Positions 1 through 64,000 of a stretch of 64,000 nucleotides of DNA are shown piece by piece (positions within the stretch are counted from its first letter, which is position 1; each line of letters begins with the position of its first letter). The DNA lies in the NCBI GenBank assembly GCA_000708835.1, contig DF237299.1:33660-97659 (forward strand), given 5' to 3'. The translations under genes were made by a program, and so were the position numbers. The notes under the pieces were generated by a model. That model had not been told where the DNA came from. It was given only the letters and a program-made list of their open reading frames with translations, and did not search any database. The DNA is from Klebsormidium nitens (Eukaryota > Plantae > Klebsormidiophyceae).

Positions 1-3000
1 GTTTCTGGAGGGAGATCTGCCGTGGAGGTCGCAGTCGAACAAGGTGAGTCTAAGTCATCGTCTTATAGGCATCGACTGTCATTTTGCCTGTAAGGACAAG
101 TTGCGCTGGTGCTGGTTGGCATGAACTTATCAATCACATGAACCAATGGCAGCTCAGAGTCCTAAGTGCATCTGGCTAGCTTTGATGACGGTCCGAAGTC
201 CTTCAATGCAGGACAAGATACTGGAGTCGAAGGAGTTCTACAACCAGAACCCTGAGAAGTTCCTTCGGTTTCTGGAAACACCCAAGCAACTGCAGGTAAG
301 ACACTTCCCCAACCAAAAGCCAAAGGGTGGGAGAAGAGAAGCTAGGATTGCATCATCAAGATCTGGCTGGGGACACACGAATCAGAACAATAAATGACCC
401 CTTACGTTCGTGGTGCGCTGATGCCTCCAACCTTCTGCAGGATTTTGCAAGAACTTTGAGCGGGTTGGAGTATGAGGAGGACCCCGACTATGCACACCTG
501 CTGAGGCTTCTAGAGAGCCTCCTGGAAGAGCTGGGTGTACAGGTGAGCACTGGGCCCCAGCAAAATCAAGTTTACTTTGCCAAGCTTGTGGAATTGTACC
601 CTCGTGAGAGGATTGTTGCTGAGAGGCGAGCAACTATCAGAAATGAGGAAGCGGAAGGAACATACAATTCCATGTGCAAACAGGGGTGTTAACGGAAGCA
701 GTTGTTCCGTTCTGATAAGAGGTGCTGCCTACAAGGTGGTCTCTCAGACACAAGCTTCTGTCTGCAGCCGGACGCACTATTTGACTGGGAGGCAAGCGAG
801 GCCCCAGGGGAGGGAGGGCAGATGGGTGCGGTCGAGAGAGAGCCGTCGCCGTCCCGGCCCTTGCTGGAACTGTCAAGCCCGGCACAAGAGAGTGGCGAAA
901 TCAGCAACGCATTGCATGAGTTAGCGGAGGATGGAAGAGCAGGAAACGGGGCAGAAAACGATGCAGACGCTGTAACTTCCCCTACAGCGGAGCAAAGCGA
1001 CAGAGTGCAAGAAAAGAGGCCGGAAAACACGATGCACCTGCCGAAGGGGGGGCTCGGGCCCCATGACAGAGATCGGAGTCACGAGTGGAGGGAGCGGACT
1101 GAGAGGGGCAAGTCAGGTGAGAGAGCGGGACGGTCCTGGGACGTGGGAGGTGCGCGCAGAGGAGATGAGATGCGGGGGCGCGGCAGCAGTCGCGATTTTG
1201 CTAAGGAAACAGCAGACCGGCGGGGTGAGTCGTTGGCGCGGGAGCGCAGCCGATTGGACGTGGAGACTGAGCAGGAGAGGGCGAAGAGGAGGGAGGAGAA
1301 TCTTCGCCGACAGAAGGAGGCGGATCTTGCCAGGGGTCGGGACAAAGAGCCGGACTGGGAGAGGGATCGCAGCAGGGAGCGGGAGCGAGAACGGTACAGG
1401 GATCGAGACAGGGACAGAGATTACCAAAGGGAAAGAGGGGCCGACCGGTATAGAGACTATGATAGACGGAGGTATGGGGATAGCAGGGAGCGGCGGCGAG
1501 ATGACAGAGATAGGAGGGGAGGGGATCATGACCGGGGCCGGTCCAAGCATGGGGAGCGGAGGGCTGACTCGGTGTGCTTTGACATGCTGATGAGACTGCG
1601 GTGCAAGAAGGAGAGATGCCCGTTCAAGCACCCAGCCAGGTAGGGCTAGGTGCAGAAAACGATAGGGTCCACTCTCCGATGTGTTAGCCTGGAATGTTAG
1701 GTCGTTCGCTCCTGCGAGCCCGTCGAATAGCAACCTTTGCTTATCACTGAGATGCATCTCTGATTAGATAGTTCGTGCATTGGATTTTCACGGCTATAGT
1801 TGATGTCTGAAGCCGGCCTTGCTTGCGCAGAACTCCAAAGAACCCTGCCCAGGACATATGCCTGAGATACATCGACAACAACTGCCCGGACAGAGCGGAA
1901 GACTGCCGACGATATCATTGGACACGGGCAGAGGTATGTTGGATATCCTCCTTAGGCAGCGGCTGCATTCTGCAACGATTCCTGGCCACAGCGCAAGTTG
2001 CAGAAGGTTTCGCTGGGCAGCAGCAGGAAAGTACGATGCGCATGTTGCATTTCTGTGCTCAATTAGAAACGGTCGTTAACAGGAGAGGTTTCAGAAAGCG
2101 AAAGTTAGATGATAGTGCATACACGAAGTTAGCCTAAAGCAAGACCGATACTTGATGTGCAGGAGCTGGAGTACCTGCGGTCCGGAGAACTGCCACCTGG
2201 CGCATTGCGACATAAGCGTCCATATTCGCGCTATCGCTCGCGTTCCCGGAGCCAGACTCCGTCTCGGAGGCGCTCGGTCTCTCCATCCCGTCGGCGCTCT
2301 TTCTCCCCGTCTCAGAAGCGCTCCCTGTCTCCTTCCCGGAGACGCTCCCCCTCTCGGCGCCCAAGCCTTAGATCCCCCGGAGCTAGGAAGGCCCCACTTC
2401 TCTCCTCCCAAAAGCAACGCGACGACCCCCGCCGCTCCTCGGCCTCGGAAGCGTCCGACGGGGAGTCCCGGAGGAATCGTCGGGGGGAGAGCGAACGTGT
2501 TCGGGAGGTTCTCCCGGAGCCAGTCAAGCCGCCTACGCTTGAGCACCTTCATTCGCCGGACAGCGGCCGGTCCAATGTCATCGACGGGGAGGTTGCAGAG
2601 GAGGTGGCGAGCGCAGGGGAGGTTGCAAGTGCGAAGACGGCACCGGCGGCAGAAGCCGCTTTGTCCGTATTGGAGCTCGAGCCCCCGGCACTCGGCCCGG
2701 GAGAAGGTCCTGAAAATCCGGAGGCGGTCCTGGAGCGGCCGGCGTCGCCGGGGAGCCGGCTGCTGGCGATGGCCATGCAGAGCTTTGACACTGCGAACGA
2801 GGGGGCCAAGATCGGTGCGGGGCTTGAGGTGCTCAACGTCAACGGGGGCGACAAGCGGCCAGCGCAAGGGAGCAGCTGGCCCATGGGGCTGCTGGCAAAG
2901 AGTCCCGTTGAAGGACCGGCTGCGGCAGAGGAGCTTCCGGCGAGCAGCGCTCCTGAGGCGTCGGGCATGAGAATACAAAATGAGAGAGGATCCTGGAGTC

Positions 3001-6000
3001 GGCCCGCGGCAGGGGGGAGCACGCGCGAGGGCAAGGGGCCGGTGCACGTGGCAAAAGCATCCCAGGAGGAGTTGAACCGAGCTTTGAACCGGAAGTCTAA
3101 CGCGGAGGTCTCCGGTTTGCGAGGCAAGGTTATTGGGGATATGCCAAAGGGTGGGCCTCAAGAGCCAAGAAGTTTGCGGCTCAAAACCAGTCCGCCGAAA
3201 GATCAGGGTGTGTCGGGGGTTTCTCGGGAAGGGCGATCGGGTCGTCTGGAAGATGTGAAAGCTGGGTCGAGCCTTGAGAAGATCGCTAGGGGAAGTGTTG
3301 GAATCGCAAGGGAAACAACTGTGGAGACGGTGCGTGCAGCGTCGGATCTACGGAAGGATCTGCCGGTTGTCAGCAAACGGAAAGAGGTGCAGGTTGTCAG
3401 CAAAGAAGGCTCTCTGGCGTCTTCGGTTCTAGATGCTCTGAATAAAGAGACTGTACATAAGGACCGGATCCAGCCGGCAGACGAGAACCAGCCGGAAAGA
3501 ATCCCACACACGGAGGAGAGCCTAGTCGTACAGAAAAGAGAGGTTGCAAACGGTGCTCGTTTCGAGCAGCCGGAAGGTGAAGCAAGGAACGGAACGGGGG
3601 AAGGGGTCTCGGTCAAGCCGCCTGTCAATAAAGCTTCCGAGATGCAGGCGGTGAAGCCTGCAGTGTCAGCGTCAGTCAAGGTCGGCAGTCCGGCCAAGGG
3701 TGCCGTACAGAAACTAGCGGAGAAGGATAAGGGCCTCGGGAAGAAAGGGGTCGCGCCGAAGTTCAAGGAGGTCAAACCTGACGTCAAGGGTTCCGCTGCA
3801 GCACCTCCTGGGGATAAGACGGCAGGAGCTGTTCCCTTATCCGCAAGCGCAGCTCCTAAGGTAATCAAGAAAGTGATCATCAAGCAGCGGGGCGAGACAA
3901 TCGCGCCCTCCGAGGGTGCTGCTGCACTAGCCAGCAAGAAAGGAACAGGGGGCAAACGGTTGCCTGGCACGGCGACCGCAAGACTTTCAGGGGGAAAGAA
4001 ACCTGGTAAGGGTCTGAGTATAGAGGGACCCCCTGGAAAGGCTGATTCGTTGAGCCGTCCGTCTTCGCCGGCCGCTCAGCTGCTTCAGAGTCCAAAGGGG
4101 CGGCCCCCGTCTCCGTCTGCGCGCCTGCTCCCTGGCGCGAACAAGTCGGGGGGCATTCCCCCGGGGTTGAAGGAGAGTGCGCCCCTGGTTGCGAGCAAAC
4201 TGGAGGAGCTATTCCGGGCGAGAAAGCTGCACCCGAAGCAGCTGGACGAGCGGTAAGGCTCGACGGACCGGCTGGGGTTAGGAGCAAACGAATCTTGAAC
4301 GAATCCAAATCACTGTTACTGTTGCTATCATGCATCTAAACGGTAATGGGTGTAAAGCCTGACCGGTCTGGTGTGTGGGTTTCTTTGTTGGTGGCTTTCC
4401 TGCGAGCTTCGAAGCGATTGCTCTATGTATTACTGAATCGACTTGTTCCTTCTGCACTGTGTCGACGGCAGCCCAGAAGGTTTGCTGCCAAGAGGACTAC
4501 AAAGCGTGCTCTGCGGTCTCGCTCTCTCTAAATACCCCTGCATTCAGGTTCGTTTGAAACGTCGTTCAATCCAATTTTAAAACTCCTGTCCCGTCGACCT
4601 GTGCTTAGTCCTGATCAGCCCCTCGTGTTGCCACAGGGTTTGGGACCAGCTTCAGCGGACCGCTGAGCCTGCGGTGCTTCAGTGCCTCGACGAGTTCCAG
4701 GAGCTCGCCGATCAGATTGAGCCCTTGCAAGTTGCTTCCTACCTTCTGCTCCAGCTAAAGCGGAAGCAGACCGCCGGCAAAAGGCCAAGCAGCTCCGATA
4801 AGGGTGAGCACACTGCGGCAGCGTCTGCATGCCGTTTCGCTGCTTGAGTTGCTTGGTGGTTCCTGATACTCAACGGAAGAGAACTGTCATGCAGTCCACT
4901 TTTCGTCTGCCTTCTTCTGTGTTTGCACCCATGCGCTCTTCTCGAGAGGATGTACAGCTCCCACTAGAATCTGACATGAGCTGCCCAGCTTCGCTCTAGG
5001 TCGCCAGATATATCCTCTATCGTCGATGGAGGGGAGTGGGATTTCCCGGTTGAGCAGACGGATCTGGCTCCCGCTCTCCTTTGCACTGCCGTCCAGCTGC
5101 TACTTAATCCTGGATTTCTGTATGAGTTTCTCACATCCCGCTTGCGGCTCCGTCTCAGGTCGGCCAGCTACGCCAAAGCCCGGTGCCCCCCGGCCAGCCC
5201 CTCCAGCAATACCCCCAGCCTCCGGTCCCGCTTCTCTGGCGGCCGCACTGCCCTTAGTCGAGAGCAGTGACATGCCCACCGCCCCCAGCACCCCCGCACG
5301 CTCCGGCCTCAACACCGAGGCCCCCGCCCACGTTCGCAACCCGAGCTTAGAGTTACCCCCTTCGATACGGACTTCTTCCTCAGAACCAGGCACGCAGAAG
5401 GCCGGTGCGGCGCAGGACATCGCAGCCCACAGAAACGGCCTGTCGATTGAGATTGGGGGGCCGGTACGGAGCCCTTTGAGGGGCCCCGTTTTGGACGACG
5501 CCACGTCCGGCGGGCAGCCCGGGGGCAGTCAGGCGGACGAGCCGCGGTTGGACCCGGTGCCAAGCCCCCGCGCGGTTGGGAAACGCAGCGCTCTGGGGCG
5601 GAGAATGTCCGCGAACACGTTGAGTCGTTTTGGGGGTAAGGAGCTCGACGTTCTCGAGCGGACTGGGGAGACGAAGGAAGAGGGGGCGGCGCCGAGCAAG
5701 GTGAAGAGCGAGGAGGGCAGCGCCGAGGGTGTGAATAAGCCCGAGCTGGGGCAGCAGCGGCTGCCCCCGGCTCCTGCGGGGGCTGTTCACACCGAGGTGT
5801 CGCCCAAGGCCAGCGGCAGCGAGAGCTCCAGCTTTTCGAGTCTGTTCAAGGAGGAGGAAGGGGGGGGGGAGGACGACGATGGGGACGAGGTGAATGGGCC
5901 GTCGCCTATTCACACCGCGCAGGGGGATCTCTGGGCGGCGTCGGGCACGTGGGAGAAATCCAGCGGGGAAGGACCCCCTGGGCACAGCCGGAAGCGTTCC

Positions 6001-7384
6001 GCGGGCAGTATTGCAAACCTGGGGGGGTCGGGGAAGAGGTCGAGGACGGGCGAGGAAGGGGGAGCGGGGCACAGCGAGGAGGTGGACCTGCCAATTGGTG
6101 GGGGCGGTGTGACTGCGCGCGGTGGTGGTGTGAACGCGGCCTTGGCGGCAGATTCGAAGGTGCTAACGTGGTTCAAGGTGCACTTGCATTGGGAGCACTT
6201 TCCGCACCCGTTGCCCGATGGGGCGCTGGTGAAGGCGCGCCAAACGGACCGGTATCAGTCGTCGGCCACAGCGCTGATCAAGGTACGGACGCACAGTCAT
6301 GGCTTCAATTTGACACGCTTTTCTGCAAGAGCCTTTTGGCGCCCTTGCCAAAGCTTAAGAGCTCGCTTGACCTGCTTTGTATGGAAAGCGTTTTATGTTT
6401 GCAGAGGGCCTACGGCCTGCGTGAGTTACCCGTGTTTGCGTTATTATGTTTGGGTTCGGTTTCGGTTTGGGTGCGTACTTTGTCGTATTTGAGATTGACT
6501 CAAGGCTTGGATATGGAGCTGCAAAGCACCTGCATTTTCGTTCGCTTTGCCCGCTTCTTTGCAAAATTGCAGGTGGTACCGATTAATCGTGCGGTTCAGC
6601 CGCTTCTTGGAGAAAACTAGATGTAACGTTTTTACCTACTGAATGATCGCTCATATGATCCGCGATTAGGCGCGGTGCCAGTCCTTAGCATCCTTGGATG
6701 CAACCGTCTCTACTGTTCTGCCTCTGCAGACGCTCGAGATCATCCACCGCGTGGAGGTGCTAAGGAGCGCCTGGGTGCAGCAGACCCCCAGAAACCTCTT
6801 TGCGCTCCTGTTGCCGACATCAGCACGGACCAAAGTCACACCCGTGGTGAGGATTGCGGTTTCTTGCCACCCGCCGGATATCTAAAAGGTTCGCCCCCGT
6901 CAGAGAGTTAGGTAATACAGATTACAAAGGTCGAGACTCTGTTTGAGACGCCTTGATATCGGCAAAGAGTCCAGACAAGGGAAGCATTGCTATGCTCGAT
7001 TCTTATTTTCGGGGGCAGCTTGACTCTGCTCCGGCTTACGTAACCAGGCTTCGCTCAACAGTGTCGAAAGACGTCAAGGCTAGGTTCATGTTCGTGTGCG
7101 GATTTTGCGCAACCTGGAGTGTTGTCTTGCTGCGGTGGCCTTGGGGGTGCTACCTCCCTTGCTCTTCACCACTGAAACACCATCCATTTCTAGGGTGGGA
7201 ATGACATTGTGTGAAGGACCAAGCCCTATGTCCGACTGTCTTGCAGGAGCCCAAGGGGATGGCCAAGAAATTTTTCGTCACCGACCACGAGGGCCGCAAG
7301 TACTGGAGCACCATGAAGCGCGGCCCGGCACAGCCCAACCAGCACCACCTCGCGGCTGTGCTGGAACACGACTTGACGCACCTG
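1..7384 (+). CDS. 5'-partial multi-exon CK1-superfamily (CK1/TTBK-like) protein kinase with RD/RE-rich region, two CCCH-type zinc fingers, RS-rich region, long disordered regions and an hnRNP Q/R acidic (NURR)-like domain
   Basis: Phase-consistent exon chain: 1-43, 212-295, 441-542, 768-1639, 1831-1933, 2163-4252, 4637-4803, 5159-6282, then probably 6730-6846, ~7019-7078 and 7247-7384; the final exon is uncertain (~7620-7650). The first exons read FLEGDLPWR...LEYEEDPDYAHLLRLL...DALFDWE, the C-lobe end of CK1-family kinases. Zinc-finger-like motifs: CFDMLMRLRCKKERCPFKH and CLRYIDNNCPDRAEDCRRYH. The apparent ORF stops at 1643 and 4256 coincide with GT donors. Confidence 0.85.
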
Positions 7385-8048
7385 GTGAGACCCCACAGCA
7401 CGAGCGCTTGCGCTCAATGCAAAAAGGACGGTGGAGCCCTATGTGGTGACAGCGGATTCTAGTTCAGATAGAAGCCAACGTCTTTTGAAGTTGTTAGTCG
7501 AGCTGGGGCAGGACTCCCAGGGGATGATTGAGGAAAGATGGGAAGGGAAACTTGGAAAAGTGCTGAATGCTTTCCTTCTTTGGCATCCCCTCCGCGCCTG
7601 GACGCCTCAAGCAGCAGGAGAAGCCCCTTCGGTGCCGTATCTTCTGAGATAATCAATGTGCTCTCGCTCGAAGCGATTCCGGGGAAATACCTCGTGGAGC
7701 CTTTAACGACCATATAAGCGATCAGAGCGTCGTTCCTAAAACCCAAAACGTTAAAACGCCAAAATCATAGTTTCGCAGAACCCAACAAAACCCAGATCTA
7801 ATGACACGTCAAACTAGCAATCAAAAACCCAGAACTCAAACCTAACTCACGGTGGGCAGTGCCCTCATTTCGAGTTGCAAAACTCGTAACCTACTCTGCT
7901 TAATTGACCTCACCTCCAAGGGCAGCCTGCCGTTATTCCTAACCACCGCGCATTGTAACCGCGGATATTGCAGCGTCACATTGTACGTCTCCTGAAAATA
8001 CTGCGCCACGCTCTTGGTGACTGGGGCCGCGTTGGTCTCCGACGGCTC

Positions 8049-8058
8049 GCCACGTGGC
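8049..8058. promoter_or_regulatory. Palindromic G-box (GCCACGTGGC)
   Basis: Perfect 10-bp palindrome with a CACGTG core in the intergenic region upstream of the 8.6-kb gene. Function is inferred only. Confidence 0.3.
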
Positions 8059-8591
8059 TTGATGGCAAAGCTGCAACGTGTAGATTGATAGATTGAGGTA
8101 CTTAGGTGCGAATCGCAAATTGCATCGAAGTGAACTCGGTATGTCTCTTGTCTGCCTCCATTCTCGTCCTCTATTTACGGATGAGGGGATCTCGTAGCGC
8201 GATCATGACTAGAATGGTAAAACAGTATTTGTCTTGTACTCCGCTGCACCCTCTGCTCTACCCTTTTAAATCTGCGTCTGTGCTCCGATCCGGTGTTTGC
8301 ACCTCTTCATTTCCTCCCCCCTTCGCATCTGCCCGCTTCTCGATAGCCGGCATCCGTACAACTGCCTTCCTCAAAATCTCCACCCTTACAAAGATCCAGT
8401 TCTTTCACGTTCATTCTCCAACATCCGATGTCTAAACGAGATCACCTCCTTTCGCGTGTGTTCCGCAGGGTCTCTGCCCGCAGCTTGTTTCCATTGACTG
8501 GACTGTCGGCAAGAAGCAGGCGGGTAACGTGCTCCGCTTGGCGGGGCCCTGTACGTGCGTGGGCGTCCCTCTCGCCCCGCCCCTGGTGCCC

Positions 8592-9433
8592 ATGTCCCCC
8601 AAAAACAAGGCCCGGTTAGGGTTGCAGTCGGGCAGCGACGCCCATCTGAACCACTTGGCAGCAGAGGAACGGTTCGGAGGGGGGAGCCTGGGGGACGCAA
8701 AGGGCAAGCGGAAGGCTGGCAAGAAAGCCAACCGGCCCCCGGTAGTCAGCCCGGTGAGTGAACTGATTCTTGATCTAGATTGGAATCTAGCTCCGTCGTT
8801 GAGTGTTCTCTCACTTTTTGACACCTCGAGCAGCTGGTTTGCATATTGGGGGTCTCCTGTTTTGTTGGTTGCCCTCGACCTTTTGCTTTGCGAACCATCA
8901 CAGTGGTCAGCCTCTCTGGGTAGACCGTGAACTATCACCAGTTTTATGTCTGACCAAAATGTTTTTGTCCTTTGCCCCAGACGGCCGCCGAACTTGCAGC
9001 TTTTCCGACCCTAGACACCACTGCGCCGCTCTCGCCCGCCTCACAAAAGAAGCGCCTCGTCAGCGTGCCAAGTAGAAAGGGCTTCGCCACGCCCCTGCAA
9101 TCGCCGGGACCTTCACAAGGGGGGCTCGCGGAGACGGTGGGTGGCGCAGAGTGGGTGCCGGAGGGCCATGAACCAAGCGTATCGGTGGAAGCGGAGGAGC
9201 AGTCTGCCGGGGAGCAGGCGGCATTCTGGGAGGAGATCAAGGGAAACGTGAAGAGTCGGGAGCTGCAAAGTCTGAACTCGGTTTTGGTAGCGGGTAAGCG
9301 GCGGCGAGGTATGTGACCTGCGCTTGAAACGACGGTAAAATCAAAGTCAAGATGACAGATTGGGAGGAACATGGTCAGGGAGATGCCTTCAAATTTTGAA
9401 GATCGAGACGCCACCGAGTTGGCGGCCTGGTGA
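8592..9433 (+). CDS. Small multi-exon hypothetical protein (basic/low complexity); true start may lie upstream
   Basis: Phase-compatible exons 8592-8753 (ccg|gtgagt), 8981-9308 (ccccag|acg ... g|gtatgt) and a short last exon ending in TGA at 9431-9433. No recognisable domain. Confidence 0.4.
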
Positions 9434-10671
9434 CTATTCCCGCAAGGACAGGCGCAGCTCGTCCAAAGAGCCAATGCCAATATGTACGTGAGCCTAGATC
9501 ATTACAGAACGAAATGCTGAGGATTCCAGGTACGAATATGCAACCGGTTGCATAGGAAAGATTGATATGCTTAAGCATGCGCACTTAGTATTAATCAAAT
9601 TTACCGACCATCTATATGCAATTTTCATGAGACTTGCGACTTCTGACCTGATCTGCTACGATCAATAGGGATATAGAGAGGAGCATCAATCCGTGCATGC
9701 CCTATGGAACGCACGCCCTGTGCGCATAAAGTTTGGAACAGGCGGCGTTCTTGCATGCCAGCAAGATGCGTGACTATGTTCATAATCGCGTTTGCCCCTT
9801 ATACGGAATATTGATCATGGGTGCCGCTGGCACTGGCAGCAGCTATAGCTGGTGAATCCGCCAGCCTTCATATGGCAGCCTGCGCACTTAAAAGCATGTG
9901 TGCACTGAGTAGCATATGTGTATTGTGACGCAACGCGCCACCCGGCCGGATGAGATTCCCCGCTTTTGCAGCATATGCTGCCGGAGTCGCGGCCGGCAAC
10001 TGCCGGACGCGGCCGCAGGGTTTTGTCAATGATGTTAGAAAGAATGAACATATCCTGACCGTTGATAATAAGACTCAAATGCTTATCGACGGCCCCGAGA
10101 TGTGGGCTGCTTCGTGTTGATCCGGTTCATCTGAAACGGTTTGCCGCACCTCAGAGAATCTCGAGTCCAATATGAGCTAGGCCTCTTAGCGATCGACTGA
10201 GAATTGCTATGAAATGGACAAGAAAGAGGAGAAATCGGACACTTCGCGAGTTGGAGAAGCGGAGACATTCTTTTCACAGGCGCTCATCTTTAAAAACGAG
10301 ACTGACTCATCAGCACCTCAACTTTTCTATGTGCATCCGGACGGTGACAGCGACGACGCCAGCTTCATGTGTAGGTGATTGAATGTTTACAATGTGATCC
10401 GGAATATTTCTATCATAATGGTGATTCTTTATATAGATGAAGTGTATGACAAGAATCCTCGAGCAAAGGGTGTAAATTTCGTCACAGTATGCGCGCCCTG
10501 GCAGCATGCTGACAACGATTTTACCATGCTATAGAGGATCGCTACTTATATGGTTCACGGGGGTTCAACATTGCATGCGCAATCATTGAATGCCGGCTTT
10601 TGAAAATGCCCATGGCATGGGCACACACGGTCATGCAATCAGATCTCTTGAAAGGCAACGTGTATGTATGA

Positions 10672-11441
10672 CACAAGCTACCTATGGTGGGTCTCGACGG
10701 TATCGACCGCGCGACGGTCGGGTCTCAAATTTGTATGACCGGTGTCACGCGTCGCGACACATTTTGTACGCAGTACTAACGATCGTACTCGGCCGTACTA
10801 GAGAATCGGGTCCGAATTCATGAATCGAGCTTTTCCTGACACGTCGATCAAACGGGCAATTACGTACTACCCGGAGGTACGGTACCGTCGCGCGAGACTC
10901 GAGTCTGCGCGGCCGACAAATTTAAATTTCATGGTCTTGGTCGGAACTTCCGACTTGTACCGTGCACGAGTACCGCGGTACCCAGACTGAAAGAAGAGTG
11001 CAGAGATTTGATATAGGAGTGTAAGAGAAGGCGCTCTTCAAAATCCAACAATGGCGGCCAACTTTGCGCCTCCTATGCTGCTATTTGAGATTTGTCCTGA
11101 ACAAAACATGATGTTGGAGCTTCAAAGGACAGCTAATGACGGTCCCCCAACATTTTTTTTAGCTTGTCAAAGGTTTCTGCATGTTGCATAAGCCGCATCT
11201 TAGTGTGGCATTTTCATGCTCCCGTCAAAGTGTAAAATAATACACTTGTTTACAACTTCATGACACTCACTTACGGCCGAGCAAAAATTCCTGAGTACTC
11301 GAACCGTACATGTTTCGGAAGTCCGACTCAGCGTAACGTGAACCGCCGGTATCACTGACAGAATTTGATACCGGGTCCCACAATTTCGTTGCGGTTCGAG
11401 TCGGAGTCGACTCGGCCGGAACCCACCGTAGGTAGCTTGTG
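10672..11441. mobile_element. 770-bp non-autonomous DNA transposon with 21-bp TIRs, CAC...GTG termini (CMC/EnSpm-like)
   Basis: CACAAGCTACCTATGGTGGGT at 10672-10692 matches the reverse complement of 11421-11441 at 20/21 positions. Both flanks read GA, a possible 2-bp TSD. No long ORF inside. Confidence 0.75.
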
Positions 11442-11812
11442 GAATATATACTTTGTTCAATCAAGTAGGTTCTCAGTACCGAATAAGCACTTCGCAATCG
11501 GTCGCTTTGATTCGGAAAAGTAAACCAGCGCCTGAAGTCAGCGCCGTGCAACAACCATGTACGAAAAGTTACACTGTCGCACTCATGCACGTTTGCAAGC
11601 GCATCATATCAGTAAACGATGTGCCAGGGTGGCTTAACCGGTCTAGATCAAGTCCTGATGACTACCAACACTTAATCATGTGCGGGCGTCCATTGAGCTG
11701 GCCTGTCACAAACGGCTGCAAGTATTAAGCAGATTGACATCCTATCTGCAAGCACCACAAGCAGCTTGAAGTATTCACATATGTACAGGCAGTTTGTTTG
11801 TGACTGTTTGTC

Positions 11813-14800
11813 TTAGTCCAATGAGAGCGGCCCTTCTGGTGTGCTTTGTTCCACCCACGCACTCTGCGGCATGGCCGCTTTCTCGATGATACTGTACACG
11901 ACGTCCTCTGGAAGTGACCTGCAGGCTGGCTCGACTTTCAGCAGAGAGCAATATCATCTTCCAGATCGCAGCACTCATGTCAGCAAACGGAGACCATCGC
12001 CCGGCCTTCTGCGCGCTGCGCTGAGCACTCCGGATCTGCCGGCGTCCCAAATGGTGCGGAATTTGTGGGGGTTTGCAATGACTGGCAACGATGTCAAAGG
12101 CGCATAAAAGATCCTGTGTCCTACCACTCGTCCAAAGCTTGCGCATGAGCACGTTGTCGGCTGCATTCCTTACCTGAAAGACGACCCCGATGGACTTCCC
12201 TCCGATGCGGAACCCGCTTCTGATAACGTGCTCGCAGCCAAAAGGAGGAAACGCGTTGCATCCTGCACGGAGCGCTTGCACCGGTTTACTACCAAAGCTT
12301 TGGAGGGCGGAACCGAGACTTTGTCACATTCAGGTGGCTAAAATGCATACGATTTGACCTCCTGGGCTCCGCAACAATGGCTCTATCGATAAAACATCCA
12401 TGAGAACTTTGTGGTGCGCTAAGGATCCTTTCGACCACTCATTGCATGCCGCGACAACAAACGCAGTGCAGCCCAAGAACAGCGAGCGGTCCAGCAGACA
12501 TCCAGACCAGATGCACAACAATCAGGATCTTCCATCCTCCTCATCCGGCCAATCTCACTCTCGCACTCTCACGTGGGACCCTCAGGCAAGACACACGAAA
12601 ACCAAAAGCTTCCATCAGGCAAGACACACGAAAACCAAAAGCTTCCATCCTCTCAACCGGCCATCCGCAAACGTTCTTACTCACCTTGAACCCCGGGGGA
12701 AACAACCGGTGCCGCTCGTAGCTCCACTCCAGCGGCCGGAACTGCAGCACCTGGTTGCGCGTCCCGTGCTCGCCCCCCCCGGCCACCCCGAGCAGCACGC
12801 CGTGCCGCCGCGACACCGCCAACCCGGTCACCTGCACCACTAGTATCAGGCTCTTGTTTATTGCAATGTTGAGTCAGATTCTGCCCGGGGGCCGGGTGGG
12901 GTTGCATTGTGGGTTTACGGTGGACCATCTTAGCTCTGAACCGGGGGTTTTGATTCGACTGAGCCCGGGGAACTGTCTCGAACTGATGCAGCCCAAGCGT
13001 TTCTAATTTCACTGCTGCCAGAGAGGAGGCCTAACTGACGATAGTGGTGAGACATCATACCTGCAGCTGCCGCGCCGGCCCAAACATCATCCTGACCGGG
13101 TTCAGCACGAACATCTGCTGGGGGGGCGCGTTCGCAGGTGTCCCGGCCCCCGGCTTCTGCCACTTCCGGTAACCGGGGCAGTCTGCCTTGATGCACTGGA
13201 GCACCGCGGTGTGGCCCTCGCCGCAGCCCCCCCCCCGGAACTGGGCGGCAGGACACGTGGACTCGTAGTCCGTGACGCGCACGGCTTGGGTTGCGTTGAC
13301 GGGCCGGCGCAGGTCGACCGCGTGCAGGCGGGGGGGGTGGGCGGGCGCAGAGGTGGGGGACTCGGTGTAAAAGAGGAGATTGGGGTCTATGGGGGAGAAC
13401 TGTGAGGAGTCGAACGGAAGGGTCAGCCGCACAACGTGTTGCTCGCAGCACGTGTCGGTGTGGGAGTCGCGCTTTCAGGCTATTGGTGAAGAGAGTAAAT
13501 TCAAGAGTCTCGTAAGCAGTTACCTAGTAGAGACGTGAGGCTGCAGTTGTCAACGATTGGGTCAGGAGGGTAGCGATAGTTGAACTGGCGCTACGAGTCG
13601 AGCGGACGGTGTGGACGCTGCTCGAACGTTCACGCGATCGCAGCAGTTATATGTTGACGACCCTCCATTCCTTTGATGACTTTTGCTCCGCACCCATTCC
13701 TCTACGAAATGGGACCTGTCAAAACGGAGGTCCAACTTTCCACTCTGTTTTTACATTCTCCAACCCTCATGCAAAGCCTTGTGACTTGGAGAGATCTCCA
13801 TAAGAAAGACCATGTGTATCAACCCCAAGAGCAGTCGTTCAACTCATTCTCACCTGCAGCGCTAAGCAGGGGTGGTTGTGCGTGTACGTCCCGACCACCT
13901 CCGCGACCGCCACGTCACAGGGGCTGTTCCGCGTGGCGGCCCGCTTGCGCCCGGTGGGCGCCTTAACGCGCCACACGCGCACCACGTGGTCGGTGTCGCT
14001 GCTGGCGGCCAGCAGGTCCGAGCGGCTGTTCCAGGCGACGTACTGCGAGGACACGTGTCACGGTATCACTGGGCGGAACTTCCGAAGGCGAAATACCTTG
14101 GGTTTCCGATTTCGGGTGCTCAAGTTCCTCTTGTCCACTTTGAGAAAGAGTAGAGGGAAAGCAGAGGCTCGTTGTGCGCTTCGATGCCACGCAAACTTGC
14201 GCCAAGCATCGTGACTCCGGACGAAGATGCGCACGTGCAGCGCAGCAAACGCACAATTTCGTCACATGTGATGACTCACTTTGATACGAGCAACTCGTGG
14301 CTCGAGAACGGCGCTCGTGCAACTTCGCAATACTTCTCGTCAGAATGCGTTCCTAGTTTTCAAGATGGTCCAATCGTCGGCGTTCTCGGTCAACATTCGA
14401 AAGACCTAAGGTTTGACTTGCAGCTCTTTTGTCAAACCTACTATTGGGTTCCAAAGGCTGCGAGCAAGGCCCCTGATCTGGAACCGTCGAATGGACGACA
14501 AGGGGAGGCATCGGACGGTTGGCTCAAAATCAAAAACCATATCGGAGAATCTGGAACCCGATTCCCAAGACGACGCAAAGAGCTATGGAATGAGGGGCTG
14601 GCCACCGCACCTGGCAGCCTCTGTAGCCTCTGACGGACATGCGGTGCGACCTTTCGTGGATGCTGAGCGAGGCCATGTTGGCCGTGGAGTAGTTGTTCGC
14701 CTGGTCGAGCACCCACACCTGCAGTCACAAAACGGTCCGGTTCAACATCGATGCGTGACCACTTCTCTTGAGATCGTGCGAATCAAAGGCAGGGGCGGTC

Positions 14801-17800
14801 AATCCGCTCTCTGCTGCGAAGCGTTTTGCCCGTCCGCTCGACGAGCCTGTCTCCAAACAGAAAGTTCGGGTTGCTGTACTGCCGAAAGAACTCAGAAAGA
14901 GCGCCTCAAAGACGCCTAAGAAACGATACGCGGTGCTGCGCCAGAGAGCGCACGGCAAGGCGAGCAAGAAACATAACCGTCCTTGCAACGACGAGGGCCG
15001 AGCGTGCCTGCACGGTCTATCGGACGTGCTTGTCACGTCTTCGAAGCATCTCAATGAAGAAAGTTGAGCAGAAAAAGTGGCGATTCGCAAGGCAAGGCTC
15101 CCAGTGGTGACTCAGCCCTAGCTCCTTTTTGCCCGCTTGGACCGCATTGGCAACGAAAGGATGCCATTTCACCTAGCATCACCCTATCAAGTCTGCGTCA
15201 ATGAATGCTTCTCGGCGACCAGAAAGAGGGTCCTTACGCCCGCACTGTCGCCCACGACGGCCAGGAGCTTCCCGTCCGGCGAGGCGGCCACGCAGTTGAG
15301 CGGCGCCCTGAAGCGTCCGATGACGTCCGTCCACAGCTCCGCGCCGTCCGGACCACGCAAGCAAGGTGGTTCCCTGGAAACACGACCAAGGGCTCCTTTC
15401 CCGTTTCCTATTTTCTGACTTTTCATCGAACATCTTACCGCTTTGGTCGCTGTTGTCGTCTGTCTTTTCCAGGTCAATTCGATTCTGAAGCGCAAAGGGC
15501 GAGCGATGATGCAACGCTTGCTTCAGTATTCGAGCTTTAGCCCCTATGATTTTCACAACTATGAAAAGTGATCAAAGGGCCTGATTCTATCACCAAACCC
15601 ACGAGTGCTTGAAACGCCCGTACACAGAAATGACGACCATCGTCACCCGCTGAGCGTTCTCTCACCGGCGATAGGCACCCGGTTGCCGGTCGTACGCAGG
15701 GGAGTAGTGCTTTTTCAAGCTGCCACTCAGAAAGGCTCTCATATCGATTGCTGCGGAGCCCGCAGTACTGGAGGAAGACGGTCCCGCTTCCCCCGGTCGG
15801 TTTGCCCGGGCGGCTCCAGCCCGGGGCACGTTGAACACGTACACGAAGCAGTCCTGACTCGCGACGAGCAGCTTCATCTGTAGGGCAGGCGCGCGCTGGG
15901 ATTTGTGTTCAAGCATACCTCTGTCGAAGTGTTCGGTGTGTGTGGACGATTGTCAGGGACTGACCTTCATCCGGTGCGACGATACGTAGAACTCTGCTGG
16001 TGGTGGAAAGAGGGTTTGTGCGTGCTTCGTACTTCCATTTCCATGTACTGCACCTCCGTTCGGGCTATTCGGTTCGTGAGATGGTGTTGGCCGAATTCGA
16101 CGATTCCAGGGGAGAGCCTTCCAATAAGCAAGTGACGATTCTGCTGTCAGCAGAATGGACCACCGAAATTATTCGACTGACTCGTTGGCTTGATAAAGCA
16201 GACGGACGAAGCTACAGAGCACGTGTCCGACGCACCTCGTTTCCGCAGCGCCCGAACCTGACGCCGTTGTTCATCTGGCAAGATCCCACTCGAAACTCGG
16301 CGACCTGCTGGAAGTTGACCCCTGTGCCTGCGTAGCCAAGACAGAACGAGCCCTTCGTGAAAACCCCAGAAGTGAGCCCCTGAAAGCATGCACGTTTCAA
16401 AGAGGCTGCCACAGGCGTCGGGCTTATTCACACCCCCAAGAAATGCACAATCGGGCTCCAGACCAAACCCTTGTTTCCGTAGCTTGTCGTGTGGCTTGAT
16501 AAATCTTCTGCTTGACCAGAACCTTCTTCCGGAGAAGGGAGGGGTCGATACAGTCGAAACAACATACTGTCTGGACATCAACGGAACCTATGGGCATAGA
16601 GCAGATTTGTCGGCTGCACGGGGCTCACCCTTTTTGGCGTCTGGACGCAGTCGGAAAATCTTGAGCTCCCGGGTGCCCACGGCTCCAAAAAGGTCTTCGT
16701 GGCGAGCGATGCTGCGGAGAATGAGAAAAATATGGATGATTGACGTTACCTCAAAGTTAAGCATTACTTCGAATGGTGGAGGCATCACTTGCAACGAAAA
16801 GCAGAATAAGCTCGGATTTGATCGGAACACACCTCCATTAAGATCAGGCAACCAGTTCGACGCAACATACAAGATAGACTCACCTCAATAGAAGAAGAGA
16901 TAGATTTATATTTCTTGAACATCGCCGGTGTTCATCGCCCGTGATCTTTCGAACACTCCAACTTCGAACAACCCGATAAATCAGCCTTTACTTAATCACA
17001 TCTATCTCTTCTTACCTATACGGCTTGAAGCCTAAGTCCACTGCAGTGACCAGTACTCGCTCCGCCAGGTCATAAAGAACGGCAAACTTCCCCTCTGCAC
17101 AAGGGACCACAAGATTGAAGAAAATTGAGCGCCTGAGTGGTTCTCAATACAGGGCGGCTTATCTGATGCCTTAAAGCAGCCCCTGTGACAGACTTTTGAA
17201 ACTTCTAATCCTGAAGCAACCAGTTTGAGCGCCTCCAAGCTTAGATGCGCCTTTGCGCGTGTTCCTCAACAGCGTAACCTGCTACAAATCAAGAGAGGCC
17301 TGACATGATCGTCACAAAATGACCAATGCGTGCATCGTATAGTGACAGGTATTGCACAGAGGAATGCATGAAAGCGACACTTGCCTGTGAAGAGAAGGCT
17401 GTCGCTGTCTATGTCCGCCAGGCTCAGAGCGTCGCAGCACCTGTACAAGGATGAAGCAGAGCTGGTAAACTGGTGCAAACATGAGAAACAGATGAGATGG
17501 CCCATCGAACACCAATCATTCTGAAAGGGACTGGACCGACTCTGTTTTACACTTACAAGTGTGAAAGAGACCATTAAGTGGAGTCGATGAATGGGCATGC
17601 GAGCGCGTAACGATCAGAAATTAGCAACGAAGATGCCTTGACAACAGACGTCTGCATGCTAAACCACCATAGTGGTCCTTTGAAGGGTCTCCTGTTCTTG
17701 AGGGTGGTTTCAAGAACTCAATTTAGATATCTGCCTGGAAGGTTTGATGGCAGGCACCTGACACAACATTGTTGATTCAGGAAGTGCCAGGATGAAAACC

Positions 17801-18597
17801 ACTGCGGAAAGATGCGGGAGACCTCGACGGTTAGAACCTTGTCACGTCAACAGGCTGCTGGCTTGAGGAGGGAACCAAGAACCTCTGAATCCAACCAACA
17901 CAGATGTTCACTGCTGTGCGATTGCAAAGGTTTTGCTAGCATTTGACGAACTTTCCGGCACTAAATTTGGCAGCATTGTTTTCCCTTGAAAGTGGCCTTC
18001 TCAAGACAATTGCATCCTTACTGCAGCCACTAGGGCAAAGTTCCACTCGTATGAGAGGGGCTAATAAATTCTATAATGCCAAGACCCACACATACAGAGC
18101 ACTAACTGTAAATGAGCAAGGATTCCAAGCGAAGGCCAAGTTTGAGCTTCCAAAAGGAAATTTCATACTAAAGCAACATGAGGTATGGATGGAGGTATCT
18201 TGGCGGGTTTCCAAGCTTAATCAGATGGGTACAAAACACGGGTGAAAATGCTGCTGAGAAGCCGATTGCCTTACTGGTGGTGTGGAACGGAGGTGTGGAC
18301 CCCATGGTGTTCTACGTCCCCCGCCTCCGCCAGCAGCAAATTCAGCCCTCCAGCAGGCTGCCCTATCTCCGAGTCAGAATCAAAAGAGTCCACCACGACC
18401 AACGAGTCATCCTCGGAGTCGGTCACCAAATCCTCGTCACTCAAAAAGGAGAGGTCGTCATCGGAATGCAGCTCGTTGACACCAAGCATCGCCGCGAAAT
18501 CCTCGTAATCCTCAACCTCATAGTCTTCGTCTTCCTCGGAATCGTAGGCAGCGTTCAGCAAGCCTGGCAGGGCGTTGGCGGGATCCTCATGCGCCAT
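11813..18597 (-). CDS. Multi-exon WD40-repeat protein, DUF2415/C2A9.03-like, with acidic N-terminus and helical C-terminal extension
   Basis: ATG at 18597 (MAHEDPANAL..., D/E-rich first exon). Later exons encode GKFAVLYDLAERVLV, SIARHEDLFGAVG, QMNNGVRFG..MKLLVASQDCFVYVF, PLNCVAASPDGKLLAVVGDS, VAWNSRSDLLAASSDTDHVVRVW and QFSPIDPNLLFYTE. The last three exons (..FPPGFK|DATRFLLLA..SSFR|SLPEDVVYSII..LD*) are phase-consistent; stop at 11813-11815. Confidence 0.8.
12582..12647. repeat. Exact 33-bp tandem duplication in an intron
   Basis: TCAGGCAAGACACACGAAAACCAAAAGCTTCCA occurs twice head-to-tail. Confidence 0.9.
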
Positions 18598-19172
18598 TGC
18601 TCCTGCTTCCTGCTGCGCGCCAAGCAGAAAGTTGCACGAAAACTTCTCGGACGAGCTCATTGACATTGTCATGAGTCATGTGCAAGAAGGGCATCGGGGA
18701 AGCTGGCAGTGGGGGAAGCCTGAGGCTGAGGTCCATCCCCTCCCACGTGGTCTACAGAGCTAATGTCAGTCGTTGGATGAGACAAGGTCAAGCCCTGGAC
18801 GGCTGCAAAAGTCTCCAAACTTTTGGTCCACCTGGATCGAGCTGTCTTGAGAGCTTTGCACTGTGCAGGCTGGCCCACTACTAGTGTAGCTTCACTAATG
18901 ATCAGGGCTCTGCATGCTGTTCTGGAGCGGTGGAGAGGAGGCGCAGAGAGAGAGAGAGAGCTTGAGGGCTTGAGGGGCAGCTGAGCAGCTCCCTGCTTAG
19001 GAAACTGCGCTACGTCAGAACCCGTTCAAAGCATGGCACTGGAGCTCCTCCACAAGATTGGTGAGGCTCAGCACCCATGATTTGAGCACCCTTAAAGCAA
19101 ACGGACCCTTCTAAAAAGTTGAAGGGCCGGGGGTTTGTCTTTGAGTCGGGCTCTTCTCCTGTGCCTTGGAAT

Positions 19173-22100
19173 ATGGGGGCGGCCGTCAGCCGGCACCACC
19201 GGTTCCCCGCCGCCGTGCGCACAAACGTGGACCCAGAGTTGGGGCTCATTGAAGCCAGCAGCCAGGTCACGCCCCTGGATGTACGTGTCAACCTGCCTGA
19301 GCCATCCCCCGTAAGTTACTTCAGTCATACTTGAGAAAGTGAAAAGGTCAGGTTCTGCATAATACAAGCATCTCAACTGTTTCAGCATACTGGAGAGCAT
19401 GGTTCTAAGGAGCAGCTATCTTGTGAAAGTTGAGTCTGGATACTTCAGGCTGCCACGAAATCGTTGTGCGGGCTGTCCGAGAGCTATGCAATTTCAAGGC
19501 TTCTATTGAGTGCGCAGTATAGGATACCCCCTCATTGGCAGACCAAGTTTTAGAGGATCAGCAGACCGCATTCTTTGTCTGAAATGCTGAGTCATGTATT
19601 TCAGCTGCCCAAGCTACGCCCTACGCGCACCATCAAGTCGAGCGTCAACCTAAAGAAGCAGTCCCTGAGGCTCAAACTGGACAAAACTCGCACGCTGCTG
19701 CCTGGCCAAGCCCCAAAGTTCCAGCTAGCGTTTGAATTAGACGCGCTGGAAGCGTGCAAGTGAGTCTGCCCGCCCGTAAATTGCCAGATCTCAAGAGGTT
19801 GAGGACAGTCAAATGGCCTTCAGCAGCAAGATGCATGCGTGTCCATTGTTTGATTCCAGCATTCATGCCAAAGTTGCAGAGGGCTGGAAGCAGGAGCAAA
19901 CAGAGGAAAGTGATTACAATGCTCGTTGCGTTATGGTTGCAGGGTCACTGCGTATGTCCTAGGCTATGAGAAATCGGCGAAAGCGGGGGCAGCTCCGGGC
20001 ACGGTTCCAACCAGGTGCGGATTCCCTGCGGTTGCAACCTTCTTGCTGCTTACTCCCCTGCTTTGGAAGGGCCACTGTTAAGAAAAGCTCTCTTTGTAGT
20101 GTGTGACCAACAATGTTGAGATGCTTTGGGGGCCTCCTTTTGATGCTCAGTATACATGAAGTGTCGCTAGTAGCATTGAAGCAGTCGTCCATTTGTTGTG
20201 TTGATCCAGAGTGTGGCATCTTTGCCTTTTGATAGCTTTTTGGACTCCTCTTCCTTTCACCTGGTAATGAGGATGGAAACTTTCTCTATGTTCAATTGAG
20301 CCTCTTGGGCACTTTGATCCGCACCTCGGGCAACGCCATGTGCTTGCAATTTGTCAGCATTTAACGCGGTCATTTCCTTTTGCAGAATCAAGTCGAAGCA
20401 CACGAAGTCTGGCGTAGTCGTGGCCAACTTTGGCAGGGGCCTCGCTCACCAGTTCGAGCACCCCCCTGGGACGGGCCTGACGATACCCATCCCTGAGGTG
20501 CGTGCACTAGGATCATTGTCAAGCCTCTGGGTTAGGTGCTCTGTTTCATATAACCAGGAGGTTTGGACAGGAGCGTTAGACAGGAGCGTCAATCAACTTT
20601 CGATTTACCGAAGTTTCTCGGATCAGTCTGAGAGGCCTCGAGGGCCTTGGTGGCAGTTTGAAGATAACAAAGAATGTACATGTGATGATCCTTGACGCTC
20701 CTGTTGCTGAGGTATGGACTGGATGATGATAGCCCTGTTAAGTCCGCTCTGAACTCTGCACTGATGCTCCCCTACTGCTTTTTTGTAGGGGGAGCCGCTG
20801 CTTTCCAAGTCCGGGAAAACGATCTACCCTTTGGTCATCAGGGTAGAGACTGTAGGCGAACAGGTACGGGCTCACTTCTTTGACTGCCAACCGCAAACGA
20901 CCAAGTACCGTATTCCTGCCAGTAATCTGATTGCGAGGCAGTATGGCACATGTTTTGCAGTCGTCATTTCCAGATCCTTGTTTCATGGCTGCATTCCAGT
21001 TGACGGCAGGGGATGCATCTGATTTGGAGGCTTTATAGAAGCTTTTACCTGTACCCTGATGGTTTTTTATCTGAGAAAATCCAATGAACTTTTTGTTGCA
21101 GGTCGTTGCACGAGGGGGAAAAGAGAATGTCGAGCCCCAGCAGGTATGTATTCTCGTCTCTGAGTAGCATGTTCATATTATCTACTGTCATGCGGGTCAT
21201 TGGCAGCAACTCAGAACCCCAGCGTTCCAGAGATGCGAGTCTACTGCTTAGGGAAGCTTTAAAGATTCGTCCTGGCTTCATCGGTTTGGGGAACTTCTTG
21301 ATGAACAACCTGTGGCGCATGCAGGGGCAAGAACAGGGCCAGCAGGAGAAGAAGGTTGCTGCGCAAGTGCAAACGACATTTGCCACGCTAGTGAAGCAGG
21401 TGGGCCTCAAAACTGATCCAGGGTCTCCTCCATATGCCTGCTGTTCTCCTGTTGGCTGGGCATGATTGTGCGCCCCCGCTTATCTTGGCGCATTCCCAAA
21501 AGATCTTTCAGTTTGTGCATCTGAGCGTTTGGGCTCCGACTGCATCTTGCAGCTGACTCCTCATATAGATCTGCAGAATTTGAGGCATATTTCGATAGGC
21601 TATGCAAAAGCGGAAGCGTCACTCGAGTATTGACACCCCGCTCTTTGCATGATGTCGCCCCATCAAACTTTACCCAAGCTTTTGCGTCTTTCGATTTCTG
21701 AACATCACTGACTCGGCTGGGTTGATGCATTCACTCCTTTCTCACGCCGGAAAACACTGACTGATCTTCCGCTTGGTGTTCGAAAGCATCCTTCAGCTTC
21801 TGACGGCCGCCAAAACTAGCTCACCATCTGGCTTCCAAACATCCGAGTTCGCTCTCGCTCGTCCGCAGGCGGACGGCAGCTTCGAGGCGCAGGTGGCGAA
21901 GCAGGTCCTGTGGGCGCACGGGACGTCGTACGTTCTGCACGAGATTTTCGGGATCGACCGGAACCCCGAGAGCAGCCTCGCGGGCGCTGACGATGCGGGC
22001 AACAAGGTGCGCGTCCCGTCTAGTTTGTGCGCGAACAGCCATTTGCTGCTGAGGCCGTTTTGGGTGCAGGGGCCCCATTACTCGCTGAGGCTCGGAGACG

Positions 22101-22775
22101 CTCCTGCTTTTGGGACCGTTTGCGATAGCCTTCCTGTAGTTGATTGCGAAGAACCTTGGATCGCCTTGTCGAGACCCACAAGAAGCTCTGGCCTCAGTCG
22201 AAATTGCTTCAGCTCTGTTCTTTCCTGCTGTATGACGGAGTCCGGGTGAACCGCACTGGCTCGGGGTAAAGTCTTCACTACACCGACAATTTGCAGATGG
22301 AAACGAAAGACCATTGGTTTCCTTTGCCCCCCAGGAGTGCGTCATCTGCCTAACAGAGATCCGGGACACGCTGGCGCTGCCGTGCCGGCACCTGTGCATG
22401 TGCGCCGACTGCGCCAAGGCGCTGCGGTACCAGACCAACAAGTGCCCCATCTGGTGCGACGCATCCCTTTCCCACTCGCTTGATTAGCCTTGTGGCTAGG
22501 AGGCTTCCTTTATCTTTGAAGTCCAAATCGCTGCCATGCGTGCGCATCTAGGGACTGCCATCGAGCCCGCTCCTTGATGGTTTCAGATGTTGGGCTGTAT
22601 GCGAAAGGGGCCGGTTGTACTTAGTCAGGGCATGTCCTTCTTTGTGCTTCATTGACAGCACTGCTTCTGGACCGCGCCTTGATTGCTGACGTCATCGCTT
22701 ACCTGCAGCCGTTGTGTGGTGGAGTCGCTTCTCGTGATCCGGGTTTCAAACGGCAAAGCGGGGACGGCAAGGTGA
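19173..22775 (+). CDS. LOG2: LOG2/LUL (Mahogunin/MGRN1-type) RING E3 ubiquitin ligase
   Basis: Starts MGAAVS (possible N-myristoylation Gly). Exons encode TIKSSVNLKKQSLRL, VTAYVLGYE, NFGRGLAHQFEHPPGTG, IYPLVIRVE and QVAKQVLWAHGTSYVLHEIFGI. The RING [41 protein letters not shown] begins in exon 22335-22453. Stop TGA at 22773-22775. Confidence 0.92.
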
Positions 22776-23839
22776 CGGGGGAGTGGGTGCGGTCGGTAGA
22801 GGGTCTCAGAAGGGACCTTTCGCACCTGTAAAGCACTAGCACGAGCACAAAAAGGCCTCTCTACGCCTTGCAGGCGGACGCCGTCAGGTCTGAACCAATA
22901 AATTGATTCTTACGGGTCCGATCAGCTTGCCCAGATCCAAGTGACAGCAACTTCTATCACATGTTGGATTCAGACTGGTAGGCGGGCTTTAGGGGTAGAT
23001 AAAAGAGGGGGCTACAAAGAACCACTACCCTCGCCAGTTGCATGTCGAGCTTTTGGGAGCTCGCGAAGAGTTTGTACATACGCCTAATCTTGATTCTTAG
23101 CTGCAGGACATTCAGAAAGGAGGACCTTTCCGTATGCTCGAGAAGGGCTCTGAAAGCTCTCAGTCAAGCATACGCAGCGACTAATAAGTGGTTCTGCTGA
23201 GTAGGTACAGACTGAATGAAATTGGATCGATCGAACGTGTTGGATTTGACCTAGGCTTGCCAATAGCAACGAATTGAAGCATTTGCTGCCATGTTGGAAG
23301 CCATCTGCTGCATTGTTGGTTTAATTATTGCTTTACAGAGCTTGCTTGTCAAATATATCGCATGGCAAAGTAATGTGGTCATTTCCTTTGATGATTCATG
23401 CCATGGGCTTGAACACATTGAGCTATGCATGCATGGCTCAATCAACGGCACAAGACCTTATATGAGGCAACGGGTTCGGAGCCTGTGCGCTCAATGCCAC
23501 TGGCGTCGAGTCCTCACATGACAGGAGCCTCTCACAGCATGACTTTCAAGTGGCTGAACCTGCCACCTGCTTCATCACAATCTGACATACCTTCACTTGC
23601 CGACTCTAGAACAGCTAAAACTCCATTGCTTCCTCGTTCACCTCGTGTGCTGGGTTGCTAATGATGCCAGGAGTCTGGTGCACAATGTCCCCGCATTACT
23701 TATAGTGACAGTCTTACTGTAGTAGATACGGTATGCTCAGCCCGAGTCGATCAGCCCTGCATACTATTAAAGGGTCTTCTCTTCGTCTGAAGAGCAATGC
23801 AGAGACACAGGGGAGACACAGAGAGTGGCAATTGTGTCT

Positions 23840-24234
23840 GGGCGGTCACATCTGGGCGGTCACATCTACGACTTTGAAAAAGTTCGGGGCTCCCGAAAAA
23901 GAAAAGTTCGGTACCGTATAACGCCTTTCGGTCACATCATATAAGCTGGTGCTTCGGGACTACCGGAACCTGGCAAGGGGGAAGTACAAGAGGTCCCCCT
24001 TGAAACCCGCGGATCCACTACAGTTTGCCCGCGGAGGCTGTCTACCGTCGAAACTTTTAGTACGGCTCCGGAAAAGTTCGGGAGTCCCGAAGTATGTTCG
24101 GGACCACCGTAGAAAATGTCCGCGATGTTTTTCGGTAGTCCCGAAGCTGTTTTTTTCACCGTCGGGGGAAAAAAGTCCCGAACTTTTCAAAGTTCGAGAC
24201 TACCGAACCTCGAAAATCTTAGATGTGACCGCCC
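23840..24234. mobile_element. ~395-bp MITE-like element with 14-15-bp TIRs; left TIR tandemly duplicated
   Basis: GGGCGGTCACATCT at 23840-23853 and 23854-23867; reverse complement AGATGTGACCGCCC at 24221-24234. The interior is rich in AAAAGTTCGG/CCGAACTTTT motifs. No clear TSD. Confidence 0.7.
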
Positions 24235-24517
24235 TATCATGTCACACATGGCGAGATGGCGCCGCCCTTCATCTACCTGGAAGATTTCATGCAGAATTCA
24301 GCAGGGTCACCGGCTACGGTATCCGAGGGTACAGCTAGAATAGACATTTCTCCTTCGCTCAGTGGATTTCAAGTTTTCGGAGTTACAGTGTTCAACGTTT
24401 GCTTTAGCTAGGTTAGAGAGAGTAGCAGTATCTCATACTAGATGTTCGAACTCGATCGAATCTTGTGTTGACACCATTCGGGCCCATGGCGCAAGCTACG
24501 GTCCTTATAATAGACGT

Positions 24518-24544
24518 ATGAATGAATGAATGAATGAATGAATG
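24518..24544. repeat. (TGAA)n microsatellite
   Basis: About six tandem TGAA units. Confidence 0.85.
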
Positions 24545-25147
24545 CGTATTCCGTATGGTTGTCCCCGTGGTTGTCCTATAGAGATCGAAGTTCCGGCGGA
24601 ATAACCGGTCACTTTCGCCCCACGTCTTTCCACCTTTGCTGATCGATTCCCCAACCGCTTTCATTTACCGCCGGCCAAATGGCGTCCTACATCCTGTGAA
24701 TTTAGGGTTTTGCTTTTGCATCCTAGAGCTATTAGGGTTTGGTTTGCCTGTGATTTTATGCATGCCATGTTCGCGCCAAAAAGATCTGGGCTCCACCTGG
24801 CATGCCAGTGTCAGCAGCCTGAGGGCGAAAGTTTTTGCGCAATATGGCGCCCTCTTCATGAAGTTTGATTGAGCCCGTCTTGAGCAGCACCGCAGTCACG
24901 GTGGCGCTGTCGAGGGCATTTATCAGGACCTGATCTCCCTGCCGCATTGCCTTCGGTTGCAGATCAGCTCTTTTTTAACCGTGACCCCAAGAAGCAGCGC
25001 CTCCTAAGGTGGCGTTAGAAAGCATTGACGCCATCAGCAGTGGTCACTCAATCCGCGCAGGTTGTCCTTGATCATCACTGGTTGGCTTTCTCTACACTGG
25101 GCCATGTTTGTTGTCAAAAGCTGATCAGAGGACACTCCTGCTCAGAG

Positions 25148-27941
25148 ATGGCAGCAGCTGTGCGGCTTCCCTCTCAAAGCAAAGCCTCCTTAAGGAATTA
25201 TGCCGCAGGATGTGATGCGGGCTTGCGAGCATCGCATTCTGTGATCCCCGCACTTCAAAGCAGATCTGATAAATTGCTGGCAAATCAGAGGGGTGCGCTC
25301 AGGCTCCCGAAATCTGTCAAGTTGGATAAGAAGTCAGCCGTTGCCACGCTTAGACAGGGGACTACGACCCGGACGGAAGTCACGTGCAGTTCAGCATTGG
25401 ACTCTAGCTTTCAAGCAGGGGGCGTAGGCACACATCGCACAAGATGGGGATCAGGATACGCAATCAGATCAAGGGCAAGGCTGCTGTTGAGAACGGCGAA
25501 GGGTGGGATGAATGGTCGTGGTCATCCTTCTCAACAGGCCACACTCGACTTCCTTGCGTGTCAGTCTGCACTGGGGCCCAGGCGCAGGCCTTCTGTTCAA
25601 GCCAGAGCATCCGAGTCAAATCTGATTGTGGAGAGACCCGCAATCAAGCAAAATGGCGCGCAGAAGAAGGAGATCTACAAGGGCCTGGAGGACAGCCCTG
25701 CCAAAGTCGAAAGGTGCATCATCGTAGATGAAGAGAATCACGTAGTGGGGGAAGCGAGTCGACAAGACACGGTAGGCAAAAGGTTGTGGGGCCGGGGGGT
25801 GTACTGCCTGGTTCAGAATCGGAGGGGCCAGCTCTTGGTGACGCAGAGGACTGAGGAGAAGGTGAGGAGAGCTGACGAATGGAGAAGAACTGGTCTAAGT
25901 TTCTTGTGAGAGTATTCTGTTGATTGCAGGTTGTGTGAGAGAGTGGTAATCACCAATGAACTGTGATCAACTTGAGGTGTGGTTTTAGAACGATGGAGAG
26001 CAAGATTTTCTGTGTGGTGTAAATGCGTTCTGTTTGGACTGTGTGGACTTAAGCTTAAGCTGCTAATGAGCTGCAATTCAAGTGGACTGACCAGCAGAGT
26101 CAATAACCATGGAGGGACTGGAAGGAACTTGTCATGCCTCCTCCCTTTCTTGTGCTGTTACTAACACGAGCAGGTTCAGGAGAGGTGCTTATGCAAAAGT
26201 TCAATTCAGAGATGAAAGTGTTTTGTCTTAAGATTTTCCAAAATGCATTTCTGCTTGATTGTGTGCGCTGGAGGGTATGCATTTTGTGACGCGCTTGAAT
26301 AGTTCAGCCCTTTGCAAGTTAGCGGAGAAGTAAGCGGCACCAAGTTTTGGGCGCAATCTGGCAGTTCTGCGGCGCAACTCACCCCAGAAGCTTGATCCCT
26401 GATTTCTGAGGCGCTCTAGAGAGGAATCATTGCAATTTTCATCCACTCGTAAACAACCTGTGGTTCAAGTAGTTTTCGAGAACTACGCTGTTGGCTTCTG
26501 CTCTTGCGGTCAATTGCCTCCTGTTTGGGATCCACCAAAACGCATAAAGAGGTTACAATCGAATGATGCTTCTTCTGACCGATCTAATTCCTTGCTTGAC
26601 CCAGGACCCAATCTGGTCCTGCCTGGTTCCTTAGTAAGAAGAAGTATACGCGAGTCTTCTTCATTTTTCCAGGTAAAACTTTGCTCAGTGCCAAAGCTTT
26701 CGATTCATTTTGAAACCTCTCTAACATCTCTTTTTGCCTCTGCAGGACTTGTATCCAGGGCACCTAGACGTCGTCGTCTCAGGCTGTGTGAATGTCGGGT
26801 ACGGTCACGGAACCTTTCAGCGAAGAAAAAATTGGACAGTGTGACAGAAAAGGTTTGCTAGCAATTTTGTAGTCCCCTGTGCCTTGTATTGCAGTTGCTG
26901 CAGGTGCTACTCGATTGTATTGTTTGTCGATCTGTACTTGGAAAGGCCAGAGACTGCTACAGAAAGCTAGAAGAGGGCTCCAGTCAATGCAAACTGACAG
27001 CCAACTCTCATGTTGTTGCGCTCCAGGGAAGAGTATTCGGACACAATTGTCCGAGAGCTGTCCGAAGAATTGGGCCTGAAAACCGTCGACAGGTAAAAGA
27101 TCAACCCCTTCTTCCCTCGTCTGCAACAATTTTCAACGGAGCTGATTGAATCGCGAGCACACTTACTCCAAAATATCTCTGTTATCATTGAGTTGCACTG
27201 CCTGTGAACGGATTGTCTCCTTCCGCGTTCAGGCTTTCTTTCAGCCCAAATGACACCGTGTTTCCATGTAACTTTGCAGGAAGGCGTTGACCCCGCTGTT
27301 TCTGTTCAAGTGGGTCGACGAGTACTGCCGCATCTGGGGCTGCGGATACCATTACGTGACGGACTGCGAGACGTTTGATCTGCAGGTAGGCTTGAAATTC
27401 GCTTGAAACTCGGCAAATTCGATGATCGAGTTTGTGACTCGCTGTTGCCGGCTTCCTCTCCCTTCGAAAGTAAATCTTGACGGTTGCAACGCACGAAGTC
27501 GGCATGAAAGGCCAGCTCCGGCGCCCTGAACGGGAAAGTGACTGCCTCCTGAATCCGCTAGAAAGCGTTCTTTTCTTGTCATTACAAGTTTGCTGCCATT
27601 CGTAGTATCCTCGCCTGGTTCTTAGGAGGCGTCGTTTTCTTATTGTTACAAGAAACATTCCGGTCTTTCGTTACCCTGTGCCAATTGTCCTTTGCCAACG
27701 ACGCCCCTTGACCTATTTGATCAAGCTCAGCTTTTAGAATGTGTAGCTTCGGCCAACTTCGTGTCCCGTCCATAAAAGCTCTTAATGGTCGAATCCATTC
27801 TGCCAGGTGGAAGAAGTGCAGTGGTGCAAGTGGATGGACCTTGATGAGGTCGAGGAGCTTATCCAGACCGCACGCTTCACGCCGGTGGGGCTCTCTGTGC
27901 TGCGTCGGTTCTTGAAAGAGCGGCACCTCCCGCAGTCCTAG
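25148..27941 (+). CDS. YfcD/IDI-like Nudix hydrolase with long N-terminal extension (possible organellar transit peptide)
   Basis: Exons encode IIVDEENHVVGEASR..GRGVYCLVQNRRGQLLVTQRTEEK | DLYPGHLDVVVSGCVNVG | EEYSDTIVRELSEELGL (Nudix box) | FLFKWVDEYCRIWG..FDLQ | VEEVQWCKWM..FTPVGLSVL. Stop TAG at 27939-27941. Confidence 0.85.
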
Positions 27942-28089
27942 TCCCCCGGTTGGACTTTTGTGTTGACTTCGCGTGCAAGATCACGCAGCCTCGCTGTGCA
28001 AAGTCTAGGTAGCCTTCCGTCCTGTACAGTGTATGCAGCCTTGCCGAGTAGCCAAACTCTTATCTCGTGCTTTGTGTGCAAGGATAGCC

Positions 28090-28500
28090 ATTGAACGCTT
28101 TGCTAGTCAAGAAAGTCTAGTGCAGTCTGTTTGTGAATAATTCTTTGTCTTAAGTGTGGGTTCGAGCAACAATCAACGAGTATTAGTATAGCTTAAAGCC
28201 TGGGATGTCAGTCAAGAAAGTTTGAGTGCCGTCAAATCTAACACGGTCCAGAAATTTAAAAAAACGTATGTTTGATCTGCATGATCTGTCAATCTTGGCA
28301 ACTCTTTCATCGCGTATCTTGACAGTCTGTCCCGTCTTTCATGAACTGCATAACAAACGAAAAACTTCGCTTGAAGTTCACATCATGTGATATACTCGTG
28401 TGTCCAATTGCCAGTATGTTTGCCTTCATGCAAGCTATCCACTGAGCCGCAGCTCTGGCTCTGTCATGTTGCGCATATGTCCTGCACGAAGCTTATATAG
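28090..28500 (+). repeat. Diverged inverted copy of 38460-38860 (last intron, last exon and 3' flank of the Uma2-like gene)
   Basis: Shared blocks include TCTTTGTCTTAAGTGT, TTCGAGCAACAATCAACGAGTA, CGTATGTTTGAT and GTCTTTCATGAACTGCAT; roughly 75-80% identity by eye. Confidence 0.8.
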
Positions 28501-29266
28501 CATACCTGCACGTTTTGATTTTCTATCTTTGTATGCACGTACAAAGACATGGGCGGTAGGGAGCCATAGCTTGATATACCATGCCATACAGCTACATGGC
28601 TGACGTCAGCACACAGACCCCACCGATGCACATGGCACCTGGCTCAATATCAAGTGCATGTGTCAAGCCGCGCACTGATGCACATTGCTGTTACCAGACA
28701 TGTGCATATAGCTTATAAGTAGTTTTGTATTTGCGTTGTATGGGATCAACATGAAGTCGCGGTGATTGCACGCATCCCAATCATGCTCCCCACTCGAGGG
28801 CCGGGCCGCACGTGCACGAGCTTGGCAAGCTGAAGTTAGTCGGGTCGGACTCGCTATATGCTCCAGATAGATCATACAGAGGGAGTGAAGCACCCGAACC
28901 TTAAGTGGTTCGAGTGCTTCGCATATCTCAGCCCACAGAAGACTCTTTAATTGGTAACTTAGAAAGTCGTTCTAAACAGATCTTTACATGGCGAACCAGA
29001 CCCATTTCAATCGATTCTGGTGAGTTCAGCCTACCTGTAGGTCCATGGCTCTGACAGGCTCGTCGGACGAATGTAGTCCCAGTCCATATACAACATCACT
29101 ATTGGCACTGCTCTCCGCTCTATACAGCTAGCTCCATGTTGATTGTTCTCGAACGTCTCAAACTCTTGGTTCGAAGCTTCTCTAGCCTGCAAATCGCGCA
29201 CCGAAAGCTCACTGGTTAAGCACTCAGAGCGTATTAGCCTACATCTCTAATCATCCTTCCCCCAAC

Positions 29267-31501
29267 TCACGGCCCACGCTCCTCCCTCTCGGCCGCTGCC
29301 GCGAGGAAGTTCAGCAGGGCCCCGTGCCCGGAGTAGTGCTCCATCGTCGCCCGGGAGAGCTGGTCCCCGCCCACCTCCTGCATCCACCGGGAGCTCGTCA
29401 CCCGGCTCTCAAACCCTGGGAACTTCTCCAGGAGGTCCGCAGCCGCCGCTAGGGTTATCTCCCATAGCTCCTGGTCGAAAACCGTGCCATCCCGCTTGAG
29501 CGCAGCAAAGCTCTCGTCCAGAAACCGCACGACCGCGTCGAGCAGCCCCCCTAGATCGAGACCACGCTCCCCGAGCGTCTTTTCGTCAGCGAGTAGGAGT
29601 GCGTTGCTAATGACGGCGGAAGAGAGCGCCAGCCGCAGGGGGCTTTCTGGCGCCGCGCGAATCCACGTCAGCAGAGCCGGCAGGACGGTGCTGACGTCAG
29701 CAAAGCGGACCTTGGCCCCGCCGGCCGCCTGCTGGTCCAGCACGTTGAGGACGACATCGAGGGCGCGCGCAATCATCCCGTCTGCCGGATCCTCCGCAAG
29801 ATTCTCTCCCCCTTCTAGATCCATGTCGTGCGAGCTCGAGGCCGGAGCGGGCTGGCCACGTTGCGCCGCAATCGCGTCCCGTGCGAACTCCCCAACGGCC
29901 CGGTGCGCCTTCTCCCGGACCATTATCTTGCACCACTCAACGTCTTCCGATATCTGCCCAAGCGCAGGCAGCAAGCACCACACCCCGCCCAGATAGGGGC
30001 CTCGTCTACCCGTGTCCGAACCACTTTGACCTCCGTCCGAATCGTCCGAACCCTTTACTCCGAGCAAGAACCCCAGCATCCCGGCCACCTTTTCCCGGTG
30101 CGCCTCGGGCGCCTCCGCCAGGAACCGTCCGAGCACTCGGACACTTGCGAGCACAAAATCGTCCGAATTCCGGCCGTGCTCCTTTGCCTGCTCCAGTAAG
30201 TCGATCACGACGGCTGCCGCCTCGCTGGCGGCCCCGAACGCCTTCTGGGCCGTGTCAGCACTCAGTTGAGGTTTGGGGGATCCCTTGCCGGTGGTGCGTG
30301 TGACCGTGCTGACGTCAGCAGCGGCCGCCTCGGCGAGCGCGTTCACACCCGCCTCGAGCAGGGCGTAGCAGCTGGTGACGGCCTCCGCCAATGCTGGCGC
30401 GACGACCCCAGTCCCCTTCTCGCCAAACAGCGCGCGCGCCACTTCGTTGAGCTGGACCGCGACCTCGACCCGTACGGTGTTCAGCAGAACCAGCAGAAAG
30501 TTGTCCCCCTTCATCTTTGACTGCCCTTCATTACCCATGCTCCCCAACAGCCAGTTCTCGCCTTTTGCCTCCACCATCAGACGTGCTAGTTCCAGCGCCC
30601 CCAGCCTGTGCTCCGCCTTTACGTTTTTGCTTTGAAGTAGGTTCTGGACTCCTCTTCGGACGTCGTCCTCCCACTTCCCTGTCTCGGGGACCCCCTGCTG
30701 GTGACTCAGCACGCCCACGAGACACCCCAAGCACTCAAACACCAGCATGTCCGTTCGCGCCGCAAATTCCTGAGCCAGAACGGGCACCGCAACCTCCCCC
30801 CCCTGCACAAAGCTCTCCTTGCCCGCCCCCCCGCTAAGCAGCGTCCCGAGCAATCTCACGCCGTCTAAAAACCACGCTTCTTCTCCCCCAGTGAAACGCC
30901 CAAGGCACTGGCACACCGCGGCCACCCCCCCCGACTCGAGCTCCACTCTTAGGCCCTCGTCAGAGGCGCTCGCAACCGCGAGCAAGCACTCGAGCGCGTC
31001 CTGGACAGGGCCTGCATCCGCCCCCCCCCTCACGACCCCCAGGAACAACGGCACCCGCTCAATGGCCTCAGTTGCGGCAGCCAGCCGGGGGACTCTGACA
31101 AAGGCGCTAACTAGACTGAGGGCCAAAGCAGCGTACGGGCTCAGCGGCTGGCCTCCCCCGGTCCGGAAAAGGCGCCCGATGAAGGCCCATCCAACTGCAT
31201 CAAACACCGCTTCGACGGCAGCCAAGTCGCCTGCAGAGACGAAGCGGGTGGCAAGGAGGAGGCCCACTAGGCGCTGTTCGTCGGACCCCCCCCGGAGAAG
31301 AGCGAGGCACTCGTCGAGGCTGCCTCCCGGCTGCTGGGGCCGGCCCGATGTGCTTGCCTGCTCTGCGGAGCTCTGGTCTTGTTCCTCCAGGGGGTTTGCG
31401 ACAGGGGGCTGGGGGGTTTGGGATTGGCCACTGTGATGAGGCTTGTCTAAGTCCATGCTCTCTGCAGGGGCAGGGGCTTGGGACTGCGCGGCTGCTGCCA
31501 T
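29267..31501 (-). CDS. NCDN: Neurochondrin family protein (ARM-like repeats), single exon, 744 aa
   Basis: Uninterrupted ORF with the family N-terminal motif LDECLALLRGGSDEQRLVGLLLATRF...VFDAVGWAFIGRLFRTG and the later motif FVLASVRVLGRFLAE. Confidence 0.92.
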   Translation of the reverse strand: MAAAAQSQAPAPAESMDLDKPHHSGQSQTPQPPVANPLEEQDQSSAEQASTSGRPQQPGGSLDECLALLRGGSDEQRLVGLLLATRFVSAGDLAAVEAVFDAVGWAFIGRLFRTGGGQPLSPYAALALSLVSAFVRVPRLAAATEAIERVPLFLGVVRGGADAGPVQDALECLLAVASASDEGLRVELESGGVAAVCQCLGRFTGGEEAWFLDGVRLLGTLLSGGAGKESFVQGGEVAVPVLAQEFAARTDMLVFECLGCLVGVLSHQQGVPETGKWEDDVRRGVQNLLQSKNVKAEHRLGALELARLMVEAKGENWLLGSMGNEGQSKMKGDNFLLVLLNTVRVEVAVQLNEVARALFGEKGTGVVAPALAEAVTSCYALLEAGVNALAEAAAADVSTVTRTTGKGSPKPQLSADTAQKAFGAASEAAAVVIDLLEQAKEHGRNSDDFVLASVRVLGRFLAEAPEAHREKVAGMLGFLLGVKGSDDSDGGQSGSDTGRRGPYLGGVWCLLPALGQISEDVEWCKIMVREKAHRAVGEFARDAIAAQRGQPAPASSSHDMDLEGGENLAEDPADGMIARALDVVLNVLDQQAAGGAKVRFADVSTVLPALLTWIRAAPESPLRLALSSAVISNALLLADEKTLGERGLDLGGLLDAVVRFLDESFAALKRDGTVFDQELWEITLAAAADLLEKFPGFESRVTSSRWMQEVGGDQLSRATMEHYSGHGALLNFLAAAAEREERGP

Positions 31502-32580
31502 GGTGCCTTATGATTATAGAATCAGAGGTAGCGAAGAAGCGCTAGACAGAGAGGACCGAGTGATAGGGAGAAGTTGAGGGAAGAAACCTCTTGACAAAAT
31601 TAACCAACAGCCTGCAAACAAGCGAGTAGAGTGTCTTCAGGAGCTGTCTTCAAGGTTGCTTGAATAATCGCAAAGAAAATTGTGCAGGTTTCTCAATTCC
31701 ATCTGAACTGGCCATGGATGAACTGGCCATGGATTCAAGCAAGCGAGGCAACGAATGACGCACCCAAGACTCTGCAAGCTCTGAACTTACTGAACGCTGG
31801 CCAGCCTTTTCAATCAGTACCAAACTGGACATTTTCAATATCAGAGCAGCGAAAACAGTGTCACCAAACAGGCATACCATCTTGCTAGGTCTTCTGGTGC
31901 ATGATTGATTGGTGGTGCTTCTCAGGAAAGGGACACCAGCTGCAGGTGACTTAGCACCACCATGCATCAAAGGGTGCCTCAAGTATAAGCAGCTTCAACC
32001 AATGCTGCATACTGCAGCTCACCCTGAAGTGCAACAATCCACTAAAACAGAACTGGTTCGAGCAGATCGAGGAAACCTCAAACGAAAAGCTGGGAACATT
32101 TTGGAAGACTTACCTCTGATCAGATAAGTTGTGGGCAACTGCACTGCAGTAATTCCCCACATCAAACATCACAGAATCGACAAAAGCGTGAAGCAACCTG
32201 CCCTGGAGTGAAAACGTTCGGCGCCCCTCGGGCCTCTTCGATCACACACACTCCAACGAAATCCTTCTTGTCTTCCTTCCGAGGGAATTGAACCGCCATG
32301 AAACCAGCAGACTCAACAACTAGGCAGAGAACAGTTTGCGAGGGAACGTGTCAGTGCCAGATCACCGTCAGAGTCACAAAACGGTGATGATACAACCATT
32401 ACCATAATGATTAGTACCGTTCTAAACTTGAAAATCGTCGTGAAGATACCTATTGGCAAGAGCTGCAGCCTGCGCCCCTCTGCCGCTTGTTTTCCTCGAG
32501 CTCTGCTTTGTGGGCGCAATAATAATATCAAAACAGCGTCAGGTACACGAAGACTCTGAGGCAAAAACAGCTTGAGCAGC

Positions 32581-35500
32581 ATGGGGAAGGCCAAGACGTC
32601 CCGCAAGGGCAAAAAGGCGTGGCGGAAGAACATCAGCTCTGAGGCGCACGAGGAGCTGGTGGAGCAGAGCACCAAGGAGGCCAGGGTGGGAGGACCGCTC
32701 GACCAGCTGCCAGACGATGCGCTCTTTTTTGTGGATAAAGAAAAAGGTGAGGTGGAGATTAAGTTAGGACGTGCTGGGTTTGATAGTTGCAGCTGTTTGT
32801 CATCTTGATGATTGGTGGCGACTGCTGAGTAGAAATTTTGAAAGTGGTGGTGTATATTGATGGTTGCAATGCAGGCCTGCATTCTCTCACCATGTACTTG
32901 AGTGAATTGTTTGTTGCAGATTGAGATTGCTGACAAAGTCGGATGCTCATTGCAGATCTTGCGGTAGAGAGGAAAGTGAACAAGGTCAGGAACAAGGGCC
33001 CGCTGCATTGTGAGAGCATCTTAGCGAGGAGCTCTCTCGTGGCGCCCGTGCGATGGTCAACCAGAAAGAAAGCAGCAGAGAATAAGGCTGCACCGCAAAA
33101 GCTCACTGGGTCTGCAGTCAGTATCAAAAAGGTGGGTCGTTAACTCTGGGTCTTTCTGCGCATATGCACCACCTCAGTATTGTCAACTGAACCAGCATGG
33201 TAATGGTCGTCAGGCATGGGAGGAGTCCTAGCTATGTGAAGTCTTGTCAAGGCATGTGAACAAGTGCGTAAAGATAGCAGTCTCGCTTCGGCGTGTTTCA
33301 CATTGGAACCCTAATCTAGATTAGGGTTTGCAATCGGCGCAGAATTTCCAGTGGGGCAGGCCGCATTCTTATGGCCCTGGCGCCCCTTACTGCTGAATAC
33401 CCCTTGGCAATTCTGTGGAACGAACAATCAGGTCACCCACATTCCTTGGTCTGGGCTTTTGCAGGAGAGTAAAACCAAGGGGGAGAAGCGCGTCTTGGAC
33501 ATCTGGGACGGTGAGCAATTTTAAGCTCTGCGAAACGAGCAGCCTTGCTATCTCAGCCATGCTCCTGAGGAACGGAGCTCTTCTTCTTTCACTGGACCAG
33601 GACGGTCTTTCAGTCAGTTGGCCACTGATCAAACTGATTGTCTGCAAGTTAAGCCCGGTTGGTATTGCACGCAGAATATCTGCCCCTTTCGGTGGTCTGC
33701 TCAGACCACGTTCTCAATGCCCGCGGTACTGCATGCAATCTCAAGGAGATAGTTTGACCACTTTTCAGCTTTTGTTCTCGTCTGATCACTCAAAGCAGCG
33801 CCAGTTCTGCATTGCAGATGCTTCCGCACAGCCGTCCAAGAAGGCGGCAAAGAGGCCGCAAAGCATTGCACCCGCAGTGGAGGTAGACCTTCCAGGCTGC
33901 TCGTACAATCCCGACACTGAAGACCATCAGGTGAGTTCAGGCATCAGTGTTACCTTATTCTGGTGACTCTTTTCAGCAGTCGGGACTGTTTGCATCGTTG
34001 GCTCAGCCATGTCAGCCTTCGTTGTATCTTGGGGGGAAACAGCTTATCAAGCCTTAAAAAGTGGGAGTCTGTTATAAGGAGACTTGGGCTTCTATGTTTG
34101 AGCCTAAGAGCCTTGTCATTGTTTGTAACAGACAACAAATCCAACTCAGTTATGAATCTATAGGATAGGTGAGCCTTGGGCGCTTGGCGACAGACCGAGA
34201 GTCCTTCCCAATGCCTTTTGGCAAGCGATGGGCGTCAAGTCTCTGGTTGGCTTTGGTCACCAGTTTCGAGGTTTGCACCTTACGAGTTGCGATAGCCAGC
34301 TCTTGTAACCCGTAATTCGGAGCAGTATCACCCCATGTAAATCTGAAAGCGGTTTTGGTGATTGCAGGATGCGTTGGCCAAGGCCGTGGCTGACGAGATG
34401 CAGAAGCAGTACGCAAAGGCGGTTGAGCCCACCCCCCCGCAACGGGCCAGCAACGGTGCACAGGATTGGGACGAAGAAGAGGTGGGAGCTCAAGAATCAT
34501 TCTGCTGCTTTTCCGGTTGGGGCCCCAATGAGACATCGTCATTCATCATGGGCCACCTGATGATGCCTTGACCAATCCGTCTCTTGTTTTAGACTCGTGT
34601 CTCAGCAAGCCTGGTGTAGGAGAACGTCTCAATTCATGCAAACTCACTCTCAGTATCGCGAGTTGGTCGATCACCTGCCGTTGCAAAGTATCCTTTGATG
34701 GTGGTGCCTGTTTGAAATAGCTGGTGTACCTTTAATACTGGGAGGTATTGGTCTGCGGTCTAGTTTTGCCAGGGGTTCTGGTCAAGGTATTCTAGGACTT
34801 GAGAGGGCAATGGTCAGCGAGGCTTTGTGCGTTTGTTTGTTGTCCTGATCGTGCACAGTACCTGGTTCGGCCCAGAATCTGAAAAACTGGTTGAGAAACG
34901 TAATTCTCAAACTGGAATGGACTTTGAGCCGAAAACTTGATCGCGCAACGATCTGGAGCGGCGTCTAAGGACAAGCGAAGGTTTGTCGATATTTGCGGAG
35001 CTCGCCACCCTTGATTTCGCTCTCGACACACATGACGTGTGGAGTTGAGAACAACGAGAGCACGAGCTTTGCCATCTCGGGCCCGTTGAATGCAGGGTCA
35101 ACATATTGCAGCGCGAGTCTGCGTTTGATGCAAGTTTCACGGCTTTCGTCGACACACTGGACTCCCCTCGTTTTTGGGACATATAGAACACCCCGCCGAA
35201 AGCACATGTTGTCCCCGCGGTTCAGAGGCCCGACTATCGGGGTTTGTTTCTTAGCTCTCTCTTCCCCTCTTCATGCAGCGGTTCTTCCTCGAGGCTGACG
35301 AAGCGGCGGGCACTTCGGAGGCAGAAGACGAGCAGGACGCAGAGGAAGCGCAGGTGTCGACGTCAAGAAGGTGGGGCTGGCAGTGTTCGCTGGCTCTTCT
35401 CGCTGGCTCTTCGATACGTTTGACTTGTTATTGCGTCTGTTTGATCTGGCTGCAGATGGTTTCATGTACCAGCGTTTTCGAGTGCTTCTTCAGGAGCGGG

Positions 35501-37841
35501 TTTCGTGTTGAATGTAAATTGATTGGTCTCCCTGGCACTTGTCAATGGAGGTTACTCGACCTAAAGCGACAACCCCTGTATGATGTCCAGTACCAGACCA
35601 ACAGGCGCTTTTCCTTTCAATAGTAGCTACATCGTTGGCACTCTTCTCATTCAAGCAAAGTGCTCTTTTCTACACGCATCGTGGCCCTCTCCCATCAGTA
35701 TCAAACGGTAGTTCTTAACTTTCGGTAAAGTCGGCCGTTGAATATGTTGCACCAGTGGTCAGCAATACTCTTTTCGACGTCGGGATCGAATCAAACGGTC
35801 TGTTTTGCGCTTTGTAGGGCTGACGCGAGCGGCAAGCTGACGCGTGTGGACCTGAACCGGCGGATGCGGCGGCTGAAGCAGGAGGCCGAGGAAGCGAAGC
35901 GGAAAGAGCTCAAGAAACTGAGGACGGACCTCGAGAGGTGCGGCGGACTTTGTCTTAACGACGTCTTTTCACCTTTTTGAACTCGAAGGAACAAGTTTGA
36001 CCGCTTTTGCCTGCCGTGTCCAAACCAAGAAGTTAGCTCGGCCCCGCTTAAATGTGCCTACGGATCAGAATACCTGATTTGAAGCATGTTCATGGGAGGA
36101 ATCTGTACGCGAAGCCTATACTGCTTGCCAGTCCATCATGTTTGCTTGCTCGTGCAAGAGCATCCTCTTCCTTGTTGGTGTCCCTTTTGGTAAGCCTGTT
36201 CCTTCGCTGTAGTCTATGTACAGATTGCGAGGGGCGCAACGTTCCTGGTCAATTTTGTTCGGATCGTGCACCGGTCTAGGATGTAGTTCAGCAGGTAAAG
36301 CACGGGTTTGGTATCACGTCTTGGTGGCTTCAAACGATCGATGCCCTCAAGCACCGGGCGTCGCTTTTTCTGCAGGCTGGAGCAGATCATGGGCGACGTG
36401 GAAGCGGAGCAGCGCGAGAAGGAGATGCGCCTTCTGCGCAAGAAGATTGCGGCCGCAGAGCGGGCTGCGGCGGCACCTCCTCGGTTGGGAAAGCACAAGT
36501 GAGGCCGCCCTGCCTTCGTTGCTTTGAAGAGTCGAATACTGCAGGTCTCAAGCCCTGATATCCGGAAAAAAGATGGACGGATATCCAGGTCTGGCAGCTG
36601 TATTGGGCGGCAAAGCCCGTGGGTGCGGGTCAGTGGCCCCTTTGCGTCGGGGCCCCTTAATGCAGAAACACTGCCACATAACCGTTTGCACTGGTCGTCC
36701 CGCCGATTGGAAGTGTTAAGCCGCTTTTCCCCTGGTGACGGCGTTCAGGGCCGACCGGGCTATGTGGAAGCTAGCCGTTGCAGCCCTGCCGCTTTATGTA
36801 GAACAGCCTCCGGTGAATCCCTTCATTTTGAGCATTCCGCCGTTCCGCCGTGCAGATTCAAGCCGGAGCCAGTGCACGTGCTGCTGTCGGACGAGCTCAC
36901 GGGATCGCTTCGCAATATGAAGGTGAGTGCGTGCGTGTGGGTTAGTTGCGCTGATCTTTGTGTACATTGCGGTCTCTCTTTTTTGCTTACCTCTTTGAAA
37001 GCAGTTTGCTTTTCGCTGGTCCAGAAACCCAGAACAGCAATTTGTCTCCAATCCGCAATCACGAGTTCATCTTTCGTTTTTCCTTGAGGCTGGATAGCAT
37101 GTGGTCTGATCTGCTTCACTTATTGTTCTCGCGATGTTGCCTCGTTTTGTGACAAGTGATGTACGATTCTTCGTCACAACGGCTGAGGCTGACGCATCGC
37201 GACGTTGTGTTGACGTGCTCGCAGGCGTACCCCGCCCTTGCAAAAGACCGCTTCAAGAGCCTGCAACGCCGGGGCCTAATAGAGCCCCGCGTCCCGAGCA
37301 AGTAAGCCTCCGCCCTTTGCCCTTCGAGGCTCAATTGCTCATTCTTTTAGGGGCTGTAAGACTGGTAGCCCCGCCCATTGCCCTCCAGGGATCTCTTGGT
37401 CATCATTTCAGGAGCTGTAACAGTAGCAACCCTGTTTGACGGTGCGACGGGGCCTTTCCACGAAGTGCCTTCCTGATGTTTCAAAACGGACGGTTGCGGC
37501 TTGGGCTGAGTCCGTCCGTTCAACTCCTCGGTTCCTTCTTCCAAGTGCTCGTAACGGAATGTCATACAAAGATTGCCCCTCTATCTTCACTCTCCACTCT
37601 ATCTTCTGCTTTTCCTTTCGACTTGGTCAGCGATCGTTCTTGCCGGTGAGGGCTTCCATGTCTCCCGGTTTGACAACTCCTGAATTGACGCTGTCGGGTG
37701 TGCAGGGGCCGCAAGAGCAACGTGCGGCGGGTGACGTACGAGCAGGGGTCCAAGGGCGCCAAGGAGCGGGAGATGCACGCGGAGATGCTCGCGCGCAAGG
37801 CGCTGCGGGAGCAAGGCCGCGAGTTTGAGGAGGTGCTCTAG
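32581..37841 (+). CDS. NOP53: Ribosome biogenesis protein NOP53 (GLTSCR2/PICT1 family), multi-exon
   Basis: Starts MGKAKTSRKGKKAWRKNI...LFFVDK. Later exons read VDLPGCSYNPDTEDHQ|DALAKAV, VLLSDELTGSLRNMK and RFKSLQRRGLIEPR. Stop TAG at 37839-37841. Confidence 0.95.
33307..33328. promoter_or_regulatory. Perfect 22-bp palindrome made of two inverted telo-box-like motifs in a NOP53 intron
   Basis: AACCCTAATCTAGATTAGGGTT is its own reverse complement. Confidence 0.45.
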
Positions 37842-38599
37842 GCGCCACTTTTCGAACAAACCTGGGCCAGCGAAAGTGGCATTCGTCGTAAGCTTAACGA
37901 CATTGTTGTTTCTATAATGACTGCATGCGGGGCAGAAGGAGGAAGCAACCCTTCAATTGGGCCTAGCTATCTGTGCTTTCCGAAAGAGATTCATTATCAA
38001 TCTCATAGGCCAATCATTATCGGTTCCAGTTGATTTGCTACCTTCCAACTTATTGAATTTGCACGGGCATAGAAAAACTTGCTTTCACATGGAACTTGCC
38101 ACCGCATGAGAATGGCAATTTTGTACTATATATAGCAATCAAACGTGCGTGCAGATTTTTGTGGGAGAGTCGATTAGGGCCAGCTGTTCGCCATCATGCA
38201 TTCAGAGACCAGTTTGTGTATTGATGCGCTCGTTCAGGACTTCAGAACGATTGCCAGATCATCGGACAATTGATCGCCATCGTTTCAAGGTAATGCTGAG
38301 CCTAGCTCAGGCTTCACTTAATACTAGCAAGTAGGAGCGCCCGGCCATTCTGGTATAACTGCAGTGCAATGCGATGACACGGGAGCAGATTTGCAAGCTA
38401 TAGGAGCGACTCGTATACGGCTTGCAGTCTCCCCCGGCACTAGCATGCCATGTATACACGGCAACTATGTATGATACGTGCAGGCCCCGAGAGCCAGCGC
38501 TATGCTAGCTTGCGTTAAAGAGAAAACGCTGGCAGTTGGATGCATGAGTCCCACATGCTGTGAACTCCAAGCGCGGAGTTTTTCGCTTCTTCATGCAGT

Positions 38600-40660
38600 T
38601 CATGAAAGACTTGACAGATTGTCAAGATATACGCATGCCGGAAGATGATAAAAGTTGCCGACGTTGACAGATCCACGCAAATCAAACATACGCTTGTTAG
38701 ACTTCTGCATATTGAATTTGACGACACTCACACATTCTTGATCAAAATCTCGGGCTTTGAGCTATCTTATACTCGTTGATTGTTGCTCGAACGTACACTT
38801 AAGACAAAGACTTATTTACAAACAAACCGGCACTAGACTGCCTTGTCTTGCAAAGCGTTTCAGTGCTCAATTCTTTCCGAAGATACAATTTAAGAGCACT
38901 GTTTTCCGGCTGCTTCTTGCTGGCGCAAAATCTTTGAGTACTTGAACGCCAGCCAGCTTAGGCTTATTGTGACATTCCTCTCACTGAATGCCTGCAAACA
39001 GCAAATGCCCATGGGTTATGCACGTTTTATGTAAGGCCACTTTTAAGCGGTGCAAACAAGTGCACGGTAAAGAGCCTTTGCGGATGGAAGACGGGGGTGA
39101 ATCCCAACGCAGACTCTAGAACGACTTTCACTCACCTGCAGCTCAGAAGGCATCATGTGCTTCTTGCCCTCAAAACAGGCCTTCACGGGAATCTCCAACG
39201 TTTTCCGAAGTCCATCGATGTTGTCTTCTATTATGCCTCCTTCATGATCGGGGTCCCTCCACCTTGCGACAGCGATGCATTTTGCGGTATTCCCCTTCTC
39301 GGCCTTGACACCAATGCACAAGTGCACCCCCGGCATGTGAATGAACCTGTGCCAAAGGACATGTTGAAAGGCATCTGTCTGGTCCCCACAAAGATTCGAG
39401 TTCCTTCTTCATCATCCATTACGACTGCCGTCACTCGAATCCTTATATCTTTACCTCCTAAGTTTTAGTGCGTGCAGAAGTACTCGCAAGACCACGTAAA
39501 CCAGCCGCTCCGTGCGTACCGCCAAGACCAGGCGTCTTAAAAGGAGCCAAGTTTGCATTTAGTTACTGCAAGAAGCACCACGTGGAAAAGACAAAACTTA
39601 CTTGTCCATCACAATCCCCATGAATGCAAAGGACGCCCAAGAGTCGAAGCTATGTATGAGGATGGGGGGGTTCTTGCCCCAAATGCGCGGCCTCCAATTT
39701 CGATGGTATCCCCCCATTGATGCTTCCAAGAAGGATTGTCCGTTTCGGAGGTGCCCGTCGAGCTCGTCGAGAGGCGGGACATCCAAGGCAACCACTGCAT
39801 GCAGCAGAAGTTTTCAGTCAAGAACTCTACCCACGTCAATACCACTACCCCCAAGCAAAGGCTGTGGACCGCAGGAAGATGGGGCCCATTTTCCCTGGTC
39901 AAGAAACCTCCCCACATTTTGGCAAGGTGCAGCAAAGGCACATGCTTCGACAAATCCTTAAGAGTCAGCTTACAACTGCCTTGGGATTAGGGAGCTTACA
40001 TTTGTTTAGGCCTTCCTCCAGGAGCTCAAATGCCGTGAACGCCAGCTCGTGGCAGGCGCTGGCCCTGTCGCCCACTATCCACACCTCCCCATCAATCAGC
40101 CACAGCATCAGGTCACGATCTGTGCTAGCGGACCACCTGCGAAAGTCCTCCCCCTCCAGACGCAGGCTCGTATCGAACGGGCAGTTGAGCAAAGTCCCGG
40201 AGCTCACTGCTTCGCAGAATTCGCGCTCCTTGGTGTCCAAAATTGTGTCCCACTTAGCGTACCTGAGAAGGGAACGTATCAGGCATCAGGGACCTTTTAT
40301 GCATACCCGCAGAGCACGGTGCCGGGCTGCGTTAAGGTTTGATGTCCAGCACTGATGCCCCGCTGATGCCACCCAGTGTCTGAACACACACAGCCTGTCA
40401 CAGTAAGATGCAGACCAGTCCGCCTGTCAGACGCTAAGACCGCTCTTGAAGTGCTGCCACTGCACAATCATACTAGGATCGGAAGAGATGCGCACTTGTG
40501 GCGCAACTGCCCAGCTACCTGTTAGTGGGGGGAAGGAGAAGATTCAAAACAAAGCAATGCTGAGGAGGAGATGCTCAGAATAAACCCGCATCCTGCAACC
40601 ATGACTTTCACTTACCTTGCTGTCGCCTTCTTCTGCAGCACTGCCTGCAATCAACATAGC
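38600..40660 (-). CDS. Multi-exon Uma2-like (PD-(D/E)XK fold) protein with apparently degenerate active site; 5' exons uncertain (may extend to ~41.9 kb)
   Basis: Phase-consistent exons read ..GDSK|VAGQLRHK|YAKW..WLIDGEVWIVGDRASACHELAF..|LVALD..FLEASMGG..PPILIHSFDSW..MDK|FIHMPGVHLCIGVK..LEIPVKACFEG..LQ|KSNKRMFDLRG..*. Stop at 38600-38602. The domain call rests on motif resemblance only. Confidence 0.45.
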
Positions 40661-42570
40661 GTCACGAGTCAGTGTCACATCGATTACAGAAAGAGTTCTG
40701 AAGCAGGGCTCAGAGTCCTCATAAGACGTAGAGTCGCATCGTGCCACAGAATCCAAGATTCAGAGCGTGACCACAAAATCTGGTGCACACTTTGCTTACA
40801 CATGCTGGCAAATCTTGGATATAAGCATTATATTCAAAGAACTTGCGCACGACTGCTCACCGGATATTGGACCAACTTCTTCATATGCCGCCATAGCCGG
40901 GACTTCGTGTCTGCAGAAATTGAATCAAACAAGTTAATCTTTTGACATGTAATCAGCCTCCAAATTCTGCCTTGCAGAGGTTGGGTTGCGGAGTTAAGGA
41001 GCACCTAGTTGGAGTTCCTGCTGCACATGGCCAAAAAGGATGGGAACATGTTGAACAAACACAGCTTTGAGTGCTTGGCAAAAAAACAGCGCGAGATTCA
41101 GAGAGTTGTTACCCTCTTGTCCGCCGGCCACTTACTCATGCTGCTGTCGCTTGCTGAGTCTCCCACAAGCGCATCTGTTTTTGTCATGCTTGCTGGCCTC
41201 TTAACTCCTGAGGTGCTTATCTGCTACCGTCCTACTCAGGGTTAGTGCCTGCCCTTTCCAGAAAAGCTCACTGTTCAGGGTTGCCTTGGCTTGAAGACCG
41301 AGTCCCTCGAAGCTTGTCGACGACGCGCCCCTAGCGCAAACTACCTGATCTTCAAGCTGGCGCAAGAGGCACAAACTTGAAACAGCCTGCCAAACTTCCC
41401 TTCGGAAAAGTGGACGCGGGACGGCAGCTGTCGTACAGATTGGGCATCCCCCACACGAGGGCTCTCTGCCTTTCGACGCTGGAAGCCCTTTGTGCTTCTA
41501 GGAGATTGCAGCCGCCCGGAGCAGATCAACGAAGCAGGATCCCCAACAATGACAACTAGGCGTGCCGGGGGCTCTTGGGCCCCCGGAAGCTTTGTAGTGT
41601 CAACAGAGCTTAGCGGAGCACAGTCCCGCATCTACTGACACTTCCAATCGGTCACCAAACTTGTCGAACCTGGTGCAAACGATCTCAAAGTGCACGCTCA
41701 ACTTGACTGCTTGACACCAGTTGCAATATCGGTGCAAGCTCGGCAGACAGGCCCCCAGGCCTGCATTTGTCCACCGAACGTTGCTCATAGTGTCACTTTT
41801 CAAAAACACGCTGCTGTGCTGGGACATTGACACAAACAACAAAATCGGTGCGACCATTCACAGTGCTGCCTGTGAGTATAGGGTTATACCTACCGAAAAC
41901 CCGGAGGAAGTGCCAACCAATTCAGACTGCGGCTCAGCGCGGAGCCTTGACACCGCCTCTCAGTCTGCCTCGGTCCTTATTATTAACACCAAACCAACTT
42001 CTTTCATTCGGCGAAGTCTTAAATTCGTCGACGGCGTTAAGCTTACGTCACTCGACCATTCAGATCGCCGGGATGGGTCCTGAAGACTCTGAAACTTAAA
42101 GAGCCCCCTAAGGCGACTCGAATTTAATTCCCGGTTTCCGGTCCACCCCCTTCGGGGGTGGGTCGGTCGGTCGGAAGAAAATAATAATTATCTTTAATTT
42201 CCACCGAAGCTGCCACGTCAGCCTTCCGGCCAAGTCGTACGGTAATGGTACTACCCTCTTGCGGTAATGGTTGCTGATGCCTCAAATTACAGTGTGATAG
42301 CCCGGAACTTGAAGCCGGAACTACCGTACCGTATCTAGTTCGTCATTTTCCACCAGCATATGTATACAGAACTTTGCAGCTCAGCAGCCAGCTCCTACAT
42401 TCGCTGTGGCGTCAGCTCGCTTCTCAACTTGCTCGATTGTAAATCCTCCTTTTGTCATGCCAGCTTCTTGCGCTGGCATTTCTCACAAGTGGCAGAGCCT
42501 TGGAAGCTGAACATTGCATTGTGGTAGCCTTGCACAATTCTTGAACAGTGCATTTGCTAGCTAAGCCAGG

Positions 42571-45500
42571 ATGACGTTAAGGAAAACAAAAGTCGGTAGT
42601 GATAGAAAAACTGCTGGTACAGGGCACTCTGCTGGAAAGGGATTGAAAAACGTGAAGCTGAGGAATGCTGCAAAAGCTGACAAGCGAAGTCCACAGGTTA
42701 CGTACAGGGCCATCAAAATGAAGAAGAAGAGAGTTTTAAAACAGATGCGGAGTCTAGTTAGAGAGCATTGCGATACGGATGACAAAACTGGAGCCGCTCT
42801 GCTGTGGAGGTTGCAGTCACCTGCAAGCCAGCAAGACATTCTACAGGCCCTGAAGCAGCTTGGGGAAAAGGAGAAGTTGACTGAAACAGAGATGGTAGAA
42901 CTTATACAAAGGATTCCCCCGTACATTCAAACGATGCATGAGCGAGGGAAGAAGCTTGCAAAGGGGATCTGTTTGACACCTGATTGTGTGCAAATAGTGA
43001 CCGCCCGGAAGGCTGGAAAGCTAGTTGACAGGGCTGAAGTGGAGAGACAGCGGGCGGTGGAGAAAGCTGGAGCTAAAGTGAAGGAAGTAAACAAGCCTCT
43101 CTCCATTGAAAGGTCGCCTCCTCCAAGGTACTTCCTACCGTTTTCCTGCTGTCTTTTGTTGGAATTTTGGGCTTTCTGAATGCAGAAGGAAAGGTAATCC
43201 TAATGACCGAGGCCTCAGCTTGACTGGAGAGCGTATCTATGAGCTCATGATCATCTGGGCTGTGGACCTCAACGGTTTATATTGATTGTTGTGTTGTTCA
43301 AACCCTGTTCTGTTCGTTTTCATTGGAAGATATTGATGTAACTTCCTGAGAACAATGTCGGTTGGGACAATCACTTACGACACAACGCATCTTGTTCTCT
43401 TCGGTAGTGTGGTTCTCCGGTATCTTCCTCTCGTTTCTACAATGGAACATGCCCCCTGTCTCCACCGCAGCAAGTTTCCAACCCCTCCAAACGTAAATCT
43501 ACGTGTTTTGATGTAGGCGGCCTTTGGGGCAGACTCTTAGAGAGCTTCCCGATGTTAGCACTTCATCGTGCGACGACCACAACTATGCTATGGAGATTTG
43601 GTTCCGTTTTCATGATGTTTATGGGCCTGAAACCTTGGACGAGCACCAATTTTCCCTGGAGTGTCAGATCCAGTTGGACGCTGATATGGGTTGTGTGGTG
43701 GAAGCGCAGGTGAGGTCGCACATCAAGCCCTGAATATACGCCCATCAAGGCACGCAATGCTGAGCTGCTCTAGGCCAGAAGTAAGTATTTCTTGTGTAGA
43801 GATTGCAATATCACATGGACATAAGCAGGTTGTTTGAGCGCACCACTGCATGTTGCCAGCTAAAGACAACTGACAGGGAGGGGAACTGCCGATAAGGCGC
43901 TGTTCCAGTTGTGGAGACTTAATATCTCCCTTGAATAATTGCAGTGGGAGGAGGCGGCAACAGTCTGGCCCTTGCAGGCGGCAACGGCAAGATTAATTGG
44001 TACTCCGGATATCGAAGATTTCGTTGCTCGATGTCGCCTCGCTGTTGTCAACAGCAGTTCTCGCAGCACTCTTCTAAAAAGAGTTGCGAGCACCACCAGG
44101 TGGGTTTCAGGATTTCATAGCAGGGAGGGTAGACATTCCTGATAAGTGCTCAGCTGTCATCTAGATAGGCTGTGCTAGGGCGTTCGCAGGATCAGGTGGG
44201 GCCAATCCTGGCACTCTTTTAAACAATTGCAACATAATGCCCGAAAAAAAGGAACTTCAATGGTCGATGGTGGGAATCGATCCTAGGACCTTTCGGAAGG
44301 TTGGTACATTTCGGTACTTTCTAAAAGTACACCCGGACGGACCCAAAAGTACACATGTACGCTCCAAGTACAGCCCGCCGTCATGTCAGCACTGTCGGCT
44401 TTTCGGCATTTTGACGTTTGATCTCGTCATTTACTCAAATCTCGGCCAAATTGAGTTCTGATTTTTGCTACCGGTACCCCATCGGTAGCTCATCGCAGCA
44501 TACCAGTAGAAATTTTCACTTCCGCCTGCCAACCGGTCGGTGGTAAAAGTGGCCGGTACATGCAGATATTGAAAAGGGCGCCCCACGGAAGTCGGACCCG
44601 GCCCAACTTTTTTGAGGTGATTTTCGGGCACTGAGCCCACCTAGGGTACCTCTTGTGCACTGCGTTCCTACTTTTCAAAAATCTGATCGGATGCGGCCCC
44701 GAGAGGATATATGTATTTATTTTATTATATTTATCTGTATTAATTGATACCGTAAATACCCTGCCCAGGTCAGATCTCTGCGGAAATTCCGGAAGTAGGA
44801 ATGTGGTGCACTAGACTTTCCCAAGGCCTATTACCTGTGCCCAAATGTCGGCTTCCGAAAGTTGGAACCAAGGCCGACTTCGGTGGGGCGCCCTTTCGAA
44901 ATCGTTGATGTACCGGGCACTATTTCTAACTACCGGGCACTCGTCACTTTTGGCGAAAGTGAGGGTTGTACATTTTAAAGGTGCGAGTTGCGTACTCAAT
45001 GCAAAAAACGGAAGTCGATTTGAACCAGAAACGATGAAACGGCGGCTATTCTCGTATCGAGTATTTTTCTGCGAATATGCTGACACGATTTTGGCCCTAC
45101 CTGACCCTGCGAACGCCCGCTAAGTAGCATCTTTCTTAACGGGTAGCGCTGGAAGGAGATTATTTGTGGACTTTTGTTCGGATCTGATACTGGCGCCAAA
45201 GCTTTTTGTTCCTCTTGAACCATATGTCTTTCATGTTTCAGCTCTCACTTCTTTGCCTCCCTCCTGTGTCTTGCAGTATGAGCATTGATACACCTCAAGA
45301 GCAAATCACGGGCGATCTCATCAGGTTCATCTCTGAAGTGGAGCGTTACATGGTGACGTTGAGAATACCGGAGGAGTGGCCCACGTTGGGCCTGCCCATT
45401 CAGTTTGTTTCGCTTGTTGATCGGTGGAATCAGGAACCGCTGTCGAAATACATGTTGGTGAGTCTCTAAGCTGCTGTTGTTCATTTCAGTAGATGACATG

Positions 45501-47207
45501 AAGCAGGTGCACTCATGAGTTTGTTATGCAGTGATGAAGAACCTTTTCTGGGTCTCTGCTTGCTTCAGAAAAACTGTTACTTCATCTATGTTAAATGGGA
45601 CAGGAGCTACAACCTTCACGACTGTCAAACGCTGAAGAGGTTAGGACACTTCTCTCCACATGCCAAGCACATTCTTCCAAGGTTCTGGTGTTGCAAGCCA
45701 AGATTTGCACCAACTCTTTGGCCCCAGGCCAACGGGGCGATCGGTTGGAAAGAATCCTTCGTGCTGTGGCAAAGAGCTATACGGAAAGAACCCGGCTGAT
45801 CACTCCTCCAGGTAATCCGCTTCGGCTAAGCACTGATTGTTTGATTGTGATTCATGATTCTTTCAACGAGCTTGTTGACCTGGAAAGCGCCTCGTCTTGA
45901 AGGTCCTAGCAATCTTCATAGGCGATGGGAGTCTTGCCGGCGTACCTAGATTTAGAAGCTCTTCTTTTTTGCTGAGTCGCATCTCATGCAATTGCTATCT
46001 GCAGACTTCCTGTACATATACCCCTCGCCAACTGGAAACAACACCATCACGCTATGCGCAGAAGACCTGAATACGCTTCAACCCGGTGCTTTGTTGAACG
46101 ACAAAGTAGTGAATCTTTGGCTCAGGTGAGAATCCGTTACTGTCCACAGCTGCCAAAGCCTGTACTTGCAGTATCACCAGACTAGTTGCAAGTTGTCCCG
46201 TGCACAGCCATGGAGCAATTCCTCAAGCAGTAGGACCGTTGGCTGAAAGGATCAATGTCGGTGTTGCCGTCATCCGGAAGTGAGACACGGGGAGGAGGAG
46301 AGGGTCAATTGCTGTGGGGGATGTGGAACTCTTCCTAAATGTCACTTAATGGCGCTTCTGTTCTGGTCGGTTTGCTGGCTGCATGTACTGCTGATTGCTG
46401 CTACTGCCAAGATTGTCGAGAGAAGCGACTACTCAGCCTGCCCGGAACTGCTTGGAGTGATTGTTCAAATACTTTGAAACATGATGGTTTTGGATATCAA
46501 GCCAGTGGTTTTATTCGTGGGCAATGATCGTGCAGGCACATACGAAGCGGCTGCGAGAAGACAGCGGCCAACGTTCTCGTCATGGACTCGTACTTCATGA
46601 CGCTCCTGCACGACATGTTCAAGGCGGAAAGCGAAAACATAGGGGACGCCAACGACATTTTCAACAAGCTCCTGCGCTTTGACGGCTTCAAACTGATCTT
46701 CGAGCACACATTTGTCCTTTTTCCATATTGCCAAAGGTGGGTATGTCCAACACTGCACTTGATGGGCCCGATTAGTCCTGCCTCTATCTAAAAGGGCAGC
46801 TCGATTGTTGCAGGTTCGCGTTCCTAAGAGGAAATTGACATTTTGTGAGGCTTTTGACTTGTCCCTGGCCAATGGCAGTTCCTTCGGTTCTGAAAACGGG
46901 CTCCTGGGGTAGATGTCCTCGTGACTGACTGAAGCTTTTAAAATTGGACCAGAGAGGAGGATGTTCCTCTGCTAGCAATCTGATCAATCTCGAACTGTCG
47001 GTGTCATATTCTTTCTGTGCTGTCTGCTAAGACACATCCTATGGTTTCATACGTCTTAACTCTCTCGCGGTTCTGCAGGTCGCACTGGAGTCTGCTCCTC
47101 CTTAAGAACAAAGCCTGCAAGGGGAGCGCTCGTCAAAGTCCGGCAGCCCTTCTTCATTTCGATTCCAGGCCAGGGCTTCATCGGTCCGTTGATACGTTGT
47201 TCCGAAG
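42571..47207 (+). CDS. Multi-exon protein with unknown N-terminal region and partial Ulp1/SENP (peptidase C48) domain; 3' end unresolved
   Basis: Phase-consistent exons 42571-43127, 43517-43709, 43945-44099, 45277-45457, 45604-45811, 46005-46125, 46536-46736 and 47079-47207. Motifs: ITLCAEDLNTLQPGALLNDKVVNLWL, MDSYF, FVLFP, SHWSL (catalytic His) and LHFDS (Asp). No Q..DCG exon found. Confidence 0.75.
44178..45118. mobile_element. 941-bp non-autonomous DNA transposon in an intron; 28-bp TIRs, 4-bp TSD GCTA (Sola2-like signature)
   Basis: GGGCGTTCGCAGGATCAGGTGGGGCCAA at 44178-44205 matches the reverse complement of 45091-45118 at 26/28 positions. GCTA at 44174-44177 and 45119-45122. Internal inverted arms (~44574-44612 and ~44858-44897) surround an AT-rich centre. 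Confidence 0.85.
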
Positions 47208-47541
47208 GTACGATCGCTTGAAGCTCATCACTGGTTCAATAAGAAACTACAAAGGGCTCTGCAGCCCTTGTATCGAAGACGTTGAACGACCTTCTCACCC
47301 TGTCACAAATGAGTCTAAATGCCCAGGTCGGAATCACACCCTCAGCCTCTCATCCAACAAGCTTGCTCGCTTCTGATTGGTTCACGGATTTTGCCCGGTA
47401 TACACCGTGAAAGTGACTTAAGGAGATAGTTCCTAAGCCTTCCGACCAGTGTTAGTGGCTTAAGGAGATGGTTAACACCGCAGCTACAGACAATATTCTT
47501 CTACCGGACACTCTCCAGACCCGAAGATTCCTGAAGGGTCT

Positions 47542-48098
47542 GCAGCACAATGGCGGCGCAGTGAGCAGCGTTTTAGGGCCTTAGGAGCTTGCAGCCACAG
47601 GGCGCCATTACTTAGGAGCGTTAGCGGCACAATGGCGGCACAGTGAGCAGCGCTTAGGGCCTTGGGAGCAGGGCGCCACTATCTAGGAGCTTAGCAGCAC
47701 AATGGTGGCGCAGTGAGCAGGCGCTTAGGGGATTGTGGCACCAAGCCATGGTAGTGAGCAGTCATGAGCTGCGGCGCAGTGGCGGGCGGTCTTGAGGGGG
47801 TCTGGCTCACAATGCCACCGCTGTGAGCAGCACTTGGGGGTTCGCGGCGCAATGCCAGGGCCGTGAAGCCAGCATTCAGAGGTTTTCAGCGCAATGCTGG
47901 GGCAGTGAGCACTTAGGGGTTTGCAGCGCAAGGTCGGAGCTGTGAAGTGCTCTCTTAGGGGTTCGCAGCGCAGGGCAGAGCTGTGAGGTGCTCACTTAGG
48001 GGTTCGCAGCGCAAGGCCAGAGCTGTGAGGTGCTCGCTTAGGGGTTCGCATCGCAAGACAGGAAGCTGTGAGGTGCTCACCCAGGGGTTTGCAGTGAG
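47542..48098. repeat. Imperfect tandem repeat arrays (70-82-bp units x~3, then ~41-43-bp units x~5) sharing a GTGAG...CTTAGGG core
   Basis: GC(A/G)GCACAATGG(C/T)GGC(G/A)CAGTGAGCAG begins at 47542, 47624 and 47694. GCTGTGAGGTGCTC(A/G)CTTAGGGGTTCGCA recurs across 47902-48098. Confidence 0.8.
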
Positions 48099-48716
48099 CT
48101 GGGTGCGTGCAAGAGCAAGGTGAGTACCCCACCCACTGGATGTTCAACTTTACGCCATCTGTTCCTAGACAATGAGGGGCTATGAGCTGCCTTCTTAGGA
48201 ATTTGAAAGCAGGCGGGGTGAAGCAAGTTGAGTGCCAGACAGGCGGGGTGAGCAAGTGGTACAGCTGGAATTCAGATCGCTCTCTGAATCTTGCAACTTG
48301 ATGGTCCTTGCAGATGGGGGTAGAAGCTCAGGTGGCACCACACAGCCTCTCAATTGACAGGTTAGCTACCACCTCTTCTCTGAGAAGGAGTTGTAGGTAC
48401 GATTTATCACTCTCATGTCAGACCTGCCCCTCAGAGCACTCTCCAGTTGTACTTGACGTTCTTTTCAAAATTGCTGCATTTCATCTGGCATTTCATCTGA
48501 GCAGATACACGGATAACGAGCGTTTTTCACAAAGTATCTCAAGTTGAGAGATGTCAGTTTAGGACCCCTAGGGAGACTTTCTAAAATCCTCCGTGTATCC
48601 GCGCCAAGTGCCTCCGCAGTTTATTATGATGTTTACACACCATGCAAAAGGTGTGGTGTGTCTCAGGGAGCTGTGTCTCAGAGTGGCGCTCATTTGGAGC
48701 CTTTCGCTTTCCTCAG

Positions 48717-51700
48717 GTTGGTGCCTCTGGCGTCATACCCAGACTTTGTTGTGGATCAGATGCTGCTTCTTAGCCGCTCTGAGGAAACTCAGAAGCACTG
48801 CCACAGCTGCAACCACAGGCTGTGGGACCTGCAGGGGACGGAGGGCGGCACAATCCTCGTTTGCAAGAAGCGAGCAGCGGTAGACCGGGAGGGGTTTATC
48901 ATATGCCAAGCGCAGAACTGCCCCCAATACGCCGGAGCCGGTGACCAGCGGTCACGCAGGATCTTTTGCCTGAGATGCACGACACTGCGGGAGAGGGGTG
49001 GGGGGGCAATAGCTTTCGATGCCTGCTTCGGTGTGAGGGAGGGGGGCGGCTTCGAACAGCTGCTGCAGGAGTGCCTTCATTGCAGGAGCGGGTCTGGCAA
49101 GCAGTGCAAGCGGGGAGACACAGACGACAGCACCTGTCCTAGGTTGATCCACCAACGGGATTTCGAGAAGCCTCAGAAGCGGACGGCGCCCATCCCTGAT
49201 ACCAAACCCCTAGCCCCTTACGCATACCCCGGCCTCCGTTACATGGCCTCCCACCTGCCATGGCTCCCTTTGCCTGATCAGTGGTTCTCCACCCATGGAC
49301 TCGCTCCAGAGCCCGTGCCCAGAGTCCGGCTGCCGTGGGAGCCCTATCCCCACCACTGGCTGTTCTTTTCCCCAAAACAGCCCCCCAAAGGGACGCCTTT
49401 CCACACACTCCTTCCTACTTCCCCAAAGCACGGGCACCGCACTCACCTGTGGCCATTCCCAGAGTTACCCCCTCAGGAGTCTGTGTTCTACGTCCACCCA
49501 AGCAGCTGCCTTCCACCAGCCTTCTTGGCATGCGAACCAGCCTCTCTCCCACCAGAGGGCCTCTCCTACGAGCCCCAGCCACCGTACTCTTCCGGCGTCT
49601 TCTTCTACGGACGGGACCCCAGTCTGTTTGCTCTCTTCGAAGCAGCAAAGGATGCCCCACAGTCGGAGTCAAGGAAGCATGCAAAGAGATCTCCTGAAGT
49701 CAAGGTGAGCAGCTTTGCTTCAGCTCAAATGCAGACAGTGTCATGTGACCCTTGAGCTCACGTGCTGTCTGACTTCAACTTGACCCTTGAGCTCTCCTGA
49801 TGATGTGCTGTGTGACTTGAACTTGATCCTTTAGCCCTTCCGGAGACGTGCTGTGTGCTTCAACTTGGCCCTTGAGCTCTCCTGGTGATGTGCTGTGTGA
49901 CTGTGAACTGATCCTTGAGCTCTTTTGGTGACGTGCTGTGTGACTTGAACTCTGCTCTTCTGCCAGAACACTGGTTTGACTTGGCCACACTGTTCCTGTC
50001 CAGGTGCAACGCTGCGAGGAGATCCCTGCTGCTGTCTACACCCGCGAGCTGCCGTTGCTGGTTGAGGCCTTCAGGGCCAGGGCTGCGCAGGGCTGCCCCC
50101 TGCACACCGGTCCTCTGCGGGGCAACTACATGCTCATTGCTAACATCGAGCAGAAGTGGGAGGGGGAGGGCGGGGAGAGGGCTCTGCGAGCTCGCATTGT
50201 TGAGCCGGACCTGAAGACTGGGGCTGGGGGAAAGAACCCTGTCCGGACCCTCTGGCCTGTAAAGGTCCGGTTTGGGGTGGCCTCGGGGGGTGGCACAAGC
50301 CTGACGTGCAACTGCAAGCTCAAAGGCCCGGAAGACAAGTGCTACCACGTTGGCGTGCTGGAGGCTCTGACCGACCTGAGCACGCTGGACGTGTGGACAA
50401 CAGGCACGACGCATGAAGGGGTGGAGACAGTCCGGCGGGGGGCACGTGCCGTAAACTGGAGGGCTTTGGAAGGACAGAGCACAGTGGCTCTGACTTACGA
50501 AGCTGCTGCTGTCACCATCTACATTGTCCACAGCGGGTCCTCTGGGACGCTGGTGGCCAGGCGAGAGCTTGGCGACAGCGATGATGAGGCGCAGACGGCC
50601 AAGCCGAGGGGGAGGGGGGGCAAGTTCAGGGGGCGGGCGGTTAAACAGGGGCAGGCGGCTAACCCCGGAGACGAGTGGTTCTGCGAAGCGTGCACATTGG
50701 GGCAGATGGATCTGCACGGGCGGTGCATACACTCGTATCAGCTGGCGGGGCTGACCAAGGAGGAGTGGCAGCCGCAGGGGGAAGGTGTCCGGGTGCCTGA
50801 AACTGCGGAGGAGGTGTGGGGTCTCAACTTTGGCGTCAAGCCTTATCCCAAGCTGGGAACAGCAGCCACTATTGTGTGCACTTCCTGCCCCAGAGGTGCT
50901 GACAGAGAGTCTGCTAAGGTAACCCAGGCAAGGACGTGCCCCCACCTAGCCAGCCTGTCCCCCATTCCCACAGTGACCCCCCGAAGCGCAGAGGACCTTC
51001 GGACGGACCCGATCATCTTCGGGGAGCATTTGAAGGTTGCTCACGTGTGCACCCATGAGTGCCAGCTCAGGCCATGCGGCCAGCTGCCCCCGAGGGATAA
51101 CGAGCTCAACCAAGCAGCTGAGCAGGGGACCAGCCTGGAAGACACGCGCCGCTGGAGCCGGGAGGGGCGTTTCTGCCAAGCCCGCCCCGTCACCCCAGCC
51201 CCTTGTGGGGCGCCGTGGCATCTGAAATGGAACGGGGAAGGCAGGCTGATCAAAGCGAACGCGCTGCACGCAATCGACATCGGCACGTGGTGGTGCGGCC
51301 GCTGCAGGATGGGGTGTACCCTGAAGTACGACGCCGCTGCGGACGGTCTCTACTACCTAACTCCACAGACCCTCGTCACCCAGGAGGTGCTGAAGAGCAT
51401 GGAGGATGACCTGCTGCAAAAGGCAGCCTCCTTCCAACAGATTGTGCGTGGCTGGGAGGGCAAAGCCCTGAGGACGTTCACAGGTAATGGCCAGTGTCGT
51501 GCTTCTGAAAGCAGCTGTTGTCTGACCGCTGTACTGCTTCCTCTGGTGTCCATGCTGATTCCCCACCCTGGCATTGAAGTGATTATTACCATTTGCGCCT
51601 AAAANNNNNNNNNNNNNNNNNNNNNNNNNNNNNNNNNNNNNNNNNNNNNNNNNNNNNNNNNNNNNNNNNNNNNNNNNNNNNNNNNNNNNNNNNNNNNNNN

Positions 51701-54700
51701 NNNNNNNNNNNNNNNNNNNNNNNNNNNNNNNNNNNNNNNNNNNNNNNNNNNNNNNNNNNNNNNNNNNNNNNNNNNNNNNNNNNNNNNNNNNNNNNNNNNN
51801 NNNNNNNNNNNNNNNNNNNNNNNNNNNNNNNNNNNNNNNNNNNNNNNNNNNNNNNNNNNNNNNNNNNNNNNNNNNNNNNNNNNNNNNNNNNNNNNNNNNN
51901 NNNNNNNNNNNNNNNNNNNNNNNNNNNNNAAATCGAGCGTTACACGCAACCTGCGACACTTTCAACGAAGACTGTAATAAAGAATCCAACCAGGAAAACA
52001 GGAATGCTAGAAGGGATTAGATATCAGATCAGCTTTTGCTCGAATGCAGATGGCGAGCAGGACACCCGCATGCTGTGTGAGGACAAGGCGCGTCAGGGCA
52101 TCGAGCGCTACTTGCAGCACTTGGATGACCACCTGGTCGAGCAGTGGCGGAAGGAAGCCAGGCTCGAGCCCACCAGCGTCGTGGAGAGACCCCCTCACAA
52201 GCCAGAGTTCAAGCCAGAGAGCGGGCAACCTGGAGGCAAAGGCTACGTCTTGTTCGTCCCCCCTGAGAATCCTCTTGATCTGAAGGACGCCCTGCTCACA
52301 AAGTTCTTCAGGGCCGATGACCGAGTTGGGGGACATGCTGGGGGCGATTACGAGGGACGGGTTTCTGGCTATAATTTTGAGAAGGAGCAGTGGAAGGTAA
52401 GCTCTTGCCAGTTCTATTGTGCTACGTGAGGATGGTCGTGTTTCATTGCTGCATTGGCATGGTCTGCGCACATGATAGCGGTTCAGCCCCCCAAGGGAAT
52501 CTCTGAATCATCCTTGTTTCTGCACATCTGCCTCCACAGTTCAACACAATACTGGGCGCGTTGTGAGTAGCATGGTCTAGCGGGAGCTGTTGCACACAGT
52601 ATCATGCATACGAGGGTGAGCTGGCACCTTCAATAGAGCCTGCTTTCATGGCAGCTCTCCTTTTGCAGATTGCGTATGACGACGAAGACCGTGAAACCAT
52701 GTGCTTCAAGGAGCTGGCCCCTCTTGTGCACACTCTCCCTGAGGGCTACGTTGACAACAACCCAGATCCCACCGGCAGGGGGCACCCGGTCCCACCCTTC
52801 GCTCAAACAATTGGGGCAAACGTGCTCCTTCAAAGACCGACTTGGAATAGAGAGTACAGGGGACAGGTGATGGAGCGGGTGGGGCCCAGGCCGCTCAGCA
52901 ACGGGGAAAGCGGTTATGTGTACCAGGTATGGCTCTTCATTCCTTGAGCAGCGAAGCGCCTGTCTGCATGGGGCTTTCCTGGTTGCTTGGATGCATTTCA
53001 AAGGGTTAGCAACAGTTCAACGCTTCAATGGAGACTTGGGTACTTCCAGGCTTGAGATCCTGAAATCCCTTCAGCTAGGGGGTACTAAGGTACATCCTTC
53101 CTGAACCCCAGTTCAGAGCCCAGCCCACTCGCACTGATAACCAAGGTGTGTGTCTTTCTGGGCGTCAAAGCCAGCCCTAAAGCACCTGCTGTGAGTCTGG
53201 GCTTCGTCCTTTGGGGCGACTGCAAGATGGAGCCATGGCAGATATGCCTAGGCAGACCAACGGACAATTGTATCGATGTCACAGTCCTGGAACATATGGG
53301 CAGCAAACCATTGAGAGTATCGTCCCCGTCTTTCAATTTGCAGGTCAAGTTCGAGGACGACACGGTAGAAGACTTGGAGTTTGAGGAAGTCAAGGCAGCG
53401 CGCCAGCGATTCCAAGACAGCGAGTTTGGCAACAGCGACGCCCCCACGCTGACCCAGGTGGATCTTGAAGACATCAACCGGCCCTCAGCCCTGGGAACAT
53501 GTGCCCAGTGCGAAGCCGCTGGCGGGCCGCAGACGATTGTGATTGATGCCACGAGAACCCTGGCCCTCAAAACCGCAAAAGATCGATACGGGAAGCCATT
53601 TTCACTCGTCCCTTTCGGTCATCAAACGGTCAGGTCCTTCAGGCAGCCCCACTGAGCCCCTACTCTCTCCAGTGCCTCTGCTCTGATGAAGACCCCGTGT
53701 TACTCCTGCCTACAAAGGGGAGCAAGCAGACAGTCACAGAGAAGATGAAGCTGATTCCACGAGGCGTCAAGCGGAAGAAGGATAAGAAGACCGGGCAACC
53801 GATCGGACCCAAGACCGGACCGCGCACTCAGCTCCTGCGCTGGAGCCAGGCGCTTGTCATGTGGCCGGAAGATAGCAAGAAGGTCACGGCAGGGACTCCA
53901 ATCGAGGGCAACGAGGTCTTCAAGAGCGCAGCAGAGTATGTGGTGAGCAGCAAAGCCCTTCTTTGTGACCGATCTCTTACATGCGTAGGGGCCATAAGCT
54001 CTTGTGATTGCAAGTGCAGATGCACGGCCTGCACATATACACGAAAAGCGAGCTTTTTCCAGAGAGTATCCTCAAGTTGAGAGATGCCACTTTAGCCTCC
54101 CTAGGGAGACTCTCTGTCTCTTTTGATTATCTGCACATGCGTAGGGGCCATAAGCTACAACGTGCTCTTGTCTCTTCCTTTGTGATCCTGCTATTGGACA
54201 CGTGAGCCACGTCCTTTCTCTGTGGTTGTGATCATCTTGCGCTTGTTTGCAGGCTATGCTGCCACAGCTCCCCCGGTGCGTCCGGCGGTTGGTTGAGTAT
54301 GTCGTGGGGGCTGGGCATGGAATCACCGTGCGGAAGATGGGGTGCCCGGAGGGGCCCTGGAGGAACCTCTTCTACCATCTCGGGTCGCCTGAGTCAGATG
54401 ACGTCCTCATCTGCAAGGACGTGCAGAGCACAGTGTTGCGGTTGCTCCTGGGCAAGAGTGCTGGGCCTGTCACACTCACTGCAGATCAGCGGAAGGATCT
54501 GAGGGAGAAGTCCCCAGTCCTGGCTAAGGTCTTGCAGGAGGGGGCGCAGATGTCCGATGGAGGCTACTGGATATCAAAGGAGTTGCTCGACGCTCTCGAG
54601 TCGCTCCTCATCCACCTTCTTCAGATGTCCTACTTTGCGGTGGACCTTGACTGTGGGACTCGGGCTGTCGAGCTGCTAAAGGAGGCACTCGCGGCCTCTG

Positions 54701-55759
54701 CTGACTGGGGGGCACAGCGCGGGGAGCACCTGGAGCGCTACGTGGAGAAGATAGAGAGGCTCATGTACCGGAAGTTCTGGTTCAAGTTCATGGAAGAGAA
54801 GGCATGCAATCTGGGGCCTAACGCTCTAAGCTATGCCCAAAACGCAGCGCGCTTGTGTTCCTACTCGGTTGTTCGGCCCGTCACGCAAAACCCCGCCCTG
54901 GACAAGGTGAACGGAAGAGCGCTAAAGAGTCAGAGGAACAAGAAGTGCACAGGGAACTACGCCCCCAACGTGGAGCCACGGTTGAAGGTAAGTCCAACTG
55001 CGTCACAACCGGCAATGTTCCCCTCTTTTCTGAAGCATAGACGCTCTCTGGATAGTTCTGATTGCATGCAAGGGCAGCTACTTGCTCTTGCACGTAGAGA
55101 AGCTTATGTGTTTGTCATATGCAGAAATCCCTCCAGAAAAAGGTCGAGAACTCGCAGCGGTACATCGACAATCTTGCGATTATGTCCTGCGGGCACGGGG
55201 TTGTACTGGACTACATCATTGGTCTTGAGCCGGAGTCTGTGAAAGATGTCATTGTATATCTGGAGACCCGATTCAAATACCACCCCCCCAAGCTCATCAT
55301 CAACGACAACTCCTGCCAGGTGGAACGCAACGGAAAGCTTGTAAGATCCCCTCTCTCCAGCCTTCTCTCTGCTGCACTGCTGCAACTACCCCTCGTAAGC
55401 AAGCACTGTCTCTGATGCCATTTAGTCATGCATCTTTTGCTTATTCCCCTGCTCATTATCCTCCTTTCCTGCTTTTCCAGCGCAACCCCAACTTCATCGC
55501 GGGGTCATCTTTCTGTCTGGATGGTTTCCACGGATATGGGCACCGGTGCACGAGGCACTACATCCTGGGAGAGCGCTTTCCGGAGGCAAAGGACGAGACA
55601 TCAGTCGTAGAACATATCAATGACTGGCTGGCGGACTGGGAGAAAGTCTTCTACAACATGAGGACGGACACCCTCCAGCTTTTGCTCAACTTCATCATCC
55701 GTGCTCGAAACCACAAGAAGAACGAGGCCTTCAGGTCCCGACTTCTGCGTCTGAATTAA
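48717..55759 (+). mobile_element. KDZ-superfamily (Kyakuja-Dileera-Zisupton) DDE transposase gene, multi-exon, with accessory zinc-finger and Tudor-like domains; start not located
   Basis: Phase-consistent exons 48717-49704, 50004-51483, 52050-52396, 52669-52927, 53344-~53628, ~53673-53942, 54253-54987, 55125-55340 and 55481-55759. KDZ motifs: CAQCEAAGGPQTIVIDAT (D at 53545), MSCGHGVV..EPESVKDV, PKLIINDNSC (D at 55305), LDGFHGYGHRC, VVEHINDWL (E at 55610). SWIM-like motifs CNCKLKGPEDKCYH and CEAC..RCIH. Confidence 0.85.
49748..49955. repeat. Intronic ~42-bp imperfect tandem repeat, about 5 copies
   Basis: CCTTGAGCTC..GA(C/T)GTGCTGTGTGACTTGAACTTGA recurs inside intron 49705-50003. Confidence 0.85.
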
Positions 55760-56091
55760 GGGTAAGAGCACGCTGCACTTACCGTCCACTTGCATTTGGA
55801 TTGTCTTTGCCACCTCTCGTCCAGTCTCATTAGACCCCGTTTGTTTGCATTTCTGTAGGGCACACACCTAATGGGACTCTCTGAAGGTGCGACTCCGTAC
55901 CAGGCAAGGGTCTCCTGTGTATTCCATGTTCTCCAATCTGTTTGTTCAGCTTCGGGCCTTCTGCAACTTGTATACGTTGTTGTCTTGCTCGGCCTCTGCG
56001 GTACTGGCTTTAGGCATCTACAAGCAGCAGCAGCAGCTGAAGGATGTTGCGTCTCTCCCGAAGCAAGTATATTTCCCTTACAGGAGCGGCG

Positions 56092-56870
56092 TCACAGGCT
56101 CTGCATCTCCCTTCTCCATTGGTCGAGCTTCGTCCGTGAGAACGGGAGCTTCTGCTTCTTGCTCTGCTTTGCCAGCGTGGAACGGTCGGCCTCCGGCTGA
56201 AGGCCCAAGTACCTTTTGCGTGCCTCAGCCCAAGCGAACAGTGTCAGGTAGTCAGGAATCAGAGGCGGTTTGGATTTGTCTTGTAGATACTCTAAGACCC
56301 CATTATCAACCCGTCCGAGATTGCCCTCTCTTGCTGAGCGATTCGCGTCCAGACGTTTCTGTAGCTCCTGGAGCCGTGCCAGGTTCTTTTCGCGCTTTCC
56401 CGCCCACACACGCTGCTTTGCCCTCGAGCTCGACTGCCATGTGTGCTTGATGTCGTCGACCAGCCATGGAAGCCCTGCAATTGGGAGGTTGGTGCTGGCC
56501 TCACGCGGATCCGTTGATTTCGGTGCCCTCTGAATGACCACGTCCAATACTGGGACGTTGTGGTTGAATTCGAGGCTTCCAACCCTCACTCTCATCCTAT
56601 AATCAATACTTACAAGCCGCGGGCGACCGTTAGGCTCTTTAGGCAGATATCGCAGTCTGAACTGCAGATTATCGTTGTCACGAATCCTGTACAAGAAGCC
56701 CACGGGCGTGCCACTGATGACCCTCTCAACGTTGGGTGGCAGTATTCGCGCCAGCTCTTTCACCATGATAGTGACCGCCTTTCCGACCAGTGCAGTAGCC
56801 AAGCTGACCACATCATCCAAGTGCTGCCCTGGAGGCACATATATCTTTGTGTCAATGTCTTTTGAGACTC
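56092..56870 (-). CDS. Second (paralogous) nucleotidyltransferase copy, C-terminal part; 5' part lost in assembly gap
   Basis: Reads (R)VSKDIDTKIYVPPG...VLDVVIQ...GKREKNLARLQEL...MQSL*. About 21 amino-acid differences over ~205 aa versus the copy at 56891-57507. Confidence 0.75.
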
Positions 56871-56890
56871 NNNNNNNNNNNNNNNNNNNN

Positions 56891-58504
56891 AGGAATCAGA
56901 GGCGCTTTGGAACTGTCTCGTAGATACTCCAAGACCCCCATATTAACCCGTCCAAGATTGCCCTCTCTTGCTGAACGGCCAGCGTCCAGTCTCCTTTGTA
57001 GCTCCTGAAGTCTATCCAGATTTTTTTCGCGCTTTCCCGCCCACACACGCTGCTTTGCCCTCGAGCTCGACTGCCATGTGTGCTTGATGTCGTCAACGAG
57101 CCATGGTAGCCCCGCAATTGGGAGCTTGGTGCTGGCCTCGCGCGGATCCGTTGATTTCGGTGCCCTCTGAACGACCACGTCCAGCACAGGGATGTTATGG
57201 TTGAATTCGAGGCTGCCAACCCGCACCCTCATTCTGTAATCGATACTTACTAGCCGTGGGCGACCGTTGGGCTCTTTAGGCAGATAGCGCAGTCTGAACT
57301 GCAGATTGTCATTGTCACGAATTCTATACAAGAAGCCCACCGGCGTGCCACAGATGACGCTCTCAATATTGCGCGGCAGTATTCGTGCCCTCTCTTCCAC
57401 CATCATAGTCACTGCCTTGCCGACCAGTGCAGTAGTCAAGCTGACCACATCATCCAAGTGCGGCCCTGGTGGCACATATATCTTCGTGTCGATGTCCTTT
57501 GAGATCCGGATCCCGCTGTCGAAGCGCCTCATTGCATCCCCCCCGGTCACAAATATGCGCCCCAGAGATGCTTGACTGAGCCGCCCGTCAATTGCTTGTA
57601 TGGTCGCGTTGATGCACGGCCGCAGCGCTTCTATCAGCTGTGACTCACACATCTCTACCGCTGCTGCACCGCCTGGGAGATGATCGAGCGCCCTCAGAAG
57701 CAAACGCCCGATAATACCCTCGTTTCTATTTGCGAATTCTGTGCCGTCAAAAACCTGTACGAATGATTTTGCCAGGCCCTCATACCAAGCTGCGGCCTTC
57801 TTGCCACCCAGCCGTCGATCAAGATGCCTTTTGATCACCTGTCTCCTTATCTCATCAATATTGTACTTTTTCTCTGGTCGCTTCGACTTGATGAGTTCGA
57901 GGAACGTCACACACCCCTCGAGGTTAAGGTAGGGTGCATCTCTCGAAACATAGGTGTTTTGGAAACGACTGGGCACAAAAGCATCTCCCAGATTCATGAC
58001 TTGCACATCAATGTATGTTTTCTTCCGCTCTCCCAGTGCTATCCCGGTCAGGCGTGCTGGATATGGTGTCTCTGTGAGGACCATGGGCACAACACAGTCG
58101 CTAGCTTTTACCACTGTGTACACTCGCTTCTTTCGAATATCTTTGTTCATGCGCAATTTGTCAAGTAGCACGTCTTTGAAGTATTTGCAAAGCAGCGTCG
58201 AAGCTTGGATTGCGGCTTGCTCACTATTAACCAAGACCCACATGTCCCAATCGGCAGGCTCAAAGGCACTATATTCCGATTCAGATGAAATGGCCTGGGG
58301 ATCATCGTTGATGGCGCACAGCATGCTTTGACTGCCAACAATAACATGGCACCAGCCCTGAGACCGGATCCATTCGACAAACTGGTCAATATATGGCTGT
58401 AGAAGAACAGTTGTGTTGACACGTTTCTGGCGTTTGATAACGTCCTCTGCATACAACTGTTCATCAGGAACGACTAGGAGGGGTGGCAACGGGCCTTTGG
58501 ACAT
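56891..58504 (-). CDS. Intronless tandem two-domain Pol-beta-superfamily nucleotidyltransferase, resembling giant-virus poly(A)-polymerase-like NTases; 3' end in gap
   Basis: ATG at 58504 and more than 535 open codons. Domain 1: VIVGSQSM (58331-58336), ADWDMWV (58244-58252), YIDVQV, RPEKKYNIDEIRR. Domain 2: FVTGGDAM, SKDIDTK (57482-57496), VLDVVV, GKREKNLDRL. Confidence 0.8.
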
Positions 58505-58533
58505 TCTGAAAGACTCCACTAATATAGTCCGAT

Positions 58534-58785
58534 ATTATCTATGGGCTTGTCCTGGCCTGCACCTGCACAGGGGACTAAAGACCTGGGTTTCACCTGAACA
58601 CCGAGCTACTCCTCAGGACTCATGCCAAGCTATGGTTTATTCTGATCTCGCTCATAAACACCACGATTATCTATGGGCTAAATTTAGCCCTGGCCTGCAC
58701 CTCAACAGGTGGCTAAAGACCTGGACTTCACCTGAACACCGAGCTTCTCTCTGGACCTCATGCCAAGCTATGATACACCTGACCA
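58534..58785. repeat. Imperfect direct repeat, ~132-bp unit x2, immediately upstream of the nucleotidyltransferase ATG
   Basis: ATTATCTATGGGCT..CCTGGCCTGCACCT..CTAAAGACCTGG..TTCACCTGAACACCGAGCT..CTCATGCCAAGCTATG begins at 58534 and 58666. Confidence 0.85.
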
Positions 58786-60153
58786 GTTCTCAGCATTGGG
58801 TTTCCCTAACATCTATAGACCTGATCTCATAGGAAACCCGCAAAGCATCGCATGTCAACCTTGATCAGTTCTGCGACTATCCCTCAACTGCAACTGGCAA
58901 CTAGCAACTAGCAACTAGCAAGCTTGGCAAAGGCACAATAAGTAACGTCACCACGTGCAAGTATCCTTCCGCGAGTTGCCACAATGAGAACACGATCTTA
59001 TGGCATGTTCACCCGCCGAGCAGGGCGCGAGGAGTCCTTCGCTTGCATCATGACGCGCAGAGCAGCAAGGCAATCCATGAGGCTGCACACAAATAAGATG
59101 TTTTCAGGTTTGACCCACCTTTGCAACGAATACAAGTGCGAGGGGGAGGGGCTGCAGCAGCTGAAGCTAGTGGTGAAGATGCATGTGGGTGCATGCAAGC
59201 ATTGATCGAGGCAGCAAGCACTGGGCGTGACTTGCCGTTTGTGCGTTTGAATCCCGAGATTCCTTTCCCAGCGTTCTCCTTCCTGGACCCTTTGGATCCA
59301 GAGCCCTGCCTGACTACACTGACAACCAAGGTGTACGAATGTTGGGCATCAAAGCACTGCTTCGAGTATGGGCTTCGCCTGAGGGCGACTATCAAGGGTG
59401 CAATGGCATTCGCTTACAGCACCACAAGCGCCTGATGCGGGGCTCTCCGTCCTCCTGAAGGCTTTGCCTCGCTAGTGCCTCGGTACTTCAGTGCCGTGCA
59501 TGGGAGCTGGTGAAGCTGAGGCTTTGGTTCCTTTCGTTCAGCATACAAACGCTGGCTACTCGCCGTGCAACTTGACGATATAGGTGCTGCGCTTAGGAGC
59601 TGAAGTTGATGGAACTTCACGAATTTCAGCTTAGAACTAGCGGTTCTCAGCTACAGTAACCTGAAAACATCTGTCTTGGAGAGGCTTCCAATCCGATACA
59701 AGATAGCTTGATGGAACATGCGGTACCAAAGTGCTCACCACTGATGCAGTTTCGCCATGTGATAGACGGCTTCCTCCTCATGAGGATCCGCAGCCTGTGG
59801 AGGAGCCTGGCTTGTGGGTGATGTCTCCTCAAAGCTACTGCACCAAAGGCGGCAGAAACATGATCAAGGGTGTGACATGGTGGTCCTGATGCTCTCAAGA
59901 AACAGACCAAGCAACAAGTGACAGTGCATGTACCCCATTGATCATGACACTTTGATTCACTCGACAAGCAGATTCACCTATTGCTGATCCAGCAAGCAAT
60001 CTCACCCCCCTTCCCAATTGGGTGCGTGCATTCCTGTGATGACGGTGGGTGTGTTGGGCTGCCACAGCATCTGTGACAGTGCAGGGGAGCTTGCTGGCGA
60101 AACCTCCGCGTCGCGCTGCCTGTTTTCACCAAGAGCAGGAAACTGCAAAGGAG

Positions 60154-60678
60154 TCAATGTTCAATGAGTGCAGGCAGAGATTTTATTACAGCAGCTGAGA
60201 CAAGTTCAGGATTGCCATGATGATACCGCAAGAAATCAATCACTGCAGGAAGAGGTCCTCTTTCAGCGGAGCTCTGCAGGTGGAGCAAATGAGTTCCTCG
60301 CGCTTCTTCTTGATAGGCCATTGAGGAGTGTATACTTACAATCTTGAAGAACGAGTCCATATCTTCACCCACCTGCAAGGATAAGGAAAAAGACAGTAGT
60401 GAACTATTGGTATCTTAAAGCAGGGTCAGAGGAAGCGGGAATTGCAAGCGCACAGTGATAGCCATCTGTGAAAGCTTACCATAATGCGCACCAAAATGAC
60501 CACTCACTCCTGAGAAGTTGCTGGGGGGATCCATTGGGCAGCTTGAAGTGCGCTCGGCGCTCGTTGTCAGATCCACCCGGATCCTTTTCCGCGGCTCGCC
60601 GGCTAGACGGGAGATTCGGTGAATAATGACGCGGAGCGGGGTCCCTTTGAAGCTACTTTCGGACTGGCTTCCACTCAT
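60154..60678 (-). CDS. Possible small multi-exon hypothetical gene
   Basis: ATG-led exon MSGSQSESS...SNFSG followed by a ga|gtgagt donor, phase-compatible with exon VGEDMDSFFKI (cag|gtg ... att|gtaagt). The remainder is not resolved. Confidence 0.3.
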
Positions 60679-60733
60679 GTGGAAGCCAGGGCTTTATAAG
60701 GCTGAGGTGAGAANNNNNNNNNNNNNNNNNNNN

Positions 60734-61017
60734 AGGGGTGCCGGGGGTGCCGGGGGTGCCAGGGGTGCTGGGGGTGCCTGGGGGTGCCGGGGGTGCCTGG
60801 GGCCTCCCATCTTGCGGCCCTCCCACCCCTTTGATGCACGCGCGAGCGCGCGAGGGGGCCCACATAGGCGCTCGCGACGTCCGCTTGTGCGATGAGGAGA
60901 TCGACGGTCAACTCACAAGTAATCAGTTGAGATCGACGGTCTACTCACAGGTAACCATTTGAGATCGACGGCTCCTTCAGGTTCATGGAGGTGACGGATG
61001 GTTCATGGAGGTGACGG
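60734..61017. repeat. Cluster of short tandem repeats: 9-bp GGGGTGCC(G/T) x~7, 32-bp unit x3, 20-bp unit x2
   Basis: 9-mer array at 60734-60800 abuts a gap. GAGATCGACGG at 60897, 60929 and 60961. GGTTCATGGAGGTGACGG at 60980 and 61000. Confidence 0.85.
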
Positions 61018-61342
61018 GTGTTTACATGTGTTGACGGCTTGCCCTTCCGGTGATCGACGGTGTGTTTGAGTGTGACGGACGGCTCACTTTCAGGCTCCTT
61101 CGCGCTAAGCATGAGCAGAAGCCTATGTTGCTGTTTCTACGGCAATATGTCGTGCTCCTTGTCTCACACGCCACAGGGCGCCATTTTAACAGACCCCATG
61201 GCCAAGTTCCTTGTCGTAGAAGCAGTCCAGGAGCTCACTCCATGTTCCGGTTCCCACTCCAATGTCTTCACCTTCCCACAACAGCGGCACTGCAGCAACC
61301 GTTCACCAGACACTTGCTTTTCTGGGCAGTCTCTCCTGACTG

Positions 61343-64000
61343 ATGGCCACTCTGCCCAAAGCGTTCATTGGACCTGGTTTGCAACGGTGTCTCGTTTACG
61401 GTGGGGAGCTATACTTTGCAGCCCGGCCAGAGGACACAGCTGGTTGTTCCATCAAGCCTCGGAAGCGGAAGCTGGTGAGTGCTTTGCAGCGCACAACGCC
61501 TGCAGAGGATGCCGCTCCCAGCGATCAGAGCGCGGCTCACCAGCTACAGCACGCTGCTGAGACTAGCAATCGGAGGCTGACCCATGCCCTTGTGAAGCAA
61601 CAGGAGCTGGAGTCTGCTGTTATCTGGGACAAGAGCCTGCACCTTGCATCGCAGGCTTGCAGCTCGAGGCCAGATCTCTTTTCTCGTGCTGTCATGCGCT
61701 GCTTTACAGAGGGTGGGGCCCGCCGCAGCGAGGCACGCCTGCTGGACGAGTTGGCAAATGTGTTCATAGAGAGCCTGGTGGTTTACGGGAGCCCGTTAGG
61801 CAACCTCCCTCCACTGGAAACCTGGCCCGCCCCGTGCCTTTTGACGTGGAGGGTTGACGGCTCAAACTACACTGCCCCTCGGTCGGGCCAAGGCTTAGCA
61901 GAGTATCTGGGTTATGTGGCCGACGACGAGTGGCATGTGGTCGAGCAGCAGAGTGCTTGGATGCGCTGCCTGAAGCCGGTAAGTGCTGGTACCAGCAAGT
62001 GCTCAACTCNNNNNNNNNNNNNNNNNNNNNNNNNNNNNNNNNNNNNNNNNNNNNNNNNNNNNNNNNNNNNNNNNNNNNNNNNNNNNNNNNNNNNNNNNNN
62101 NNNNNNNNNNNNNNNNNNNNNNNNNNNNNNNNNNNNNNNNNNNNNNNNNNNNNNNNNNNNNNNNNNNNNNNNNNNNNNNNNNNNNNNNNNNNNNNNNNNN
62201 NNNNNNNNNNNNNNNNNNNNNNNNNNNNNNNNNNNNNNNNNNNNNNNNNNNNNNNNNNNNNNNNNNNNNNNNNNNNNNNNNNNNNNNNNNNNNNNNNNNN
62301 NNNNNNNNNNNNNNNNNNNNNNNNNNNNNNNNNNNNNNNNNNNNNNNNNNNNNNNNNNNNNNNNNNNNNNNNNNNNNNNNNNNNNNNNNNNNNNNNNNNN
62401 NNNNNNNNNNNNNNNNNNNNNNNNNNNNNNNNNNNNNNNNNNNNNNNNNNNNNNNNNNNNNNNNNNNNNNNNNNNNNNNNNNNNNNNNNNNNNNNNNNNN
62501 NNNNNNNNNNNNNNNNNNNNNNNNNNNNNNNNNNNNNNNNNNNNNNNNNNNNNNNNNNNNNNNNNNNNNNNNNNNNNNNNNNNNNNNNNNNNNNNNNNNN
62601 NNNNNNNNNNNNNNNNNNNNNNNNNNNNNNNNNNNNNNNNNNNNNNNNNNNNNNNNNNNNNNNNNNNNNNNNNNNNNNNNNNNNNNNNNNNNNNNNNNNN
62701 NNNNNNNNNNNNNNNNNNNNNNNNNNNNNNNNNNNNNNNNNNNNNNTGGGAGACAGGCAGAAGGACAACCTACCTGCAATGCATGGAGACGAACTGACAA
62801 TTGCCACGTTCCACTCGCAGGCCCTGCCGCGCTTCGTTTGGCTGCATGTCAAGGAGTTGTTGGTGAGGCAAAAGAAGGCGTTGGACCTGTTGGTTAGGGG
62901 CCAATCTGCGGAGCAGTTTGCGTCTGTCTCGCTGAACAATGCAGAGAGAGAAGCAGCCCAGCGGCGCAACAGGCTGGGCAACTACCAAGATAACACCCTG
63001 CTCGAATTGGAACAGAGGGTCCGCCAGGAGTTGGCCGCCTACCAGGACCTGCAGCGGGGCAATGCTGGACTCCTCGACTGGTACCGGACCACAAGCTTTG
63101 TCTTGACCGGTCACACGGCATCCATCAGACCGCTCCTCCAATCCGAGTACCCTTCCCAGGCAACTCTGGACAGCTCGGTCTTTGGGGCTGATTGCCTCGA
63201 GGAGCTGACCTCGAGCACAGCGCCTTTCTTTGTCAAGTTTGATGGGTGGGTTGGCCCAGCCTGGGGGATATTCTGGGACTGGGTACTGACGGGTGGTCTC
63301 AAGCAGTGGCTGCCTGAAGCAGACTCCCTGGGTCGCTCCCTCGAGCTGCTCAGGGACCGGGAGCTGGGGGCGGTCCTGCAGCAGTGGGAGGATACGCGGG
63401 ACGGGGACCGCTTCCAGCTGCTCAAGAGCTGGCTGTCTGGGCCCGGTGCCATCTTCCCTGCTCGAGTGGCTGGCATGGTGGGCGAAGCGACCTTGCCCCC
63501 AGTCTCCGAGACGGCTCCTATCCACAGGCAGCTCAGGGTGAGAGCCTCCAAGCCTCCAATCAAGTTTGCAGATCCATCTTCCTGCTGCACTCTCTCTGCA
63601 TTCCCGGCCTGCCTGTCTTTGAGTCAGTGTAGCAAGAAGTCTGCGAACATGCATTGCACAGCATATTTTGTCTGTGTTTGCGCCATGCTCTCTGTATCTT
63701 GATCACATCACGTGTCGCTTTTTCGAGCCATCTGTCTACGAGCCACTTTTGAACTGGCCACTTGCATCCAAACGTGGATGCTCGCGCTTCGATGAGGAAT
63801 GGCAGTGTCACTTTGAAAGTCCGTGCGTCCTCCATGGTGAACCTGTATTACCCAGGCTTGTCATTGCCCCTAAGCCAACATCTCCAATCCAGAAAACAAA
63901 AACCTGCTGGTGCACGACATGCAGGTCGTGAACCCCTGGCGGGCCGACTGCGTGTTTCAGCCCCGTGACGAGGCGCTGTTCGGGCTGCCCGGCAAGTCTG
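61343..64000 (+). CDS. Large multi-exon hypothetical protein, interrupted by a 737-N gap and running off the window
   Basis: Long open exons at ~61.3-61.98 kb (ending ccg|gtaagt) and 62747-~63537 (ending agg|gtgaga), plus a new exon after tttcag at ~63961 (PRDEALFGLPGKS). No recognisable domain. Confidence 0.6.

Follow-up and report, generated by a model that had tools for sequence, protein, structure and literature searches.

A KDZ-like transposase gene in recurrent tail-to-tail linkage with a virus-like nucleotidyltransferase gene in Klebsormidium nitens and related algae

Zisupton elements are reported (Bohne et al. 2012) to combine a SWIM zinc finger with a DDE core, some of them also with a Ulp1 domain. 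Zisupton/Kyakuja elements have been reported in Chlamydomonas (PMC8226300). Fungal KDZ (Kyakuja, Dileera, Zisupton) transposons carry TET/JBP genes, as Iyer et al. 2014 are summarized in PMC12730594; Kyakuja elements are described as being without TIRs (Kojima 2025, PMC12730594), and the KDZ TSD is given as 7-8 bp (PMC12730594). Among viral enzymes, the Mimiviridae polyadenylate synthases Mg561/R341 (PDB 4p37, 4wse) are of interest here, the catalytic motif of Mg561 being located in the first NT domain, D2 (PMC4402537).

In the present work, we examine the final 64 kb of the Klebsormidium nitens scaffold DF237299.1. This whole stretch is called the window, and its last base is also that of the scaffold. 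An earlier note had read everything from 42571 to the window end as a candidate giant cargo-carrying KDZ transposon island. We find that such an element is not supported, and that the linkage of the KDZ gene with a nucleotidyltransferase (NTase) gene alone stands. The host genes that had been placed to the left, Neurochondrin and Nop53, were confirmed, as were the repeat arrays, and all four N runs are real and lie where they had been reported. All of them fall between 42571 and 64000, at a gap-rich, scaffold-terminal location. The features are as follows.

42571..43179, plus strand: ORF of 202 codons at the left edge of the claimed island, with chance-level Pfam matches only
45956..47373 (45956-46126, 46528-46788, 46984-47373), plus strand: Ulp/SENP-like exon pieces, start of a C48-type domain
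47580..48205, plus strand: tandem arrays (periods about 42, 71 and 83 nt) immediately preceding the KDZ gene
48517..55759, plus strand: KDZ-like transposase gene, intron-rich, about 1750 codons
49760-49951: 43-nt tandem array in the first intron of the KDZ-like gene
51605-51929: gap inside the KDZ-like gene; the left-flank ORF closes with a stop just before it
56092..56870, minus strand: NTase copy B, last 257 codons and stop, without internal stop; 5' part missing at the gap
56871-56890, no strand: gap at which two distinct NTase paralogs meet, with neither continuity nor a common register across it
56891..58519, minus strand: NTase copy A, a single intronless 543-codon ORF up to the gap; 3' end missing
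58520..61342, no strand: spacer between the divergent NTase copy A and orphan gene, with short direct and tandem repeats
60714-60733: gap in this spacer, beside a 9-nt microsatellite
61343..64000, plus strand: partial orphan gene 'unk' (KFL_003500170), truncated where the scaffold stops
62010-62746: gap in the orphan gene

The gene at 48517-55759 is a predicted KDZ-type DDE transposase gene, with sub-threshold Pfam support. Its layout comprises Cys clusters at the N-terminus (CxC4-like, and by eye also SWIM-like), segments resembling Tudor domains, and a core of the DDE type. The order of a Cys-cluster N-terminus and then a DDE core is shared with Zisupton, as are the presence in green algae and the Ulp-like sequence nearby in the window. 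Unlike Zisupton, the locus has no Pfam SWIM or C48 match, and no 8-bp TSD or TIR was seen. CxC4 was matched at E=0.011 in the window ORF and at E=0.053 in the homolog at the related locus L009, and KDZ (PF18758) at E=0.0065 and 0.0081 in the homologous exon of loci L002 and L006, all of these being sub-threshold; the two domains stand in the expected N-to-C order. A Tudor match (E=2e-4) was obtained on the L009 homolog. None of its Pfam matches attained the gathering score, and no Pfam KDZ match was obtained with the catalytic exons of the window itself. At the residue level, the D / DN.C / D.FHG..H.C / E positions are conserved, with acidic and C/H positions invariant in up to 8 loci. The KDZ genes form two clades, with identities of 77-91% within clade II and about 40% between clades, and both have the C.H, DN.C, D.FHG..H.C and E columns without variation. 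The family is small: the core exon has only 7 cluster representatives among 1.84 billion proteins, and the N-terminal ORF gave 2 matches in the protein search.

The gene is collinear with those of L009 (about 75% nt identity) and L008, and intron positions are kept among the three. The dN/dS ratio is 0.14 over 1336 codons, over a dS above 1, which indicates purifying selection. The catalytic motifs, described as intact in the earlier note, are kept, but the gene as a whole is not intact: compared with two relatives it shows a single break of the frameshift type, and it contains one gap. The flanks of this gap are collinear with a single L009 gene (window 51485 and 52040 correspond to L009 3222 and 3386) and the matching L009 interval of 164 nt is non-ORF; the gap therefore probably lies within an intron, its two flanks belonging to one gene. 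Similarly, the gap at 62010-62746 is probably intronic, since the exons on either side of it directly follow one another both in the L002 homolog and in model P0027. No alignment of related loci spans the gap at 60714-60733.

The situation is different at the gap 56871-56890. Its right flank is NTase copy A, broken off at codon 543, while its left flank begins copy B at the position equivalent to copy A codon 339. A second K. nitens scaffold (L005) terminates at the homologous point, and the public model P0001 (56092-58084), which spans the gap, is a chimera of the two paralogs. The duplicated intronless NTases of the earlier note are thus indeed two intronless virus-like paralogs, but not one continuous stretch. 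Both copies are incomplete as assembled. At the nucleotide level they are about 88% identical across a 300-nt repeat pair, and at the protein level 90%, with dS 0.42 and dN/dS 0.14; in the family, dN/dS is 0.08-0.17, that is, purifying selection. Copy B lies tail-to-tail with the KDZ-like gene, about 330 nt away, and copy A has a K. nitens homolog, KFL_003500150.

The structure model of copy A has a confident fold (pLDDT 82.4, pTM 0.81) with two NTase-fold lobes, and the family-invariant GG..D.D catalytic motif is intact in the second. Its closest match is A0A1X9VNS9, an uncharacterised protein of 764 residues from Mimiviridae (E 1e-19, TM 0.69); Mega/Mimivirus poly(A) polymerases come next, with 4p37/4wse as the best solved structures (E 6e-7). 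Like Mg561/R341, the protein has two nucleotidyltransferase-topology subdomains per chain and a Pol-beta-type carboxylate motif. It differs from Mg561 in carrying the invariant motif in the second lobe; the global TM to Mg561/R341 is only 0.22, A0A1X9VNS9 being much closer, and no sequence-level match to them was found. Homologs occur on 20 giant-virus contigs. Judged by these matches, the NTase family otherwise occurs in giant viruses (Nucleocytoviricota), and its description as virus-like is borne out.

This affinity would favour a reading of the locus as an integrated giant-virus remnant (GEVE), or as chance neighbours brought together by mis-scaffolding. A D5_N ORF near one KDZ copy would fit the former, and the four gaps and the chimeric gene model do make the assembly fragile here. 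We nevertheless consider this reading scarcely credible. The 10-kb flanks of the 20 giant-virus loci gave no match to any neighbour of the NTase, and among the module genes only the NTase has IMG/VR relatives, none having been found for the KDZ-like or the orphan gene. Moreover, G+C is host-like and the KDZ gene has introns. Finally, the same gene order is present on independent contigs from other samples, so the KDZ-NTase order is not a scaffolding accident.

The orphan gene has three homologs only and no Pfam match, and its structure model (pLDDT 39.7) is unusable. Its exon order is kept in L002. It is divergent from the NTase, lying upstream of it in L002, L004, L007 and L042, and the two are paired in 5/6 loci, including those without KDZ (L004, L007, L042). 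A public gene model of 163 residues is drawn on the minus strand of the spacer between them (58998-60678) but is unsupported, and the spacer itself showed no conservation in related loci.

The related loci come partly from metagenomes, and their contigs may derive from one genome or several species. The KDZ and NTase genes are tail-to-tail in six of the seven judgeable loci (the window, L009, L002/L003, L006, L039/L040 and L041), at a spacing of 0.13-1.3 kb. The exception is L008, where KDZ adjoins an aquaporin gene and has no NTase. The linkage spans both KDZ clades, and for KDZ and NTase the co-occurrence that the earlier note had proposed to check is borne out. The trees of the two genes disagree: the NTases of the window and L002 are 84% identical and the KDZ genes about 40%, while between L002 and L039 the NTases are 73% and KDZ exon c 82% identical. 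This suggests that there was exchange, repeated targeting or gene conversion; conversion between NTase paralogs could explain it without mobility. The neighbouring genes also vary by KDZ locus (TIR-NLR, gag, MIP, NB-ARC, SET).

As in the fungal elements with TET/JBP genes, to the extent that these are summarized in the source cited above, a KDZ transposase is persistently linked to a gene for a nucleic-acid-modifying enzyme, and the partner gene is common to or exchanged between distinct transposon lineages. No TIRs were found, and Kyakuja likewise has none (PMC12730594). Differences are that the linked enzyme is a nucleotidyltransferase with a Pol-beta fold, of the kind seen in giant viruses, and not a dioxygenase, that the host is a streptophyte alga, that the copy number is very low, and that no ends or 7-8 bp TSD are seen, with Pfam KDZ and CxC4 sub-threshold. 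The reading we prefer, whose chances we judge to be evenly balanced, is that a KDZ transposon lineage of old age and low copy number, or a set of decaying copies of it, has entered into a specific association with a virus-derived NTase, in a three-gene module of Klebsormidium-type algae. The right-hand 16 kb (about 47.6-64.0 kb) would be this recurrent module, made up of the KDZ gene, at least one tail-to-tail NTase and the divergent orphan gene, and between two deep KDZ clades the association would have been exchanged or formed anew. We count as transposon-like the differing flanks, the decayed copies, a common left edge, the CTTAGGG arrays discussed below and the gap-rich scaffold end. Against this reading weigh that no TIR, TSD or conserved right end was found, that the family is very small, that the Pfam matches stay sub-threshold, and that three NTase loci (L004, L007, L042) are without KDZ and one KDZ copy (L008) is without NTase.

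The KDZ copies have many introns and, with a dS of 0.4 or more, are old, as would be expected of a domesticated gene. The locus could then be a KDZ-derived host gene kept beside a viral-origin NTase and the orphan gene, syntenic and vertically inherited with few duplications, which we regard as possible but rather unlikely. Strong purifying selection, the kept introns, the very low copy number and the lack of any TIR or TSD found are consistent with it, and L009 has the same neighbour as the window and resembles an orthologous locus, while L002 and L006 are collinear through intergenic DNA. Domesticated transposase genes retained by their hosts share these traits with the locus: few copies, the presence of introns, purifying selection over long times, and a neighbour that is conserved. 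Against this stand the conflict with the neighbour gene's tree, the flanks that vary by locus, and decay in several copies (stops in both the KDZ and NTase genes of L006, one stop in L008, the frame break in the window). A sharp common left edge, and the existence of one KDZ copy without NTase and three NTase loci without KDZ, also argue against it.

The arrays at 47580..48205 contain six copies of the 7-mer CTTAGGG in the orientation of the KDZ gene, out of seven on the forward strand of the window, where 3.9 per strand are expected in 64 kb. Similar clusters lie upstream of KDZ in L002, L006 and L039, making four loci with the window. L002 and L006 share the left edge, and contig L039 starts at this same point. 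In clade II the arrays lie inside this edge, and in the window they lie between the Ulp-like exons and KDZ. A TIR, a TSD and a conserved right end of the element were looked for, and none was found.

These results leave the giant transposon of 21 kb or more, with Ulp1-like gene, transposase, NTases and unknown genes, very improbable. It could draw on the public 1755-residue gene model that extends from the exons of the Ulp-like gene as far as the KDZ stop, on the presence of all four gaps in the stretch, and on the Ulp1 domain that some Zisupton elements reportedly have. However, no Ulp-like sequence lies beside the other KDZ copies with upstream sequence, namely L008 (7 kb upstream), L002 and L006, and in contrast to Zisupton the Ulp-like exons are separated from KDZ by the arrays. 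The exons show candidate His and Asp motifs by eye, and for one of them SENP7 is the sole PDB match (E=0.07), falling where the SENP7 catalytic domain begins, but a Pfam C48 search gave no match and no catalytic-Cys box was found in the whole 64-kb window. The ORF at 42571..43179 has no match in related loci. The Ulp1-like gene, which may have been truncated by insertion, is thus most likely an ordinary neighbour, as is all that lies to the left of about 47.5 kb. With no ends found and the scaffold stopping inside the region, a single element is not supported either.

A further possibility, which we regard as improbable, is that KDZ has no NTase cargo and inserts preferentially just downstream of NTase genes, the two clades having done so independently. 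That two deep KDZ clades adjoin closely related NTases would be accounted for in this way, as would the NTase-orphan pair without KDZ. In L039, CTTAGGG arrays flank KDZ on both sides, one between KDZ and the NTase, which could place the NTase outside the unit. A short NTase 3' fragment at the KDZ end of L039 and the partial copy B of the window point in the same direction. However, copy B is under purifying selection and therefore more probably belongs to an entire gene that the gap conceals; the L008 copy adjoins the aquaporin gene, and no TSD or element end is seen.

If the transposon lineage associated with a virus-derived NTase is indeed the correct reading, the KDZ gene product would move DNA, with the CTTAGGG arrays as its putative binding sites, and the NTase would travel with the element instead of marking a landing site. 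The NTase itself would be an enzyme of the poly(A)/poly(U)-polymerase kind that tails RNA 3' ends without a template, with element RNAs or small RNAs as putative substrates. The KDZ-NTase linkage itself is real, and it is new.

The right part of the window holds a transposase-like gene of the Kyakuja-Dileera-Zisupton (KDZ) superfamily, two copies of a nucleotidyltransferase (NTase) gene, an orphan gene, and exon pieces that resemble a SUMO protease (Ulp1-like). Ordinary host genes lie to the left of these, and Rfam and tRNA scans were empty.

Features of the window
29270-31507, minus strand: Neurochondrin gene (E 4e-67), ordinary host gene
33397-33963, plus strand: Nop53-like exon, ordinary host gene
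45956-47373, plus strand: Ulp1-like exon pieces
48517-55759, plus strand: KDZ-like gene
56092-56870, minus strand: NTase copy B
56891-58519, minus strand: NTase copy A
61343-64000, plus strand: orphan gene (KFL_003500170)

The window was compared with related loci, mostly metagenome contigs. The DNA downstream of KDZ is readable at seven loci (L038 was left out of the count), and in six of them, namely the window, L009, L002, L006, L039 and L041, an NTase gene is positioned tail-to-tail with the KDZ gene at a distance of 0.13-1.3 kb. In the seventh, L008, an aquaporin gene replaces the NTase. The earlier note had regarded 42571-64000 as a candidate giant KDZ transposon with an NTase cargo and a Ulp1-like gene; the comparison bears out the first of these companions, but Ulp-like sequence is found near no other KDZ copy. 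We conclude that KDZ and the NTase are genuinely linked, beyond chance, and that the pairing is new; no earlier report of it was found in the literature searched. Fungal KDZ elements are known for carrying TET/JBP dioxygenases as passengers (PMC12730594).

Another way to account for the linkage is a landing-site preference of KDZ, which we judge to be quite improbable. In the most divergent NTase clade (L004, L007 and L042), the orphan gene is present and KDZ is absent. One metagenome sample, which may mix genomes, contains at least five KDZ loci whose flanks differ. The orphan gene itself has three homologs, no Pfam match and no relatives in IMG/VR, and its AlphaFold model is unusable (pLDDT 39.7). 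In the window, L002, L004, L007 and L042 it is oriented divergently from the NTase and begins 2.8-4.3 kb upstream of that gene, whereas L005 (K. nitens scaffold DF238305.1) lacks it.

On the basis of exon c, the KDZ genes fall into clade I (window, L009, L008, L038) and clade II (L002, L006, L039, L041), and the NTase tree conflicts with this division. The window and L002 are 84% identical in the NTase but only ~40% in KDZ, whereas L002 and L039 are 73% identical in the NTase and 82% in KDZ exon c. The conflict implies that the partnership was exchanged, was formed twice, or has been blurred by gene conversion.

A number of other genes and fragments were observed at these loci. In L041, an ORF with a SET/PRDM2_PR domain (3044-3505, minus strand) separates the 3′ end of KDZ from the tail of the NTase; this ORF could be an additional passenger, or else a fusion. 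In L039, a fragment of ~55 codons resembling the NTase C-terminus (6835-6999, minus strand) follows the KDZ end, with a tandem array of 11 units of 79 nt on its other side; it precedes the full NTase and parallels the partial copy B and gap in the window. An ORF with the virus-like D5_N domain (primase-helicase N-terminal) and an NB-ARC/TPR gene are found upstream of KDZ in L038 (2481-2918 and 4367-6049). L004 and L007, both Klebsormidium-like metagenome contigs, carry TnpB/Fanzor-like ORFs (Cas12f1-like_TNB, HTH_OrfB_IS605; 970-2849 and 17254-18455, respectively) no more than 10 kb away from the paired orphan and NTase genes. The module in L002 is bordered by a TIR-NLR-like gene and a retrotransposon gag (zf-CCHC) ORF (1-764 and 18680-19837), the latter directly adjoining the sharp left edge.

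The KDZ-like gene (48517-55759) consists of successive ORF pieces and is collinear with the related loci, with about 75% nucleotide identity to L009 (from Logan) over 48714-55766, about 55% amino acid identity to L008 (from JGI), and about 40% to L002, L006, L038, L039 and L041. Database searches with this gene and the Ulp-like one were performed on single exons. In these searches, PF18758 (KDZ) gave no match to the window's own exons and its gathering score was reached nowhere; for the corresponding exon in L002 and L006 the E-values are 0.0065 and 0.0081 (16 bits vs a cut-off of 26.6; profile positions 70-137). PF18717 (CxC4, a cysteine cluster associated with KDZ) matches window ORF 50004-51599 with E=0.011 and P0018, the L009 homolog, with E=0.053, both below the 26.9-bit cut-off. 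The two CxC4 matches cover the same profile region and are N-terminal of the core, as expected. The Pfam support for a KDZ identity is sub-threshold but coherent. Across 45 ORF pieces of the window, Pfam gave sub-threshold matches only, and neither the NTase nor the two KDZ ORFs (core and N-terminal) had a meaningful match among PDB sequences.

The exon alignments show C.H and DN.C to be invariant in 8 loci, and D.FHG..H.C with a downstream E to be invariant in 5 loci of both KDZ clades, while an ID motif further upstream is kept within clade I. We infer from these columns that the invariant acidic residues would be catalytic, as in DDE-type enzymes. The motifs had been described as intact, and the D, DN.C, FHG and E columns are indeed conserved, but the window gene contains one frameshift-type break, with zero in-frame stops in the compared blocks. 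Two SWIM-like Cys/His patterns were recognized by eye only. A Tudor-type match (E=2e-4 in L009, 0.08 in the window) points, weakly, to the proposed chromatin-reading function. A 45-nt direct repeat was also noted (48538-48582 and 54071-54115, 87% identical), with only two copies in the window against 0.1 expected for its 16-mer; one copy is at the start of the first KDZ ORF, and the second falls between two later ORF pieces.

Compared with L009, the KDZ-like gene has a dN/dS of 0.14 at dS 1.25 over 1336 codons. Stops are found elsewhere, with one in the L008 KDZ, two in the L006 KDZ and one in the L006 NTase. The family is tiny: the N-terminal ORF has 2 matches and the core exon 7 cluster representatives among 1.84 billion proteins, all seven of them short. 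The public K. nitens model of 1755 residues was not among these representatives, and a scan of IMG/VR gave no KDZ relatives. Protein searches with the N-terminal ORF and the core exon detected a K. nitens KDZ copy only in this window. Domestication of the KDZ-like gene, which has to be considered beside this single copy and the low dN/dS as well as the break and the stops, is in our view unlikely. The best reading, with in our estimate about an even chance of being correct, is that the loci represent an old KDZ transposon lineage of low copy number to which a virus-derived NTase has become attached, a counterpart of the TET/JBP genes in fungal KDZ elements.

The NTase gene is intronless, and its ORF is 100% identical to part of K. 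nitens KFL_003500150. Among 16 homologs, 25 columns are invariant, including GGDAMRR and DIDTK, which constitute the GG..D.D motif of the Pol-beta type. The AlphaFold model is of high confidence (pLDDT 82.4, pTM 0.81) and has two beta-alpha lobes, and the closest predicted structure found by Foldseek is an uncharacterised Mimiviridae protein, A0A1X9VNS9 (E 1e-19, TM 0.69, 596 columns); weaker matches of this kind include insect-virus and swine-virus proteins. Homologs with 23-32% identity are present on 20 IMG/VR giant-virus contigs and 8 metagenome contigs, and the metagenome scan with the NTase gave distant giant-virus-like loci only and zero new algal copies. The enzyme shares motifs, overall fold and giant-virus homologs with the A0A1X9VNS9 family, and its virus-like character is confirmed.

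The closest solved structures are the polyadenylate synthases of Megavirus and Mimivirus (4p37/4wse; E 6e-7, TM 0.22). The vPAPs of the Mg561/R341 type are homodimeric, self-processive enzymes with two subdomains of NT topology and the catalytic carboxylates in the first, which is D2 in Mg561 (PMC4402537). The model of the algal NTase has two lobes, but the fold match combines the low E-value with a TM of only 0.22, no PDB match is seen at the sequence level, and the invariant GG..D.D is located in the second lobe instead of the first, where D2 holds the Mg561 motif (PMC4402537). This position argues for a sister family rather than a vPAP ortholog. Judging only from the predicted fold and the catalytic motif, the protein is most likely a template-independent RNA 3′-tailing enzyme. 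When the window was compared with the 20 giant-virus loci, no window gene other than the NTase matched their flanks. A GEVE reading was rejected, since the NTase alone has a counterpart at giant-virus loci, IMG/VR gave no relatives of KDZ or of the orphan gene, and the G+C content is host-like.

It is important to note that several gene models here are affected by assembly gaps. The final 100 bases of the window (record positions 33660-97659) coincide with the end of scaffold DF237299.1 (97,659 bp), so any island continues off the assembly on the right side. The four N runs are located as previously listed, at 51605-51929, 56871-56890, 60714-60733 and 62010-62746. The first is preceded by a stop codon and is probably intronic, since its flanks are collinear with a single L009 gene in which the matching 164 nt are non-ORF. 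The third sits in a spacer, and the last separates two exons that follow directly on each other in both model P0027 and the L002 homolog.

At the second gap, minus-strand copy A ends at codon 543 and copy B resumes at the position of codon 339. The duplicated intronless NTases were thus correctly recognized as two paralogs, but they are discontinuous at this point. Copies A and B have 90% protein identity with a dS of 0.42 and a dN/dS of 0.14 (0.08-0.17 among the algal copies). A third paralog, in L005 (88% nt), ends at the point homologous to the end of copy A (L005 7678-7680; window 56891), and this shared break in two independent K. nitens contigs suggests an unresolved or unassembled repeat just downstream. 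An allelic overlap of A and B at the gap was rejected on account of the dS and the third paralog on another scaffold. Public model P0001/KFL_003500150 (56092-58084) looks wrong, being a chimera of the two paralogs across the gap. Another public model, of 1755 residues, starts to the left of 46092 and ends with the KDZ stop (55759); it spans the Ulp-like exons as well and hence fuses two genes. The public annotation is corrected accordingly, for one NTase chimera and one SUMO-protease-like/transposase fusion.

The ORF pieces at 45956-46126, 46528-46788 and 46984-47373 carry motifs that, by eye, look like the beginning of a C48 domain and like its His/Asp boxes. Searched singly, the first of them has SENP7 as its sole PDB match (E=0.07), and the exon-by-exon search gave no PF02902 (C48) match at E up to 10. 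A Cys box, needed to complete the His-Asp-Cys triad of Ulp1/SENP peptidases, is absent from every frame of the window, although an intron split could hide one; a 'DCG' at ~47.7 kb was rejected since it is inside a tandem repeat and has the wrong spacing. No Ulp-like sequence is found near KDZ in L002, L006, L008, L009, L038, L039 or L041, and the joining of Ulp and KDZ, as in a Zisupton-type fusion of SWIM, DDE and Ulp1, is seen only in the public K. nitens gene model. We therefore do not retain the Ulp1-like gene as a member of the element, and the 21-kb 'giant' element, which depends on it, loses its support as well.

The search for element ends gave a partial result. CTTAGGG clusters occur upstream of KDZ in gene orientation, with 6 copies in the window (47653-48037), 4 in L002, 2 in L006 and 4 in L039, which has 6 additional copies between KDZ and the NTase. 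The similarity of L002 and L006 breaks off abruptly at a single position upstream of the arrays, and contig L039 begins at the homologous base. This shared left edge is found only in clade II loci. When all plausible left and right flanks of the window, L008 and L009 were searched for TIRs, nothing beyond 7-12-mers at chance level appeared, and no shared right end emerged when the sequences that follow the KDZ stop at three loci were aligned. Kyakuja elements have no TIRs, CA..TG ends and 7-bp duplications, while Zisupton and Dileera have TIRs and 8-bp duplications (PMC12730594). Defined ends with a 7-8 bp TSD were not found at these loci; a TSD needs both ends, and the scaffold stops inside the region.

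A more specific reading is that a streptophyte-algal KDZ lineage captured a giant-virus-derived RNA-tailing NTase as a passenger and swapped it between deep clades. We regard this as possible but rather doubtful. If true, the NTase would be the first KDZ passenger enzyme besides TET/JBP, a case in which a viral gene passed into a transposon and on into the host, and the enzyme might act on element transcripts or silencing RNAs. A second, unrelated nucleic-acid enzyme on KDZ in a streptophyte alga would make enzyme hitch-hiking a general habit of the superfamily. The giant-virus family of the NTase has zero studied members, and the algal copies, being conserved and intronless with the catalytic motif intact, offer a cellular setting for learning its function. 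The locus would also be a record of virus-to-alga gene transfer near the origin of land plants.

Follow-up and report, generated by a model that had tools for sequence, protein, structure and literature searches.

A gene of the alga Klebsormidium nitens, located in the 64,000-nucleotide stretch of genomic DNA analysed here (hereinafter the window), encodes a protein with two tandem nucleotidyltransferase (NTase) domains. The protein represents a family that is unnamed in Pfam and NCBIfam, is strongly conserved, and differs from the viral poly(A) polymerase (PAP) already described. The best explanation of the observations, to which we assign a probability of roughly 0.45, is that this is a multi-copy, virus-derived K. 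nitens gene, the C-terminal domain of which would extend RNA 3' ends with nucleotides, and that mobile DNA probably carries it along as a passenger. Being distinct from PAP, the family suggests that giant viruses have a second nucleotide-transfer activity, as yet unstudied. Neither viral genes in this alga nor viral enzymes with duplicated NTase domains are new.

Two copies of the gene at an assembly gap

The locus consists of the following features (positions are those of the window):

45986..55759, plus strand: multi-exon KDZ-type transposase gene model KFL_003500145, single copy over 52000-56263
56092..56870, minus strand: copy 2, the 3' half of a paralog from the equivalent of residue 334 onward, with the full C-terminus and stop
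56871..56890: 20-N assembly gap separating copy 1 from copy 2
56891..58504, minus strand: copy 1 of the tandem NTase gene, 538 codons long and missing its 3' end because of the gap
56975..57640, minus strand: C-terminal NTase domain of copy 1 (about residues 289-510), predicted catalytic site
57683..58408, minus strand: N-terminal NTase-fold domain of copy 1 (about residues 33-274), with GS57-58, D85, D87 and D166
58505..60713: upstream region co-amplified with the 5' half of the gene, with a 138-bp-spaced duplication at 58551-58772
59149..59644: insertion of about 500 bp in the upstream region, lacking in other copies

Copy 1, which a homology search identifies as the K. nitens locus KFL_003500150, is a single uninterrupted ORF, as the initial annotation had it: the frame contains no stop from 58504 to 56891, where it runs into the 20-N gap, and the gap truncates it to about 45-50 residues less than its relatives. 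The description of the gene as intronless holds for the coding sequence but not necessarily upstream, where an acceptor-like TTTCAG lies one base 5' of the ATG and an intron is possible. The piece beyond the gap shows 88% nucleotide identity to copy 1 over 205 codons and hence is a separate copy; therefore, copy 2 rather than copy 1 adjoins the transposase gene. The two genes are convergent, the transposase stop (55757-55759) and that of copy 2 (56092-56094) being 332 nt apart, so that the tail-to-tail arrangement described previously is genuine but involves copy 2, not the ORF for which it had been reported. We discarded the annotated protein KFL_003500150 (P0003) as an artefact: its start is late, and it fuses the two copies by splicing over the gap.

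A second assembly gap is located at 60714-60733, and the contig between the two gaps is multi-copy and may be a collapsed repeat. The GC3 of the NTase gene is 0.57, compared to 0.74-0.76 in the neighbouring genes, in line with a viral origin. CpG depletion was set aside as evidence because the values in the 48-64 kb region (0.47-0.87) overlap those of host genes (0.61-1.13).

The family in giant viruses

A profile search of 1.84 billion sequences yielded 297 family representatives (at 50% identity) with E<=0.001, the best 150 of which were listed. In a word-based search, 17 of 7997 candidates proved to be relatives, 10 of them at 54-100% and 7 at 24-32% identity; the alga-type sequences include three named K. 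nitens loci. Searches of Pfam, NCBIfam and PDB sequences with the family gave nothing meaningful, and there is no Pfam model. A literature search, which took in passages of PMC4402537, PMC11646218 and 10.1101/2023.12.02.569716, found no description of the family; it might be listed unnamed in giant-virus orthogroup tables.

On viral contigs, 20 of the 32 candidate stretches were confirmed as family members (23-32% identical to copy 1). Ten of these loci belong to named giant-virus metagenome-assembled genomes, and eight others reside on contigs longer than 150 kb; their neighbours include genes for D5 primase-helicase, topoisomerase II, RNR, PCNA and Rpb5. One metagenome scan detected eight virus-type loci and no alga-type relatives, and the family is present in all four searchable virus bins. 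By contrast, none of the 102 candidate stretches from prokaryotic genomes was confirmed. Given that distant members are found on giant-virus contigs and that none were detected in prokaryotic genomes, the viral origin of the gene, proposed at the outset, is well supported, and we consider it highly probable. The best matches are not cellular PAP or TUTase orthologues. The best viral structure-model match is an uncharacterized protein of Mimivirus AB-566-O17 (E 3e-19, TM 0.68), and the top ESM clusters are hypothetical proteins of Nucleocytoviricota, a weak indication in view of the low recognition score.

In a FastTree phylogeny built from 330 columns of the C-domain region in 51 selected sequences, the alga-type members fall into a single clade (support 0.99), which is the sister group of P0090 (0.92) and is placed among viral sequences. 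The tree was midpoint-rooted, with no outgroup and no clade test, and therefore we only infer a transfer from virus to alga. Those of the sequences P0004-P0012 that are not K. nitens records could belong to viruses of the alga.

Insertions of giant-virus DNA in K. nitens have been reported (PMC5294986 and 10.1101/2025.04.15.648976). The locus does not look like a giant endogenous viral element: no viral gene cluster was detected in the 49 of 100 long frames scanned in the 38-64 kb region, none of which belongs to a viral family, and a host neurochondrin gene and the intron-rich transposase gene are nearby. One flanking ORF has no viral relative. Contamination with viral DNA is unlikely given that one 3047-nt contig of run X1, which may be the assembly's own sample, joins the intron-bearing 3' end of the transposase gene to copy 2.

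Several peculiarities of viral members are worth recording. Giant-virus bin G004 encodes two family members, on contigs C20 and C3. Some proteins, among them P0014 (L003:8501-11152) and P0052, begin with an additional domain of some 230 residues that has no Pfam match and whose motifs may resemble ADP-ribosyltransferase-like folds. In unrelated viral loci, a second small NTase-like ORF, with a GG..RD motif and no Pfam match, is located near the gene (L001:17587-18612 and L002:3642-4754).

Amplification of the gene and the KDZ transposase

The last 376 residues of the KFL_003500145 model resemble KDZ transposases (ESM score 0.97; clusters with PF18758 on 46-50% of their members). The Pfam KDZ model gave no score on this protein, and the Pfam scan returned only a sub-threshold CxC4 match and a Tudor-like one. 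The N-terminus of the model (exons 45986-47205) is ULP1-like according to its UniRef name and was not scored by Pfam; from its motifs, we take it to be a ULP1/SUMO-protease-like domain.

The contigs of sequencing runs cover positions 52000-60700 of the window, with the summed contig depth serving as a rough guide to copy number. In run X1, the transposase region (52000-56263) is represented by two contigs that show no differences, at a depth of about 14, whereas near-identical contigs over 57878-60700, one of which runs on beyond 60700, have depths of 32-50; a paralog at 86% identity contributes a further depth of 18. Thus, the 5' half of the gene and the upstream DNA appear to be present at about three times the level of the single-copy transposase (depth of about 50 against about 14), which implies that transposase and gene are not co-amplified, except if copies of the gene are arrayed in tandem locally. 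Contig joints reveal deletion variants, one lacking residues 209-435 and another lacking residues from about 218 to 334, and a contig of depth 27 is mosaic, matching copy 2 at 8 of the 14 differences listed. The 59149-59644 insertion is found elsewhere with other flanks and has an internal-deletion variant of its own; it is likely a small non-autonomous element.

The initial annotation regarded the gene as transposon cargo, and there is a precedent for this: fungal KDZ transposons carry cargo genes, the TET/JBP elements (PMC12730594), so that in both cases the gene for a nucleic-acid-modifying enzyme adjoins a KDZ transposase. The fungal elements, however, have defined ends and 7-8 bp target duplications, whereas here no ends were found and the copy numbers of the two genes differ. 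A scan for terminal inverted repeats and target-site duplications found no candidates with repeats of at least 9 bp and three 5-bp matches at chance level, in a region where gaps hide sequence and for a group in which some elements have no terminal inverted repeats. Self-BLAST and comparison of the putative ends detected neither similarity nor element ends, and a weak search with one transposase exon as the query returned only the gene itself and no close transposase paralog beside the other NTase gene copies. Of the cargo proposal, therefore, the KDZ neighbour stands; that this particular element captured the gene is conjecture.

We nevertheless favour, with reasonable though far from full confidence, the spread of the copies with mobile DNA; the several copies, the deletion derivatives, the repeat-rich setting and the lack of any other viral gene among the frames scanned all fit the passenger status. 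A DNA transposon would have spread the copies, or else they multiplied in tandem within such an element, and this KDZ family as the carrier is a tentative proposition that we would not bet on. Should the KDZ link prove true, an enzyme of viral derivation would join the TET/JBP genes of fungi as KDZ cargo.

The main competing view, which we consider unlikely but the strongest of the alternatives, holds that the gene was left behind by giant-virus insertions, scattered and silenced, that its adjacency to the KDZ gene reflects chance clustering of foreign DNA where repeats are abundant, and that the selection discussed below predates integration. The known giant-virus insertions in this alga, the uncoupled copy numbers of transposase and gene, the deletion variants and the failure to find element ends are all consistent with such a remnant. 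It is less easily reconciled with the lack of other viral genes among the frames scanned around the locus and with the approximately three near-identical copies that include 2 kb of upstream DNA and imply recent amplification.

The long plus-strand frames at 61343-64000, which are divergent from the NTase gene and have neither a Pfam match nor a viral relative, may be the gene that really accompanies the NTase gene in the amplified unit.

Conserved residues and the predicted active site

Both Pol-beta motif sets reported for copy 1 are in place: IVGS (55-58), DWD (85-87) and D166 in the N-domain, and VTGGD (319-323), DID (337-339) and D442 in the C-domain, along with the helix motifs R209-x-E-K212..D217-x-x-R220 and K491-x-E-K494-N495-x-x-R498. 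We aligned 147 members of 480-1100 aa from the 166 sequences collected, leaving out P0002 and P0003. In this alignment, G321, G322, R327, D337, D339 and D442 are invariant (147 of 147), and S/T335, K341, R486, K491, K494 and R498 are kept in 142-146 rows, the S/T two residues ahead of the first Asp (position 335) in 146. The pattern of the Pol-beta NTase superfamily, hG[G/S]..Dh[D/E] with a third carboxylate, is satisfied in every row. Position 495 is Asp in 131 rows and Asn in the alga-type clade.

The N-domain behaves differently. Its first Asp position is occupied by Asn in 96 rows and by Asp in 9, and the complete acidic triad is present in 7 of the 8 alga-type rows with residues there but in none of the 128 others, although the N-domain alignment is less certain. 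Accordingly, two complete motif sets characterise the copy 1 protein and the majority of its close relatives, whereas the claim does not extend to the family. Because the C-domain triad is invariant whereas the N-domain triad is missing from the non-algal rows, the C-domain is predicted to be the catalytic site of the family.

Between copies 1 and 2, dN/dS is 0.14 (bootstrap CI 0.08-0.24). By this measure, the copies are under purifying selection and, judging from dS of 0.42 and dN of 0.058, the C-domain was under selection after the copies split. The pI is 9.3-9.7 in all five members for which it was calculated, and many of the invariant residues are basic. Taken at the sequence level, the conservation makes it very likely that the protein is an active NTase.

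We propose that D337, D339 and D442 bind two Mg ions in the C-domain, that the triphosphate is bound by K341 together with the R486-K491-K494-R498 helix, and that a basic cleft formed by R326, R327, R404 and R406 holds the RNA 3'-OH. The C-domain would then use an NTP with two metals and extend the RNA 3'-OH without a template. The viral N-domain, in which the first Asp is usually Asn, would be a non-catalytic RNA- or NTP-binding partner, and that of the algal clade a possible second active site. Given that the algal copies alone keep both acidic triads, the one-site versus two-site question is testable with proteins that should be easy to express.

Predicted structure and possible substrates

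The full-length model (pLDDT 81.5) contains two NTase folds, and that of the C-domain reaches a pLDDT of 93.7; NTases fill the top ranks in structure comparisons of the models. With the whole chain, the only PDB matches detected by Foldseek at E<0.001 are the Megavirus and Mimivirus PAPs (E 2e-5, TM 0.23), and VIA-align gives Z 8.8 and rmsd 11.2 for the Megavirus enzyme. Both halves align to MenT1, the N-domain (residues 33-274) with Z 11.0, rmsd 3.8 and 179 aligned residues, and the C-domain with Z 9.8, rmsd 3.5 and 152 aligned residues, in support of two NTase folds in one chain. Other matches of the C-domain among 48,161 chains are ANT(2'')-Ia (Z 9.2), LnuA (8.9), TglT/MenT3 (8.3), VP55 (7.0) and CdnE (6.7); all these Z-scores are modest. 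Comparison of the N- and C-domain sequence profiles revealed no significant similarity (E 0.07), and hence the domain duplication rests on structure and motifs.

Viral PAP, MenT1 and MenT3 are RNA 3'-tailing enzymes (PMC4402537, PMC7450476, PMC11375011). Because the closest matches of both the whole chain (viral PAP) and the domains (MenT1) thus act on RNA 3' ends, the models tip the balance slightly towards an RNA 3' end as the acceptor; we give tRNA-like and mRNA-like ends similar odds. The MenT1/MenT3/AbiEii group of tRNA-tailing NTases (DUF1814) provides the best structural match for each domain and shares with the family the S/T-x-D-h-D signature at the active site and a basic C-terminal helix. 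Specifically, S/T335 parallels, by motif rather than by superposition, MenT1 T39 and MenT3 S78, which lie two residues ahead of the first Asp (D41 and D80; PMC11375011 and PMC7450476). In the region of the MenT motif III Lys and motif IV Asp, R486, K491, K494 and R498 are kept and D495 is Asn in the algal clade, the equivalence by position being uncertain. Unlike these single-domain bacterial toxins, which have antitoxins, the family consists of two-domain viral and algal proteins with no partner identified, and its last motif ends in Arg, theirs in Asp. Profile matches are not significant: AbiEii/DUF1814 profiles hit 1 of 67 members at E 0.008 (PADLOC) and none of the 67 with Pfam.

Transfer of an NMP to a protein or a small molecule, in the manner of ANT(2'')/LnuA/LicD and, for example, onto a host factor during infection, would be compatible with the same viral origin. 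ANT(2'')-Ia and LnuA, small-molecule enzymes that share the minimal NTase fold and the helix, in effect tie with MenT1 on the C-domain, and the additional N-terminal domain of some viral members (P0014, P0052) could suit such a role. However, these are small, single-domain drug-modifying enzymes with 10-13% identity and without the basic tandem architecture; the many invariant Arg and Lys residues and the basic pI suit a nucleic-acid substrate, and RNA polymerases of the type of viral PAP give the best whole-chain matches. We therefore regard NMPylation as rather improbable compared with the extension of RNA 3' ends.

A tRNA gene is present in 6 of the 26 loci scanned. In four of these 26, all from one clade (45-93% identity), a tRNA-Asn(GTT) gene without CCA is located 9-22 nt behind the stop of the NTase gene, tail-to-tail:

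L002:11666-11742, tRNA-Asn(GTT)
L021:5017-5093, tRNA-Asn(GTT)
L022:11874-11950, tRNA-Asn(GTT)
L023:2014-2090, tRNA-Asn(GTT)

None of the five loci of the sister clade has this tRNA. The adjacency represents one event and is a weak hint of a link to tRNA. If the tailing of tRNA, as in MenT toxins, were true, it would be a eukaryotic-virus route to translation control. A more elaborate scenario, in which giant viruses possess a MenT-like tRNA/RNA-tailing enzyme with a covalently joined active and regulatory domain that was captured by a Klebsormidium KDZ lineage, had its second site restored and acts on host small RNAs or tRNAs in favour of that lineage, is a long shot.

Relation to viral poly(A) polymerases and oligonucleotide synthases

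The initial annotation likened the protein to the PAPs of large DNA viruses, and the resemblance extends to whole-chain structure and the two-domain form but not to sequence profiles, which place the family apart. Like the Megavirus Mg561 (PDB 4p37), Mimivirus R341 (4wse) and vaccinia VP55 enzymes (PF19244), this is a giant-virus gene encoding two domains of NTase topology per chain, one catalytic and one degenerate, and these enzymes are the top whole-chain structure matches. In viral PAPs, the first NTase domain is catalytic, the second is degenerate, and internal duplication is a hallmark (PMC4402537). Viral PAPs are further characterised by processive tailing specific for ATP and by homodimer formation. 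In the family, by contrast, the catalytic domain is the second one, and the domain arrangement differs (rmsd 11 A). The PF19244 and poxvirus PAP profiles matched none of 67 members at E<=0.05, whereas the canonical gene in virus bin G002 scored E 1e-29, such that this bin encodes both a family member and a canonical PAP. A scan with the G002 PAP as the query found only itself. Considering the lack of a profile match, the reversed domain order and the one of four bins that encodes both, we conclude that the family is separate from the known viral PAP.

One could still imagine a highly divergent viral PAP that has replaced the canonical enzyme in most carriers, with catalysis moved to the second domain; this would be a sub-case of RNA tailing. 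The shared internal duplication and the exclusive whole-chain PDB matches to PAPs at E<0.001 are in line with such a replacement, as are XRN and Nudix genes near the gene in one viral clade and the detection of a canonical PAP in only one of the four bins searched. The absences from the other three carry little weight, as these bins are incomplete and a search was possible for only 4 of the 20 loci, and the coexistence in G002, the 0 of 67 profile matches and the poor whole-chain superposition (rmsd 11 A, TM 0.23) make the replacement an improbable option.

Synthesis of cyclic or 2'-5' oligonucleotides in the manner of CD-NTase, cGAS or OAS fares worst among the activities suggested initially and is very improbable: OAS2, itself a tandem NTase, ranks fifth in the whole-chain search (E 0.01) and CdnE reaches Z 6.7, but CD-NTase profiles match none of 67 members in PADLOC or in Pfam, and the CD-NTase-type structural matches (Z 5.9-6.8, partial coverage of 112-149 residues) fall below the MenT/ANT group.

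Repeats and base changes around the locus

A MITE-like element of about 940 bp at 44178-45118 is bounded by inverted repeats of 28 bp and contains additional ones inside. Short tandem arrays (units of 41-43 bp, 42-43 bp, 9 bp and others) occur at 47535-48094, 49730-49985 and 60734-61070, in introns and to the right of the second gap; the last of these could be an element end. In run X5, 395 of the 459 changed places over 52000-60700 are C>T or G>A, compared to 83 of 275 in X1, as expected from a bisulfite-converted library; only contigs at least 82% alike were seen. If this is such a library, the X5 contigs, 90-99% alike, would indicate that cytosines are densely methylated across both the transposase and the NTase gene, with hypermutation in another strain as the alternative.
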